Source: Mustelus asterias (lineage: Eukaryota). Taken from it: DNA of 64,000 nt. The position numbers were made by a program, and so were the translations under genes. Positions within the stretch are counted from its first letter, which is position 1, and every line of letters begins with the position of its first letter. The stretch lies in contig NC_135825.1 of the NCBI RefSeq assembly GCF_964213995.1, forward strand, positions 12,710,001-12,774,000, given 5' to 3'. The notes below the pieces were generated by a model that saw only the letters and a list, made by a program, of their open reading frames with translations, did not search any database and was not told where the DNA came from. Shown here piece by piece: positions 1-64,000 of the stretch.

Positions 1-196
1 ATCTTGCTGTCTTGCCTCTGCTGCAACAAGGCTGTAAGATCCTACCCCCTGTTCCTGTGGAGTTGCACCCTGCAAATATCAGTACTTTCAGCTGTATAAA
101 AGGGGGAAAGAAATTGGGAAATTGAAGAAGAGTCACCGGAGAATGAAAATTACTTTCAATTTAGAGAAATTAACTTCCTTCTCTTTGTCTTCACAG

Positions 197-306
197 CACC
201 TCAAATGTTTTCATCGCACTGGTGGTCCCTGTGCTCGGAGCATTATTTGTAGTGATCCTTATTACTAGTATTCTTGTTGCAAGATGCAGAAAGAAATCTG
301 CGGCTG
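197..306 (+). CDS. Gene A transmembrane exon of a type I membrane receptor, probably CD300/pIgR-like (TSNVFIALVVPVLGALFVVILITSILVARCRKKSAA)
   Basis: Acceptor tctttgtcttcacag at 195-196 and donor G|gtaagt at 307. Encodes ~23 hydrophobic residues followed by the RCRKK stop-transfer. Phase 2 in / phase 1 out, the same as the TM exon of gene C. Confidence 0.8.
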
Positions 307-461
307 GTAAGTTACAGAATTTCAAAAATTCCAATTCCAAATTAAAAGGAAATCCTCTCTCTTTCCAACTGGACAAAGTCAAGAGTGAAGCAGGAAATTT
401 CCCCCAGAGCACCTTCTGCTAAATTGTCCGCAATTGCCTCCAGAGAGGCAGTAATGGGGTT

Positions 462-712
462 TGTGATAACCCCCCAGGGACTTGCATGGGGACATCACTG
501 ATTGACCTCCCTATAGGACTTGTTGAATCCATGGTGATTGGCAATTACCTTACCAGGTGGAGTTCGTATGCAGAGCCCCTTATAAAGCAGGCCCCTGAGT
601 GGGTCCATTAATGTGGACCTGTTTGTGTTCATCACAGGCTTGTGGTTGTGCTTTCCTTTGTTTTGTGCAATAAAGCACTGTTCCTTTACAGCTGACTCCT
701 GGAGATTTTATA
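462..712 (+). mobile_element. Solo LTR
   Basis: TG...TA ends (CA decayed), TATAAA at ~581, AATAAA at ~669, perfect 5-bp TSD GGGTT (457-461 / 713-717). Confidence 0.7.
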
Positions 713-1089
713 GGGTTACTGCAGATTATGGTATCACGACAACTCCAAGGAACTTCACAGCCTGAGTCACAGTTACAAATTTCACCTGGGCAAAAGCAGT
801 ATCTCGCAGGTTAGAGTACAAGGGTCTCCCCTTCAGCCATAGCAGAGTGTAAAATAGACTCCACACAGCCAGTAGCTAGTCACAGGCTCCTGAGAAGCCT
901 AAATAGCGTCAATCAACAGCCACAAGAGACAGGGCCAATGCGAGATGCAAAGAAAGAGAGAATACTTGTATTTATACAACACCATTCACCTCAGAACATT
1001 CCACAGGGCTTTGCAGCAAATCAAGTACTTTTTTAATGTTGCAAATGTAGAAGATGCAACAAGCTCCCACAAACCAGCTTGTCTACTAA

Positions 1090-1585
1090 AAGGACGTGGA
1101 GGCTTTGGAGAGAGTGCAGAAAAGGTTTACCAGGATGTGGCCTGGTATGGAGCATATTAGGTATGAGGAGAGTTTGAATAAACAGGGATTGTTCTCCCTG
1201 GAAAGACGGAGGCTGAGGGGCGACCTGAGAGAAGTTTATAAAATTATGAGAGGTATCGATGGGGTGAACAGTTGGAAGCTTTTTCCCAGGGCAGAAATGA
1301 CAATTACAAGGGGGCACAATTCAAGGTAACGGGGGAAAGGTTCAGTGGAGATGTGCGGGGGAAGTTTTTTACACAGAGGGTGGTGGGAGCCTGGAATGCA
1401 CTGCCAAGTGAGGTGGTTGAGGTAGACACGTTAGCGACATTTAAGACTTATCTGGATAGACACATGAACAGATGGGGAATAGAGGGATATAAGCGTTTGG
1501 TTTAGATAGGTAAACATGATCGGCGCAGACTTGGAGGTCCGAATGACCTGTTCCTGTGCTGTGCTGTTCTTTATTCTTTGTTCTT
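1090..1585 (+). mobile_element. CR1/HER1-like LINE 3' fragment
   Basis: RT C-terminal peptides (ALERVQKRFTRM..., GLFSLERRRLRGDL, FFTQRVVGAWNALP) with a frameshift and a (TTCT)-type tail. Confidence 0.9.
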
Positions 1586-2324
1586 TTTTATTTTAGTGGT
1601 ATTGGTTGAGGGATAAATATTAGTCAGGACACTGGGAAATATTCCCTTTCTCACCCTTGATATGGGAGCACAGAACCTTCAACATTCGCCTAAAGCAGAC
1701 GGAGGCCTCAGTTTACCATCTTATCCAAAAGGCGGATTCCCAAACGGTGCTTCACTGTCTCAGTGACGCACTGGAGTGTCAGGCTGGATCTTTGTGTTTG
1801 AGTCTATGCAGAAGGACTTGAAGCCACAACCCACTGACTCAGAGTGTTACCAACTGAGGCACAGCTGACACCTGCAGGAATCTCTAGGGCGGCAGTAGCC
1901 AAGCCGAACAATGACTCAGAATATGCTTTGGCCCTGCAGATTTAAATGAAGCCATAGAAAGAGAACAATATACAATGCAGTGCACACAAGTAGTAAGTGT
2001 GCAAAGAGCTGGTCTAAATACGATTTCTCAAACAGACAAGAGTGGAAAGTTAAAAGTGATATATTTGAATTTGATTAAAATCAGTGTTTAAACATCATAG
2101 ACTACATTTCATGTTTTTATTAACAAAATCGGGAAAGCAGTCTCATGGGTTCAAATGCCATTGCAGTCAGCAGTTGAGTAGCTAGGGGGCTCCAAATGAA
2201 GCAGTTTCCAGTAATTGCCAGCCAGTAATACAATATCTTCCTTTAGTTGCATTGGAATTAACAATAGCCTGGCTCTTTGGCCGATCCACACCAATAGATT
2301 GTCACAAAGGTGGGAATTTCTTCC

Positions 2325-2740
2325 AGCACAGTGATTAGTACTGCTGCCTCACAGCGCCAGGGACCCAGGTTCGATTCCCGGCCTTGAGTCACTCTCTGTG
2401 CAGAGTCTGCACGTTCCCCCCTTGTCTGCGTGGGTTTCTTCCGGTGCTCCGGTTTCATCCCACAGTCCAAAAGACGTGCTGGTTAAGTGTGTTGTGATGT
2501 GGAGATGCCGGCGTTGGACTGGGGTAAGCACAGTAAGAAGTCTCACAACACCAGGTTAAAGTCCAACAGGTTTATTTGGTAGCAAATACCATAAGCTTTC
2601 GGAGCACAGCTCCTTGTGTTGGCCATGCTAAATTCTCCCTCAGTGTATCCAAACAGGCGCTGGAGTGTGGCGACTAGGGGATTTTCACAGTAACTTCACT
2701 GCAGTGTTAATGCAAGCCTACTTGTGACACTAATAAACTT
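2325..2740 (+). mobile_element. HE1-like V-SINE with alternative 3' tail, interrupted by a Penelope-like fragment (2494-2614)
   Basis: tRNA-like head (GGTTCGATTCCC B-box) and V-core. Insert is flanked by TGTGTT direct repeats (2488-2493 / 2615-2620). Confidence 0.8.
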
Positions 2741-3095
2741 AGTCTTAAAGATACAAGAACACAAAAAGTAGAAGCAGGAGTTGGCCATCAAGCCATTCAA
2801 TACTATCTTGGCTAATCTAAATGTGTCAATTAAAATAGCACACTGAAGTATGTCATATAATTTTCCAAATTCCAGTGTGCTAAGATTAAATATTACAAGG
2901 AATAATTTCTGGTCTTGTATATTTGATTCTATTTGTCCAACCTGATCTCGGATATTAGGACACTACCTTTTAGAAAACAAGTCTTTTGCAAATGTACAGT
3001 AAAAGGGCAGGTCATTAAAATATATACAATGATTAATTCACAATATTATTTTTCAACTTTCATAACATTGCATTTTGTATGTGTATCATTCTTAG

Positions 3096-3151
3096 GCAAG
3101 AAAAAATTAGCACATACAGAGGAAGAATCTAACCCAGTCGATAGTGGTCTG
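3096..3151 (+). CDS. Gene A cytoplasmic exon (GKKKLAHTEEESNPVDSGL)
   Basis: cattcttag| acceptor and CTG|gtaaga donor. Phase 1 start matches the preceding exon. Lies in non-repetitive sequence. Confidence 0.7.
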
Positions 3152-3261
3152 GTAAGAGTTTCACGTAGAAAATCATCTAATGCTTTACATCTAACTATTC
3201 CTCATTTCAAGTGCCAAGTTTATTTATGGTCACAAAGCTAAAAGTCAAGTATTTGGGTACA

Positions 3262-4012
3262 AAAGCAAAATATTGCAGATGCTGGAAATTTGAAATTTGA
3301 AATTTGAAATTTGAAGTTTGAAATTTGAAATTTGAAATAGAACATGCTGGAAATGTTCAGCAGGTCCAGCAGCATCTGTACCGAGAGAGACAAGTTAATA
3401 GTTCACATCTATGAGTTTTGTCAGAACTGGAAATTTGAGTTTGAGATGTAATAACTATTAGACAAGTACAAAGGGAGCGAAAGGTGGAGGGGGAAAGAGT
3501 AAAGGTGAAGGTTTGTGGGAGGGTGAAAGGCAGGAGAGATTAAATGACAAAAGGAAGGATAGTGCAGGACAGAAAAAGATAGTCGAGGCTAAGTGAAGGA
3601 ACTAAAGATGGATCTCAGAAGATGTAAATGGGAAAGGAAAATGATCACCTTCCAAAAAAAAACAGGGGCAGGGGTTATGATCTGAAATTAGTGAATTCTG
3701 TCCAGAAAATTGCAAAGTGCCTATTTGAAAAATAAGATTCATGTCCCTCGCGCTGACAGTGAGTTTCATTGGAAGAGTTTAGAAGGCAAAGGACAGAGAG
3801 TTAAGGGTGGGATAAAGGCAAAATACTGCAGATGCTGGAATCTGAAACAAAAACAGAAAAGGCTGGAAAATCTCAGCATGTCTGACAGCCTCTGCGGAGA
3901 GACAATAGAGCCAATGTTTTGAGTCTGGATAAACCTTTGTCAGAGCTCTCTGTCAGCTCTAACGAAGGGTAATCCAGACTCGAAACGTTGGCTCTGTTCT
4001 ATCTCCACAGAT
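3262..4012. mobile_element. Penelope-like element terminal fragments, including an inverted pair at ~3893-4012 and a (TTTGAAA)n expansion at ~3288-3337
   Basis: Recurrent ...gcaaaatactgcagatgctggaatctgaaa... terminus and hammerhead-like motif, the same family as 61000-61680. Confidence 0.65.
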
Positions 4013-4633
4013 AGGAGTGGCAGTTGGGCAGAGGATTAAAATGGAATTAAAACAGAAGCTGAGGGTCACACCTGCGGACCGAACAGAAGTGTTTCACAAA
4101 AGATAAGAACAAAGGATGCACACTGCGTGGAGTTTGCACGCTCTCCCTGTGTCTGTGTGGGCTTCCTCCGGGTGCTCCTGTTTCCTCCCACAGTCCAAAG
4201 ATGTGCAGGTTAGGTGGATAGGTCATATTAAATTGCCCCTTCATGTCCAAAGGTGTGCAAGGTTAGGGGGATTAGCAGGGTAAATACGTGAGGTTATGGG
4301 GTAAGCCTGGGTATGAATTGGTGCAGACTTGATGGGTCGAATGGCCTCTTTCTGCACTGTAGGCATTCTATGATTCTATGATTTTATGATATAAAATAAT
4401 CACCCAAACTCAGTTTGGTATCCACAAGGTAAAGACCACCATGTTGTGAGCAGTGAGCACCTTAGACTAAATTAAGCGCAAGTACTTAGGTTAAAATCAG
4501 TTCAAACCAAAACTTCTTTTGAACAAAGTACTGAAACTTGAATTTGGATGGAATGGTTCACTTGTACTTTTATTACTCAAATTCAATTCATTGCCCAGTT
4601 TTTTTAGTGTTACAATAATAGATTAATGCAGAT

Positions 4634-5422
4634 CAGTGATGGCCAAGCTAGGCTAGTGAGTGGGTTCCTTAGTGGCCCTCTTTCATCTCCGCAAGATTGA
4701 AATCAGGACCTGTTTGCTAACCATGACCCCATGAATAAGATAAAATACTGATTTGATTTGATTTGATTCATTGTTGTTAAATGTATTGGAATACATTGAA
4801 AAGCATTGATTCTTGCGTTCTCTGCTGACAAAGCATACCATTCATAGAGTACATAAAGGAGAAGGAAAGGAGAGGGGGCAGAATGCAGTGTTACAGTCAT
4901 AGCTAAGGTGTAGAGAAAGATCAACTTAATATAAGGTTGGTCCATTCAAAATGGCAGCGGGGAAGAAGCTGTTCTTGAGTCGGTTGGTACGTGTCCTCAG
5001 ACTTTTGTATCTTTTTCCCGGAGGGAGAAGGTGGAAGAGAGTATCGAAGGGAGTAAACACATTTAATACATGACAAATATTTCATACCGAGTTACAGAAA
5101 ATGCTTAATCATTTATATATTAATAGAACATCGACGACAAATGTTATAAACAAAAAGAAAATTACATTTTGGATACAGAGGGAGCGCACGGCTCTCAGAG
5201 TCAATGTTAGGAGCAATCAGCACGCACCTCACTTCACTTGCCTTTGCTTTACATGCGTCTCACTTCAGTCATACCAGTAGGAAATAAACTACATGGACGG
5301 AAATCAGCAGAGTGTGGTGCGCGCGCGCATGGGAAACAAGTCAACAAAATGTCTCATTGACCACAGTCGGAATCCAGATAGGCCACATGTGGCCCCCCCA
5401 GGGCACAGGTTGCCCACCACTG
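4634..5422. mobile_element. hAT-like non-autonomous DNA transposon interrupted by a LINE 3' end
   Basis: TIRs CAGTGATGGCCAA / TTGCCCACCACTG. Degenerate 8-bp TSD ATGCAGAT / ATGTTGAG. Confidence 0.55.
4750..5045 (-). mobile_element. Rex1/Babar (L2-group) LINE 3' fragment
   Basis: (ATTTG)n tail; homologous to 8222-9030 and 24746-25555. Confidence 0.75.
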
Positions 5423-5474
5423 ATGTTGAGGCGAAGGTAACAATGGAATAACTCTCACCATTCCTCTTTAAAGT

Positions 5475-5705
5475 GGCACAGTAAAAAGCCTCACAACACC
5501 GGCTTAAAGTCCAACAGGTTTATTTGATAGCACGAGCTTTTGGAGCGCTGCCCCTTCATCAGGTGAGAGGTAGCCAGCCCACTCACCTGGTGAAGGGCAG
5601 CGCTCCGAAAGCTCGTGATTCCAAATAAACCTGTTGGACTTTAACCTGGTGTCGCGCGACCTCTTACTGTGCCCATCCCCAGTCCCAACGCCGGCATCTC
5701 CACAC
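5475..5705. mobile_element. Palindromic Penelope-like terminal element with two inverted hammerhead-bearing arms
   Basis: Arms 5475-5567 and 5582-5673 are reverse complements. Each has a CTGNTGA-AGG(G)GCAGCGCTCC-(G)AAAGCTCGTG motif. Confidence 0.75.
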
Positions 5706-5842
5706 CACGGCCTTTAAAATGACAACAGAAAGAAATGCCACACCTTTTTACCTAGTCAGTTACATTTAACTTCACAACTTCAAAGTAAATGAGTGCAAGG
5801 CACCCTGGAATGCCGAAGTCATGTTAACGTTCTGACAGGTTG

Positions 5843-6172
5843 GGGCGGCACGGTAGCACAGTGGTTAGCACTGCTGCTTCACAGCTCCAGGGACCTGGGT
5901 TCGATTCCCGGCTCGGGTCACTGTCTGTGTGGAGTTTGCACATTCTCCTCGTGTCTGCGTGGGTTTCCTCCAAGTGCTCCGGCTTCCTCCCACAGTCCAA
6001 AGATGTGCGGGTTAGGTTGATTGGCCATGCTAAAATTGCCACTTAGTGTCCTGGGATGCGGGGATTAGCGGGTGGGATATGGGGGTAGGGCCTGGGTGGG
6101 ATTGTGATTGGTGCAGACTCGATGGGCCGAATGGCCTCTTTCTGTACTGTGGGGTTTCTATAATTTCTATGA
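5843..6172 (+). mobile_element. HE1 V-SINE, full length
   Basis: GGGCGGCACGGTAGCACAGTGGTTAGC tRNA-like head, V-domain (GTGTGGAGTTTGCACATTCTCC), CR1-derived tail (GGGCCGAATGGCCT...TTCTATG). Confidence 0.9.
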
Positions 6173-6312
6173 GGTTCCTCGAATGAATGAACCAATTCAT
6201 AATTAAACCAATGATCATAATGGAAAACAAAACATTAGCAGCTAGATGTTTGGTAAGGAAAGTCTCTAATAAATGCTGTTGCTGCTCCCCAGTGTCTTAA
6301 TAAATAAGTACA

Positions 6313-6652
6313 TCATAGAATCCCTACAGTACAGAAAGAGGCCATTCGGCCCATCGAGTCTGCACCGACCACAATCCCACCCAGGCCCTACCTCCATATC
6401 CTTACATATTTTACCCACTAATCCCTCTAACCTACACATCTCAGGACACTAAGGGGCAATTTAGAATGGCCAATCAACCTAACCCGCACATCTTTGGACT
6501 GTGGGAGGAAACCGGAGCACCCGGAGGAAACCCATGCAGACACGAGGAGAATGTGCAAACTCCACACAGACAGTGACCTAAGCCGGGAATCGAACCCAGG
6601 TCCCTGGCGCTGTGAAGCAGCAGTGCTAACCACTGCGCTACCGTGCCGCCCA
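6313..6652 (-). mobile_element. HE1 V-SINE, full length
   Basis: Reverse-complement copy of the same consensus. Confidence 0.9.
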
Positions 6653-6714
6653 TTCTCTGGTGTGGCCCAGAGTCTAGTAGTTGGTTCAGTAATTACAACT
6701 ATAGCAGCACAGGA

Positions 6715-7030
6715 ATTAGGAGCAGAAGTTGGCAAATTTAACCCTTCGAGCCTGCTCCGCCATTCAATCAGATCATGGCTGATCTCTCCCCGGTCTCACA
6801 TCCACCTCCCCACCTGTTCCCCATATCCCTCTTTTTCTTAGCAGTCTGTCTATCTCCCTCTTGAAAACATTTAATGCTACAGACTCCCACCGCGCTGTGG
6901 GGCAGCGAGTTCCACACATTCACCACCCTCTGCGAGAAGTAGTTCCTCCTCATCTCAGTTTTAAATCTCCCACCTCTCAACCTCTACCTGTGACCTCTTG
7001 TTCTAGATTTCCCCATAAGAGGAAACGGTT
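6715..7030 (-). mobile_element. CR1-like LINE 3' fragment
   Basis: RGGRFKTEMRRNYFSQRVVNVWNSLP peptide. Confidence 0.8.
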
Positions 7031-8160
7031 GGGTCGGAATTCCCCCCCAAAAATTCTAAGGACGGTGTTTTACGACCCTGCTCGGGTGAGGCTCGTAAAA
7101 TCCCACCCGGGGCCAAGGGAGAATTCTATTCTGCTCGCCTCGTCCGCCCCGGAATCGGGCCAGGCAAGGCAGAAAAATTCCAGCCTGGAGTATTTCACGC
7201 TGTTTTTTCCACTGGGAGTTCAGACTCGAATCTCCCACACGCTGTGCACTGCAGAGGCCACCAGCGTGCATATCATTAACTTTCAAGGGGCGGAGCCGCT
7301 GGAGAGGCTGAAATCAGTGCGCTGAGTGGGCTTCTGCACATGTGCTGATCTGTCAGTGCCGAGGTCAGCGCCGGGGCAGTGACCCCGCACTGATGGTCTC
7401 CTAATCGCTGGCCAGCCCCACGGCCCCCGTAATGCTGGCTCACCACCGCCCCCCCCCCCCCCCCCCCCCCCCCCCAACGACCTGATCACTGACCCCTGAC
7501 CATTCCTGGGCTAGACCCTGATGCACCCGCCCAACCCGCCGCGATCTCCAGCACCCCCCCCCGATAGTAAACCCCCCCAGCAGTCCAGACACCCCCCCCC
7601 CCCACCTCCCCCCCCCCCCCCCCCAGCAGGCTGATTCCCCCCAAGCCACACCCCGACCGCTGTCCTCTCTCCTTCCCCCACCGATCCCTATGCAGAGTGG
7701 CAATAGGACCCCCTACTCCCACCTATCGCCGCATAGGCTCTACCCTCTCCCCATCAGGCCCCGCCTGCCTAGGCCATGCCCCTATACGATCCACACACAC
7801 CCCCCCCCCGCCGACACTGTCCCATGCCCGATGGGCAGTGCCAAGGTGCCCCTGGGCATTGGCACTTTGTCCCTTGGGCAGTGCCAGGGCCACAGACTTG
7901 CACTGCTGGGATGCCAATGCCCAGAGGGCACCAGCCTCCCCCCCCCACCACCCAACCCTCGGAGAGACCCCCGGTTGCCCCCCTCACTCCAGCGGGGTCG
8001 GACCGCTAGTTCCCCATTAGTGGGGAGTTACTCTCAACCCCCCCGGAGTGAAACACACTGGCGGGGGGGGGGGGGGGTAGGGGAAGGTCGGGAGGGGAGG
8101 GGGGGGGGAGGGGGGGCGAGGTAGGGGAAGGTCAGGAGGGGAGGGTGGGGGAGGCTAGTT
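7031..8160. mobile_element. Harbinger-type MITE fragment (family of 25845-26898 and 35994-36969)
   Basis: Shared internal blocks (actgggagttcagactcgaatctcccacac; gggcagtgccaaggtgccc...ggcactttg) and poly-C tracts. Right TIR not found. Confidence 0.6.
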
Positions 8161-8221
8161 GGCCTGGAGACTTCTTGAAATAGACACAGAAAATATTGGA
8201 GATGCTGAACTAGTCTTTTTT

Positions 8222-9030
8222 AATTTGATTTATTATTGTCACATGCATTGGGATAGAGTGAAAAGTATCATTTCTCGTGCGCTATACAGACAAAACATAT
8301 CGTTCATAGAGTATACAGGGGAGAAGGAAAGGATAGGGTGCATGATATAGGGTTACAGTCATAGCTAGGGTGTAGAGAAAGATCAACTTTATATAAGGTA
8401 AATCCATTCAAAAGTCTGACAGCGGCAGGGAAGACGATGTTCTTGATTCGATTGGTGCGTGATCTCAGACGTTTGTATCTTTTTCCCAATGGAAGAAGGT
8501 GGAAGAGAGAATGTCCGGGGTGCGTGGGGTCCTTAATTATGCTGGCTGCTTTCCCGAGGCAGCGGGAAGTGTAGACAGAATCAATAGATGGGAGGCTGGT
8601 TTGAGTGATAGATTGGGCTTCATTCATGGCCCTTTGTAGTTTCTTGCCATCTTGGGCACAGCAGGGAACATACCAAGCTGTGATACATCCGGAAAGGATG
8701 CTTTCTATGGTATAAACATTGTTGAAAGTTGTAGAGGACATGCCAGATTTCCTTAGAGAAAGTAAAGGCGTTGATGGGCTTTCTTAACTATAGCGTCAGC
8801 AACCAGGACAGGTTGTTAGTGATCTGGACACCTAGAAACTTGAAGCTCTCGACCATTTCCACTTCATCCCCGTTGATGTAGATGAGGGCAAGTCCTCCAC
8901 TATGCTTCCTAAAGTCAACCTCTGCATTTTCATTTTACTGACATTGAGGGAGAGATTATTTTGTCGCACCAGTTCACCAGATTCTCTATCTCTTTCCTGT
9001 ACCTCGCCTCGTCATTGTTTGAGATCTGAC
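8222..9030 (-). mobile_element. Rex1/Babar (L2-group) LINE 3' fragment
   Basis: YTIESILSGCITAWY...KDPTHPGHSLFHLLP peptide and (ATTTG) tail. Confidence 0.85.
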
Positions 9031-9166
9031 CTACTGCCAGCATCTGTGGAGGGAAGAACAGAGTAAATGTTTCAGGTTGATGAAAGATTGCAGCACCTTC
9101 ATCTAATTTATGCCAGTTTTTCAATTAAATTATGGAAGGAAGTGAAAAAGAAGGAACATCTCATAT

Positions 9167-10545
9167 GGGGCAGCATGGTGGTACAGTGGTTAGCACTGTT
9201 GCCTCACAGTGCCAGGGATCCGGGTTCAATTCCAGTCTCGGATCACTGAGTTTGTACATTCTCCCCGTATTTGTGTAGGTTTCCTCCGGGTGCTCTGGTT
9301 TCCTCCCACAGTCCAAAGATGTGCAGGTTAGGTGGATTGGCCGTGCTAAATTGACCCTTAGGGCTCGATGTTACCATTTTCATTCTAAGTGCTGAATCTG
9401 GGCGCAATTCAGATCCGACTTGGAAATCTGCTTTCAGGTGCTCCTATACGCACTTAGCCTGAAAAAAAAATCACGGGTCTGAATTGCGCTATGGGTGGGG
9501 CTTAGCACGCCCGAAACGATCGGAGCTCTGAACTGCGCATGTGCAGTTAGAAAAAAAAATTGAAAATCGCACTGCTGTCACATCACTCCCGGGCCGCAAA
9601 AAGCGGATAAAGTGGCCCAGGAGTGATGGTCCCCACAGACAACAACCCCACCCCCACAACATAACTTTCCCCCTCATCCACCTACACCCCCGCTACCCAG
9701 ACCAATCGCGACCCCCTGCCCCCTTCTCCCCCCACCCATCACCCGCAGAGTGGCAGTGGACCCCCCTGCCCCTGCGTCGTCCCCCCCGCACCAGAGGTCC
9801 ATCTGGCCTCCCTTCCCCCCCCACCACCAGACAACAATCTGCCCTCCTCCCCACCCTCCCCACCCAGACAACGATTGGGCCTAACTCCTCCCCCCCCCAC
9901 CAGACAACGATCTGCCTTCCTCCCTCCCCACCACCAGAGATACATCTGACCTGCCTCCCTTCTCCCACACCTGCCCCCCTCCCCCCAACCAGAGAATGAT
10001 CTGGCCCCCCACACCCTCCCCCCACCCGCCCCCCCCCCCCCCCCCCCCCCCCAACCACAACCGATCTGAGTCAGAGAGCCGTTGGAAGCTCTGAACTTAC
10101 CTCTTCAGCAACTGGAGCGCTCGAAACAGACCTTTTGTTGAGCATGTCTGTTTTGCGCCGAATCTGGACGCGTGAACGCGGTGGTAAAGGGGGAAATGCT
10201 GATAAAGTTGGGCGGGCAGTTTATAAATTCAATTTAAATGCATGCAAATGCATTTAAATCGCCGTTGCGCCCGTTTCGGGCACGAACCGGATTGCGGCCA
10301 TTCCCGGGCCTTGGTAAAGTGGTCATCCGCGCGGGCGCGGATCGCGTTAATGGCCTCACGCCCGACTTTACCACGTTTTCACGTCCGAAAATCGGCGGGA
10401 CGGCAATGGTAAAATCGGGTCCATACTGTCAGGGGGATTAGCAGGGTAAATATGAGGGGATATGGGGATAGGGCCTGGGTGGGATTGTGGTCGGTGCAGA
10501 CTCAATGGGCCAAATGGCCTCCTTCTGCACTGTGGGGATTCTGTG
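9167..10545 (+). mobile_element. HE1 SINE split by a Harbinger MITE
   Basis: 5' part 9167-9360 and 3' part ~10423-10545 rejoin as ...ttgaccctta/ctgtcagggggattagc. Confidence 0.85.
9361..10422 (-). mobile_element. Non-autonomous deletion derivative (MITE) of the Harbinger at 52435-58834
   Basis: Both ends match that element's subterminal sequences (attctaagtgctgaatctg...; gcaatggtaaaatcgg). 3-bp TTA / ATA flanks. Confidence 0.85.
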
Positions 10546-10643
10546 CAATAATTAAATTCTTTGCCAGTCACAAGTTTTGCATTTCCTTCTGTTTGAAATC
10601 AACTGCCCTGTGTGACAATGTTAACTTGTTCACTTTTCAAAAG

Positions 10644-10736
10644 CTTTTCAGAGACATCCATGGCCAAGACATCACATATGACATGGATGCGAGGATGTCC
10701 AGCTTTCAGAGAGAAGACTTTCCGCCTTATATTTAA
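10644..10736 (+). CDS. Gene A probable terminal coding exon (LFRDIHGQDITYDMDARMSSFQREDFPPYI*)
   Basis: ttgttcacttttcaaaag| acceptor, phase 0 compatible. Followed by unique AT-rich sequence with AATAAA at ~11042 and ~11648. An alternative acceptor at 10651 or a missed intervening exon cannot be excluded. Confidence 0.55.
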   Translation, partial: LFRDIHGQDITYDMDARMSSFQREDFPPYI

Positions 10737-11272
10737 GAAACATCAGCACAAACAAAGGAGCCTGTCTAATTAGGAAGCAGTGCTGTCCTTTCAGGACAAG
10801 TTCAATGGCTCTACACTTGGATTTCAATAACGCTTCTGTTCCCATCGCTTTCAATTTACATGCTACCCGAGGACAGTCCGAAGCCCCCACTTTAACCAAA
10901 GTTGCCATCTCTGCCAACAACTTCAGTTCCATAGCCTGCGTGGCATTTGAAGAAATTTAGCCATTATTGCTGGGGCTATTAACAGATAAATGCACAATAC
11001 CTTTGCATTACGACCCATTATCCATGACTGGTAACTCATCAAATAAATAGATTATTGTCTGTTCTGAAGTTTTCAGACAGGGAAATGTCACACAGACAAT
11101 TTGCATGTTCATCCACTGATATCACCAACAATAATTCTGATGTAAACTGTCTCCGACTGCCTCTGTAAATTCTTTTTATAAAACGATTGTATTACAAGAT
11201 TTTTTTTTTGTCCATCTGATCTGATCATTGATTATTTCGATTGATCAAACATCAATAACTTCCAGCTTTGAC

Positions 11273-11575
11273 AAAGTGTGGAGATGCCGGCGTTGGACTG
11301 GGATGGGCACAATAAGTAGTCTCACAACACCAGGTTAAAGTCCAACAGGTTTATTTGGTGACACGAGCTTTCGGAACGCCGCTCCTTCATCGGGTGAGTG
11401 CAGGATTTGTTTCACCTGGTGTTGTGAGGCTACTTACTGAGTTTTGACAAAGGGTCGTCTGGACTCGAAACGTCAGCTCCTTTCTCTCCTTACAGATGCT
11501 GCCAGACCTGCTGAGATTTTCCAGCATTTTCTCTTTTGGTTTCAGATTCCAGCATCTGCAGTAACTTGCTTTTAT
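11273..11575. mobile_element. Composite of two Penelope-like terminal fragments in opposite orientation
   Basis: Family 1 (minus strand, 11273-11400) abuts family 2 (plus strand, 11439-11575). Both carry hammerhead motifs. Confidence 0.7.
11439..11479 (+). ncRNA. Minimal type I hammerhead ribozyme motif, U3-A8 variant
   Basis: GAGTT|TTGACAA-A-GGGTC gtctg GACTC-GAAA-C-GTC|AGCTC: stem I, core, stem II and a loopless palindromic stem III. Confidence 0.6.
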
Positions 11576-13084
11576 CAAATTATTGACGCATACAACAGCA
11601 ACAGGAGACGAAAGTTCAATTTGTCAACAAATTAAGTATTTTTTGTGAATAAACTGTCACCTGAACATTGAAGCTCCAGTACTTGGTAACAAATGTCAAG
11701 TTAATATTTGAATAATCAGAGGTATTCAGGATGGTATTTTAAGTATTCAATTTTATACAGTTAATTACTGTGGAATGTTACAGGACTTAAAGTTGGTACA
11801 GAACCGATTGACACAGGCAATTTTAAGATGTTAACTTTTATTGCCCCTGTTAACTTATATTTGTATTTGCGTGTAAGTGTTTTCTTGGCTTTGGAGTGAT
11901 TGAGTTAATTTTTAAAAACCCAGCAGCAAGCCTCCTGTATTTAAAAAGGTTAGTCTATTTTATTCACCTCCTTGCCCTGGAGGTTACTAGTGATAACTAC
12001 AGTCCATAACTTCCCCAGCATCGGATTTGGGAGCTATCCCAAACATGCTTCGGGGAATCCCTCTGGGAAGTTCCCAGGTAAGCATTTACTCGGCAATTGC
12101 CCAGAAACGTTAACTTTCCCTGGACAATTGCACTGTCCTGGGAACCATCCGACAGAAGCAATTGAAATCTCTAACTTTGGGTGGTTTTACCAGTTTTACC
12201 CTCATAGTTACTCTAAAAGAGTTAGAAGAAATGAAAGCGCCTCCAACTTCAACTTAACTATTTTACAGACCCAGACCGAACCCTGCTTGAGATACCCCCA
12301 AATCCCTGACTCTTGAGGGGTCCTCCCAACTCCCCCACCCAACTAAGCACCCCCCTCCTCGTCGTATTCCCTACATCCCCACCCACATGGATTCTCCAAC
12401 TCCGCCAAACAACACCCCCAACCCAACCTCGCTGATGTCCAACTCCATCCCCTCAATGTCCATGTCACCGCCCCCCCCCGGCCAATGTCTGAACCCCGCA
12501 TCCCCCCGATTCCTGACTTACTGCACCCCCCAATATCCGATTCCCCCCCCGCCGATATCCTAACCCCACACTCCCCTGATGTCTGACTCCAACTCCCCCC
12601 CCCCATGTCCAACTCCCCCTGACAATGCCAAACTCCCACCCTGCTAATGCCCAAACCCCGCACTCCCCTGATGTCCGACACCCCCGCGCCCCCCCCAATG
12701 TCCAAACACTTGCACCCACCTGATATCCAACTCCCCCTCCCCCGCCAATGTCCAAACCATCCACCTCCCCATGTTCGACTCCCCGCCCCACCGATTTCGG
12801 AACCCCCACATGCCATTCCCCTACATTAGACACCTGGCGTCTCCCTGTTACTTTTAATGAAACATTTAAACTCAGCTCCTTTACGTCGCAGACGCCAGGG
12901 ACTCATTTCGCTGCCTGAGTCTCACCTGACCTGAGTCAGAAAGTTCCAGCGAGATGGATGCTGAATAATTTAAGCGCAGGTAAATTGACTGAGAGCGGCA
13001 GTCTGTGCTGATTGCCGCTCCGAGGAAATTATGACCCGTTTACATCACACTCACTCTCTCACTTGCACTCTTTCACACACACAC

Positions 13085-13420
13085 AGAATCATAGAATCCC
13101 TACAGTGCAGGAGGAGGCCATTCGGCCCATCAAACCTGCACCAACAATACTCCCAACCAGCCAATATCCCTGCAGCCCCATGTGTTTACCCTGATTATCC
13201 ACATATTTATCTTGATAATCCCCCTGATACTGGGGGTCAATTTAACATGGCCAATCCACCTAATCTGCACATCTTTGGTGTGTGGGAGGAAACCGGAGGA
13301 CCCGGAGGAAACCCATGCAGGGACGGAGAGAATATGCAAATTCTACACAGTCACCCGAGGCCGGTATTGAACTCGGGTCCTTGGCGCTGTGAGGTAGCAG
13401 TGCTAACCACTGCGTCTCAC
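13085..13420 (-). mobile_element. HE1 SINE inserted in a (CA)-rich tract
   Basis: Consensus match; no SINE sequence is visible in the paralogous copy, part of which is an N gap. Confidence 0.85.
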
Positions 13421-13472
13421 TAACACACACACACACACACACTCACACTCACACACACTCTCACACACACAC

Positions 13473-16400
13473 TGATGCACTATCAATCGAGCGGAGACTA
13501 GTTGCGAGCAAGACAAATAGGCTTTTATTGGCAAGAACTTGGAGCCATCCCTGTCGGTGATCGGGTCTGAACTGAGGGCAAGGGGGAGGAGCCACCGCCT
13601 TTATACCCAGACCAGGGGGAGGAGACTTGGGCGGAACCGACAGGGATGTGCCACATATACAGGTACTGAGAAATACTAACCACGGTGGTTAACCACGACA
13701 GATAACATATAACAGTGGTTTACCACATTCACCCCCTGTTTAAAAAAAAGAGTCCGTCAGGGGTGAGGCAGAGTGAACAATACTTACAGATTGAGTCTAT
13801 CCGGAGGCCTGCTCTTCCGCTGCAATCTCCGTAGTACCGGTTCCGACGTGGTTTCAGGTCGCGGTGTCGTTTCGGGCGCCGGAACGTAGCTGTCATCCGT
13901 GTTTTCATCCAACCCTCGGGTGCGTGGTGACGACTCCTGGGGCTCAGGCGAGCTGTAAACGGGGCCAAGAGGGGTGAGAGGTGATTCGGACATGGAATGG
14001 ACAGTCGGGGGTTGGGGGTGAGGGGTTGGGGGCTACAGGGGTCCCTGAGTCACCTGCGGGTGCTAGGTCACGGATAGATACTGTGTCCTCCCGCCCGTTG
14101 GGGTGCTGCATGCAGGCGTACTGGGGGTTGGCGTGGAGGAGTTGTACCCTCCCGACCAGGGGGTCAGACTTACGGGTCCTGGCATGCTTCCGAAGCAGGA
14201 CAGGGCCTGGGTATGCCAGCCACGACGGTAGTGAAGTCCCTGAGGAAGACCTCCTGGGGAACACCAACACCCGTTCGTGGGGGGTGGCATTGGTTGCTGT
14301 GCAAAGGAGGGACCTAATGGAGTGTAGTGCCTCCGGTAGGACCTCTTGCCAGCGGGTGACTGGAAAGTCTTTAGACCGTAGTGCTAGTAAAACGGCCTTC
14401 CAGACAGTGGCGTTCTCTCTCTCCACCTGTCCGTTACCCCGGGGATTGTAACTGGTCATCCTACTTGAGGCTATGCCTTTGGAGAGCAGGTACTGTCGCA
14501 GTTCCTCACCCATGAAGGAGGATCCCCGGTCACTATGGATATAGCTGGGGTAACCAAACAGAGTGAAGAGGCTGCGCAGGGCCCTAATAACTGTGGCCGA
14601 GGACATATCTGGGCAGGGAATTGCAAAGGGGAAACGTGAGTACTCGTCAATGACATTGAGGAAGTATATGTTGCGATCAGATGAGGGGAGGGGGCCTTTG
14701 AAGTTGATGCTGAGGCGTTCAAAGGGGCGGGTGGGTTTTATGAGGTGTGCCCTGTCTGGCCGGTAGAAGTGCGGCTTGCATTCCGCGCAGACCTGGCAAC
14801 TCCGAGTTATGGACCTGACATCCTCAACTGAGTAGGGCAGGTTTCGGGCTCTAATGAAGTGAAAGAACCTGGTGACCCCCGGGTGGCAGAGGTTGTTGTG
14901 GAGAGCCTGTAACCGGTCCACCTGTGCACTGGCGCATGTTCCACGGGACAGCGCGTCAGGTGGCTCATTGAGCTTCCCGGGCCGATACAGGATATCGTAA
15001 TTGTAGGTGGAGAGTTCGATCCTCCACCGTAATATCTTGTCGTTCTTGATCTTGCCCCGCTGCGTGTTGTTGAACATGAAGGCAACGGATCGTTGGTCCG
15101 TGAGTAGGGTGAACCGTTTACCAGCTAAACAGTGGCGCCAGTGCCGTACAGCTTCCACTATGGCTTGGGCTTCCTTTTCGACAGAGGAGTGTCGAGTTTC
15201 GGGGCCCTGGAGGGTTCGTGAAAAGAAGGCCACGGGTCTGCCCGCCTGGTTAAGAGTGGCGGCTAGGGCGAAATCAGACGCATCGCTCTCCACCTGGAAC
15301 GGGTTGGATTCGTCTATAGCGTACATCGTGGCCTTCGCGATGTCAGCTTTGATACGGTCGAAGGCCAGCCGAGCCTCCGCTGTCAAGGGAAAAAGGGTGG
15401 ATTTTATGAGCGGACTGGCTTTATCCGCATAGTTGGGGACCCACTGTGCATAGTACGAGAAGAAGTCCAGGCATCTTCTCAGTGCTTTGAGGCTAGTGGG
15501 GAGGGGAAGTTCCAGGAGGGGACGCATACGGTCGGGATCGGGGCCGAGGACCCCATTCTCCACTACGTACCCAAGGATGGCGAGGCGGTGTGTACAGAAC
15601 ACGCACTTCTCCTTATTGTAGGTCAGGTTAAGGAGCCTAGCCGTGTGCAGGAATCTGTGGAGGTTGGCATCGTGGTCCTGCTGATCATGGCCGCAGATGG
15701 TGACGTTATCCAGGTACGGGAAGGTAGCCCGCAGCCCGTTCTGGTCTACCATTCAGTCCATTTTGCGCTGGAAGACCGAGACTCCGTTGGTGACGCCAAA
15801 GGGGACACTGAGGAAGTGGTAAAGGCGACCATCCGCCTCGAACGCCGTATATTGGCGGTCCTCCGGGCGGATAGGGAGCTGGTGGTATGCCGACTTCAAG
15901 TCAATGGTGGAGAACACCCGATATTGTGCAATCTGATTGACCATGTCAGATATGCGGGGAACGGGGTACGCATCCAGCTGCGTATAATCGGTTAATGGTC
16001 TGACTGTAGTCCATGACCATTCCGTGTTTCTCCCCGGACTTAACGACTACCACTTGAGCTCGCCAGGGGCTGGTACTAGCTTCGATGATCCCTTCCCTGA
16101 GGAGCCGCTGGACTTCGGACCTGATAAAGGCCCTGTCTCCAGCACTATACCGCTGCTCTTGGTGGCGATGGGCTTGCAGTCGGGAGTGAGATTCGCAAAC
16201 AAGGAGGGTGGGGCGATCTTAAGGGTCGAGAGACTGCAGGTGGTGCGCGGTGGGCAATTTAGGCGCTGCTGATTGCAAACGGAGAGCGGGGGAAAAGGCC
16301 CATTATCTGTAGAGTGACACTCTTCAGATGGGTCATGAAGTCGAGCCCCAGGAGTACAGAAGCGCAGAGGTGTGACAGCACGAGGAGCCTGAAGTTATCG

Positions 16401-17965
16401 TATACCGTGTCCCGCACCTTCAGGGTCACCACGCAGCAGCCAAGGACATTTACAGAGCGGGATTGTGACGCCATGGAGATCGTCTGCTGGATGGGCCGCA
16501 TGGAAAAGGCGTATCGGCGCACCGTATCAGGGTGAATGAAGCTCTCCGTACTCCCACTGTCAAACAAACAATGCTCACTGTGCCCGTTTACCTCAATGTC
16601 CATCATGGACGCGGCGAGACGATGAGGCTTTGTCTGATCCAGGGTCACTGATGCCACTGTTGAATCCTGCAGAAAGCTGTAGGGAGTTGCAGCTGTAGGA
16701 AATGGCGGCCCCTGCTGGTCACTCGTGGTAATTGTCGGCCAAGAGGACGGCCCCTGCGGTTTGCCGACGGCCGATGACGTCATCCAAGATGGCGGCCCCC
16801 GCGGGTCGCACACGGCCGGGGGCGTCCAAGATGGCGGCCCCCGCAGGTCGCACGCGGCCGGGGTCGTCCAAGATGGCTGCCCCCGTGGGTCACACGCGGG
16901 GGCGCTCGTGGATTTGGGAGCAGACTTACGGCAGGCCTTTGCGTAGTGCCCCTTCTTCCCACACGCGGAGCAGAACGACTCCCTCGCCGGGCAGCGTTGT
17001 CGGGGGTGCTTACCCAGGCCGCAGAAGTAACAGTTCGGGCCTCCAGAGGTTGCAGCTGCAGTCAGGTCACCGGAGAGGCGTGGGGCGGTGTAGGGCTGTG
17101 GTCCTCCCGGTAGCGACGGCCGCAGTGTCCAGGATGCGCCCACGTGGTCAGGTGAGTAGGATTCGAGGTATTGGGAGGTCACTTCTCGGGACACAGCCAG
17201 TTGCACAGTTTTCTTTAAGTCCAGCGCACCCTGTTCCAGCAGCCGTTGCCGGATGTAAGTAGTTCCGATGCCCGTGACAAAGGCATCCCGGACTAAGTCG
17301 TCTGTATATTGGGTGGCCATCACAGACCTACAGTTACAGTCCCGGGCAAGCCGACGCAACGCGCGCAGGAACTGGTCGACTGATTCACCTGGCTGCCGTC
17401 TGCGCGTAGCGAGGAGGTGCCTCGCATAGACTTCGTCAGGCCGTTTATTATACAGGCCTTTTAACAGTTCGATAGCGGCCGTATAATTTTCCGCGGATCG
17501 TAGCGTATACTACGTCGCTTACCCGGCCGCGGAGCACCCGTAGTTTGTCAGCATCTGTACTGATGGCAGTGGAGGCTTCGATGTAATCCTCGAAACATTG
17601 CAGCCAGTGGTCAAACGTGTTAGAGGCTCCGGCAGCTTCCGGGTCCAGATTCAGCCTTTCGGGTTTCAGTAGCTGCTCCATTCTTCAAAAAAAAAACTTG
17701 CCAATAAAATTGATGCGCTGTCAATCGAGCCGAGACTAGTTGTGAGCAAGACAAACAGCTTTTTATTGGCAAGAACTTGGAGCCATCCTTGTCGGAGATC
17801 TGGTCTGAACTGAGAGCAAGGGGGAGGAGCCACCGCCTTTATACCCAGACTAGGGGGAGGAGACTTGGGCGGAACCGACAGGGATGTGCCACATATACAG
17901 GTACTGAGAAATACTAACTACAGTGGTTAACCACTACAGATAACATATAACAGTGGTTTACCACA
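13473..17965 (-). mobile_element. Full-length Gypsy/Ty3 (Mag-like) LTR retrotransposon, decayed
   Basis: 255-bp LTRs at 13473-13727 and 17711-17965 (TG...CA on the minus strand, about 15 differences by eye). PPT at ~13728-13740, CACAC flanks, gag-PR-RT-RH-IN domain order. Confidence 0.95.
13784..17681 (-). pseudogene. Gypsy gag-pol with two CCHC knuckles, protease (LFDSGS), RT (YLDNV), RNase H (VESDAS) and integrase (HHCC, IHSDRG...VERENA); several frameshifts and a stop at 15753-15755
   Basis: ORF pieces 17448-17681, 16259-17359, 15753-15944, 13944-15752 and 13784-13993 are collinear on the minus strand. Confidence 0.93.
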
Positions 17966-18162
17966 CACACTCACACACACACGCACTCTCTCACACACAC
18001 TCACACCCTCACACAGACACACACCCTCACACACACACTCACACACACGCACTCACACACACACACACTCACACACACACGCACTCTCTCACACACACTC
18101 ACACCCTCACACAGACACACACACTCACGCACTCACACACACACACACTCACACACACACAC
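17966..18162. repeat. (CA)n/(CACT)-rich microsatellite
   Basis: Seen directly; continues the 13422-13472 tract split by the LTR element. Confidence 0.95.
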
Positions 18163-19327
18163 TTTCTCACCAAAATTAGGTACAGGGGAAGTTGAAAACA
18201 ATACTTACAAAAATGGAATGGATCTCAGTCCCTGTTTTGATACAGGGCTTGTTATCCTGCAGCCGCATTGTTACATTTCTTAAATGAAGGTTGTTAAATT
18301 GCAGAGACGTCTCAGCAGTTGCGATGGTTTCTGTGGTCAGCCAGTAGGAAGTTGGTTTTCTCGGGTAAGCTCGAAGCGGAACAAGGTCAGATCGAGGGGG
18401 AGTGGAAATTCTTTATTTCCCTTTCAAGTAACTGTGGTGTGGTTATTTTTTGAGTGTGGGTGATTACAGCGGTTCAGTGGCTTCCTGAATGATGAAATCC
18501 TGCAATTCACTTCTGTACACCGAGAGCAATTTGCCTTGTTTTTGAACAGGAAGTAAAGACAACCACAGTACCATGTGGCCCTGTAACAAATACCAAATCA
18601 TCTTTCAGATCAGGCATTAAGATCATTTTAATTACAGTCTGAATCATCCTCCAACCTACTGTGGTGGCTTTTCACACCTCAAGGTTTCTTATCAGTGTTA
18701 CCAGACTGTGCCCCTTTATTTTTGGAATTGTGGTTTTTACAACTTTCACTTGACTAGAAATGTTGCAGTTTGCACTGAGACCAGAGCAAACTGCTTAAAA
18801 TACAACACCGCCTTCAAGGGTGAAGGTTAGAAACCAACATATCACCCTCAGGGGAGTGTGAAGAGAGAGACATTTCCTGTGGCCTGACACCCATTGAAAC
18901 TCTCAACTGGCCGAGGGAGAGACATTAAAAGTGCAAATTGCTGAGTATTGAGAGGTGGCTTCCACAGACAGAGCCACCCGAAACCTCTTGGAAATGCACA
19001 ATGGGTGAAATATTTCAAGGCAAGGCTGACAGCCACTCAAGAGTGATTGCAAGTGACGCAGGCGGTGTCAAGAGTGGGCTTCAGCAGAGGGAACAAACTG
19101 AGAGCCCTCTCTTCCTCTTTCTCTCTTTTGGAATAAGCTCAGTTTTAAGAAGCCAGCTCTTACACAATGCGACCAACAAAATGAAATCCCATAATAATTG
19201 CATCTTTTACATCGCATCCAAGGAGGCAGCAAACCCAAATCAACGACAATATTCAAAATCTATGCTGCAAGGACAATGAAAGGTACTTGAATTTATACTA
19301 TTTTACTTTTTTTAATTGGACACTAAC

Positions 19328-19490
19328 TGTGTGAGTGTGCGCATGTATGTGTGCACATGCATGCATGTGGTTGTATATGTGTGCACGTGTGTTTGTGTGT
19401 GTGTGCTTGCATGTGTATATGTGTGCATGTGCGTGTGTGTGCGAATGTAAATGTGCACGTATGTTTGTGTGTGTGCGTGTGCTTGTGTGG
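19328..19490. repeat. (TG/TGCA)-rich microsatellite
   Basis: Seen directly. Confidence 0.9.
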
Positions 19491-19759
19491 CCTTATGACT
19501 GCATAACAGCCGAATGCTTGACGTTGAGTGTTTGTTACTTTTCACAGATTTAGTGGTTAATATCTTTGCTCTTTTGTTGATGCAAGGAAACTTTGTTCTA
19601 TGAGCTCCTTATTGCTCACAGTTTAAATAATTAAATACGTTCTGATTTGGAAATGGCACATCCTCATAAAAAAGAAATATAACCTTTGTAGGGACAAGCT
19701 GGGGAGGTTGAACAGAGGGAAGACAGATCAGCCCATCTCACCTGGCTAGAATAAAATTG

Positions 19760-19865
19760 GTAAGAAGTCTCACAACACCAGGTTAAAGTCCAACAGGTTT
19801 ATTTGGTAGCAAATACCATCCATTTGGCAAATACCATCCATTTGGCAAATACCATCCATTTGCCA
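19760..19865. repeat. Truncated Penelope-like terminus followed by three copies of an 18-bp unit (GCAAATACCATCCATTTG)
   Basis: Seen directly. Confidence 0.75.
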
Positions 19866-20043
19866 TAAAATTGGCAGCTTGTCTGGGAGGAATCACAGAC
19901 TGACAAAAGAATTGGAATGTGGAAATTAAATGTTCCTTCAAAAGCAACTTACAAACAGCTAAATGTTTTCTTGGCTCCGTAATTCTGAACTGCTAAAATA
20001 TCTGCATTCAAAGTCATGCTTTCATTGAACAGAATGGGATAAC

Positions 20044-20171
20044 NNNNNNNNNNNNNNNNNNNNNNNNNNNNNNNNNNNNNNNNNNNNNNNNNNNNNNNNN
20101 NNNNNNNNNNNNNNNNNNNNNNNNNNNNNNNNNNNNNNNNNNNNNNNNNNNNNNNNNNNNNNNNNNNNNNN
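20044..20171. other. Assembly gap (further gaps at 21165-21405 and 53664-53863)
   Basis: N runs. Confidence 1.
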
Positions 20172-20704
20172 TTAGAGTCCAATTAAAAAAGGTAAAATAA
20201 TATTTGATGTATTTGGGAATAACAAGATGGGGTAACTATATGAATATTATTATTAACTATAATATAACAAGAAGTTAAGGACATTGTCCCGAGAAGAGTT
20301 AAAAGGTGCAGCTTCGCACTTAGAGATGGAATCCTGCCTGAATGCCAGAAAAACAGAAATTTTAAAACAGACGGTGAAACATCGCGAGGTGGAAAATGAG
20401 GACAGCACGGTGGCACCCTGCTTAGCACTGCTGCCTCACAGCGCCAGGGACCCGGGTTCAATTCCAGCCTTGGGTGACTGTCTGTGTGGAGTTTGCACGT
20501 TCTCCACGTGCCTGCGTGGGTTTCCTCCGGGTGCTCCGCTTTCCTCCCACACTCCAAATATGTGCAGGTTAGATTAATTGGCCATGGTAAAATTTCCCTT
20601 AGTGTGAGGGAGAGTATCAGGGTAAATACGTGGGGTTACGGGGATGGAGCCTGGGTGGGACAGTTGTTGGTGGGTGTGGCAGGAAAAGTCCGCCCATCGT
20701 CGCT

Positions 20705-22130
20705 GATGCCAGGAACTTGCTTCGCTGCCTGAGTCTCACCTGACCTGAGTCAGAAAGGTCCAGCGAGATGGACGCTGAATAATTTAAGCACAGGTAAATT
20801 GATTGAGAGTGGCAGTCTGCGCTGATTGCCGCTCCGAGGAAGTTATGACCCGTATACATCACTCTCACTCTCCCACTCACACACACTCACAGATACACAC
20901 ACTCTCTCTCACGCACACACACTCACACAGACATACACACTCACACAGACACACACACTCACTCTCTCTAATCATACGCACTCACTCTCACGCACACGCA
21001 CTCACTCTCTCTCATGCACACACACTCTCTCACATACACACACTCACTCTCTTTCACACATACACTCACTGTCTCTCACACACACACGCTCTCGTGCACA
21101 CACGCTCACTCTCTCTCACGCACACACACACTCTCTCTCACGCACATGCACTCACTCTCTCTCANNNNNNNNNNNNNNNNNNNNNNNNNNNNNNNNNNNN
21201 NNNNNNNNNNNNNNNNNNNNNNNNNNNNNNNNNNNNNNNNNNNNNNNNNNNNNNNNNNNNNNNNNNNNNNNNNNNNNNNNNNNNNNNNNNNNNNNNNNNN
21301 NNNNNNNNNNNNNNNNNNNNNNNNNNNNNNNNNNNNNNNNNNNNNNNNNNNNNNNNNNNNNNNNNNNNNNNNNNNNNNNNNNNNNNNNNNNNNNNNNNNN
21401 NNNNNATTAGGTACAGGGGAAGTTGAAAACAATACTTACAAAAATGGAATAGATCTCAGTCCCTGTTTTGATACAGGGCTTGTTATCCTGCAGCCGCATT
21501 GTTACATTTCTAAAGTGAAGGTTGTTAAATTGCAGAGACGTCTCAGCAGTTGCGATGGTTTCTGTGGTCAGCCAGTAGGAAGTTGGTTTTCTCGGGTAAG
21601 CTCGAAGTGGAACAAGGTCAGATCGCGGGGGAGTGGAAATTCTTTATTTCCCTTTCAAGTAACTGTGATGTGGTTATTTTTTGAGTGTGGGTGATTACAG
21701 CGGTTCAGTGGCTTCCTGAATGATGAAATCCTGCGATTCACTTCTGTACACCGAGAGCAATTTGCCTTGCTTTTGAACAGGAAGTAAAGACAACCACAGT
21801 ACCATGTGGCCCTGTAACAAATAACAAATCATCTTTCAGATCAGGCATTAAGATCATTTTAATTACAGTCTGAATCATCCTCCAACCTACTGTGGTGGCT
21901 TTTCACACCTCAAGGTTTCTTATCAGTGTTACCAGACTGTGCCCCTTTATTTTTGGAATTGTGGTTTTTACAACTTTCACTTGACTAGAAATGTTGCAGT
22001 TTGCACTGAGACAGAGCAAACTGCTTAAAATACAACACCGCCTTCAAGGGCGAAGGTTAGAAACCAACATATCACCCTCAGGGGAGTGTAAAGAGAGAGA
22101 CATTTCCTGTGGCCTGACACCCATTTGCAA
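20705..22130. repeat. Copy 2 of the local duplication, without visible insertions
   Basis: Homologous to 12890-13080, the CA tract and 18175-18900. Confidence 0.9.
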
Positions 22131-22424
22131 ACTCAATTCCACTCCTAAGAGTACTTCACGTACAACGTCAGAATCCAGAGTGTCAGTAACCCTGACACTC
22201 CTCAACACATATACAGGTGAGGCTCCAGATTGGGCAGGCAGTCATTGTCTCAATCAGGGATCTCATACTCCAAGAGGCCAACCTCATGGGACTCATTGAG
22301 ACGATTCCAGTCATGCTGCTCAGTAGAACAAATTTTCCGATTCTAAATGGCCTCACGGCAATGACAGAAGACTAATGGGTGGTTCATTCTCATTGGTGCA
22401 TAGCCCAGTTTCTCAGTATTTTTC

Positions 22425-23175
22425 TATTTATTTGTGGGACATAGACATCGCTGGTTGGCCAGCATTTATTGCCCTTGAGAAGATGGTGGTGAGTGAATTG
22501 TTGCAGTCCATGCTCTGTGGGTTGACCCACAATGCCGTTCGGGAGGGAATTCCAGGATTTAGCCCAGTGACTGTGGACGAATGGCGATATATTTCCAAGT
22601 CAGGACGGTGAGCGGCTTGGAGGGGAACTTGCAGGTGGTGGTGTTCCCATGTATCTGCTGCTCTTGTCCTTCGAGATGGAAGTGGTCGTGGGTTTGGAAG
22701 GTGCTGTCCAAGGATCTTTGGTGAATTGCTGCAGTGCATCTTGTGGATAGTACACACTGCTGCTACTGAGTGTCGGTGGTGGGGGGATTGATTGTTTGTG
22801 GATGTGGTGCCAGTCAAGTGGGCTGCTTTGTCCAGGATGGTGTTGAGCTTCTTGAGGGTTGTTGGAGCTGCAGCCATCCAGGCAAGTGGGGAGTATTCCA
22901 TCACACTCCTGACTTGTGCCTTGCAGATGGTGGACAGGCTTTGGGGAGTCAGGAAGTGAGTTACTTGCCACAGTATTCCTAGCCTCTGACCTGCTCTTGT
23001 AGCCACTATGTTTATGTGGTGAGTCCAGTTGAGATTCTGTTCAATGTAGCTCCATGGATGTTGACAGTGGGGGATTGAGTGATGGTTACACCACTGAATG
23101 TCAAGGAGCGGTGGTTGGAGTGTCTCTTATTGGTGAATGTTACTTTCCATTTGTCAGCCCCAAGGCTGGATATTG
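22425..23175 (-). mobile_element. CR1/L2-group LINE 3' fragment (second family)
   Basis: RAGQRLGIL...KAQVRSVMEYSPLAWMAAAPTTL RT C-terminal peptide; same family at 45200-46200. Confidence 0.8.
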
Positions 23176-23644
23176 TCCAAATCTGAACAAATATTCCCAA
23201 AGTACAAGCTAACATTAACAATAACAACACAAAATCAGAAAACGTGGCGAGAACAAGAGAGTGAACGGCCAGAATTGTATGCCCCCCGAGGGACAGGAAT
23301 GACAGGTAGGGGGAGGTGTAAAATTGGTTCCCATGCCCATTACTTGCCTACACCCAGATATTTTTCACATGGTGGTCGGTCTACTTGCCCATAGGCCAAA
23401 TAAGCCCCTTAAGTAGCCAATAAATGGCCACTGAACAGTCTCCTCCCACCACCACGAGGATTTTCCGTACGGCAGAGGAGATAAATACTGTGCCCAACCC
23501 GCCAGAGGTGAAACCTGGCAGTATCATGATCGGACCAACGGGTTGCCTCCTTGCTTGGCAGCTTGTGCCCATTAGAGGGTGCACCCAAGGTATACCCACC
23601 TCTGCATTACCCTTTCACTCTCACCCTGTCAATCCCAGCACATA

Positions 23645-24070
23645 GGGGAGGCAATGGCCGAGTGGTATTATCGCTGGACGATTAATTCAGAAACTCAGCT
23701 AATGTTCTGGGGATCCGGGTTCGAATCCCACCACAGCAGATGGTGAATTTTGAATTCCATAAAAATATCTCAAACTAAGAATCTACTGATGAGCATGAAA
23801 CCATTGTCGATTGTCGGAAAAACCCAGCTGGTTCACTAATGTCCTTCAGGAAAGGAAATCTGCTGTCCTTACCTGGTCTGGCCTACCTGTGACTCCAGAG
23901 CCACAGCAATGTGGTTGACTCTCAATTTCCCCCCTCTGAAATGGCTGAGTAAGCCACTCAGTTTTATCAGTGTTTCAAGAAGGGAGCTCACCACCACCTT
24001 CTCAAGGGCAACTAGAAATGAACATTAAATGCTGGCCAACCAGCGATGCCCATGTCCCATGAATGAATGA
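23645..24070 (+). mobile_element. tRNA-derived SINE with conserved core (CTGGTTCACTAATGTCCTT..GGAAAGGAAA; Meta-SINE-like, tentative) and LINE-derived tail
   Basis: A/B boxes (TGGCCGAGTGG; GGTTCGAATCCC). Tail gctggccaaccagcgatg is shared with the LINE at 22425. Further copies at 44030-44490 (minus) and 56797-56915. Confidence 0.75.
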
Positions 24071-24745
24071 AAAAAAACACAAACCCCTCACTGAGGCCAG
24101 CCAGCCCAGCTCTGGTGAGACCCCAGGACTTACCTTCATCTGGACTCCCTAGGCACCTCTTCACTGGGACTTCTGCAGTGCCAGCAGTGGTCTGAAAGCA
24201 CTGCTCGGTCAAGAGACTTGTCAGCTATTTGATTGGCGGCAGCTCCTGAAGGTGCAACTCCTAACCCACACATCTTTGGAGCATGGAAGGAAACCAGAGC
24301 ACCCAGAGGAAACCCATGCAGACACGGAGAGAATGTGCAAAGTCCGTACAGTCACCCAAGGCTGGAATCAAACTCAGGTCCCTGGCACTGTAAGGCAGCA
24401 ATGATAACCACTGTGCCACCGTGCCTGACTATTAGAATTGTTTCTTAATAGGTTAGGCAATGCATTGGCTAACTTTTCCAATTTCGTTTTGCATTGACAT
24501 TGTGTATTATAGTTCTAGGTTTTCTCCTGGCTATTTGCACTCACTTAAAGCGCACAAATGTATCTGGAGTATACAAGTCCAGTTTTACAAGCCAAAACCT
24601 TTCTAGATCTGAGCACATGTTGGAAAATCATCTGTTACTCACACAACTCTCAGTACATTCAATATTACATTACACGATTCCTTGGAAGAGTTCTTGTATG
24701 AATCTGATTTAATTTAATTTCCCAACTTGGAGTATAAACTATTTT

Positions 24746-25555
24746 AGTACAGGAATGAGATAGAGAATCTGGTGAACTGGTGCGGTGACAATAATCTCTT
24801 CCTCAATGTCAACAAAATGAAGGAGATTGTCATCAACTTCAGGAAGCGAAGAAAAGAACATGCTCCTGTCTACATCAACGGGCAAGAAGTAGAAAGGGTC
24901 GAGAGCTTCATGTTTTTAGGTGTCCAAATCACCAACACCCTGTCCTGGTCCCCCCCATGCCGACACTATAGTTAAGGAAGCCCCACCAATGCCTCTACTT
25001 TCTCAGAAGGCGAAGGAAATTTGGCATGTCAGCTATGACCCTCACCAACTTTTACAGATGCACCATAGAAAGCATTCTTTCTGGTTGTATCACGACTTGG
25101 TATGGGCTCCTGCTCTGCCCAAGACCGCAAGGGACTACAAAAGATCGTGAATGTAGCCCAATCCATCACACAAACCAGCCTCCCATCCGTTGACTCTGTC
25201 TACACTTCCCGCTGCCTTGGCAGAGCAGCCAGCATAATTAAGGACCCCATGCACCCCAGACATTCTCTCTTCCACCTTCTTCCTTTGGGAAAAAGAAACA
25301 AGAGCCTGAGGTCACGTACCAATCGACTCAAGAACAGCTTCTTCCCTGCCGCTGTCAGACTTTTGAGTGGATCTACCTTGCATTAAGTTGATCTTTCTCT
25401 ACACCCTATCTATGACTGTAACACTAAATTCTGCACTGTCTCTGTTTCCTTCTCCATGTACGGTATGCTTTGTCGGTATAGCAGCAAGAAACAATACTTT
25501 CACTGTATACTAATACATGTGATAATAAATAAATCAAATCAAATCAAATCAAATT
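24746..25555 (+). mobile_element. Rex1/Babar-like LINE 3' fragment inserted just upstream of the relic TM exon
   Basis: WCGDNNLFLNVNKMKE...; GSCSAQDRKGLQKIV...; (AAATC)n tail. Confidence 0.85.
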
Positions 25556-25844
25556 GATTAGAGCTTCCAGTTTGTGGGCGTCATTCCGTTGTCTGCTCTG
25601 GCTGTTTGCACTGTTTCACTCACATGTAATGTGCATTTTGCAATAGGGCCAGTCTAGAGTCCAGAGCTTTGACGAAGGGTCATCCAGACTGGAGACGTTG
25701 GCTCTATTCTCTCTCCACAGATGCTGCCAGACCCACTGAGACTTTCCAGCATTTTCTGTTTTTGTTTCAGATTCCAGCATCCACAATATTTTGCTTTTAT
25801 TATAATATTTTAAATCTGATCTCTCTGATATTTGTAGACATATT

Positions 25845-26898
25845 GGGGGCGATTCCCCCAAAAAAAGTTCCAAGTGCTGAATTTGCGGGAAAACTGATGA
25901 AATTCATAATTGTGTTTTCACTGGGAGTTCACACTCGAATCTCCCACACTCTGTGCAATGCAGTGGTCACAATCCTGAATATCATTAAAAGCTCGGGGAG
26001 GGCGGGGCCGATTCACGCCAGAGTCTGACGGTTCCGGAACTCCGCGCGTGCGCAGTGGCCTCGATCTGTCAGCCTGCAGTTTGCTGTCCAACTCGATCGC
26101 TGGCCAGCCCGGGACCCTCGCAGAGCTGCCCCTCCAGTCCTCCCCCCACCCCACGGCCTGATCGTGGCCCCCATGAGAATTCCTGGGCCAGCCCTGACCT
26201 CCCCACATCCCGGAGCATCTCCCCCCATCATGCAATGACGATCCCCCCTCCCACCCCCCTCACGGGAGGCAGACCACCCCGGCAGACCCCCCCCCCCCCC
26301 CCCCCCAAAGCCTGCCACAATCGCTGGCCTCCCTCCAGTCTCGAACGATCCCAATGGCAGTGTGGCACCAATCACCCTAAGCCCCGCCCCCCCTAGGCCC
26401 TGCCCCTAGGCCCCACCCCCTTGGCACTGCCCAATGCCCGGTGGGCAGTGCCAAGGTGCCCCATGGGCATGGGCACTTTGTCCCTTGAGTGCCCAAGCCC
26501 AGGGGAGGCACCACCCCCCCCTCCCGCACAACCGATCCCTGGGGACCCCAATTCTCCACCCCTCAACTTCAGTAGGGTTGTCCCGTTCGTTTCTCAAAAG
26601 TGGGGAGCTACTCGAAACCCCGCCAGAGTGAAATTGTGCCTATGGGGTGGGAGATGCGATTGGGCCCGGGGATCTCAGTCCTGGGCCCGATAATGACATT
26701 CAAGTAACATAAAATAAGATTAATGTTACTTACCTGCTGGTCCCGCCGGTTTCCAGCGTGGTCCCGATCGGATATCCGGCACTGGGAGATGCGCATGCAT
26801 CAGGAACGCGTACGCGAATCCCACAAATCGGCGCACACGCGATTCTCCCGGCCCAACACACTAAAGAATTAGTGTGTCGGGATGGGAGAATTATCCTC
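25845..26898. mobile_element. Harbinger-type MITE
   Basis: TIR GGGGGCGATTCCCCC / GGGAGAATTATCCTC, 3-bp TSD ATT. Confidence 0.8.
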
Positions 26899-28029
26899 AT
26901 TACTTCAGTTCAAATACTTTAAAAGTTGCCCAAAAGCAGCAAATAATCCACAACAAAATACCTGCTACTCTTAGTGAATGAAGCAATGTCACCATCCCAT
27001 TGTTACAGTAATGGCTTTTTGGGTATCACAGAATCTCGACAGCCCAGGAGGCTTTTTGGCCTATGGGGTCTGCATCTTACCCGAGCCCTATCCCCATAAT
27101 TCCACATTTTTACCCCACTAATTCCCCTAACCTACGCATCTTGGGACACTAAGGAGCAATTTAGCACGGCCAATCCACTGAATCTGCATATCTTTGGAGT
27201 GTGGGAGGAAACCGGAGCACCCTGAGGAATCCAAGCAGACACAAGGAGAATGTGCAAACTCCACACAACCACCCAAGGCCAGAATCGAACCCAGGTCCCT
27301 GGCGCTGTGAGGTAGCAGCGCTAACCACTGCACCACCGTGCCGACCTTTTTAGAGGAAAGATAAAATGTGGTTTGGCCTGACGTTTCCAGTTTCGGATGG
27401 GAAATCGGACTGAGGAAAAGTCAAAATAGGCAGTTGGTACAAAATATTCACATGCATCTATCTCTCTGTTAATGACTGCTGACAGAAATTAACTGCCTGA
27501 AGTTATGACCTGAATTTTGCTGACCCCTGCTGGCAAGAATGGATGGTGTTGGCAATGGGATTGTGGGGGTAGTGACGTAGGAGTTTTTTTTGTGGGCAGG
27601 TCAGGTCTTGGGTAATGGGGTCGGATGAGTGCCCAATGCCATCCCACCATCAGGACTCTATGCCAGCTGTGGGAGCAGAAATGAGCAGTCTAATCGAGGA
27701 GTCAGGCAGCCAATTTATGTAGATAGAGGCCCTATGAAAGGTCATTTTACCCTGACCTCAGCACTTTGTCAAAAAGTGGAATACTTTATCCTACAAGGGG
27801 AAGTTGCCACCTCAATGGAGTTAACCTCACAGCAGCTGAGATTGAGGGAGGTTTTATACAGTGAATAGTGGAATACTGGAATTCAGCTCCTGTCGCCTCA
27901 ATTACTTCCCAATTTCCATCCTCGCGTGCTGGGGACACTCTTTTCCTTCCGATGATGGGACATCCTGTTCTTGATAAAATCCTGCCATATGTCAGTGCCT
28001 GACCCAGAATCAGACACGGGAGTGTCTCT

Positions 28030-28150
28030 CTCCATCTCTCGAAACCTCTTCACCTCTCTAACCCTCGTTTTTCCCTCTCTCTAAACCTCTTCACCTCTCT
28101 AACCCTCGTTTCTCCATCTCTCTAAACCTCTTCACCTTTCTAACACTTGT
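28030..28150. repeat. Pyrimidine-rich tandem repeat, ~42 bp x 3
   Basis: ctctctaaacctcttcacctctctaaccctcgttt unit. Confidence 0.8.
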
Positions 28151-28219
28151 TTCTCCTTTAAGACATTGTTTAAGGACTTGGGGGGGTGGTGCAGAGGAGG
28201 GGTGTGGAGGGTGGGGAGG

Positions 28220-29219
28220 AGGCATCTTACCAGAAATTGGCCACATGTCAGTTCCAATGGTAAAATTAGTGTGAAGCTCTCCAGCTCTACAAACTGGTTT
28301 TCCCTCCAGATTTTGTGCCTCTTAGTCTGAAGAGAAAGAGTGGGCAGGGTTTACGCCATCGCTCTGGCGAGGTGAGGACTCTGAGAGCCAGGAACTCACT
28401 CTACTGACATCAGGGCGTCATATTGAAAGGGCATCCCAATCGGAGCACAAAGCTTACTCCCACTTCCTCCCCCACAATCATCCCCAATCATCCCCATTCC
28501 CTCTCCACTGGCTCCCCTGTTCACCCACAATCACCAACCTCCCCCCCACCCCGCCCCCGGCCCCCCGCCAACACCGTTTCCCTTGCCCATCCCTGATGAT
28601 TCCCATTACCTCCCATGAACATCCCTGATCATCCCCATCATCCTGAGTGCCCTTTCCCCCACCCCCCCACCATAAACAGCAGAGTACCCACTCATGAGGC
28701 TCCCCCTAGAGCCCGCCCCTGGCACTGCCCCCGGCAAAGGTTGACACTGCCAGGTTCCTGGCAGTGCCAAACTGTGCCAGGCAGCAGTGCCTGGGCATGT
28801 CCCTATCCCCCAGAGGCTATACGGATCTTTGCATCCACCCCCTCCCCCACCCCGGATGGACCCCTACAACAGATTTGAGTTTGGATAAACTTGACGAGAT
28901 CCTCTGTGACATGCATCACGTCGATGAGGTATAACAATTTAGTGAGGGGCAGGGGGGGATAATTCGTTAAGGGGGGAGTGGTTAAATCCATTCAAATTGA
29001 TTAAAATCTATTAAAATCGGGTTCTCACTAATTATGGGCATGAACCTGATTACGTCACTGGCGGGGGGGAGGGGGGGGTGGGGGCGGTGGTGGGGGAAGG
29101 GGGGGTGGAAAATCAGAATCCCGATCTCACTGGCGAGGTTTGCAATTTCCGGTATTGGTTGGATTTTGAACCCTCCCCGGCGATCTCGTGCTCTGAGGGC
29201 GTGGCTCAAGATCCGGCCC
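28220..29219. mobile_element. Degenerate Harbinger-like MITE
   Basis: End motif aagatccggccc, ggcactgcc/ggcagtgcc internal blocks and C-rich body, as in the other MITEs. Confidence 0.45.
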
Positions 29220-30115
29220 TGAATGTTTGACCAAACATGTTGATGTGGCTCGGTGTCTGACTTGTTTACAATTAATTACTGCGGATGCTGGAACTCACTG
29301 CCACTTCTCTCCCAGGTCCAGCGTCCGCAGTAATTTGCTTTTATCCAGTGTTTAACTCACTGACACTTCTCTTCCAGGAATGCCTACCGTGAAGAGGTAC
29401 TGCTCTTCTCTCTGACAGGATTTATAAATATCTCCCACTTTCTACGCCTTTTAGCTTCGACAAAGGGTCGCCTGGACTCGAAACGTCAGCTCTTTTCTCT
29501 CCTTACAGATGCCGCCAAACCTGCTGAGATTTTCCAGCATTTTCTCTTTTAGTTACAATTAACACACATGAGAAGCACCAGGGGTTGCGTTGCTACACTA
29601 CAGGGGGTATATCGGTGCAAGGTGTCATTGTCACTGATTCATAATTGATCTGCGGGAATCAGGTAACATTTCAAGCGCAGAGATTGTCAAACTGCTCACA
29701 AACATCTCAAGCGTTCCCATTAATTCATCTTGGGGCCTCCCAAGTGGCAGAGTCTGTGCCAATCATACCAGGGGCCATAGGAATGAGTAGGAACTCCCAG
29801 CACACCAAAGAGAGAATCGGTCTAATGGCAAACCACTAACTAGGATCAACGATCCTGATAAAGGGCCGGTCATTTTAAACTGAGGTGCGTAGAAACTTCT
29901 TCTCGCAGAGTGTGGTGGATCTCTGGAATTCTCTGCCCCAAAGGGTGGTGGAGGCTGGATCATTAGAAGTATTTAAAGTGGAGGTGGATAAATATTTGAT
30001 AGATTGAGGAATTGAAGGCAACAGGGAAACGGCACAGAGAAGGAGTTGAGGCCGGCATAGATCAGCCATGATCATATTGAATGTTGGGGCAGGCTTGAAG
30101 GGCCTGGTCACCCAC

Positions 30116-30448
30116 TCATAGAAATCCTACAGTGCAGAAGGAGGCCATTCGGCCCATCGAGTCTGCACCGACCACAATCCCACCCAGACCCTACCCCCAC
30201 ATATTTACCCGCTAATCTCTCTAACCTACGCATCTTAGGATTCTAAGGGGCAATTTTTAACCTGGCCAATCAAACTAACCCGCACATCTTTGGACTGTGG
30301 GAGGAAACCGGAGCACCCGGAGGAAACCCACGCAGACACGAGGAGAATGTGCAAACTCCACACAGACAGTGACCCGAGCCGGGAATCGAACCCGGGACCC
30401 TGGAGCTGTGAAGCAGCAGTGCTAACCACTGCGCTACCGTGCCGCCCC
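30116..30448 (-). mobile_element. HE1 SINE. Other HE1 copies: ~4125-4390+, 20400-20670+, 24260-24425-, 27030-27345-, 31780-32085-, 34133-34320+, 34718-34905-, 37937-38260+, 44855-45180-, 49185-49460+, 49535-49817-, 51988-52135-, 56918-57275+, 59767-60090+, 60565-60890+
   Basis: Consensus matches. Confidence 0.9.
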
Positions 30449-30649
30449 TGCTGCTTCTATTTCTTGTGATCTTGTGATGGTCCAAGCTTAGAATGATTTT
30501 TAAAATCTAAAATGAGTGTCCACATTCAAAGCCAACTCTGAAATTGGGGGTGGGAGGGAGCGCAAACAATGTTCCTGGATCAGACACGGTGTGTTGCTGC
30601 ATTGTACAGCCGGGTACCTATGATGTGCCCCAGTGCCATGGACACCACA

Positions 30650-30990
30650 TGCATTTCCGCTACCTCGGAAAAACAGCCAGCAAAATCAAGAACCCCATGC
30701 ACCCCAGACATTCTCTCTTCCACCTTCTTCCATCAGGAAAAAGATACAGAAGTCTGAGGTCACGTACCAACCGACTCAAGAACATCTTCCCTGCTGCCAT
30801 CAGACGTTTGGATGGACCTACCTCACACTAAGTTTATCTTTCTCTACACCCTATCTAGGACTGTAACACTACATTCTGCACTCTCTCCTTTCCTTCTCTA
30901 TGTATGGCATGCTTTGTCTGTATAGTGCGCAAGAAACAATACTTTTCACTGTATACTAATGCATGTGACAATAAATAAATCAAATCAAAG
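30650..30990 (+). mobile_element. Rex1/Babar-like LINE 3' fragment (also 32706-33075 minus)
   Basis: KNPMHPRHSLFHLLPSGKRYRSLRSRTNRLKN peptide and tail. Confidence 0.8.
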
Positions 30991-33900
30991 AAAGCTCCCC
31001 TTACTTCAGGAAAGTTGAACAATATTACAGAGATGTGTATATGTTGGGGGCATGCCCCTTTAAGAGAATGGGTCAGGTGACCCAGGACACCAGCACTTGG
31101 GTGGACATTGCCAAGCCAGTCTTGTACCAGAAACCAACATGTTGATAAACAGTTCCAGTTAGTTTACTCCCACTTACCTCATGGTCTCTTATTAACCCAT
31201 TGGTAGACCACATATATAATAACTGGCAACGAGAATGGGATATGTTAGAGGTTATGGCGGGTGAATTTCACCATTTAGGCCAGAATATGCCCACACAACC
31301 TGCCAATATCTCTTGAAGTGAAACATTTTTGAAAGAAGGTCAATCAATTCATATTCAACAGTTCATTTGCTTAAATTAATTTCTTATTCATTTTCCAGGC
31401 CAACAGATGATGGATTAGATGGAAACATTGGCCAAAAACACATTTGAAGATTGGTCAGAAGATTGAATAAACCCTACATGAACATTCAGAATATTTCCAT
31501 TTGCTTTTTAGAAGTTACTTTCCTACGTTTCACTTTATTACAATTTGAAATGCTTTGCAAAGTTCGTAGAAATTGTGTGAACTGCATATTTTATAAAAGA
31601 ATGGGATGATAAATTTCTTTAATGTTGTTTATATTAAGGAGCAGTTTTTTTTGCAATGGTCATAAAGGATGGGACTCATGAAGGTAATCAGCTCCTCATT
31701 TTCAAGAACCAGTTGTAACTAGTTCAAAAAAATCACATTATGACACTGAAATATAAGCAAAGTAATCGGAGGAATTTTTCATAGAATCCTACAGTGTAGA
31801 AGGAGGCCATTCAGCCCATCGAGTCTGCACTGACCACAATCCCACCCAGGCCCCATCCCTGTAATCCCATGTATTTACCCTAGCTAGTCCCCCTGAGATG
31901 CAATTTAGCATGGCCAATCCACCTAAACCGCACACCTTTGGACTGTGGGAGCAAACCGGAGCACCCAGAGGAAACTCACGCAGACAATGTGCAAACTCCA
32001 CACAGTCACCTGAGGCTGGAATTGAACTCAGGCCCCTGGCGCTGTGAGGCAGCAGTGCTAACCACTGTGCCACCGTGCTGCCCCCATTTTCAGACAGGTG
32101 GGGGTTAAATCCACTAAAAGGTCGTGGAAGGTCAGCATTCCGCCATCATCTGGCCAACGTCCTGTGCAGGTTAGATGGTGAACAGGAAAACCCTCGGGCT
32201 GCTGTCAGATATGTCAGTTGAGTATTCAAATGGGCAAATTAATTGTTTGTTTTCATCAAGGATTCCAGGTTTAACAAACAGCAAGCTTATTTCCCAAAGC
32301 TCACACAGACTTCTAGTGTGAGCAGGGTGAGCACGCAGTGCTTCTTTGCTGAAACTGACAAACCGGGAAGCCTTTAACAGTAAAATTGGAGCTCTCTGAC
32401 CATGACAAGGTAAGAGGCTGCTGTTCACAACATGTCTTCGCTGGCACTGCTGTTGCCGTTTAGCAAATGGTTGCCAACTTCTTCGAAGTCATTTCACCCA
32501 TCCAGCACTTCACTCACCTCCAGACGTCATCAGCCTCCATCTCCGATGAAGGGCAAGGGAAGCCACAACATCAAGCTGACACCAGCCATGAGCTGCCTTC
32601 TCCTCAACCACCCAACAGTGCATAAGGCAGAAAGATGCACACAGAGATCCAGCTTCAAGGAGTAGAGAGCCCCACACAGGATCCACATGCGGAGAGTCAG
32701 CTTCTTGATTTGATTTGATTTATTATTGTCACATGTATTAACATACAATGAAAAGTATTGTTTACTGCTCGCTGTACAGGCAAAGCATACCATTCATGGA
32801 GAAGGAAACAAGACAGTGCAGAATGTAGTGTTACAGTCATAGCTAGGGTGTAGAGAAAAATCAACTTAATGCGAGGTAGGTCCATTCAAAAGTCTGACGG
32901 CAGCAGGGAAGAAGCTGTTTTTGAGTCGGTTGGTACGTGACCTCAGACTTTTTCTTTTCCTGATAGAAGAAGATGGAAGAGGGAATTCTAGGATGCGTGG
33001 GGTCCTTAATTTTGCTGGCTGCTTTGCCAAGGCAGCGGGAAGTGTAGACAGAGTCAATGGATGAGAGGCTGGTTCTCTGACAAGTGTGAGCAGCAGTGTC
33101 TCAAGTGGTTGTTGGCAAGTTGTCGCTCACATCTGCAGCCGACTGGAACAATACCTTCTTCATAGTGGGCCAAGAGGACTGTATTCCAGTGACCATAAAG
33201 GTGGCTGTCATTAAAGGGCAGACCCACCCTCGCCCACCCACCCAGAGGTTCTGTGCTTCCTTCCCCTGCAATGAGAGAACTTAGAGAGTTGTGAATGTTA
33301 TAAATGGTACAATAGGAGGGAAGGACACAAACTCATAGAGAGTGACAGTGAAGCCTGGGTGAAAGATGTCAATAGGCGTGTGAGTGTGAACTGTTGGCTG
33401 TTCTGATGGGATTGTGAGGTGCCTGGAGAAAGAGAGAGAGAGCAAATAATTGGGGCTGCAAAGGGTGTGACCCTAAGGATGGGCCGAATGGCCTGTGCAG
33501 GAGAATGTTGTAAAGCTCAGCATGTGGGACTTGACACTTGAAAATGATATGCTACTCGCCTTTCCAGCCCTCCTGAGTACCTGGATCTTGGTGCACTGTC
33601 TCGAGGCTGGAAGGACCACCCTGTTCTGGCTGACCTCCTTGGTTACTGCTGTCAATGCCTATTTGATTGTCCTCTTCCTCCCATTCTTGTGAGTTCTCAC
33701 CTTACTGCAGTTCCCTCAACTCTGTCAGCAACAGTGGCAGGCAACAATGAGGGAAACAGAGGGGAGGGAGATATTGGTGGAATATCTTCCCAGGTCTCTT
33801 CCCCAGTCCTTTGTTTGCTGCAGCCCCTCGATTCAGTTCAGCTATTCTGACCGCTGTTGTAGTCCTCTTAATTAAAATTCTTTTGACAGATTCAACGGGT

Positions 33901-34317
33901 CATCCCGCACAGTCTTGCTGATTGGTCAGGGAACCAGGAGGTGGGTTGCTAATGCCGTGTCTCAGTTAAGGAGCTCCCTGCGCTGTCAGTGAGTTCCCAG
34001 CCTGATAATGGTTCCATCAGTTCAGAAAAGATCAACATTTGAAAATTCGACTCATAACAGCTCGAAAAATTACTCATGTTAACTCCAAAACCGATCGTCT
34101 TAAGATTCTGCATCTCAGGTAATCAAGCACACAGCGGTAGCACAGTGGTTAGCACTGCTGCTTCACAGCTCCAGGGACCCGGGTTCGATTCCCGGCTCGG
34201 GTCACTGTCTGTGTGGAGTTTGCACATTCTCCTCGTGTCTGCGTGGGTTTCCTCCGGGTGCTCCGGTTTCCTCCCACAGTCCAAAGATGTGCGGGTTAGG
34301 TTGATTGGCGGGTTAGG

Positions 34318-35993
34318 TTTTATACAGCCCGCTGCTCCTTCCCTATTGGGCGAGCCTCTATTCAGCTAATCGGGGAGCTCATACTCAACGAGGTCACGGG
34401 GAGATCTATTGATGATACCCTGTGCCCATCACAACACCCCTCCCCCATTGAGTATGTTTCTCCCCCTCACACCCACGCCATGAGGGTAGGGGTCTTCACC
34501 ACCACATACCAATCGGCTTTGGGTCAGCTGGAGACAGGACTGGATCAGGGCGTGTGTAGCCGATGGGAGAACTTCGCTGAAGAAAGAAAGCACTGCAAAG
34601 CCACTTGCTTTGCCTCTTCTTAAGGGCTCGTGTCAGTGGGGGTGCCAGTCCTTCCAACTCTATGTCGGAGTCTATATCTCCATCACCGGAGGAGCTACAC
34701 GGTCTGGCCAAGTCGGTAATCATAGAAACCCTACAGTGCAGAAGGAGGCCATTCGGCCCATCGAGTCTGCACCGACCACAATCCCACCCAGGCCCTATCC
34801 CCACATATTTACCCACTAATCCCTCTAACCTACGCATCCCAGGACTCTAAGGGGCAATTTTTTTTTAACCTGGCCAATCAACCTAACCCGCACATCTTTG
34901 GACTGTGTCTGTGTAGTGTCTGTATCAAGACAGGGCCACCCTACGTAGCTCCTGGCTAGCATTTTCATCTTTGAATCCCAGGGTGGTTGTGGTGTCATTC
35001 CATAAGTATCGGACATCGCCCTGGGTGAGGGACAACTACACAGGAACCCCCGGGATGATGCCATCCTCAACACTGAGCTTATCTTTCTTCACCCAATAGA
35101 GTTTCAGATCATCTGAGGCCTGTCCTCTGAGTCCCCTTCACAAAGTGATGTTTTTTTAATTTTGACAGGACTGGGGCCTTTTCCGTCCAGCCCTTGATGC
35201 GTTTCGCAGGCACTGGCAAGATGTCCAAAATATTGAGGATCATCACGATCTCTTCCACAGCTGTGGTGAAGCCAGACATCCGGGCAATGACAGAGAGTTC
35301 AGTGCATCAGAGTTAGCTTCCCGAGTCCCGGGAAGGTGCTCTAGGAGGTGTTCAGAAGCTGCCAGTAACAAGGCCCAAAGCTGTATCTGGGAGGAGGCAA
35401 TGGGGGTATTGCCTTGCCTTCTTTAAAAAGTCCCAGTTCTGGTTTATGATCAGTCCCTATTAAAATATGTCTACCATAGACGTATTGATGAAAGTGTTTA
35501 ACATCGAAGACCACTGCCAATCCCTCTTTCTCAATCTGTGAATAGCTCCGCTAATCGTCCGAGAGAATCCCAGGTACGTATGCAACTAGCTTCTCTGCCT
35601 CAAATCTCCAGCGATGAGCCAGCACTGCCCCAATCCCATAAGGGGAGGCATCACATGTCAAGACAAGGTCCTTTATGGGGCAAAATGCGTCAGTAAGTTA
35701 GAGGACAAAAGTTGCTGTTTAACTCTGCTGAAAGGCTCCAGCTGTGGCCTCCCCTCAAGGCCACCTTTGATATTTCCGTAGTAGGGCATCCAGGAGGTCA
35801 GCGGAGAAGCGAAATTGGGGATAAACTTCCCGTAACAATTCACTAACCCCAGGAAGGGTTTCAGTTTCATGGGATTCCTTGGAGTTGGTGCCTCCTTAAT
35901 GGCCCTCACCTTGTTTTCCACCGGATGAAGGCCCCTGCCGTCCACCCAATAGCCCAGATAGTTATTCCTGTATTCCCCTTGGTTCCCAACTGT
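34318..35993 (-). mobile_element. Old Gypsy relic with LTR-like piece and RT/RNase H fragments
   Basis: GLHPVENKVRAIKEAPTPRNPMKLKPFLGLVNCYGKFIPN peptide. Partly duplicated at 51905-51985 and 52245-52400. Confidence 0.7.
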
Positions 35994-36969
35994 GGGGGCG
36001 ATACTCCCAAAAGTGCTGATTTCGCGGGAAAACTGTTCTAGATCCTGACTGTCTTCTCAGTTCAACGTCACACTCGAACCTCCCCACTCTGTGCACTGCA
36101 GAGGTCCCAATCGCGATTCTCATTAAAATCCCATTGGGGCGGGGCCTATTCACGCCAGAGTTGGACAGTTCTGGAACTCTGCGGCTGCGCAGTGGCCCCG
36201 ATCTGTCAGTCTCCCCGTTTGCTGGCCAGCAGTGGCAATCCCCCAACCCTCCCCTCACCCCGGCAGGCCCCTCCCCGGCTGACCTCCCCGGGGGTCCGAC
36301 ACCCCCCGGGAGGCAGGCCGGCCCCGGCAGACCATCCATCCCAGCCTGCCCCAATCACTGCCCTCCCTCCATCCCAGACCGATCGCCATGCAGAGTGGCA
36401 GCGGGACCCCCCACCCCCACCGATCACCCCTAGGCCATGCCCACAATAGGCCCCATCCCTTGGCACTGCCCGATGCCCAGTGGGCAGCGCCAAGGCACCC
36501 CGTGGGCATGGGCACTTTGCCCCTTGGGCAGTGCCAGGGGGCACCGGCTGGTACTGCCAGGATGCCCATGCCCAGGGGCACCACCCACCCCCCCCCCCCC
36601 CGCTGCCCAACCCCTTGGGGGTTCCCGATTGCCCCCCTTCATCCCGGCAGGGTCTCCCCAAATGTGGGGAGCTTCTCCAAACCCTGCCGGAATGAAATAC
36701 TCCTGGCGGAGTGGGAGATTCAATCGGGACTGGCAAGTTCCCGATAATTACATATAAAATACATTTAAAATTCATTTTAAAAAGATTCAAATCACTTACT
36801 TGTCTTCCCGTCGGGTTCCAGCGTGGTCTGGTCTCCGACTCTTCTCCGGCTCTGGGAGATGTGCATGTGTTCCCGGCGCATGCGCAAATCCCAGAACAAG
36901 GCCGGCGACGCGTATCTCCCACCCCGACCCGCCAGAAAGGTTAAGGGTCAGGATGGGGGAATCGCCCCC
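35994..36969. mobile_element. Harbinger-type MITE upstream of gene C
   Basis: TIR GGGGGCGATACTCCC / GGGGGAATCGCCCCC, TSD TGT. The empty site (cagcTGTattttcc) is present in the paralog at ~52398. Confidence 0.9.
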
Positions 36970-37429
36970 TGTATTTTCCACCTGACACCTGTCATAGACA
37001 CACTTTGTCTTCCTTATCTCAATATTACCAAAATTTCGATCTCATCTTCTAAATAATCTTCACAGATCACGAGGAGTTTCTTCTGGGAGATGAGGTGGTG
37101 ATGGACAGTGATTCAGGGACAATTTTGATTGGACGGTTATTTTCTTGCTAATGAAAAAAACCTCCTTAGTTTCCATGTTTCCGTTGTCATGGTGATTGAT
37201 GAAAATAGAAGTTTTGGTCATTGTGTGAGTAAGCCTGTAGAAGTGTTAATGTGTAAGGAGAGAATAAAATTGGATTGCACGGGAACACCGGGATGGCCCA
37301 GTCCTGCTGAACGTCCACGGACTTTCTCCTGGCCCTCCACATCCCCCCGGGGGCAGGACCCAGCACGGCGGGACTGGAAAACAACCCAAGTGGAGTTGAG
37401 GAGCATGGATGCAGATTCTGCAGTTGGCC

Positions 37430-37591
37430 TCTAACCACATCTACATTGTTCAAGAGGAACTGGCCGATGTGACAGAAATATAAAGAAGGAAATGACATAC
37501 ACAACTGAGGAAACTACTCGGTTGAAAGATAGCACGGCTGAAGTACAATATCTGGACAGAGAGAATTCACCCGCCAGAAACACTCAGAACA
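37430..37591 (+). promoter_or_regulatory. Putative gene C promoter with RUNX (AACCACA 37433), PU.1/ETS (AAGAGGAA 37452; GGAA 37488, 37509), TATA-like (TATAAA 37479) and GATA motifs
   Basis: Motif cluster ~110-160 bp upstream of the ATG, retained in the duplicate at ~59260-59420. Confidence 0.5.
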
Positions 37592-37631
37592 ATGGAATTA
37601 ATTGCTCTCTTGATTCTAATATCTGTATCAA
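37592..37631 (+). CDS. Gene C exon 1, signal peptide (MELIALLILISVS)
   Basis: Kozak acaATGG, hydrophobic leader, A|gtaagt donor in phase 1 matching the IgV exon. Confidence 0.85.
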
Positions 37632-38649
37632 GTAAGTCTATTAAATTTTTTTAATTGATTTTTAATATTCATAGAAAGTATTTTTGGCAATCTGAGATGA
37701 TGAAGACCAGAAACAGCGACTGACCCAGGCACCAGTTGGTGTGAGCTAAAGATGAAGCACTTACAGTTTTGCAGACTGTGGCTGTTGTTGTGAAAGCCGT
37801 CTGCTGCTCCGGTATCTTCAGAAGATGGTGGCGTAGGGGTAACGTTTTGGGCTAGTAATCAGGCTAATGCTCTGGGGACTTGGGTTCAAATCCCACTGTC
37901 ACGGCTGGTGGAATGTAAAATTCAGTTAATTTATTGGGTGGCACAGTGCTTAGCACTGCTGCCTCAGCGCGCCGGGACCCAGGTTGATTTCCGGCCTCGG
38001 GTCGATGTCCGTGTGGAGTTTGCACATTCTCCCCATGTCTGCATGGGTTTCCTCCGGGTGCTCCAGTTTCCTCCCACATTCCAGAGATGTGTGGGTTACG
38101 CTTATTGGCCATGCTAAATTGACACTAGCATCAGGGGGATTAGCTTGGTAAATATGTGGGTTTACGGGAATAGGTCCTGGGTAGGATTATGGTCGGTGCA
38201 GACTCGATGGGCTGAATGGCCTCCTTCTGCACTGTGGGGATTCTATGACATTCTATGACAATCAGTCTTTGCTTCTCTCTGTGATTTGCCTCTGCATTCT
38301 GACTCTATCTGCCTCGTTGCAGCTCTGTCCTGATAAATTGCCCCTTAGTGTCAGCGTGTCTACCTCGGGTAAATGCATGGGGTTATGAGAATAGGGCCTG
38401 CGTGAGATTGCGGTTGGTGCAAACTCAATGGGGCAAAGGCCTCATTCTGCACTGTAGGATTCTATAATTATGATCATACCAGCTCCAAGCCAACAATTCT
38501 CCTCCTGTCGCTGTTCATGTAACCCTACAATCTCTCTGACAACTTTTCCCATTTACCTTGTTGTGAACCAATAACAGAGGTCGCGCCCTTAGCCAATTGT
38601 GTCATGAAGTGTTACAATGCTCTTTGTGTGTTGATAAATTGAGCTGTAA

Positions 38650-38836
38650 AGACTCGCATTCCAATCATTATTCATTCGTCTGTAAATTGAGTTTGTGTCT
38701 TTATATGCCCTGTTTGTTGTTTATGAGCAGATCTCCCACTCACCTGACGAAGGAGCAGCGCTCCGAAGGCTAGTGGCGTTTGCGACCAAATAAACCTGTT
38801 GAACTTTAACCTGGTGTTGTTAGACTCCTTACTGTG
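38650..38836 (+). mobile_element. Penelope-like terminus with hammerhead motif (38741-38775)
   Basis: CAC-CTGACGA-A-GGAGC agc GCTCC-GAAG-GCTA-GTG; absent from the duplicate. Confidence 0.65.
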
Positions 38837-39309
38837 ACAAATTGAGGAGCAGAGGATCTGACTAAACCCTCCTGTCTCCACAGAGCAAGAATCATTGCTA
38901 TCTTGCGAGAAAAGAGAAGAAAAACAGGGTGTCAAATCTATCTCAGATGTTCCTGTAAAGTGGGCATCCACAATCTGGCTCTGCCCATTTCCGATCCCTG
39001 TTGGAGGATGGCTTGGGAGGTTTGGTAGCTCAGTTATTGATTAAGTTAAATATTCTGAGAATGTGTCCCCAGGTTCTAGATCCCCAGCTGAAGGAATCAT
39101 CATTCCTGCATGTACTCTATCAAATCCTGTATGAAGTTCTGTTCACATGAGATCACCTCTAATTTTTCTAAACTCCACAGAAAAAAAGCTCAGTCTATTT
39201 AATCTTTCCACACTCCATCACACAAATTAGTTTGATGAACTTTCGTCGCATTTTCTCAATGATAAGTATATCTTTTCTTCTGTAAGGAGACTATAACTGC
39301 ACAATATAC

Positions 39310-39975
39310 TGGATAAAAGCAAATTATTGCGGATGCTGGAATCTGAAACCAAAAGAGGAAATGCAGAACAATCTCAGCAGTTCTGGCAGCATCTGTCAGG
39401 AGAGAAAAGAGCTGACGTTTCGAGTCCAGACGACCCTTTGTCAAAGCTAAAAGGCAGAGAAAGTGGGAGATATTTATAGTGCAGGGGGAGGGAATGAAAG
39501 ATGAGTCAGAGCCACAGAAACCAGGGGAAAGGCTGCTGATGGCTGTCCACAGAGAGAATAGAGGGTGTGAATGGCCAAACGGCAGAGAAGCTAAAATGAA
39601 GATGTTGGGGATGGGAGTGTGGTGGGGGGTGGGGGGGGGGGGGGGGGGGGGGTGGGGTCATCTTCCGGCTAGGCACTTTACATCCTTATGGCCCCAACAT
39701 CAAATTCAACAACTTTAGATGATTAGTTCTACTCCACCTCAACCCCACTGTTTTCATTCTATTTTATTTAATTTTTTACTGTTCTCTACCTATTATTTCT
39801 TTATTGTCTTTCTTCATTTTTCTTTCCACCCCCCACTCTCTCTGCCCCTACTTTGTCCCCCTTCCCTTACCTTTTCTCCCTCTTTGCTTCTCCTTTTCTA
39901 AATCTGACCTCTGTCCCATCCATTCCCCCCATCCCACCCCTCCCCCCACTCCCCAACATCTTTATTTTAGCTTCG
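39310..39975. mobile_element. Penelope-like element with inverted terminal segment
   Basis: 39310-39610 is the reverse complement of the sequence at 61425-61680; 39657-39975 is in the direct orientation. Confidence 0.7.
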
Positions 39976-41229
39976 CATTGAGACATCATTGCTGCAAAAC
40001 TCAAATCCTCTTGTCACCAAAGCCAAACTACCATTTGCCTCCTTAATTGTTTTCTCCATCGCCATGTTAACTTTCAGTGACCCACGAATAATTTCTCCTC
40101 ATCTCTGCCTTAAATGTCACGCCTCAGTTTCAAACAGTGACTCCCTCCTTCTAGATTCTCTGACAAGAGGAAACTTCCAATTCACGTTCTCCCTGTCATA
40201 GAGTCATAGAGGTTTACAGCACGGAAACAGGCCCTTCGGCCCAACTTGTCCATGCCACCCATTTTTTAAACCACTGAGCTAGTCCCAATTCCCATGTTTA
40301 GCCCACCTTACCCATGTAACTGCCTAAATGCTTTTTAAAAGACAAAATTGGACCCGCCTCTACTACTACCTCTGGCAGCTAGTTCCAGACATTCACCACC
40401 CTCTGTGTGAAACATTTGCCCCTCTGGACCCTTTTGTATCTCTCCCCTCTCACCTTAAACCTATGCCCTCTGGTTTTGGACTCCCGTACCTTTGGGAAAA
40501 GATGTTGACTGTCTAGCTGATTAATGCCCCTCATTATTTTATAGTCCTCTATAAGATCACCCTTAAGCCTCACTATTGTAAGACTGGAAGGAACATAACT
40601 GATCTCTAAACTTAAACCATAATTTTTAGTTAATTGCTAAACGCAAACAAATCAAATCACAGCCTTACTCTGAAGTCACTTTTCAGTTCCCCCCAGTTGA
40701 AACACTCAGAATCAGAATCCCTTACCGTCTCAGGTTATTCTCCGGCTCGCTCCCACTCTGTCCACTCCTGTAGTCAGGCCCACCACTTACCTGCCGGCTG
40801 TGACGACACGGTTCGATTTCTTTTTACCTTTCTCTTGCCCTCGAGTCTCCCTCGCAGGTCCATATCTTGGCTCCACCCAAAGACAAGTGCCTCTTTCCCC
40901 TCTGTGCCGAATTCCCACTCAGCTCCAAATTCCCGATACCCTCACTCTGGCTGAAATCTCACTCAGGCTGCAGTCTCTCTCCCACTGGCGTGCGCAGGCT
41001 CAGTGGTATCCGTAACGAGCAACATAAAATTCTGGCCTGTGTCTGTGCAGTGCTTTGAAGGCTCGTTGGTGAAATGAAGCAGCACAAGGAATTTGATCTT
41101 AACAATGTAATTTGATCCATCATTGCAAAGGAGATTGTTACAGCAATGAAATGGGACTGTTTACTCGGTTATTATTTAGTTGATTCAGATCGAGCTGTTA
41201 ATAACCTTTCCTCATTAACATCCCCATAG

Positions 41230-41559
41230 GTTCATGTCAATTAACTGGACCCAAGGAGGTTCATGGACAATCAGGAGGATCAGTCACTGTGAACTGTCAG
41301 TATGATCTGAAATACAAGGACCATGTTAAACAATGGTGCAAAGGTAATTATTACTACGTGCTTCAATGTTCTGTTGTGGTTTCTACTGAAAAGCCGGAAG
41401 AAGGAAGAATATCACTGACTGATAACAAAACACAAGGGATATTTTCAATTACCATGGATAACCTAATGAAGAGTGATGAAGGACAATATATCTGTGTGAT
41501 AGAAACACCAACATTTAAATATAATCACTGGATTTCTATTGATTTGAAAGTTTCTCAAG
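41230..41559 (+). CDS. Gene C exon 2, CD300/pIgR-type IgV domain (SCQLTGPKEVHGQSGGSVTVNCQY...KQWCKG...CSVVV...FSITMDNLMKSDEGQYIC...DLKVSQ)
   Basis: ccccatag| acceptor and G|gtaaga donor. Canonical V-set Cys/Trp/DxGxYxC plus the family-specific extra WC...C pair. Confidence 0.93.
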
Positions 41560-41989
41560 GTAAGATGCGAACGTATTTCTATTTAATTTATTCTGCCTCA
41601 ATTTAAACATTTTGAAATCAGAAATCCCACCTGTCCAATCAGCGGACCAGCTTAACTTTGGCAGTGTCACCAATTCCCATGGCCACTGCTGAGGCTACAG
41701 GGGGAAGGTGAAGGGACTCCACGCTGAGGCCCCATCAAAGAAAATATATATTTTTAAACCGAGCTGGGGCCTGGTGGGCAGGCCTCAGTAACCCGGGGCA
41801 TGCACACTCCATCAGGAACACCCTAGCACGGAGGGGATCATTACTGATTGGTGGGCATCTCCACGGGCCATGTGCAGCCACAGAGGAGGCCTCCCCTTCC
41901 AGTGAAACAACTGGGACAGCAGCCAGGGTTTATCCAGAAGTCTCAACATGTGTTAGCAGCTGCTTCCAATGCCAGAAAATTGCTGATTG

Positions 41990-42940
41990 CAGCAGTGGAC
42001 AATTAATTGGTTTAATTGCAGAGAGGCCGTGGCACAGTTGGAATCTCACTGGAGCAGGCAAACAAAGGGGGTCGTCCGACCTGACTGTCTGCCCCTCTAC
42101 TACGGTTACATTCATGGCTGGTTGTCCCTGGACAGGAGCATGCAGTGTCCACAGACACATCGAGGCCTTCCGTGCTGGTTGGGCACCGCAGGGACTGGGG
42201 TGCCTGATTGACCCCTTTAATCACATTCTAATTTGATGTTTTAAGTTTAATTTGTGTTTTGTTTTTGTTGAAGGCACTATCCCTCTAAGATGCTGCCCTT
42301 TTGACTTTCTCCCTCAATTCGTTTGATTTGGTTTCATTGGTTTATACAAAAGAGTTGCAATCACACTGGAGGTTCCCAGTGGAGGTCTCTCTATGGAGCA
42401 GTCCTCCCTTATCATTGGAGACCTGAGGTGGAGGGTGCCGCATGTCGCAGACCCACACAACCTTAGATTGCATCGGTTCATAGATTCCTAAGATGCTTGT
42501 CCTTTGTGTTGCCATGAGGACCATGCATATAAAGGATGCGTTAGACTGCATTTCCTTTTTAGTTATTTAAAATATCTTCTGTTACAGTTTTGTTTGCACT
42601 TCAGCCCCACGCTCCTGATCGACAGGCACCCGGTGCGGGGAGGGGCAGGGAAGGAGGAGGACCTCCTCATGAACCTGCTCCTCGGCCTGGCCAAACTTGC
42701 CCACAACAGGTCCAGGCAGCAAGCGACAAAGGGGGTCATCCGACCTGACTGCCGATTAACTGCGGCTACATTCACGGCTGGGTGTCCCTGGAGAGTGAGC
42801 ATGCAGTGATCAGGGGCACCATCAAGGCCTTCCATGCACATTGGGCACCGTGGGGGCTGGGGTGCCTCATTGACCCTTTAATTACATTTCAGTTTGATGT
42901 TTTAAGTTACATTTGTGTTTTGTTTTCGTTTAAGGCACTG
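41990..42940 (+). mobile_element. Tx1/L1-group non-LTR retrotransposon 3' fragments, two tandem pieces
   Basis: EDLLMNLLLGLAKLAHNRSRQQAT peptide; duplicated 3' UTR-like sequence. Confidence 0.55.
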
Positions 42941-42974
42941 CGGTGACACAGTGGTTAGCACTTTACTTTACATT

Positions 42975-43860
42975 ACCCCTTTGCCACATGTTCCCCTACC
43001 GAAACTCTGAAGACCTGACCGGGCTCATTCCCCAGTACTAGGTCCAGTATAGCCCCCTCTCCAGTCGGGCTATCTACATATTGTTCCAAAGAACCTTCCT
43101 GTACGCATTTTACAAATGCCTCCCCATTCAGACTCCCAGCCCTACGTGAATTCCAGTCTACACCAGGGAAATTGAAGTCTCCCACTACAACAACCCTATT
43201 TTTCCTGCACCTCTCCATTATCTCCTGGCATATCCGTTCTTCCACTTTTACTTTGTCCATCAGTTAATTTAAATCAATTAAATTGTTTTATACAAAAGAG
43301 TTAGAATCTCACCGAGCTGGCAATCCAGTGGCCCAGAATATTGCCCTGGAGATATGGGTTCAAATCAAACCACAGCAGCTGATACAATTTAAATTCAATT
43401 AACAAATGGTCCCTTTGGCCCATCGATTCTGTATCAACACGTGAGAAACATCTGACTTCCCACCTCATCCCATCTGCCAGCACTTGGTCCATAGCCCTGA
43501 ATGCTATGATGTGCCAAGTGCTCATCCAAGGTGCTTTCTGAAGGATGTGAGGCAACCCGCCTCTATCACCCTCCCAGGCAACACATTCCAGACTATCACC
43601 ACCCTCTGGGTAAGAGTTTTTCCTCACATTCCCCCAAACTTCCAGCCACTCACCCTGAACTTGTGTCCGCTCATGACTGACTCTTCAATAAAGGGGAACA
43701 GCTGCTCCATATCCACACTGTCCATGCCTCTCATAATCTTGTACACCTCGATCAGGTCACCCCTCAGTCTTCTCTGCTCCAAGGAAAACAACCCAAGCCT
43801 ATCCAACTTCTCTTCATAACGTAAATGTTCCATCCCAGGCAGCATCCTGGTGAATCTTCT
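42975..43860 (-). mobile_element. CR1-like LINE fragments (APE endonuclease VVGDFNFP...ILDLVL; RT C-terminus)
   Basis: ORFs 42973-43260 and 43624-43845. Confidence 0.85.
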
Positions 43861-44676
43861 GGTTGACTGCCACCCTTACATATTACCCCAAAACCACAGC
43901 AATGTGGTTTACTCCTAACTGCTCTCTGAAATGGCCCAGCAAGCCATTCAGTTCAAGGGCAATTAGGAATGGATAACAGAAAACTGACCTTGCCCCTGAC
44001 ACCCACGTTCTAAAAACCTGCCACCCTTTTTTTATTCATTCATTGTACATGGGCATCACTGGCTGGCCAGCATTTATTGCCCATCCCCAGTTGCCCGAGG
44101 GTAGTTGAGAGTCAACCACATTGCTGTGGCTCTGGAGCCACACATCATCAGACCAGGTAAGGACGGCAGATTTCCTTCCTTAAAAGACATGAGTGAACCA
44201 GGTGGGTTTTTCCGACAAGCGATAATGGTTTCATGATCATCAGTAGATTCTTAATTCCAGATATTTTTTATTGAATTCAAATTCCACCACCTGCCGTGGC
44301 AGGATTCGAACCCGGGTCCCCAGAGTATTTTTTTCTGTTACAGTTTTGTTTGCACTTCAGTCCCATGCTCCTGATGCACAGGCTCCCAGTGTGGAGAGGG
44401 GCAGGGATTCAGACCCGGGTCCGCAGAATATGGGCTGAGTTTCTGGATTAATGGTCCAGCGATAATACCATTAGGCCATCGCCTTCCCTAAACTGGAGGT
44501 AGATGGCTGTGCTGCTGAGGTTGCTGCCATTGCCAATGACATGTGGCATCAGGAATACATTGGGTGACCCTCCTGTCACCTCCCACTACCATTGCCCAAG
44601 TCTGCCTGCCTCCCAATCCACCATATACACAAAGTACTTTCAATAATAAAAAGTTCAACAAGTTCCTCTCTTTTAG

Positions 44677-44812
44677 GCCAACCACAAAGTTCAACAATAG
44701 GCCCGACCACCAGCGCAGCAGGAAATACCAAGGCTTCTGTCAACACAACAGGAAATACCAAGGCTTCTGTTACCACAATTCTCACCATTTCACCCATCAA
44801 TGACTTTCACAG
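44677..44812 (+). CDS. Gene C exon 3, Ser/Thr-rich mucin-like stalk with an internal 30-nt duplication
   Basis: ctctcttttag| acceptor and AG|gtaaac donor. Encodes GQPQSSTIGPTTSAAGNTKASVNTTGNTKASVTTILTISPINDFH, phases 1/2. Confidence 0.85.
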
Positions 44813-46435
44813 GTAAACCCTGAAAAAAATGGACTCAGTATATGTGTACATACTAGAATCATAGAATCCCTACAGTACAGAAGGAAGCCATTCTGCCCAT
44901 CGAGTCTGCACTGACAAAACTCCCACCCAGGACTTGTCCCCGTAACCCCACATATTTACCCTGACAATCACCCTGATACTAAGGAGCAACTTATCATGGC
45001 CAATCCATCTAACCCACACATCTTTGGACTGTGGGCGGAACCCAGAGCACCCAGAGGAAACCCACGCAGACACAGAGAGAATATGCAAACTCCACACAGA
45101 CAGTTCAATTCCATGGGCTGGAATTGATCCTTGTCCCTGGTGCTATGAGGCAGCAGTGCAAGCAACTGTGCCAACTTGCCACAAACATGCACGTGCCTTC
45201 TTGAACCACTGCTGTCCATGTGGCGCAGATACACCCACAATACTATGAGGGAGGGAGTTCCAGGATTTTGACCCAATGACCTTAAAGGTACAGCGATATA
45301 TTCCCAAGTCAGGATGGTGAACAGCTTGGAGGGCAACCTCCAGGTGGGGGTATTCCCATGAATCTACTGCTCTTGTCCTTCTAAACAGTGGAATTCATGA
45401 GATTGGAAGGTGCTGCCTAATGAGTTTTGTTGAGAACTTGCTGGGCATCTTGTAGATGGTACACACTGCTGCCTGCTCGTTGGGGGTGGAGGGAGGGAAC
45501 ATTTTTGGAAGGGGTGCTAATTATGCAAGCTGAATTGTCCTGGATGGTGTCAAGCTCCTTGAGTGTTCTTGGAGCTGCAATCATCTAGGCAAGTGGAGAT
45601 GATTCCATCACACTCCTCACTTGCACCTCGTCAATGATGGACAGGCTTTGAGGAGTCAGGAAGTGAGTTACTTGCTGCAGGATTGCCAGCCTCTGACCTG
45701 CTCATGTAGCCACAGGATTTATATGGCTTGTCCAATTCCGTTTCACATCAATGGTAACCATTCGAATATGGTTCGAATGATTGCCTGGCACTTGTGTGGC
45801 ATGAATGTTATTTGCCACTTGTCAGCCAAGCTGGATATTGTCCAGGTCTTGCTGCATTTGGACATGGACTGCTTCAGTATCTGAGGCATCATTCATTGAA
45901 CATTGTCCAATCATCAGTGAACATCCCCTCTTCTGACCTTATGATGGAAGGAAGGTCATTGATGAAGCAGCTGAAGAAAGTTGGGCCGAGGACACTCCCC
46001 TGAGGGACTCCTGCAGAGATGTCCTGGAGCTGAGATGATTAACCTCCAACAACCACAACACCTATGAACCAGGTATGACTCCAAACAACAGAGGGATTTC
46101 CCCCTGATTCCCATTGCCTCCAGTTTTGCTGAGGCTCCTTGATGCCACACTCGGTCAAATGTTGCCTTGATGTCAAAGGCAGTCACTCTCTCCTCACTCC
46201 CATTTGCAGTAAACCAGTCTGATTTTGCCAGTATTTATGGGCAGCTCAAAACCTCGTCGATATGAGGGCTTGTTGGAAAGTCACCTGATTCTTGCACAAT
46301 TCCCTGTGCATTCAGTATCACATCTTACAATGTCTCGGGAGGCTAAAAGGTTTCATGCATGAATGTGATTTAAATCCTCAACATGGGGTTTAAGCATTTT
46401 TCCACTGGATTAATTATAGTTTCTTGTTTAATCAG

Positions 46436-46551
46436 AGAGGATGAGCTGAAGAGTCTCGGTTTCTGGGCGATATTCCGCTGGCTGCTCTTTGCTGCTCTGC
46501 CTGTTTGCACCGTGTCAGTCGCATGTTACACACATTTTACAAATGACCCAG
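46436..46551 (+). CDS. Gene C exon 4, TM segment with Arg (EDELKSLGFWAIFRWLLFAALPVCTVSVACYTHFTNDP)
   Basis: ttgtttaatcag| acceptor and G|gtataa donor; phases 2/1 are consistent with neighbours. Confidence 0.85.
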
Positions 46552-48848
46552 GTATAATCCTTTAAATCTCACGATTCTAATATTCAAAATTATTTCATTC
46601 AGTTAAAAAGCTCAAGCATTTTGAAAGTTGCCTAAAAGAAGGCAGTTGATGCAAAACACTCGCTGCACTTGTAACTGACGAATTACAGAACATAATGACA
46701 TCATTAAATTATGGGCTGAATTAGTGATTTCCAGTTGCTCCCTATGATCAGTATACATTGTCGACAAGTGCTATACATTGTGACGTGAGTGTGCCTTTAA
46801 GAAATGGCTGCCGGCTGCTGCTTTAGTTTAGAAGGTGTTCGGACATCAGATTGAAAAGCAATGTTTCTCCCTCCCCTGGTATTGTAAATTCTGCTGGCTA
46901 ACTGGAAGCAGGTCTCCTTGCCTTCCTGGAGTGAGAATTCTGTCTCTTGTAGCGGTTCATTGGCTGAAAGCGAGAAGCCAGCAGTGACACTCTCTCTATC
47001 TCGAGGGCTGTTGGAATTTACAAGGGAAAAGTTTCATTCTCCAATCAAAGGACTAAGGTACAGCATCAAGTGAGCATTCGCATTTTCCGTGCTAAACCTG
47101 TAGCAGCTGTATGTTTATAGGCAAGATCGTTTGGTTGTTAAGGTTTATACAATATCATGGTTGCTTTTCTTTTCTTCTTTGTAATTGGTAAACGTTATTG
47201 CTGTATCTTAACTTTGTTTGATAAAAGCTCCCGAGTGGGTCTGTTGAATCAAACCTGGAGTGAAACATATCATGCTCACCCTAGGCAAACTAACTCCTTG
47301 CTGACATGGACATCAAAGCTTGTATGGGTCTCCAGGCCATCATGCACACCATCGTGATAGGGAGGATGGAGGTGGTGTTGCCAGCCACGTACATGATGAA
47401 CAGATTCATGGGCAGCTGTTGGAGCTCATAATTTTCTCCGTTTCTTTTGTAACAGGCCTGTAGCTACAAGAAATCCAGATTTGACCGACGGAGATCGTTC
47501 AAAGATGGCAAAAGACAGTACCGGACCAAGTTAGATTCCCAAGCTAGAAACATGGTCTTCCACCCTGTAGTCAACAAATAGGAGTTTAACAAAGGTGTCG
47601 TTGTTATCCAGGTGTTCCAGGGTTCAGTGTGGGGCCAGGAAGGGGGCATCTGCTGTGGACCTGTTGTGACGATAGGTGAATTGGAATAGATCCAGGCAAT
47701 CTGGGAGGGGGTTTTGAGCCCACGCTCTCTGAAACGCCGACAGAATCAAAATTTCTGATTTTCACTGGTGACGTAATCAGTCTCACGCTCATAATGGGCC
47801 AGGGGGTAGTGCCAGGGGCAGGACCTATGGGGAGCACCACGTATAGTGGTGGGGGTGGAGCAAATGTGGGAATGGTGGGGGTGCCGTGAAGGTCGGGGGA
47901 AAAGTGAGATGCTGCCAATGACTGAGGGGGATGCCGCTGATGTCTGTTTGGTGGTGGGGGGGCCCCGGAGTGGTGGGGAGAGGGTGGAGATTATTTTTTG
48001 AAAGGGCACCCCAATCTCAGTGCAGCCGATTAGCCAATTTTGCCGGCTTGTTTAGGCTCCACCCCTCAACATGACTTTGTTTCAAACACTGGGCCTGGGC
48101 CCTCCCCCCCCCCCCCTCCCCCCGCCCTATCCCACCACCCCCTCTCTAAAGCCTCTGGGCCCCAGTGTTTGGGACAGCCTGCACCCTCCCCTGATCCCTG
48201 GCTGGAGGTACCGATACAGCCCTCCTGTCCATTCCAACAGCACTAAACCCCTCCCTGAAAGTTCATCACATACCGGAACGTGACATTATACTTCATCAAT
48301 GGGAAGAGCAAGGAACATTTCCGATATAGCGTTTCAAGTGCCGATACGGTGAAACTTTGTGCAACAATCTCAGGCTTTGTCATCCGTTAACTTCTGTGGT
48401 TTCCTGCAAGAGACAGAATGTCTGCCAATCACACCAGGGACATAGCAATGAACAGGAAGTTCAAAAGCACCAAAGAGGGAACTGCTCCAACAGTAAACCA
48501 CAATCTAAAATTAATGCCTGCATTCAAATACAGACCTGAAATGGGGGATAAGAGGGAGCTCCAACACCACTCCTGGATCAGACATGGTTGCGTTCTACAG
48601 GCTGGCACTCAAGATGTGCCCCAGTGCCATTGGCGCTTCATGATGAATAGAAAGCTCCAGTGACCCCAGGAGAGTTGAACACTATCAGAGTTAGAGGTTA
48701 TGAGAGACAAATCCCACCACTCGGACTAGAATATCCCCACTCACCATCTCACCTGCGCATTGTTAGCCAGTGAAACACGATTGAAATGTCAAATCATTCA
48801 TTTGCTACAGATCAGTTGCTAAAATTCACTCCTTATTCAGTTCTCCAG

Positions 48849-49039
48849 GCCAACAAGTGATGGGTTCTGTCGAAACAGCAACCACAGTACAAATGGATCC
48901 GAGCTTCATTCAAAGACTGGTCAGAGGATTTGTTAAACTTGAGCTGAATGTCCAGAATATTTGCTTTGAGAAGTTACTTTTCAATATTATGGAATTTTAT
49001 ACTTTGAAATACTTTATAAAATTCCCAGAGATTGTGTGA
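48849..49039 (+). CDS. Gene C probable terminal exon (GQQVMGSVETATTVQ...FPEIV*); full CDS 813 nt / 270 aa if this exon is used
   Basis: ttctccag| acceptor conserved in relic B; ATTAAA downstream (~49055, ~49092). An alternative weak acceptor at ~48408 would give a short tail. Confidence 0.55.
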
Positions 49040-50257
49040 AATACTTCATTTCTTATTAAAGAAGATGATAAGCTTTGTTAATGTTGTTTATATTAAAGAG
49101 TAGTTTGTTTCTGTAATTGTCGCAAATGATTCACCAAAATAAGCAACTCATAGCTTGCATGAAGTAGCAACATGGCGACAGATTGGCACAGTGGTTAGCA
49201 CTGCTGCCTCACAGTGCCAGGGACCCGGGTTCACTTGCTGGCCTCGGGTCACTGACTGTGTGGAGTTTGCACATTCTCCCCGTGTCTGCATGGGTTTCCT
49301 CCGGGTGCTCTGGTTTCCTCCCACAGTCCAGAGATGTGCGGATTAGGTGCATGAACCATGCTAAATCGCCTGTTAGTGTCCCAAGATGAGCGGAATTTGC
49401 ACAATAAATGTGTGGGGTAAGCCCAGGTAAGAGTCAGTGCAGACTTGATGGGCTGAATATGATTCGAACAAATAGGTAAAAAGATGTCATGTTGGGATTT
49501 TGAAATATAACAAATTACTTGGGGAAATGTTTGGACAAGTTAAAGTTAAAAGTTTATCTATTAGTCACAAGTCGGCTTACATTAACACTGCAATGAAGTT
49601 ACTGTGAAAGTCCCCTGGTTGCCACACTCCAGGTCAATGCACCCAACCAGCACGTCTTTTAGAATGTGGGAGGAAACAGGAGCACCCGGAGGAAACCCAC
49701 GCAGACATGGGGAGAACGTGCAAACTCCACACAGACAGTGGCCCAAGCCAGGAGTCGAACACGGGTCCCTGGCGCTGTGAGGCAGCAGTGCTAATCGCCA
49801 TGCCACCGTGCTGCCCCTGTGCAGAGGAGACGGACACAGATATCCAGCTCCAAGGAGGTGAGAGACCAACACAGGGTCCACAGGCACACGCTTTCTCCAC
49901 ACACACCAGCAGCAGCGTCTCAGGGCATTTCAGGTTGCTGCTGACATCTGCAGCTTGGCAGAACATGACCTTCTGCACACTGGGCGAGGCGGCTGTGTGC
50001 CAGTGACGGGCAAAGCTCTCAAGTTGCTGGTGGAGGGCGGGTGGAGCTGGAACATTCTTCCCAGCTCGAGAGCGTGCAGAGAGATTTCTGCTGTTTTAAG
50101 ACATGCATTCAGACATCAGCCTGGATTGTGTTCCTCAAATGTTCGGCCTCCAATATAACAGGCATGAAACGTTATTGCAGCTATCGAAATGATGTAGTGG
50201 AAACCAACTCAAATGATTCACCTCTTTCATTGGCTCAATCCTGGCCAACACAGGGAA

Positions 50258-51780
50258 AATCACAGAATCACAGAATTGTTAGGGTGCAGAAGGAGGCCAT
50301 TTGGCCCATCATGTCTGCACTGGCTCTCCAGACGAGCATCATGACTTTGTCCCATTCCCCTTCCATTTCACTGTATCCCTGCAGATTGTTTCTGTTCAAA
50401 TAACCATCTAATGCTTCCCTGAACACCTCAATTGAACCTGCCTCCACCACACTTCCAGGCAGTGCTTCCCAGATCCGAACCACTAGTTGTGTGAAAAAGA
50501 CTTTTCCCACATCACGTCTGCTTCTTTTGAATCTGTGCCCTCGCGTTCTTGATTCTTTTACGAGTTTCTCCCTGTCTACTCTGCCCAGCCCCCTCATGAT
50601 TTTGAACATCTCTAACAAATCACTTAACCTTCTTCTCTCCAAGGAAAACAGTCCCAACCTCTCCAATCTATCCTCAGAACTGAAGTTTCTCATCCCTGGA
50701 ACTATTATTAACTCTTCTGAACTCCAATGCATTCACATCCTTCCTATAGCGTCGTGCCCGGAACTGTGCACAATATTCTAGATGAAGTCTACCTCGTGTC
50801 TTGTGTAAATTCAGTGTAACTTTCTTGCTCTTGTACTCTGTGCCCCTATTAATAAAGCCCAGAATACTATATGCATCTTTAATTGTTCTTGCCACCTCTC
50901 CAGCCACCTTCAATGATCTTTGCACAGATATACCAAGATCCCTCTGCTCCTGCAACCACTTAAGAATTTTACTCCTTATTTTAGAATTCTCTCTGCAAGT
51001 CCTTCCTACCAAAATACATCACCTCACACATCTCTGCATTGAACTTCATCTGCCACCTATCTGCCCACTCCACCAACTTGTCTATGTCCATTTGGAGTTC
51101 AACACCGTCCTCTTCACAGATTGCAATATTTTCAACTTTTGTGTCATTCTCAAATTTTGAAACAGTTCCCTGCGCACCCAGATCTGGATCATTAACATCT
51201 CTCAGGAAAAGCAAGGTCCCCTCGGTAAAACCATCCTCCAAACCAAAACATATCCATTGACCCTAACTCTCTGCTTCCTATAGTTCAGCCAATTTTGTAT
51301 CCACATTGCTACTGTCCCTTTTATTCCATGAGATATTGTTTATGACAAGTCTATTGTGCGGCACTGTATCGAATGCCTTCTGAAAGCCCATATACACCAC
51401 ATCAACAGCATCACAACCCTTTCTGTTACCTCCTCAAAAAACTCCAGCAAGTTAGTTAAACATGGTTTCCCCTTTAGATATCCACGCTGGCCCAGTATTC
51501 TCCATTATTCCATGTGACGCCTAGTTCTATCCACCGAATAATTGTTCCTGGAAGCCTGCCCAATACTGATGTTAGACTGATTGGTTTGTAATTGCTGGGG
51601 CTTATCCTTACAATCCTTTTCGAAGAAGCAAGCGACATTTGTAATTGTCCAGTCCTCTGGCACCTCCCCTCAGTCTAGAGGAGCCTGGAAGATTATGATC
51701 AGCGTCCCTGCAATTTCCATCCTCACTTCCCTCAATATCCTTGGATGTATCGCACTCGGTCCCAGTGTTTTGTCATTTAA
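50258..51780 (-). mobile_element. CR1-like LINE, 5'-truncated and decayed
   Basis: SKFENDTKV, EWADRWQMKFNAEMC, LEYCAQF and GLFSLERRRL motifs. Confidence 0.88.
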
Positions 51781-52137
51781 ATAATCTGAGCGAGGCCAGT
51801 TTTCCATCTCCCTGTGTTTACAGTGGTAATTGAGTGCCGTTCAATGGCTGCAGAGTGCAGATCGGTCCCGAGTCTATTGACTGACAATCAGAGTGGATCC
51901 AGTTGGTTTTATACACCCCGCTGCTCCTTCCCTCTTGGGCGAGCCTCTACTCATGTAATCGAGGATCTCATACTCAACGAGGTCACGAGGAGATCTATTG
52001 ATGATTTCGGACTGTGGGAGGAAACCAGAGCACCCGGAGGAAACCCACGCAGACACGGGGAAAATGTGCAGACTCCACACAGACAGTGACCCAAGCCGGG
52101 AATTGAACGCGTTTCACTGGCGCAGTGAGGCAGCAAT

Positions 52138-52245
52138 GCAAAGATAGCGCGGCTAACGTGCAATACCTGCACAGAGAGAATTCACCCACCAGAAACACTC
52201 AGTACAATGGAGTTAATTGTTCTCTTGATTCTGATGTCCATAATA
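52138..52245 (+). pseudogene. Orphan copy D of the 5'UTR/leader exon (MELIVLLILMST*), lacking its splice donor
   Basis: Matches 37525-37625; fused directly to the Gypsy relic. Confidence 0.8.
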
Positions 52246-53053
52246 ATTCACTAACCCCAGGAAGGGTGTCAGTTTCATGAGGTTCCTTGGAGTTGCCGCC
52301 TACTTGATGGCCCACACGTTGTTTTCCACCGGATGAAGGCCCTGCCATCCACCCAATGGTCTAGATAGTTATTCCTGTATTCTTCTTGGTTCCCAGCTGT
52401 ATTTTCCTCCTGACACCTGTCAAAAGCACATTTTGGGTCCGATTTTACCATTGCGTTGCACCCGTTTTTGGGTGCAAAAGCTTGGTAAAGTTGGGCGTGA
52501 GGCGAATAATGTGATTCCCACCTGCATCCGCGCCGATTCCCCCTTTACCAAGGCCCGAAAATGGCCGCGATCGGCATCGCACCTGAAACGGGCGCAACAG
52601 CGATTTAAATGTATTTGCATGCATTTAAATTGAATTAATGAGCTGCCCGCCCAACGTTACCAGCACTTCCCCCCTTTACCACCGCGTTGGCCAATCCCAA
52701 ATCGGCGTGAAACAGACATGCTCAATATAAGTCCGATTCGGGCACTTCATCAGTGAGGCTTGGCGAGGAGGTAAGTGCATGGCATCCGAGACTCTCTGTT
52801 GCTCATGGGTGTCCTGTTGTTGTGGCCATTTTCTGTCTTATGTCGGTGGCGGCTCTATGAATGTGTGGGAGGGTGGGGGGTTGTTTCTCTGCAGGGTCTC
52901 CGATGTTTCTCTTGCAGCAGGGACCCAGGTCTCAGCACTGACCGTGGGTCTTGCGGTGCTGCTGGGTCCTAGTGCACTCAGCTCATTGCCAGCTGAAGGA
53001 TGTACACAGAGCCCTTGCAAATTGCACTGCTGCAGCCTCTCAACTTTATCAGG

Positions 53054-53603
53054 AGCTGTGATTGTGGGGAGCGTGTGGCTAGGGGGAATTCGGAGGGCTG
53101 TGATTGTGGGGAGCGTGTGGCTGGGGGAATTCGGAGGGCTGTGATTGTGGGGAGCGTGTGGCTAGGGGAATTGGGGGGGCTGTGATTGTGGGGAGCGTGT
53201 GGCTGGGGGAATTGGGGGAGCTGTGATTGTGGGGAGCGTGTGGCTGGGGGAATTGGGGGGCTGTGATTGTGGGGAGCGTGTGGCTGGGGGAATTGGGGGG
53301 CTGTGATTGTGGGGAGCGTGTGGCTGGGGTAATTGGGGGGGCTGTGATTGTGGGGAGCGTGTGGCTGGGGTAATTGGGGGGCTGTGATTGTGGGGAGTGT
53401 GTGGCTGGGGTAATTGGGGGGGCTATGATTGTGGGGAGTGTGTGGCTGGGGTAATTGGGGGGGCTATGATTGTGGGGAGCATGTGGCTGGGGGATTTTGG
53501 GGGGCTGTGATTGTGGGGAGCGTGCAGCTGGGGGAATTCGGGGGGCTGTGATAGTGGGGAGCGTGTGGCTGGGGGAATTGGGGGATGGGGGGTGTGATTG
53601 TGG
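53054..53603. repeat. G-rich minisatellite, ~40-bp unit GGGCTGTGATTGTGGGGAGCGTGTGGCTGGGGGAATT, ~14 copies
   Basis: Seen directly. Confidence 0.95.
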
Positions 53604-53863
53604 ATGTGCTAGGAGCAAGCAGCATTGCATAACCTTCACATCTGTTCCTCTCCACCTCCCCATNNNNNNNNNNNNNNNNNNNNNNNNNNNNNNNNNNNNN
53701 NNNNNNNNNNNNNNNNNNNNNNNNNNNNNNNNNNNNNNNNNNNNNNNNNNNNNNNNNNNNNNNNNNNNNNNNNNNNNNNNNNNNNNNNNNNNNNNNNNNN
53801 NNNNNNNNNNNNNNNNNNNNNNNNNNNNNNNNNNNNNNNNNNNNNNNNNNNNNNNNNNNNNNN

Positions 53864-54734
53864 CCAGGCCGCGAGCGCAGATGTCTGTGGCATCTCCCAA
53901 TCTGCCGTGCACACCAGTGTGAGGCAGGTGACTGAAGCCCTGTATGCCCGGGCTGGGCAGTACATCAAATTTAACCTGGACCAGGCCCATCAGGAAGCCT
54001 GGGCTGCGGGGTTTGCTGCCATTGCCGGGATGTCGAACGAGCAGTGGGCGATCGACTGCTCACACGTTGCCCTCAAGGCTCCCCTACAGAATCCACAAAG
54101 ATTTGTTAATAGGGAGGCGTTCCACTCCTTGAATGTTCAGCTAGTGTGTGACCATAACATGACCCCCATCATGCACGTCTACACCAGACATCCAGGCAGC
54201 GGGCATGACAGCTTCATTGTCAGGAGCTCGGACATCCTGGAGGCATTTGAGGAGGAGCCCAGGCTGTGGGGGTGGCTCGTGGGTGATATGGGTTACCCGC
54301 TTCGGACATGGCTGATGATGCCTGTGCGGAGGCCTGTGTCTGAGGTGGAGACCCGCTACAATGAGGCCCATGTAGCCACCCACGCGACAGTGGAAAGGTG
54401 CATTGGGCTCCTCAAGGTGCGATTCCGGTGCCTGGACTGATATGGAGGGAACCTCCAGTGCGGCCCCCTGATCTCCTGCCACATAGTGGTCGTGCGCTGT
54501 GCCTTGCACAATCTGGCTTTGCAGCGAGGTGACCTCTTGGAGGAGGAGGGGGACGTGGAGGATGACCAGCCGGCCGTCACTCGAGAGGATGACCAGCAGG
54601 AGGGGGAGGAAAAGGAGGAAGAGGAGGAAGAGCACTCCCTGGAACACCAGCCAGGCGGTGGAGGGCTAACAGCTCAAATGAGGCATGAGAGGGCAGCAAG
54701 GGAGGCCCCGATAACCAGGCGGTTCAGTCGCTAG
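53864..54734 (+). pseudogene. Harbinger DDE transposase (HARBI1-like family), 5' part in the gap, premature stop at 54438-54440
   Basis: AIDCSHV, HSLNVQLVCD, PGSGHDS, LVGDMGYP, VERCIGLLKVRFRCL and CALHN motifs. Confidence 0.92.
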
Positions 54735-55329
54735 GGGATGGTGTCTGTGGGTTCCATTCTCCCCTCCCCCCTCCCCCCAATGCCTTCTATATACCCTGCA
54801 CATTGTCACACCAGAATGGTGGGCCTGGGTACGCTGTGTTAGCAAGTTTTTTGGCAGGCAGGAGGGTGATGACGACTCACTAAGCACCATTATGATGATG
54901 CCCTGGTGCAAACTAGTCTGACTCCTACCTGAGGTCCTACGCTGGCACGTGGGCCCATGTCTGTGTTGTGAGTAAGGGATCTGAAACCCCCATACAGGGC
55001 CCTGGGGCGGGTGGGTTGGGGGACGGGAGGGAATCGCTCGTGGGGTCTGTGAAACCAATGGCTTCCTTTTCTCAGTGACACAGCATTGAGGGGCCTCCCC
55101 AACGGACAGCGTGAGGCATCCGTCAGGTGATCATCAATGGGGCAGGAATCATAATCGAGACAGATTAGTCACAGGTGGGTGTTGAAAAAACATTTATTTA
55201 CAATAAAGGTGTTTAGATCAGCTGTTGTAACATAAAAACTTGTGAATGGAAAATGTTAAGGTGCTTACATATCTTACTAACTAATGCAGCCCTTCACCCG
55301 TGCCATCTCAGTGCAACTACAACTTCCTA

Positions 55330-58070
55330 ACATTACGTGGCTTACCACTACGCCTCAGTGTCTCTCCAGAATGTACATCAGAGGTGGAGGGCGCCAACTG
55401 CCTACCTCGCCCTGTGGCCTGTGATGCACGTGGCGGACGTCCTCTGGAGGCCCTGGACCTTGAGGGCCCTGACCTGCTTCCAAGTGTCTGGGATATTTCA
55501 TGACACCCTCTTCATCTCGCTGCCCCTGAGATGCCCCCGTGTCAGGAAGGGGGGAGTCAGAACCTGTTGCCAAAGCCACAGTCTCCTGCATGGACGACGC
55601 TGGCATGGGCTCGAGCCCTTCCTCCTCCTTTGGGGTTCCTGTTGGCCCCTGGGTCACTCCATGGGACAGTGGTGCTTCTGCAGTGAGCTCCAGAAGCTCA
55701 GGCGTCACCTAGCACTGCCAGTCCTGGAGGACCACCTGCGTCCTACCCATGGTGGTCAACCCCTCTGCGATGGCCACTTGAGTCTGGGGCCATCTCTCAA
55801 TGGCCATAGCGAGTGCCCTCTGAGACTGGGCCATGCTCTGCAAGCCCTCAGCCGTGGCCCTCTGAGACTGGGCCACGTAATCAAGAGTTGATGTCATAGC
55901 GCACTGTGTCTCAGTGCTGTCCCACTGGGTCTCCTGCAAACTCTCGAGCCTCTCAGACATGGGCCACAGAATCTCGAGAAGCCTGTTCGGTCCCTCCGCT
56001 GTGGCCTGCTGTGACTCGGCCATCGCTTGGAGCCTGCCACCCATGGTGAGGATCCCCTGCCTCAGGCTTTCCACTGCAGGCGCCACCTTGCAGTGTTGGC
56101 CTGGGAAGCACGCAAGACAGGCAATAGCTGGTCCACCTGAAAGTTTTGGGACTCCTCCCAGCAGCCTCGTAGTCGGTCCAGTGTGGCCGTCAGCCCCTCC
56201 TGCATTCCCTGGCTCTGTTGCTGCATCTCCAGCAGCTGAGGGAGAAGTGATCTCAGAGGCCCAGCATGTCGCCTGGGGCCAGTTGAGCCCTCACCTCCGG
56301 CAGGCCCACACATGCCAGAGGCCTCAGAAATTTCCTCCTCCATCCGATGTACATCAGCAGGTGTGTCATGCTCACCAGAGAGTGAGCCAGAAGCCTCAAC
56401 ACTAACTGGATCCACCGATGTGTCAGTATCTGGGACGGTGAGTTGTGAGGTGGCAGCTGACGGATAGACGGTGCCACCCTCAGAGGTCCCTTCACCCAGA
56501 TCCTCCGAGCACTTGTCCGAGCTGTCTTGATCAGCATGGGCAGGAGCTGCAGCAGGGGCTTGCGGTCCGAAGGCCGTGGGGTGTTCGGATCTGTCCCTGC
56601 AACACAGGACACAAGGTTAAGTGCAAGGGAGGAGAGGAATCCGGGATGCCAAACACATGATTCACATTTCTCCATTGAACATGGAACAAAACACCAACAA
56701 ATTATATCACATGAACAGGCCCTTCGGCTCTCCAAGCCTGTAGGGACCAGGCGGCCCATCTGATTTGCTCGCCCCTACCCTTCCGGGGGCCATATTGGGG
56801 AGGTGATGGCCTAGTGGTATTATCACTAGACTATTAATCCAAAAACTCTGCTAATGTTCTGGGGACCTGGGTTCGAATCCCGCCACGGCAGATGGTGGAA
56901 TCTAAATTCAATTTTATGGGCGGCACGGTAGCACAGTGGTTAGCACTGCTGCTTCACAGCTCCAGGGACCTGGGTTCGATTCCCGGCTTGGGTCACTGTC
57001 TGTGTGGAGTTTGCACATTCTCCTCGTGTCTGCGTGGGTTTCCTCCGGGTGCTCCGGTTTCCTCCCACAGTCCAAAGATGTGCGGGTTAGGTTGATTGGC
57101 CATGCTAAACATTGCCCTTAGTGTCCTGAGATGCGTAGGTTAGAGGGATTAGTGGATAAATATGTAGGGATATGAGAGTAGGGCCTGGGTGGGATTGTGG
57201 TCGGTGCAGACTCGATGGGCCGAATGGCCTCTTTCTGTACTGTAGGGTTTCTATGATTTCTATGATTTCTATGATCCCTCTATTCCCATCCCATTCACGG
57301 AGCTGTAGAGATGCCCCTTAAAGGCCACTATCGTATCTGCATCCACCACCTTCTTCAGCAGTGAGTTCCAGGCACCCACTACTCTCTCTGTGCAAATAAA
57401 CCCCGTACATCTCCTTTAAACCTTGCCCCTCGCAGCCGAAACTCATGCCCCTGAGAAGCTGCCTCAAAGTGAGTGGAGGAATGACAGATGCTCACGTCTG
57501 GACAGCAGCCCGACCATGCAGTCGCTGGCAGCCCACAGCTCCCCTTCTCTGGAGAGCTCCAGTGCCTGCTCCTCAAAGTGGGTGAAGACCCGGAGGTCTG
57601 GCTCACCAGCCCCTCTCTGCGCCCTCTCACGGGTGTTATGGTCGGTCTTCTTCTGTGGAGACAGAAGGAGCCATGAAAGAAATGATAGCATGACTCCAGC
57701 CCTTAGAGGGCCAACACAGCGGGGCTCATTGGGGAGGAAGGAAGGAGGTGTATGGGGATCAGGAGCTGGAAGCGTGCAGGGTGTTGGGAATGGGAGGATC
57801 TGGGGGAGATATGAGGGAACATGCAAAATGGGGTTCAGCACTCACCCTTGCTGCACGGATGAGGTCATTGAGTTTCTTCTGGCACTATTTCGTGGTTCGG
57901 GGGGGCCAGTGCCCTGGCACTGACTGAGGCGGCGACTTCCTCCCAGGCCGCATTTCCAACAGCCCCCCTGAGTCTGCGTCCTCCTGCGGGGACGAGGGTG
58001 TTCTGCCTCACCTCTGCTGCATCCAGCAGCCTCCCAGGTCACCCTCAGATAATCGGGAAGCTCATTTTCT
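55330..58070 (-). pseudogene. Harbinger Myb/SANT-like DNA-binding gene, spliced and frameshifted
   Basis: Minus-strand translation of ~57845-58040 gives LLDAAEVRQNTL...AWEEVAASVSA...CQKKLNDLIRAAR|gtgag. The next exon (ctccacag|KKTDHNTRER...EEQALEL) is at ~57650. Coiled-coil pieces lie at 55355-56600. Confidence 0.8.
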
Positions 58071-59422
58071 CCCTGCACTGCCTGCCTGCCTGTCCATCCT
58101 TGAGTTTTTTATGGAGCTGCCCCTCATTAGGGCAGATCAGCTGCAGGCAGTTCGGCAGAGCATTCCGGCAAGTTCCACGCAGTTTGCTTGTTAGCATTGA
58201 GGGGAAGGCAAGTGAGCACTTGCAGGTGTGCTGCTGGGGAGGGGGGGGTGGGTGATGGATCAGTGCCTCAATGCGTGGGGACAGGGGAGAGAGAGGGAGG
58301 TGCCACACAGCCATCGGAGTCCGGAGGAGATGGGGGCCTAGTGTGGCAGGGTCCAGGGTGGGGGAGAGGGTGCTCACTCTGCCTGAGATATGTAGGGTGG
58401 AGGGGGGAGGATGGATCTCTCAGCCTGAGTTCAGTGAGGGAGAAGAGGGTGTCCGCTGTCAGTCTGCCTGAGATCAGTGGAGGGGAAGGGGGGAGGGGGC
58501 TGCGATCGGTCTGGGTGGCGGGGGGGGGTGGCGGTGGGGGGATAAGTGGGTCTATAATGTTATGGGGGTGGGGCCATGTCTGTGGGGGCCGGGGGGAGGC
58601 CCGGGCGCAATGTGGCACTTTTCAATTTATTTTACTGCGCATGCGCAGCTGAAGGATCCAATCGGAGCAGCAGCGTTTCGGGCGGGATAAGCCCCGCCCA
58701 CAGCGCGATTCGGACTCGCGACTTTTTTTTTTCAGGCTAAGTGCGTACGGGGGCGCCTGAGAACAGGGTTTACAAGTCGGATCTGAATTACGCTCAGATT
58801 CAGCACTTAGAATCAAAAGGGTAAAATTGCCCCCTTTGTCTTCCTTCTCTCAATATCATCAAAATTTCGATCTCAGCTTCTAAACAATCTTCACAGACCA
58901 CAAGGGGTTTCTTCTGGGAGATGAGGTGGCGATGGACAGTGATTCGGGGACAATTTTGATTAGACAGTTATTTTGTTGCTAAGGAAAAAATACCTCCTTA
59001 GTTTCCATGTTTCCGTTGTCATGGTGATTGATGAAAATAGAAGTTTTGGTCAATGTGTGAATAAGCCTGTAGAAGTGTTAATGTGTAAGGAGAGAATAAA
59101 ATTGGATTGCACGGGAACACCGGGTTGGTCCAGTCCTGCTGAACGTCCACGGACTTTCTCCTGGCCCTCCACATCCCCGGGGGGCAGGGCCCAGCACGGC
59201 GGGACTGGAAAACAACCCAAGTGGAGTTGAGGAGCGTGGATGCAGATTCTGCAGTTGGCCTCTAACCACATCTACATTGTTCAAGAGGAACTGGCCGATG
59301 TGACAGAAATATAAAGAAGGAAATGACATACACAACTGAGGAAACTACCCGGTTGAAAGATAGCACGGCTGAAGTACAATATCTGGACAGAGAGAATTCA
59401 CCCGCCAGAAACACTCAGAACA

Positions 59423-59462
59423 ATGGAGTTAATCGCTCTCTTGATTCTAATGTCTGTATCAA
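59423..59462 (+). CDS. Gene E exon 1, signal peptide (MELIALLILMSVS); rest presumably beyond the window
   Basis: Intact ATG and A|gtaagt donor; paralog of 37592-37631. Confidence 0.8.
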
Positions 59463-60999
59463 GTAAGTCTATTAAATGTTTTTCATTGATTTTTAATATT
59501 CATAGAAAGTATTTTTGGCAATCTGAGATGATGAAGACCAGAAACAGCGACTGACCCAGGCACCAGTTGGTGTGAGCTAAAGATGAAGCACTTACGGTTT
59601 TGCAGATTGTGGCTGTTGTTGTGAAAGCTGTCTGCTGCTCCGGTATCTTCAGAAGATGGTGGCGTAGGGGTAACGTTTTGGGCTAGTAATCAGGCTAATG
59701 CTCTGGGGGCTTGGGTTCAAATCCCACTGTCACGGCTGGTGGAATGTAAAATTCAGTTAATTTATTGGGTGGCACGGTGGTTAGCACTGCTGCCTCAGCG
59801 CGGCGGGACCCAAGTTGATTCCTGGCCTCGGGTCGATATCTGTGTGGAGTTTGCACATTCTCCCCATGTCTGCATGGTTTTCCTCCGGGTGCTCCAGTTT
59901 CCTCCAACATTCCAGAGATGTGTGGGTTACGCTGATTGGCCATGCTCAATTGACCCCTTAAGGTCAGGGGGACGAGCAGGGTAAATATGTGGGTTTGCAG
60001 GAATAGTTCCTGGGTGGGATCATGGTCAGTGCAGACTCGATGGGCAGAATAGCCACCTTCTGCACTGTGGGGCTTCTGTGACATTCTATGACAATCAGTC
60101 TTTGCCTCTTTCTGTGCTTTGCCTCTGCATTCTGTCTCTATCTGCCTCGTCACAGCTCTGTCCTCCCCGAAACACCAGCTCCTCATCAACGACAAGGAAC
60201 TAACTGGGTTTTTCTTTCCATTTGTCTCACACAAGCCCTGTTGTGTCGCACCTCGACCTGAGGGAAAACTCTCAAGGAGATTCACATGGTGCAGATTGCA
60301 GAAGAATCGAGAACCTGGAACACATTTGTGCCTTAAAAGGCAAACTGTCAAATATTATTCTTTAGAACAAAAATACATTTGGAGAACAAAACTCACAATC
60401 AGTTATTTCATTTCCGCAAAAATGAATTGTGTCTGAATAGACTGAGCACTTTCATTGTTTCTTTGTGTACTTTTTTTACCCAGTTTCTGAAGCTCAAAAT
60501 GATCTTTTTTGTTAAGCAATTGTAGTATGTCTTTACTCGTAATTATTTGAACACATTTCTCAACAGGGCGGCACTGTGGCGCAGCGGTTAACTCTGCTGC
60601 CTCACAGCGCCAGAGACACGGGTTCGATTCCCGGCTTGGGTCACTGCCTGTGTGGAGTTTGCACATTCTCCCCATGTCTGCGTGGGTTTTCTCCGGGGGC
60701 TCCAGCTTCCTCCCACTCTCCAAAGATGTGCAGGTTAAATGGATTGGCCATGCTAAATTGCCCCTTAGTGTCAGGGGGTCTAGCTAGGGGAAATGCATGG
60801 GGTTATGGGGATAGGGCTTGGGTGGGATTGTGGTTGGTGCAGACTCGATGGGCCGAGTGGCCTCCTTCTGCACTGTAGGACTCGGTGATTATGATAATAC
60901 CAGCTCAAAGCCAACAATTCTTCTCCTCGAGCTGTTCACGTCACCCTGCAACCTCTCTGACAACTTTTCCCATTGACTTTGTTATGAACCTCTCGATGC

Positions 61000-61680
61000 T
61001 GCTCCCATGCCCACATGTCTGTCCTTGGCCTGCTGCGATGTTCCAGTGAAGCTCAACGCAAACTGGAGGAACAGCATCTCATCTTCCAGCTCCCCACATT
61101 ACAGCCTTCCGGTCTCAACATCAAATTCAACAACTTCAGATGATTAGCTCTACCCCACCTCGATTCCTTTCTTTTCATTCTATTTTATTTAATTTTTTAC
61201 TGTTCTCCACCTTTTATTTCTTTATTGTCTTTCTTCATTTTTCTTCCCCCCCCCCCATTCTATCTCCCCCTACTTTATCCCTCTTCCCTTCCCTTTTCTC
61301 CCCCTTTGCTTCTCCTTTTCTAAATCTTACCTCTGTCCCATCCATTTTCCTCCCCCCTCACCCCACCCCCACAGCCACCGCCCCCCCCCCCCCCCCCCCG
61401 CCCCACCACCACCCCGCCCCGCCCTCACATCTTCATTTTGGCTTCTCTGCCGTTTGGCCATTCACATCCTTTATTCTCTCTGTGGACAGCCATTAGCAGC
61501 CTTTCCCCTGGTTTCTGTGGCTATGACTCATCTTTCATTCCCTCACCCTGCACTATAAATATCTCCCACTTTCTCTGCCTTTTAGCTTTGACAAAGGGTC
61601 GTCTGGACTCGAAACGTCAGCTCTTTTCTCTCCTGACAGATGCTGCCACACCGGCTGAGGTTTTCTAGCATTTCCTCTTT
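61000..61680 (+). mobile_element. Penelope-like element 3' end (GIY-YIG C-terminus RKLEEQHLIFQLPTLQPSGLNIKFNNFR*) with hammerhead at 61584-61622
   Basis: Peptide read from ~61010-61143; AGCT|TTGACAA-A-GGGTC..GACTC-GAAAC-GTC|AGCT. Confidence 0.8.
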
Positions 61681-62961
61681 TGCACCAAATCCCCCAGATT
61701 CAGCCTCACCAAAGCTTCGCGTTGAGACATCATTGCTGCAAAACTCAAATCCTCTTGTCACTAAAGCCAAAATACCATTTGTCTTCTTAATTGTTTTCTC
61801 CATCGCCATGTTCACTTTCAGTGACCCACAAATAATTTCTCCTCATCTCTGCCTTAAATGTCACGCCTCAGTTTGAAACAGTGACTCCCTCCTTCTAGAT
61901 TCTCTGACAAGAGGAAACTTCCAACTCACATTCACCCTGTCATCAAGTCGTAAAGCTTTACAGCACGGAAACAGGCCCTTCGGCCCAACTTGGCCTTTTT
62001 TTTAACAACTAAGCTAATCCCAATTGCCCAAGTTTGGCCCATATCCTATCTAAATGTTTTTTAAAAGACAAAATTGTACCCGCCTCTATTACTACCTCTG
62101 GCAGCTTGTTCCAGACACTCACCACCGTCTGTGTGAAACATTTGCACCTCTGGGCCCTTTTGTATCTCTCCCCTTTCACCTTAAACCTATGCCTTCTAAT
62201 TTTGGACTCCCCGACCTTTGGGAAAAGATGTTGACTATCTAGCTGACCTATGCCCTCATTATTTTATAGACCTCTATAAGATCACCCCTAAGCCTCACTA
62301 TTGTAAGACTGGCAGGAACCTAACTTACTTCTTCACTTAAACCATTCGTTAATTGCGAAACGCAAACAAAAACTAAACCACAGAGAGAGATTAACCCTTT
62401 AGTGACCTCTGTGAGCACCAGGATCGTATTTTACAAGGAGTGGTTATTGGGACAGAGAATACCTAATGAGATTGAAATTATCCTGAGAGCCATTGGTGCA
62501 GAACAGAGGCTGGACATTGGTTTCCCTCGCTGAGCAAGCCCACATCGTCTAGAGGTGTGCAGGCCCACAGTTTTATACCGACCAGGCCACTCCCTCCGCC
62601 TGTAATTGTCCATGGGCTCAGAAATGGGCAGACTGAGAAAGAATGAAGGGATTCATTTTTTCTTCTCAAGTTTCTTTTCATATTTCCCATTGCGACAAAG
62701 TCTGTAAATAAGGAATCTTCTGATTTGGTGGAATCTGGTCCCACAAGAAGCTCACAGCAGATAATCAGAGGGCTGCCTGTTGGGGAAATTGGGGACAAAA
62801 ACTGTGGCCTCAATTTTTCGCCAATCGGACTCGCTGGGGCTGGAGGTGGGCGTAAGACATGTTCTCAGCTGCAGTCAACGCCATTTCACATTGGTTGGCC
62901 AATTAAGAGTCAGCCAGTGTGAAACACGCACGTGAAAATGCCACAGCCCTGACGGGGAGGG

Positions 62962-64000
62962 CATAGAACATAGAACATAGAACATAGAACATTACAGCGC
63001 AGAACAGGCCCTTCGGCCCACGATGTTGCACCGACCAGTTAAAAAAAAAAACTGTGACCCTCCAACCTAAACCAATTTCTTTTCGTCCATGAACCTATCA
63101 ACGGATCTCTTAAACGCCCCCAAACTAGGCGCATTTACTACTGATGCTGGCAGGGCATTCCAATCCCTCACCACCCTCTGGGTAAAGAACCTACCCCTGA
63201 CATCGGTTCTATAACTACCCCCCCTCAATTTAAAGCCATGCCCCCTCGTCCTGGATTTCTCCATCAGAGGAAAAAGGCTATCACTATCCACCCTATCTAA
63301 ACCTCTAATCATCTTATATGTTTCAATAAGATCCCCTCTTAGCCGCCGCCTTTCCAGCGAAAACAATCCCAAATCCCTCAGCCTCTCCTCATAGGATCTC
63401 CCCTCCATACCAGGCAACATCCTGGTAAACCTCCTCTGCACCCTCTCCAAAGCCTCCACATCCTTCCTGTAATGTGGGGACCAGAACTGCACACAGTACT
63501 CCAAGTGCGGCCGCACCAGAGTTGTGTACAGTTGCAACATAACGCTATGACTCCTAAATTCAATCCCCCTACCAATAAACGCCAAGACACCATATGCCTT
63601 CTTAACAACCTTATCTACTTGATTCCCAACTTTCAGGGATCTATGCACACATACACCTAGATCCCTCTGCTCCTCCACACTATTCAAAGTCCTCCCGTTA
63701 GCCCTATACTCAACACATCTGTTATTCCTACCAAAGTGAATTACCTCACACTTCTCCGCATTAAACTCCATCCGCCACCTCTCGGCCCAACTTTGCAACC
63801 TGTCTAAGTCTTCCTGCAAACTACGACACCCTTCCTCACTGTCTACCACACCACCGACTTTGGTGTCATCAGCAAATTTGCTAATCCACCCAACTATACC
63901 CTCATCCAGATCATTAATAAATATTACAAACAGCAGTGGCCCCAAAACAGATCCCTGAGGTACACCACTTGTAACCGCACTCCATGATGAATATTTACTA
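62962..64000 (-). mobile_element. Young CR1/HER1-like LINE 3' end with uninterrupted RT C-terminal ORF (63067-63945) and (TTCTATG)n tail
   Basis: GPLLFVIFINDL, SKFADDTK and RPHLEYCVQFW motifs with no stops; continues past the window end. Confidence 0.95.

What the first reader, a model, noticed from the sequence alone, without database searches (positions are those of the whole stretch)
197..62380. Paired-receptor-like cluster caught in birth-and-death evolution (five tandem copies in different states)
Seen, all on the + strand: gene A (uncharged TM, Tyr-bearing tail), relic B (Arg-TM, decayed), intact C (Arg-TM), orphan leader D and new duplicate E. The TM exons of A and C share phase 2/phase 1 boundaries. 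Inference: a CD300-like paired activating/non-activating receptor locus in a shark, analogous to the mammalian CD300 and teleost PIGRL clusters.
Basis: partly seen in the sequence, partly recalled or inferred. Interest (0 to 1): 0.7.

Follow-up and report, generated by a model that had tools for sequence, protein, structure and literature searches.

The report
Shark on/off immune receptor pair
This is part of a large shark cluster of immune-cell surface receptor genes, in which a likely 'accelerator' gene and a likely 'brake' gene share almost the same sensor part, probably because they keep copying DNA from each other; the on/off design is already described in skates, so it mostly adds detail to a known kind of system.

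Summary
The five pieces are real, but they are not five copies of one unit, and the pair was misread. The window is 64 kb of a 1.1-Mb cluster with 74 CD300/pIgR-type IgV exons in a houndshark (RefSeq: Mustelus asterias). The true pair is C and E. C has an Arg-bearing TM and a short tail; one contig shows its TM-to-last-exon splice. E, completed beyond the window, has an uncharged TM and two ITIMs. Their IgV domains are 89% identical, against 52-73% to other sharks and rays, while their TM/tail exons are unrelated and old. In 6 of 8 species the activating and inhibitory IgV are sisters, and C/E divergence is patchy (2-12%). This points to an old pair kept alike by gene conversion, not a new duplicate. 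A is an ancient two-IgV gene without ITIM; B (3' half) and D (99 nt) are relics. The cluster sits between G-alpha genes and an AHCYL gene, on a contig with TREM- and PIGR-locus neighbours, not the two CD300 neighbours tested. The design is known (skate MDIRs, primate CD300A/C), and this scan noted the cluster before, next door and in another genome.

The parts
197..306 (+). Gene A TM exon, uncharged, phase 2/1. A's leader, two IgV exons and stalk lie upstream of the window (C25:12689343, 12698964, 12700886, 12706514)
3096..3151 (+). Gene A first tail exon, phase 1/0
10644..10736 (+). Gene A last coding exon; two Tyr, no ITIM consensus; stops earlier than orthologues in other sharks
22525..24712 (+). 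Relic B: intron pieces colinear with C's stalk-TM intron (69-85% identity)
25569..25652 (+). Relic B: Arg-type TM exon remnant; 5' end preceded by a LINE, 10-nt deletion, donor lost
31244..31670 (+). Relic B: last exon (from 31399) and 3' UTR, 67% identical to C's
37003..44855 (+). C side of the C/E homology tract: promoter, leader, IgV, stalk; ends 43 nt after the stalk exon
37592..37631 (+). Gene C leader exon
41230..41559 (+). Gene C IgV exon, four Cys, CD300-like fold
44677..44812 (+). Gene C Thr/Ser-rich stalk exon with a 10-aa internal repeat shared only with E
46436..46551 (+). Gene C TM exon with Arg in a W-x-x-x-R-W motif; skipped in RefSeq model XP_078054028.1
48841..48860 (+). Gene C last exon, coding part when joined to the TM exon (six more codons, then stop)
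   Evidence: joint 46551 to 48841 in run X3
52140..52238 (+). Relic D: leader fragment, 88-89% to C and E, no donor, followed by pieces matching DNA upstream of C
58834..62370 (+). E side of the homology tract inside the window; a 3.7-kb insertion follows and the tract resumes 2 kb past the window end
59423..59462 (+). Gene E leader exon. IgV, stalk, uncharged TM and two tail exons lie at C25:12776632-12790706, outside the window

Best explanation
Genes C and E share a near-identical leader, IgV domain and stalk but end in unrelated TM and tail exons, so they are likely an activating/inhibitory receptor pair whose sensor halves are probably kept alike by repeated gene conversion. Shown: exon structure, the Arg-TM and short tail of C, the uncharged TM and two ITIM motifs of E, the homology tract that stops just after the stalk, and species-wise clustering of IgV domains. 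Inferred from established knowledge of paired Ig receptors: E would recruit SHP-type phosphatases through its ITIMs; C would signal through an ITAM adaptor, most likely FcR-gamma, through its TM Arg; E would bind a self ligand that pathogens exploit, and C would be the counter-receptor that conversion keeps tracking E. A is a separate, older two-IgV receptor with no ITIM. B and D are remains of earlier duplicates.
For: C and E IgV 88.6% identical over 105 aa, against 52-73% to the 29 other C/E-type domains. C TM vs E TM 6%. E's TM+tail 26-71% identical to 16 other inhibitory-type models, 13 of which carry two cytoplasmic ITIM-type motifs; C's TM 30-62% to 11 other Arg-TM models. IgV tree of 33 rows: activating and inhibitory domains are sisters in 6 of 8 species with both (Mustelus 98/93, Carcharodon 97/85, Heterodontus 99/100, S. 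canicula 99/95, Hemitrygon 100/98, Narcine identical); one activating clade rejected, p-AU 1.1e-5, 11 vs 16 rows, Narcine left out. Divergence along the tract is 2.1-12.5% in 8 blocks (chi-square p 1.7e-22); within intron 2, 41/1417 near the IgV vs 82/795 further on (p 1.3e-12). A 10-aa stalk repeat is in C and E and none of the other 7 aligned proteins. Order activating-then-inhibitory recurs in fused models of Carcharodon and Mobula hypostoma. One contig of run X3 joins 46551 to 48841, GT..AG, while X1 runs through both exon edges. An FcR-gamma-like TM exon with its Asp is in the genome. The same pattern is described for primate CD300A/C (PMC12447643, abstract and passages).
Against: 2 of 8 species do not show sister pairs: Amblyraja groups by type with other skates, and M. 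hypostoma's activating domain lies outside. S. canicula has a second, unhomogenised activating IgV. All non-Mustelus rows are RefSeq predictions; some are fused, and Narcine's identity may be a modelling artefact. Part of the patchiness may be mutability of SINE and homopolymer stretches. The splice evidence is one contig of depth 3.3 in a run whose kind is not on record, and covers one joint of C; nothing was laid on A or E. RefSeq models C without its TM exon. No positive selection shown: pN/pS 1.14, 13 N and 3 S changes, p 1.0. No ligand, cell type or adaptor was shown.
Confidence: 0.75

Rival explanations
1. One recent event per lineage: the 5' half of one gene was duplicated or crossed over in front of the other's old TM and tail, and the copies have drifted since (birth-and-death with exon capture, no ongoing conversion).
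For: The tract is colinear over 7.85 kb and has one sharp 3' end. B is a 3' half and D a 5' fragment, as unequal crossovers would leave.
Against: One event predicts even divergence; it varies sixfold along the tract. It would have to recur independently in at least 5 lineages.
Confidence: 0.15
2. C works mainly as a soluble or TM-less decoy, made by skipping the TM exon, and not as an activating receptor.
For: RefSeq models C with stalk joined to last exon (P0009); a Heterodontus isoform is modelled the same way (P0113). The phases allow it.
Against: The TM exon is open, conserved in sharks and rays, and spliced to the last exon in X3.
Confidence: 0.07
3. One reading: five tandem copies of one gene, A the non-activating partner of C, E a new whole copy of C.
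For: All five are real, same strand, same family; TM exon phases match.
Against: A has two IgV domains at 37-39% to C and groups with elephant-shark domains. E has no C-type TM or last exon but an ITIM tail.
Confidence: 0.03

Closest known systems
[quoted passage not shown] 2006, PMID 16738934 (not held; known to me from passages of PMC3031540, and from recall)
   Same: Multigene activating/inhibitory Ig receptors of a cartilaginous fish with a CD300/TREM/FCAR/pIgR-like domain (PMC3031540 passages).
   Different: No MDIR sequence was retrieved, so orthology of C, E or A to a given MDIR is untested. I saw no account of genomic position or gene conversion for MDIRs, but could not read the paper.
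Primate CD300A/CD300C paired receptors (PMC12447643; abstract and passages)
   Same: One IgV with a second disulfide; inhibitory member with ITIMs; IgV domains cluster by species through gene conversion; activating member more often lost.
   Different: CD300C's charged TM residue is Glu, here Arg. The shark contig has no match to the two CD300-neighbour families tested. The shark pair appears far older (shared by sharks and rays).
pIgR and teleost PIGR-like clusters (PMC4016189, passages)
   Same: Related IgV domains; tandem expansion; RefSeq calls gene A 'pIgR-like'; the PIGR-neighbour SARG is on the same contig.
   Different: SARG is 7.7 Mb from the cluster; single-domain scores favour CD300lf (64.8 bits) over the best human pIgR domain (35.7); no Ig binding tested.
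TREM / NKp44 cluster
   Same: IgV with extra Cys pair; NFYA, a FOXP gene and an MDFI-family gene lie on the same contig.
   Different: The cluster is not between NFYA and FOXP (9.78 and 1.9 Mb; cluster 11.85-13.0 Mb); weaker sequence and fold scores; Arg rather than mid-TM Lys (TREM feature recalled).

Membership tests
Paired Ig receptors (functional class) | Closely similar ectodomains on adjacent genes | tested here: met
   C/E IgV 88.6%, stalk about 90%, 22 kb apart
Paired Ig receptors (functional class) | One member with charged TM and short tail, the other with uncharged TM and ITIMs | tested here: met
   C: Arg TM, stop shortly after; E: VTYSAV and VEYSAI
Paired Ig receptors (functional class) | Opposite signalling through ITAM adaptor and SHP phosphatases; shared ligand | not testable with these tools
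   Needs cell assays; an FcR-gamma-like gene is present
CD300 family | Single V-set domain with CD300 fold and second Cys pair | tested here: met
   Four Cys in C and E; top 10 Foldseek hits are CD300lf/IREM-1, TM-score 0.86-0.90
CD300 family | Position at the CD300 locus (neighbours TTYH2 and NHERF1, recalled) | tested here: not met
   Tweety and EBP50_C matches lie on C5, C12, C23 and small contigs, none on C25; immediate flanks are G-alpha and AHCYL genes. Only two neighbour families were tested.
CD300 family | One clade with mammalian CD300 in an IgV tree | tested here: inconclusive
   The one mammalian row falls in an open fork; 106 columns
MDIR | Cartilaginous-fish multigene family with activating and inhibitory forms and a CD300/pIgR-like domain | tested here: met
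   definition from PMC3031540 passages
MDIR | Sequence orthology to skate MDIR proteins | not tested
   No record named MDIR among the hits or the 10 clusters
pIgR (gene A) | Position beside FCAMR/SARG/IL10 | tested here: not met
   SARG 7.7 Mb away; IL10 search found nothing anywhere and says nothing
pIgR (gene A) | Binds and transports polymeric Ig | not testable with these tools
   Needs a binding assay
TREM cluster | Position between NFYA and FOXP4 (recalled) | tested here: not met

The most novel reading that the evidence does not exclude
C/E is an activating/inhibitory pair that has been re-homogenised lineage by lineage since before sharks and rays split, making it among the oldest paired receptors kept by gene conversion; and its cluster, between the G-alpha pair and AHCYL1 on the chromosome that also carries the TREM and PIGR neighbourhoods, is a surviving ancestral locus of the pIgR/TREM/CD300 radiation that mammals lost from this place.
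Probability: 0.3. Interest if true: 0.65.

Novelty: new member of a known kind. Interest (0 to 1): 0.37.

Why it matters
The on/off design in cartilaginous fish is known, and RefSeq already models C, E and A, though C without its TM exon and A fused to the gene before it. What is added: the correct pair; evidence that the concerted evolution seen in primate CD300A/C also runs across sharks and rays; and a genomic address that argues against simply calling these genes CD300 or pIgR orthologues. This makes a testable entry into where pIgR, TREM and CD300 came from. I found no paper on this locus's position or conversion in seven library searches, but the library lacks most subscription journals and both Cannon papers.

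Tried and rejected
Assembly artefact for the C/E duplication: rejected; identity is 82-97% and the 3' halves differ; X1 and X2 contigs agree with C's TM and last exon. A 64-residue read-through tail for C from the second acceptor at 48849: possible by frame, but the only joint seen uses 48841. An ITIM exon for A: none outside repeats in 22 kb downstream. A leader, IgV or stalk for B: none by tblastn or blastn with C and with the next Arg-TM gene. Positive selection on the IgV: pN/pS 1.14, p 1.0; exon 16/330 vs flanking introns 53/1997, p 0.036, one post hoc test, weak. Complex prediction of C's TM with the FcR-gamma-like TM: no verdict, score 0.05. Run search: no RNA holder listed. IL10 family search: nothing rang anywhere. 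Deep profile search for MDIR relatives: queue full three times, not run. A regex for IgV domains failed and was replaced by an HMM. The strict TM scan missed E's TM and the left-block Arg TMs, which searches found. The zebrafish NILT preprint had none of six terms. No supplements were read.
Full report
Setting. The window is G000:C25:12710001-12774000. Three RefSeq models from a contig of the same length match its exons at 100% and are labelled Mustelus asterias. I fetched 1.4 Mb around it. An HMM built from the window's IgV finds 74 IgV exons between 11.877 and 12.984 Mb. The region holds 19 open-frame TM exons with a W-x-x-x-R-W motif and 11 uncharged TM exons (9, E, one at the right end). 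Tail exons with ITIM-type motifs follow 10 of the 11; three on the left stop early. Gene A is the one without.

Observation. All five pieces exist on the + strand at the coordinates listed under parts. C is whole: leader 37592-37631, IgV 41230-41559, stalk 44677-44812, TM 46436-46551, last exon from 48841, 213 aa. One contig of run X3 joins 46551 to 48841 with GT..AG ends, and X1 runs unbroken through both exon edges. That is one contig of depth 3.3 in a run of unrecorded kind, and only this joint was examined. RefSeq models C without the TM exon, and a Heterodontus isoform is modelled likewise, so a soluble splice form may also exist. B is the 3' half of an Arg-type gene, colinear with C at 67-85%, with a LINE before its TM remnant, a 10-nt deletion and no donor. 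D is a 99-nt leader fragment, 88-89% to both C and E, so older than their 97% likeness at that place.

The pair is C and E. E's IgV and stalk lie just beyond the window. No C-type TM or last exon follows on the + strand. An uncharged TM exon and two tail exons follow instead, giving 265 aa with two ITIM motifs and a Tyr between them. C and E share promoter, leader, IgV and stalk over window 37003-44855; the match stops 43 nt after the stalk exon. Their TM regions are 6% identical.

E is not new. Its TM and tail match 16 other inhibitory-type models from sharks and rays at 26-71%, and C's TM matches 11 Arg-type models at 30-62%. Yet the C and E IgV domains are 88.6% identical to each other and 52-73% to the 29 other domains of this subfamily. 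In a tree of 33 rows (membrane-proximal IgV of each model, two A domains as outgroup), activating and inhibitory domains are sisters in 6 of the 8 species that have both; Amblyraja and Mobula hypostoma are the exceptions, and S. canicula has a second activating domain that stands apart. One activating clade is rejected (p-AU 1.1e-5; Narcine left out because its two domains are identical). Divergence along the C/E tract is 2-3% at the promoter/leader and around the IgV, and 8-12% in between. A 10-aa stalk repeat is shared by C and E alone among 9 aligned proteins. The simplest reading is an old pair whose 5' halves are overwritten by conversion again and again. The direction cannot be told. The non-Mustelus rows are predictions, some fused.

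The 12 amino-acid differences between C and E come from 13 nonsynonymous and 3 synonymous changes (pN/pS 1.14, not significant). Seven of the 12 lie at positions 43-47 and 96-100, which the model places at the C-C' loop and the F-G loop (pLDDT 92). That these loops form the ligand face in CD300 proteins is recalled, not tested.

Gene A. It has a leader, two IgV exons and a short stalk upstream of the window, 337 aa. Its domains are 37-39% identical to C's. Its second domain groups with an elephant-shark domain (99/88), the first sits in the same open group. Orthologue-like models exist in five other sharks at 72-79%. Fused models place a C/E-type gene right after A in elephant shark, Heptranchias and Cetorhinus, so the order is old. 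A's tail has two Tyr and no ITIM consensus; it stops about 12 residues earlier than in catsharks. Most likely it is a non-signalling or Tyr-adaptor-type receptor; this is inference.

Mechanism. From established knowledge of paired Ig receptors (recalled), a TM Arg near the outer leaflet pairs with the Asp of FcR-gamma, and ITIMs recruit SHP-1/2. The genome has two zeta/gamma-family TM exons with the Asp; one scores best against FcR-gamma (43.9 bits, CD3-zeta 37.4). Coupling itself is not shown.

Position. Left of the cluster lie a transducin-type G-alpha gene and a second G-alpha gene tail to tail; right lies an AHCYL gene whose best structure hit is adenosylhomocysteinase 2 by a thin margin, 68.6 vs 65.4 bits (114 of 297 candidate exons were scanned). 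The same contig carries a FOXP gene (1.9 Mb), an MDFI-family gene (2.17 Mb), NFYA (9.78 Mb) and SARG (20.66 Mb). Tweety and EBP50_C families have no match on it. The names GNAT2, GNAI3, AHCYL1 and the human gene orders are recalled; PMC4788293 (search listing only) puts chicken TREMs on chromosome 26, which I recall also bearing PIGR. So the cluster is on the TREM/PIGR linkage group but at neither mammalian site, and not at the CD300 site as far as two markers show.

Comparison. It works like CD300A/C, including conversion (PMC12447643, abstract and passages), and the fold is closest to CD300lf. Membership of CD300 fails on position. It fits the description of skate MDIRs (PMC3031540, passages); sequence orthology is untested because no MDIR record was retrieved and the original paper is not held. 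PMC4016189 (passages) reported no PIGR or FcR-gamma homologues in sharks with 2014 data. Earlier notes of this scan filed the neighbouring window and another shark's cluster as MDIR-like; they are unchecked and came after my reading.

Verdict. Real, correctly recognised as a paired-receptor cluster, wrongly parsed. New member of a known kind; interest 0.37.

Noticed in passing
window 13473-17965, - strand: Gypsy-type LTR retrotransposon with 255-nt LTRs at 94% identity, protease, RT, RNase H and integrase matches, RT split over frames, inserted in a CA repeat.
   Followed up: partly
window about 53600-56800: Harbinger-type transposase frame (DDE_Tnp_4) beside a 41-nt tandem repeat at 53000-53660, between D and E.
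   Followed up: partly
window 18175-18895 and 21406-22125; 12884-13085 and 20698-20899: Local duplications, 98% and 89% identical, next to CA-rich repeats between A and B.
   Followed up: no
G000:C25:12635241-12676971 (L033-L037): Two single-IgV genes just upstream of A: one with Arg TM and almost no tail, one with uncharged TM and VTYATV plus TEYSTV motifs; RefSeq fuses the second with A.
   Followed up: partly
G000:C25:11.88-12.57 Mb (L051-L130): Young arrays: five near-identical 37-kb units, and multi-IgV genes whose domains lack the extra Cys pair; three ITIM tails there carry an early stop.
   Followed up: partly
G000:C25:20024578-20024895, - strand: Lone IgV exon 0.64 Mb from SARG; a candidate for a gene at the PIGR/FCAMR position.
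   Followed up: no
L172:1507-1596, - strand (G000:C275): FcR-gamma-like TM exon, although PMC4016189 found none in sharks in 2014.
   Followed up: partly
window 48880-48900: C's last exon lacks 2 nt relative to the next two Arg-TM genes; this lengthens only the alternative frame used by the TM-less RefSeq model, and X2 agrees with the assembly there.
   Followed up: partly
P0016, P0038, P0036, P0022, P0027: The extra Cys pair of the IgV is lost in several shark and ray models, in Heterodontus only in the activating member.
   Followed up: no

Follow-up and report, generated by a model that had tools for sequence, protein, structure and literature searches.

An activating-type CD300-like receptor gene predicted in the shark Mustelus asterias, and its inhibitory-type twin

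The window analysed here, a stretch of 64,000 nucleotides from the genome of Mustelus asterias (NC_135825.1, positions 12,710,001 to 12,774,000), contains a real and intact CD300-like receptor gene. Its coding sequence is spread over five exons (Table 1). The sequence-only reading from which this work started had joined the leader, V, stalk and transmembrane (TM) exons in phase, and the joining is correct: the introns have GT-AG borders throughout, the phases run 1-1-2-1, and 207 codons are read without a stop. The coding part of the first exon is identical to the start of the NCBI protein XP_078054028.1 (P0005). Serine and threonine together make up 36% of the 45 residues of the stalk exon. 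The TM exon is more than a chance pick. As a chance control, we collected open stretches of 90–150 nt flanked by AG and GT that would lead from phase 2 to phase 1, and this exon is the sole such candidate between the stalk exon and the last exon. The + strand of the window has 19 candidates of this kind; the two hydrophobic ones among them are both TM exons of receptors. The gene belongs to a cluster and sits close to one end of it. Of 61 V-exon matches, 60 fall within C25:11.88–12.81 Mb (0.93 Mb). The cluster holds members with one, two and three domains, both activating and inhibitory, and relic exons are present in the window.

Table 1. Positions of the features described in the text, counted from the first letter of the window.
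Feature	Coordinates	Strand	Remarks
Coding part of exon 1: signal peptide with its start codon (13 codons plus 1 nt)	37592..37631	+	Donor GT at 37632
Exon 2: V-set Ig domain with Cys36-Cys102 and the additional Cys50/Cys60 pair (Cx9C)	41230..41559	+	
Exon 3: Ser/Thr-rich stalk, phase 1 to 2	44677..44812	+	
Exon 4: transmembrane exon, 116 nt, Arg183 (WxxxRW motif) and Pro191	46436..46551	+	Absent from NCBI model
Exon 5: last exon	48841..49079	+	ATTAAA at 49055; contigs reach to 49079
Leader exon of the twin	59423..59462	+	NCBI XP_078054027.1 (P0007)
Gapless tract, 2327 bp, 97.0% identical to the twin: V exon and flanking intron	40650..42976	+	Putative youngest conversion tract

The V exon matches the Pfam V-set family PF07686 with 58.5 bits (cut-off 26; E 8.5e-16). 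Both cysteine pairs named in the sequence-only reading are present, the canonical Cys36/Cys102 and the additional pair of CD300/pIgR domains, Cys50/Cys60. The latter lies within the Cx6-9C feature of the C-C′ region and would form a putative disulfide; the spacing Cx9C is named for CD300LG (excerpt of 10.1101/2022.04.21.489081). The best match was expected inside the CD300/pIgR family, and this is where it lies. The top single-domain PDB sequence is CLM-1/CD300lf (64.8 bits), which is outscored by pIgR only through summed domains. An AlphaFold model of the V domain, computed from 11 sequences, has a pLDDT of 90. A Foldseek search with it gave mouse CD300lf nine times and human IREM-1/CD300f once among the ten best matches, with TM-scores of 0.85–0.90. 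The V domain shares 28–34% identity with solved CD300 domains. The ESM Atlas returned CMRF35-like and pIgR-like clusters only. Predicted fold and sequence both support a CD300/pIgR-like identity and, by the features examined, the predicted protein is a member of the CD300/pIgR/TREM-like group. Tandem V domains, a feature of pIgR, were not found between the leader and the stalk, where a single V exon lies. The pocket tryptophan that precedes the F-strand cysteine presumably corresponds to an isoleucine in this gene, so lipid binding is not to be assumed. In the mammalian CD300 family in the strict sense, a phospholipid with a metal ion is bound in the pocket between the CC′ and CDR3 loops (excerpt of PMC6166816).

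The TM exon does encode the arginine first noticed in the motif FWAIFRWLLF. In the most hydrophobic 19-residue window (181–199), Arg183 stands third, which places it in the N-terminal half of a helix of modest hydrophobicity (KD19 1.9). All 11 aligned rows, selected for having such a TM segment, share the arginine and both flanking tryptophans. Arginine is also present in all 14 proteins found by a TM profile. It recurs in all 24 proteins that score at least 8 bits among 169, skate, rays and two sturgeons included, a count that is partly circular because the profile itself weights arginine. Over the 80 residues that follow the arginine, these 24 proteins are free of ITIM-like motifs. The mid-helix Pro191 is unique among the 11 aligned rows; skate and sturgeon relatives have a TM proline too, at another position.

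The position of the arginine bears on the choice of adaptor. An arginine near the N-terminal end of the helix is what CD89, NKp46 and NKp30 use for coupling to FcR-gamma or zeta; adaptors with a DxxxT motif pair instead with a central lysine, and NKG2D pairs with DAP10 through a central arginine (excerpt of PMC13107469). Given its place in the upper helix half, Arg183 would be expected to pair with FcR-gamma/zeta rather than with DAP12. The proposed pairing with ITAM adaptors stands in part: the arginine position fits FcR-gamma/zeta, while DAP12 is not favoured, as no lysine, the DAP12-type feature, was found in the TM helix, centrally or elsewhere. The genome contains TM exons that match FcR-gamma (C275, E 4e-11) and zeta (C17, E 1e-9), both with the aspartate; these are two of the five listed matches above the cut-off and were identified by their TM exons alone. 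In 2014, FcR-gamma was described as not found in sharks (excerpt of PMC4016189). A genome search for DAP10 (PF07213) gave ten weak matches, the best with an E of 0.29 and a stop inside. With the arginine kept across relatives, a short tail and adaptor genes in the genome, the designation as an activating-type receptor is retained as a prediction.

Residues 184–203 alone would suffice to span the membrane. The helix could then begin behind Arg183 and leave it at the outer surface of a membrane protein that has no ITAM adaptor, or has another partner (DAP10/DAP12, or itself as a dimer through the TM cysteines), and that serves in adhesion or capture and does not signal. The invariance of the arginine and both tryptophans in the aligned rows, kept as far as sturgeon, argues against such a free position, as does the fact that the motif accompanies short tails without tyrosine motifs. 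CD89 uses an arginine near the top of its helix for adaptor pairing (excerpt of PMC13107469). We consider a surface arginine the most improbable of the alternatives discussed here.

The product length had to be revised. The sequence-only reading gave a fifth exon and a product of 270 aa that would need an acceptor at 48849 (AG at 48848–48849). The long frame of this candidate is not conserved, the contigs start at the 48841 boundary, and we rejected it. An acceptor at 47456 (209 aa) was rejected as well; it sits in high-copy repeats, and paralog support for it is absent. The comparison was made with five paralogs of the TM exon, 48–200 kb downstream, each with a copy of the last exon. An acceptor equivalent to 48841 is kept in five of five, with a stop after six codons in each, and in these copies the long frame runs into a stop after 23 codons. 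The acceptor at 48841 is also the one in the NCBI model, and two contigs start at 48838/48839, which corresponds to 48841 plus shared junction letters. With the TM exon included, the last exon contributes six codons before the stop, which ends at 48860. The membrane form is thus predicted to have 213 aa, ending in VLQANK, with a 13-residue tail behind Tyr200. This tail is short and lacks an ITIM, an ITAM or a tyrosine motif. It follows from the acceptor and the stop after six codons that most of the tail first proposed would be 3′ UTR. Annotated relatives have comparable tail ends, VFQASK in horn shark, VLQASK in catshark and APQVSK in a Mustelus paralog; the catshark models P0013 and P0021 use the other frame, and P0024 and P0025 continue beyond the usual stop. 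Because the TM exon measures 116 nt, a transcript without it reads the last exon in a different frame, with 66 codons up to a stop that ends at 49039, giving 234 aa. The tail in this frame is not conserved (66 codons in this gene versus 23 in the paralogs).

This skipped form is the one in the public record. The gene is already in NCBI as 'CMRF35-like molecule 5' of Mustelus asterias (XP_078054028.1, 234 aa), which corresponds letter for letter to exons 1, 2, 3 and 5. The TM exon is left out, and the activating-type membrane form is missing from the public annotation. In horn shark, both a TM-containing and a TM-less isoform are annotated (P0012 and P0017). We compared four of the 13 listed sequencing runs over 46300–49180; none is recorded as RNA, X12 and X13 are small and show spliced-like behaviour, and stretches without contig cover were not counted as absence. 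The last exon is covered by two contigs that agree with it in every letter between 48838/48839 and 49079. X12 record 24 (depth 2.8), the sole contig that reaches upstream, extends by 564 further letters; these do not match the TM exon, and their length would fit exons 1–3 plus about 60 nt of UTR. In two runs from the same organism, no contig lies on this gene's own TM exon. All X12 depth on this exon comes from one paralog contig with 14 differences, and that contig joins from the same TM-exon donor to a last-exon copy. A TM-less transcript of this gene is thereby indicated by X12, and a TM-containing one only for a paralog. The X12 and X13 runs may themselves be the source of the NCBI annotation.

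Such a pattern would also arise if, in this species, the TM exon were usually skipped and beginning to decay, and the product were mainly a secreted, non-signalling decoy or opsonin in competition with an inhibitory twin for its ligand. The sole NCBI model skips the exon, the one informative contig lacks it, its acceptor has a pyrimidine fraction of 0.65 versus 0.70–0.75 in the paralogs, and the unique Pro191 and the TM-less horn shark isoform would fit as well. Against such decay, the exon retains both splice sites, an open frame, the arginine and a conserved tail frame. Over its 29 codons it differs from the paralogs by 4–6 silent and 6–9 replacement changes. The frame that a decoy would use is the one that is not conserved, the TM proline has counterparts in skate and sturgeon, if at another position, and the contig is shallow, from an assembly process that drops rarer forms and a run that may underlie the annotation. 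We judge a gene devoted to a decoy to be unlikely.

The twin, to which this gene is most closely related, lies 25.4 kb downstream. It is of the ITIM type, with an uncharged TM segment and the motifs VTYSAV (a classical ITIM) and VEYSAI (non-classical), and its V domain is 89% identical to that of the gene described here (12 substitutions). Only its leader exon falls inside the window; the exons for its V domain, stalk, TM segment and tail follow outside, at about 66630–80700 on the window scale. The twin had been overlooked in the sequence-only reading. As predicted from their sequences, the two genes form a paired-receptor arrangement: they are linked, with near-identical ectodomains and opposite TM segments and tails. 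The DNA similarity spans promoter to stalk and breaks off at 44855, shortly after the stalk exon; for the TM exon and the last exon, the 3′ part of the twin contains no match. Seven collinear blocks are 82–97% identical (chi-square p 1e-23), with the highest values around the V exon and the leader, whose block reaches 94.6%. The gapless tract over the V exon (Table 1) is the putative youngest conversion tract.

A tree of 21 V domains, from which P0021 was left out, places the activating and inhibitory V domains as sisters within species in four of five elasmobranch species. The supports are 98/98 for Mustelus, 99/97 for horn shark, 95/83 for white shark (a pair taken from one fused model), and 86/87 and 99/95 for a stingray. 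In these four species the identity within the species is 89–98%, versus 55–73% between species. S. torazame is the exception: its two V domains are not sisters and share 63% identity, and its presumed activating model has no TM segment. A single activating clade is rejected (AU p 0.0003). The activating/inhibitory label changes seven times on the tree, no fewer than in shuffles, with the label assigned partly by order because the relatives are automatic gene models, some of them fused (P0002). Both tail types are common to rays and sharks and so would be far older than the V similarity. The simplest reading of the within-species sister pattern, to which these data point, would be recurrent gene conversion.

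Recent duplication in each lineage, or exon shuffling, could also have made the twins alike without any conversion in an old pair. The tree alone cannot separate duplication from conversion, and the cluster, with its 60 V exons in 0.93 Mb and relic exons in the window, is large and in turnover. Duplication would be expected to leave even divergence, yet the blocks range from 82 to 97% with their maxima around exons, and the sharing of both tail types from rays to sharks speaks for a pair far older than its V domains appear. Duplication or shuffling is a doubtful explanation, in our view on a par with the decoy.

The 12 differences between the twin V domains correspond to a pN of 0.051 and a pS of 0.041, and their ratio of 1.26 is not different from 1 (Fisher p 1.0). 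Comparison of pN with the flanking intron gave p 0.044. The CC′ and FG loops and the residues next to them hold seven of the 12 differences, a clustering with p 0.07 under strict loop limits and 0.004 with limits that were widened afterwards. These two loops form the ligand cleft of CD300lf (excerpt of PMC6166816). For positive selection between the twins, these values are suggestive only.

Taken together, we find it fairly probable that the gene is the activating half of a pair, docking on FcR-gamma or CD3-zeta through Arg183, with an ectodomain kept matched to the inhibitory twin by conversion. A single-V-domain CD300-like receptor would be made as the 213-aa membrane form, and Arg183 would dock on an FcR-gamma (or CD3-zeta) dimer in an Arg-Asp-Asp assembly. 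ITAM signalling through the adaptor would then switch the cell on. The ligand would be common to the gene and its twin, and repeated conversion would keep the two ectodomains similar. Skipping of the TM exon would give the 234-aa form, which is predicted to be secreted and probably co-exists with the membrane form. Several observations weigh against this explanation: the only upstream-reaching contig and the NCBI model both bypass the TM exon; Pro191 interrupts the aligned pattern in mid-helix and KD19 is modest; the helix could start after the arginine, which would then have a surface position; the V domains of S. torazame are only 63% alike; and pN/pS between the twins is not different from 1. 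We put forward more tentatively, at somewhat below even chances, a broader version in which the ligand-binding halves of an ancient CD300-like pair of sharks and rays are homogenised by conversion in one lineage after another, as a parallel to mammalian CD300a/c; the activating member would signal through FcR-gamma and also yield a secreted decoy by the frame-switching skip of the TM exon.

The correction of the public gene model restores an activating-type TM exon that had been omitted. A pair of such simple, one-domain receptors would offer a test bed for arginine-to-FcR-gamma signalling and for paired-receptor logic in cartilaginous fish. Pairs maintained by conversion usually point to a pathogen that exploits the inhibitory member, as inferred from mammalian pairs. 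By analogy, the present pair may be a handle for finding a pathogen ligand in sharks.

The receptor design itself is already known from mammals and from the skate MDIRs, of which MDIR1 has a positively charged TM residue. The family was thought to be little characterised in cartilaginous fish, a view that does not hold: the MDIRs (modular domain immune-type receptors) of the clearnose skate have been described as a multigene family that comprises both activating and inhibitory receptors and has CD300/TREM/pIgR-like domains (excerpt of PMC3031540). The likeness, compared by description only, lies in these two receptor types and their domains. Skate MDIR sequences were not among the named protein matches. 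The excerpt of PMC3031540 makes no mention of single-domain pairs evolving in concert. The present activating/inhibitory pair is absent from the literature that we found on shark and fish CD300/MDIR receptors and conversion, although Cannon et al. 2006 (PMID 16738934), Cannon 2010 or other papers may cover it. CD89 (Fc-alpha-RI), NKp46 and NKp30 likewise have a short tail and, in the upper half of their TM helix, an arginine, but they have other ectodomains and loci, and their adaptor pairing is demonstrated while it is inferred here (excerpt of PMC13107469). Similar in arrangement are human CD300a and CD300c, whose ectodomains are kept alike by gene conversion. They too have one V domain and an S/T-rich stalk; one of the two has an ITIM tail, and its neighbour is short-tailed with a charged residue in the TM segment. 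The charge in CD300c is a glutamate, whereas in the shark gene it is the arginine of the WxxxRW motif (excerpt of PMC12447643).

The five near-identical TM exons of the Arg type (WxxxRW motif) found further along the contig that carries the receptor cluster are part of multi-domain receptors, and the V domains of these receptors are quite different. In other words, one TM/tail module serves differing ectodomains.

Inside the window, DNA likeness to the TM and last exons marks the relic of a further Arg-type receptor gene. Its TM-exon remnant is frameshifted (78% over 51 nt), and the copy of the last exon and 3′ UTR (67%) has no acceptor AG. A search for a V exon upstream of this relic found none. 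The orphan leader copy between the activating and inhibitory twins has no splice donor. By appearance, the two long ORFs are an LTR retrotransposon's gag and shortened pol, and other pieces are reminiscent of a Harbinger-type DNA transposon.

Locations of the features

Feature	Location	Remarks
TM and tail exons, upstream two-V-domain receptor	window 197-306, about 3095-3139, 10647-10739	
Long ORFs, listed with transposon-like pieces	window 13944-17509 (minus), about 53600-56600	
Relic Arg-type gene	window 25560-25650, 31245-31670	
Orphan leader-exon copy with its upstream DNA	window 52140-52238	88%
Five Arg-TM exons (L040-L044)	G000 (M. asterias) C25:12.80-12.96 Mb	both orientations
CD3-zeta-like TM exon (L045)	G000 C17	
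FcR-gamma-like TM exon (L046)	G000 C275	

TM exons resembling those of two adaptors were located elsewhere in the genome. A 2014 survey states that FcR-gamma was not found in sharks (PMC4016189).

The extra cysteine pair (Cys50/Cys60 in the activating gene of the window) is gone in several relatives' proteins (P0011, P0012, P0021, P0063, and P0030), which carry WRxG...SS where others have WCxG...C. In the horn shark, it is absent from the activating twin and present in the inhibitory one.

The upstream two-V-domain receptor has an uncharged TM, with V exons situated 9-11 kb ahead of the window's start. Compared with Heptranchias, its last exon reaches the stop sooner in Mustelus asterias.

Follow-up and report, generated by a model that had tools for sequence, protein, structure and literature searches.

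The stretch of shark DNA analysed here, a window of 64,000 nucleotides from Mustelus asterias, contains short motifs that resemble hammerhead ribozymes in which U3-A8 replaces the C3-G8 pair of the core. Are these real hammerheads? If so, how did two core positions come to differ together, and where in the RNA of the carrier element does the motif lie?

Hammerheads of the window and their carrier element

The copy at 61584..61622 on the forward strand is a minimal type I hammerhead of what we call subfamily A, with a U3-A8 pair and a predicted cut between 61618 and 61619. A candidate TATA box, TATAAA at 61554..61559 (+), lies 30 nt ahead of the first base of stem I. Both are part of a 5'-truncated subfamily A insertion (60995..61682, +) made up of the end of an endonuclease frame, a 3' UTR and a pseudo-LTR; the terminal part of the GIY-YIG reading frame occupies 60995-61143 (+), upstream of the hammerhead. 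A second U3-A8 hammerhead, at 39410..39448 (-), comes with element pieces at 39313-39590 (-) and 39658-39911 (+). It is a paralogue of the first, with which it shares AGCU, UUGACAA, an extra A, GGGUC/GACUC, GAAAC-GUC and AGCU; the stem II so formed has 5 bp, including one G-U, around a 5-nt loop. The two copies lie in a segmental duplication (37003-40651 / 58834-62370, 85-95% identity, offset ~21.8 kb), and one of its paralogues has the Penelope segment in reverse orientation. Because they share this duplication the copies likely go back to a single insertion and are not independent.

Two further subfamily A copies are shorter or altered. The copy at 11440..11576 (+) has its hammerhead at 11440-11478, with AGUU as the 5' strand of stem I, and its first ~13 nt are repeated at 11264-11276, the motif being split by an insert from another hammerhead-bearing family. 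This nested insert, a piece of family E of ~165 bp, entered the 5' end of the subfamily A hammerhead (window 11264-11478). The copy at 29317..29557 (+) has its hammerhead, with U4C, at 29453-29491 and a TATAAA at 29423, and 29317-29423 corresponds to the start of the element body. Three copies belong to a sister subfamily, B. One, at 25665..25801 (+), has decayed to U3-G8 and A13G; the others, at 3792..3947 (-), decayed to C3-A8 at a CpG with G12A, and at 3955..4012 (+), with C3-G8 and G5A, are the two arms of one head-to-head insertion. The earlier note had read UUGACAA at 61584-61622 (+) and 39410-39448 (-), and UCGACAA at 29453-29491, and the letters are exactly so; its third UUGACAA copy is present also, but spans 11440-11478 rather than 11439-11479.

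A strict descriptor had 3 matches in the window and none in any of 100 shuffles; the UUGACAA motifs are real and beyond chance. An Rfam search of the window returned no hammerhead match. All of the window copies are solitary, inert fragments of the element, and the genome holds thousands of decaying hammerhead copies. The window contains other repeats as well. Damaged copies of family E lie at 38740-38776 (+), ~11361-11397 (-), 5530-5566 (-) and 2590-2620 (-); in this family the core is C3-G8, stem III is the palindrome AGCU and stem I occurs in several variants, and there are 105 anchored copies over the loci examined. There are also a 41-bp tandem array (53000-53666), duplicated short-period arrays (17900-18200 / 20800-21170) and several abundant SINE-like repeats.

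What is the carrier? The earlier note had linked the motif to Penelope-like elements (PLEs), and several observations bear this out. At loci chosen by the end of the endonuclease, the subfamily A motif follows 560-1,050 nt downstream in 25 of 30. A full-length copy, L116, has an inverted 5' piece and U3-A8 hammerheads at 3436 and 6686, so that the motifs are spaced by 3,250 nt and each of the two pseudo-LTRs of one PLE contains a hammerhead. Between them is a broken ORF in which motifs of RT, the CxxC linker and GIY-YIG can be read, followed by the 3' UTR. In Pfam, RVT_1 passes the cut-off and GIY-YIG falls short of it (E=0.0015; the translated copies are broken). The 67 protein homologues include Chiloscyllium proteins with the top identities of 59-60%, which makes a shark host probable. 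A single ORF with RT and, at its C-terminus, GIY-YIG (the latter below the Pfam cut-off), together with pseudo-LTRs, an inverted 5' copy and a 30-40-bp tail, is the organization of an endonuclease-bearing (EN+) PLE. The linker that separates RT from EN, CNCRRCNTC / CNRRTCNTC, fits the CX2-5CxxC that defines the Neptune and Nematis clades in the accessible text of PMC8557442, and by this linker motif the element would be of the Neptune/Nematis type. A non-LTR retrozyme, which consists of non-coding tandem monomers with no ORF of its own, is ruled out, as the copies are dispersed fragments of a coding element. We note that in both L116 (3430-3650) and the window (29317-29423) the interval from the hammerhead to the likely start of the ORF (MPTLKK) contains several polypyrimidine-AG motifs in a row, which are possible 3' splice sites, as well as a short upstream ORF.

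Ends of the copies and a candidate transcription start

Where do the copies begin? Of 9,267 matches to an anchor lying downstream, we examined the first 98, all from one region of C1, with both arms of inverted insertions counted. In this sample 32 of the 5' ends are at +1, the A of stem I, and 59 fall within -5..+6; the remainder lie further upstream (22), at +7 to +31 (12), at +32 (1), at the predicted cut, +36 (2), and beyond (2). In contigs of other organisms, too, loose ends accumulate at the same place. A TATA box typically lies ~30 nt ahead of a polymerase II start. Among 62 long subfamily A copies, 46 have TATAAA exactly 30 nt before +1, the other 16 being without an intact TATAAA, and the same holds for 5 of 5 B copies. 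In 7 of 7 hand-picked B copies the spacing is kept although only 9-14 of the 24 spacer letters match A. The 3' ends form two clusters, at +95-105 and +135-140, 35-40 nt apart. From the accumulation of 5' ends at +1, the TATAAA spacing and the 3' clusters we infer that the RNA starts at stem I and that the template is mostly uncut. On these grounds the ribozyme is likely to sit at the 5' end of the transcript, and uncut RNA is likely to be the main insertion template.

Might the pile at +1 instead mark a site of processing or priming, either self-priming by AGCU or a 3' splice site in which a polypyrimidine stretch is followed by an AG that overlaps stem I? We think this unlikely, but it is the alternative that survives best. 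Many of the +1 ends are fold-backs centred on AGCT and, since the AGCU there is a palindrome, junctions at +1 could come from fold-back or microhomology. Self-priming at palindromic junctions is proposed in the accessible part of PMC3846280, and the Penelope intron of D. virilis ends at helix I, as described in the portion of PMC4209133 available. Nor is there an excess of cap-derived G before +1 (7 of 20, against ~31% expected). The D. virilis Penelope promoter, moreover, is described as TATA-less and internal (PMC2377424), which would count against a TATA-driven start; a putative TATA box is mentioned for an Adineta pseudo-LTR in the available text of PMC3846280. Against processing or priming, simple insertions in unrelated DNA begin at the same place: 21 of 38 such ends in subfamily A, in copies chosen on an intact core, are at +1 or +2. 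No shared upstream exon was seen, the ends fall at the A of the AG rather than past it, the identical AGCT at +36 attracts few ends, and the TATAAA spacing is conserved.

Do any copies begin at the cut? Such starts are rare and ambiguous. A cut-site search in subfamily A gave 62 genome matches of an estimated 9,600 copies, with a pattern that catches ~42% of random junctions. Thirty of these matches were inspected by eye; 18 are inverted-arm junctions, 12 are small indels in longer copies, and none is joined to unrelated DNA. Twelve of the 18 inverted-arm junctions share AGCT with an arm ending at +1. In the 98-copy sample, the two ends at the cut compare with 5 over 29 neighbouring places (p=0.013, a value confounded by AGCT microhomology). 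Family E has 5 of 105 ends near the cut, judged on incomplete references, and the corresponding test in subfamily B covered 8 copies only.

Fold of the hammerhead and origin of the U3-A8 pair

We aligned eight real copies, hand-picked from families A-E. In the alignment 97.9% of cells are paired and 10 of 12 pairs have changed on both sides; its score was reached by 0 of 500 shuffles, and slid controls gave at most 0.16 as compared with 0.79. The paired changes across families involve stems I, II and III, and the core is invariant save for positions 3, 7, 8 and 17. With its invariant core and so many pairs changed on both sides, the alignment speaks for the fold having been under selection in the source lineages. 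The core reads YUGANRA ... GAAA ... UH with a Watson-Crick 3-8 pair, helices I and II covary across families, G10.1-C11.1 is present, and an extra base follows A9. Stem III has no loop and is palindromic at 15.1-16.1, as ACGU in A-D and AGCU in E. The earlier note's view that a second copy is needed to complete a loopless, palindromic stem III is upheld. Position 17 is U in subfamilies B, C and D, giving a GUU cut triplet, and C in A, giving GUC (L186-L215, L246-L275). By its sequence, then, the motif is a real compensatory Penelope hammerhead whose self-cleavage is putative.

The 3-8 pair shows one change, in one of the eight rows, and how this double change came about is a question for the genome as a whole. 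A single pattern gave 6,057 matches, with 0 for the reversed pattern, of which 5,709 are U3A8, 181 C3A8, 84 C3G8 and 83 U3G8, so that U3-A8 is the 94% state of subfamily A. In 82 ungapped copies chosen by the downstream anchor only, 69 are U3A8 and 50 have all 11 core bases intact. Every family sampled other than A is C3-G8. By eye, the first 100 of 2,466 rows of subfamily B comprise 76 C3G8, 20 C3A8, 4 U3G8 and 0 U3A8; the first 100 of 3,896 rows of older families comprise 73, 16, 10 and 1, respectively; and C3G8 is found in 19 of 23 copies of family E. This distribution makes it likely that C3-G8 is ancestral and that U3-A8 arose once, as one derived event. In contigs of four other organisms U3 is in the majority (79-99%), with no A8G row at 5%; in four further organisms there was no row at 3 or 8 among the rows listed. 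In 404 kb of DNA taken without selection, the descriptor picked out too few intact motifs for a family survey.

Could A8 have arisen after insertion, by decay of a CpG? Decay of C7 is 2%, as opposed to 19-36% at other, true CpGs (run X23). A8 therefore predates insertion, and CpG decay of the inserted copies is rejected as its source. Together with the 5,709 of 6,057 copies that are U3A8, this supports the claim that the paired change was fixed in the source element. Whether 3 and 8 vary independently, which the earlier note had offered as grounds for refutation, has a divided answer. Between subfamilies the two change as a pair; inside A both change singly, at background rates. A8G (U3G8) amounts to 1.5% and U3C (C3A8) to 3.2%, while A6G and A9G together account for 280 copies, 2.5% per site, and on the sequence data the single changes in A are neutral decay. 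Since the 3-8 covariation is one event between subfamilies, a genome-wide covariation count would mainly measure subfamily structure. A U3-G8 source lineage finds no support: T7 is commoner in U3G8 than in U3A8 rows (13/83 versus 4/97), yet U3G8 falls below the background rate.

A dead or near-dead ribozyme, whose source lineage would have lost C3 by chance and G8 through the decay of a CpG, and would have spread with no need of cleavage, is a doubtful reading, a little more so than a processing or priming site at +1. The 3-8 covariation being one event, and G8 belonging to a CpG, a slack ribozyme may have undergone both changes by chance. The leader is kept in nearly all copies, with only 2 of 98 starting at the cut and 0 of 30 inspected cut-site matches joined to unrelated DNA. 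Energy does not favour the active dimer: the double hammerhead is at -16.9 kcal/mol, the best dimer at -23.6 and each monomer at -10.8 (2D energy only), and the monomer's best fold pairs the core GAC with GUC, so the active dimer is predicted to differ from the lowest-energy fold. In the available text on the anole element, cleavage occurs only with the element's protein and hammerhead mutants have no effect on in vitro insertion (PMC11167929, Frangieh et al. 2024). What speaks against a dead ribozyme is that the core of A has changed at two positions only, the 3-8 partners, with pairing restored, and that the remaining core bases are invariant across families while the stems covary. The U3 majority in contigs of four other organisms counts against it too, and natural U3-A8 hammerheads are cited as active in vitro in the portion seen of PMC3088659 (Perreault et al. 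2011).

The earlier note had seen intermediates in UUGACGA at ~25669 and CUGACAA at ~3935 (-). The letters are present, at 25669 and at 3943-3937 (-), but the two copies resemble subfamily B at 86-90% and A at only 77-81% and, as single changes at 3 and 8 are ordinary decay in B, we regard them as decayed B copies. That the population is still evolving by way of U3-G8 and C3-A8 intermediates is most improbable: the 11-fold excess of C3G8 over independence (84 observed, 7.3 expected) is due to sister subfamily B, to which 10 of 10 C3G8 loci inspected belong, U3G8 at 1.5% is below the A-to-G background at A6 and A9, and the C3A8 class contains junction chimeras and B decay.

Possible mechanism and relation to known systems

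How might such an element propagate? The scheme that we consider probable is that of a U3-A8 Penelope pseudo-LTR hammerhead that likely lies at the RNA 5' end, that is predicted to cut slowly and as two copies, and that likely leaves uncut RNA as the main template. The source element of the abundant subfamily A carried U3-A8 instead of C3-G8. Transcription would begin 30 nt past TATAAA, with the A of stem I as the first base. Reverse transcription may begin internally, ~100 or 135 nt downstream, as the available account of the anole element describes (PMC11167929), and proceed to the RNA 5' end, yielding stubs of 100-140 nt as well as head-to-head fold-backs. The two motifs of a transcript could pair through ACGU into a double hammerhead, probably with help from protein. 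Cleavage by this structure is predicted to be slow; if it took place after GUC it would strip a 35-nt leader, and genomic copies would come mainly from uncut RNA.

A bolder proposal, which we put forward as speculation and think more likely wrong than right by some way, is that the capped first base of a TATA-driven RNA is also the first base of the hammerhead, which would serve as a slow switch for decapping. Uncut RNA would be translated and inserted, cut RNA would lose its 35-nt leader, and U3-A8 would have tuned the switch down, favouring uncut templates, so that A came to outnumber its C3-G8 sister. A start at stem I, if true, links the ribozyme to capping and translation control rather than to production of the insertion template. 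The sister subfamilies, U3-A8 and C3-G8 with thousands of copies each, form a natural pair with a sharp map of RNA ends. They make testable the role of Penelope hammerheads, which are poor cutters and dispensable for insertion in vitro.

What is new here? The U3-A8 variant is already known: the sections available of PMC4209133 (Cervera and de la Pena, 2014) describe it in Penelope hammerheads of S. mansoni, with ~1,300 matches, and those of PMC3088659 among natural hammerheads, so its novelty is not supported. The extra base, the palindromic stem III, the need for a dimer and the low activity of such dimers are likewise in the accessible text of PMC4209133. In an incomplete coverage of the literature we found no printed shark case; shark terms are absent from the searched supplement of PMC4209133, and the retrozyme survey 10.64898/2026.07.22.740005 (bioRxiv), as far as its accessible text goes, sampled one chondrichthyan. 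The fresh observation is that most copies start at or near the first base of the motif, likely marking the RNA start.

With EN+ elements of the Neptune and Nematis clades the shark element shares the C-terminal GIY-YIG, the CX2-5CxxC linker, the inverted 5' copy and the 30-40-bp tail, as given in the available portions of PMC8557442 and PMC3846280, and on present data it is assignable to either clade. The minimal hammerheads of metazoan PLEs, including Cercyon of S. mansoni, are close relatives by the accessible account in PMC4209133. They too are type I, with no loop III, palindromic 15.2-16.2, an extra base between 9 and 10.1, G10.1-C11.1 and a 4-bp helix I; they occupy both pseudo-LTRs, ~3 kb apart, are mostly solitary and have a covariant U3-A8. 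The differences lie in the shark host, U3-A8 as the 94% state of a large subfamily, a helix II of 5 bp, and 5' ends at stem I. The natural U3-A8 hammerheads, in what is available of PMC3088659, have the same compensatory pair, whereas the shark motif has neither a self-contained helix III nor a loop I. Poseidon of Anolis carolinensis, according to the portion seen of PMC11167929, also has a pseudo-LTR hammerhead, uncut RNA as the dominant template and two 3' end points resembling the 'tail' of internal RT initiation. It differs from the shark element in belonging to another clade and in its C3-G8 core, and its ORF starts inside the ribozyme, whereas that of the shark element starts ~170 nt downstream of +1.
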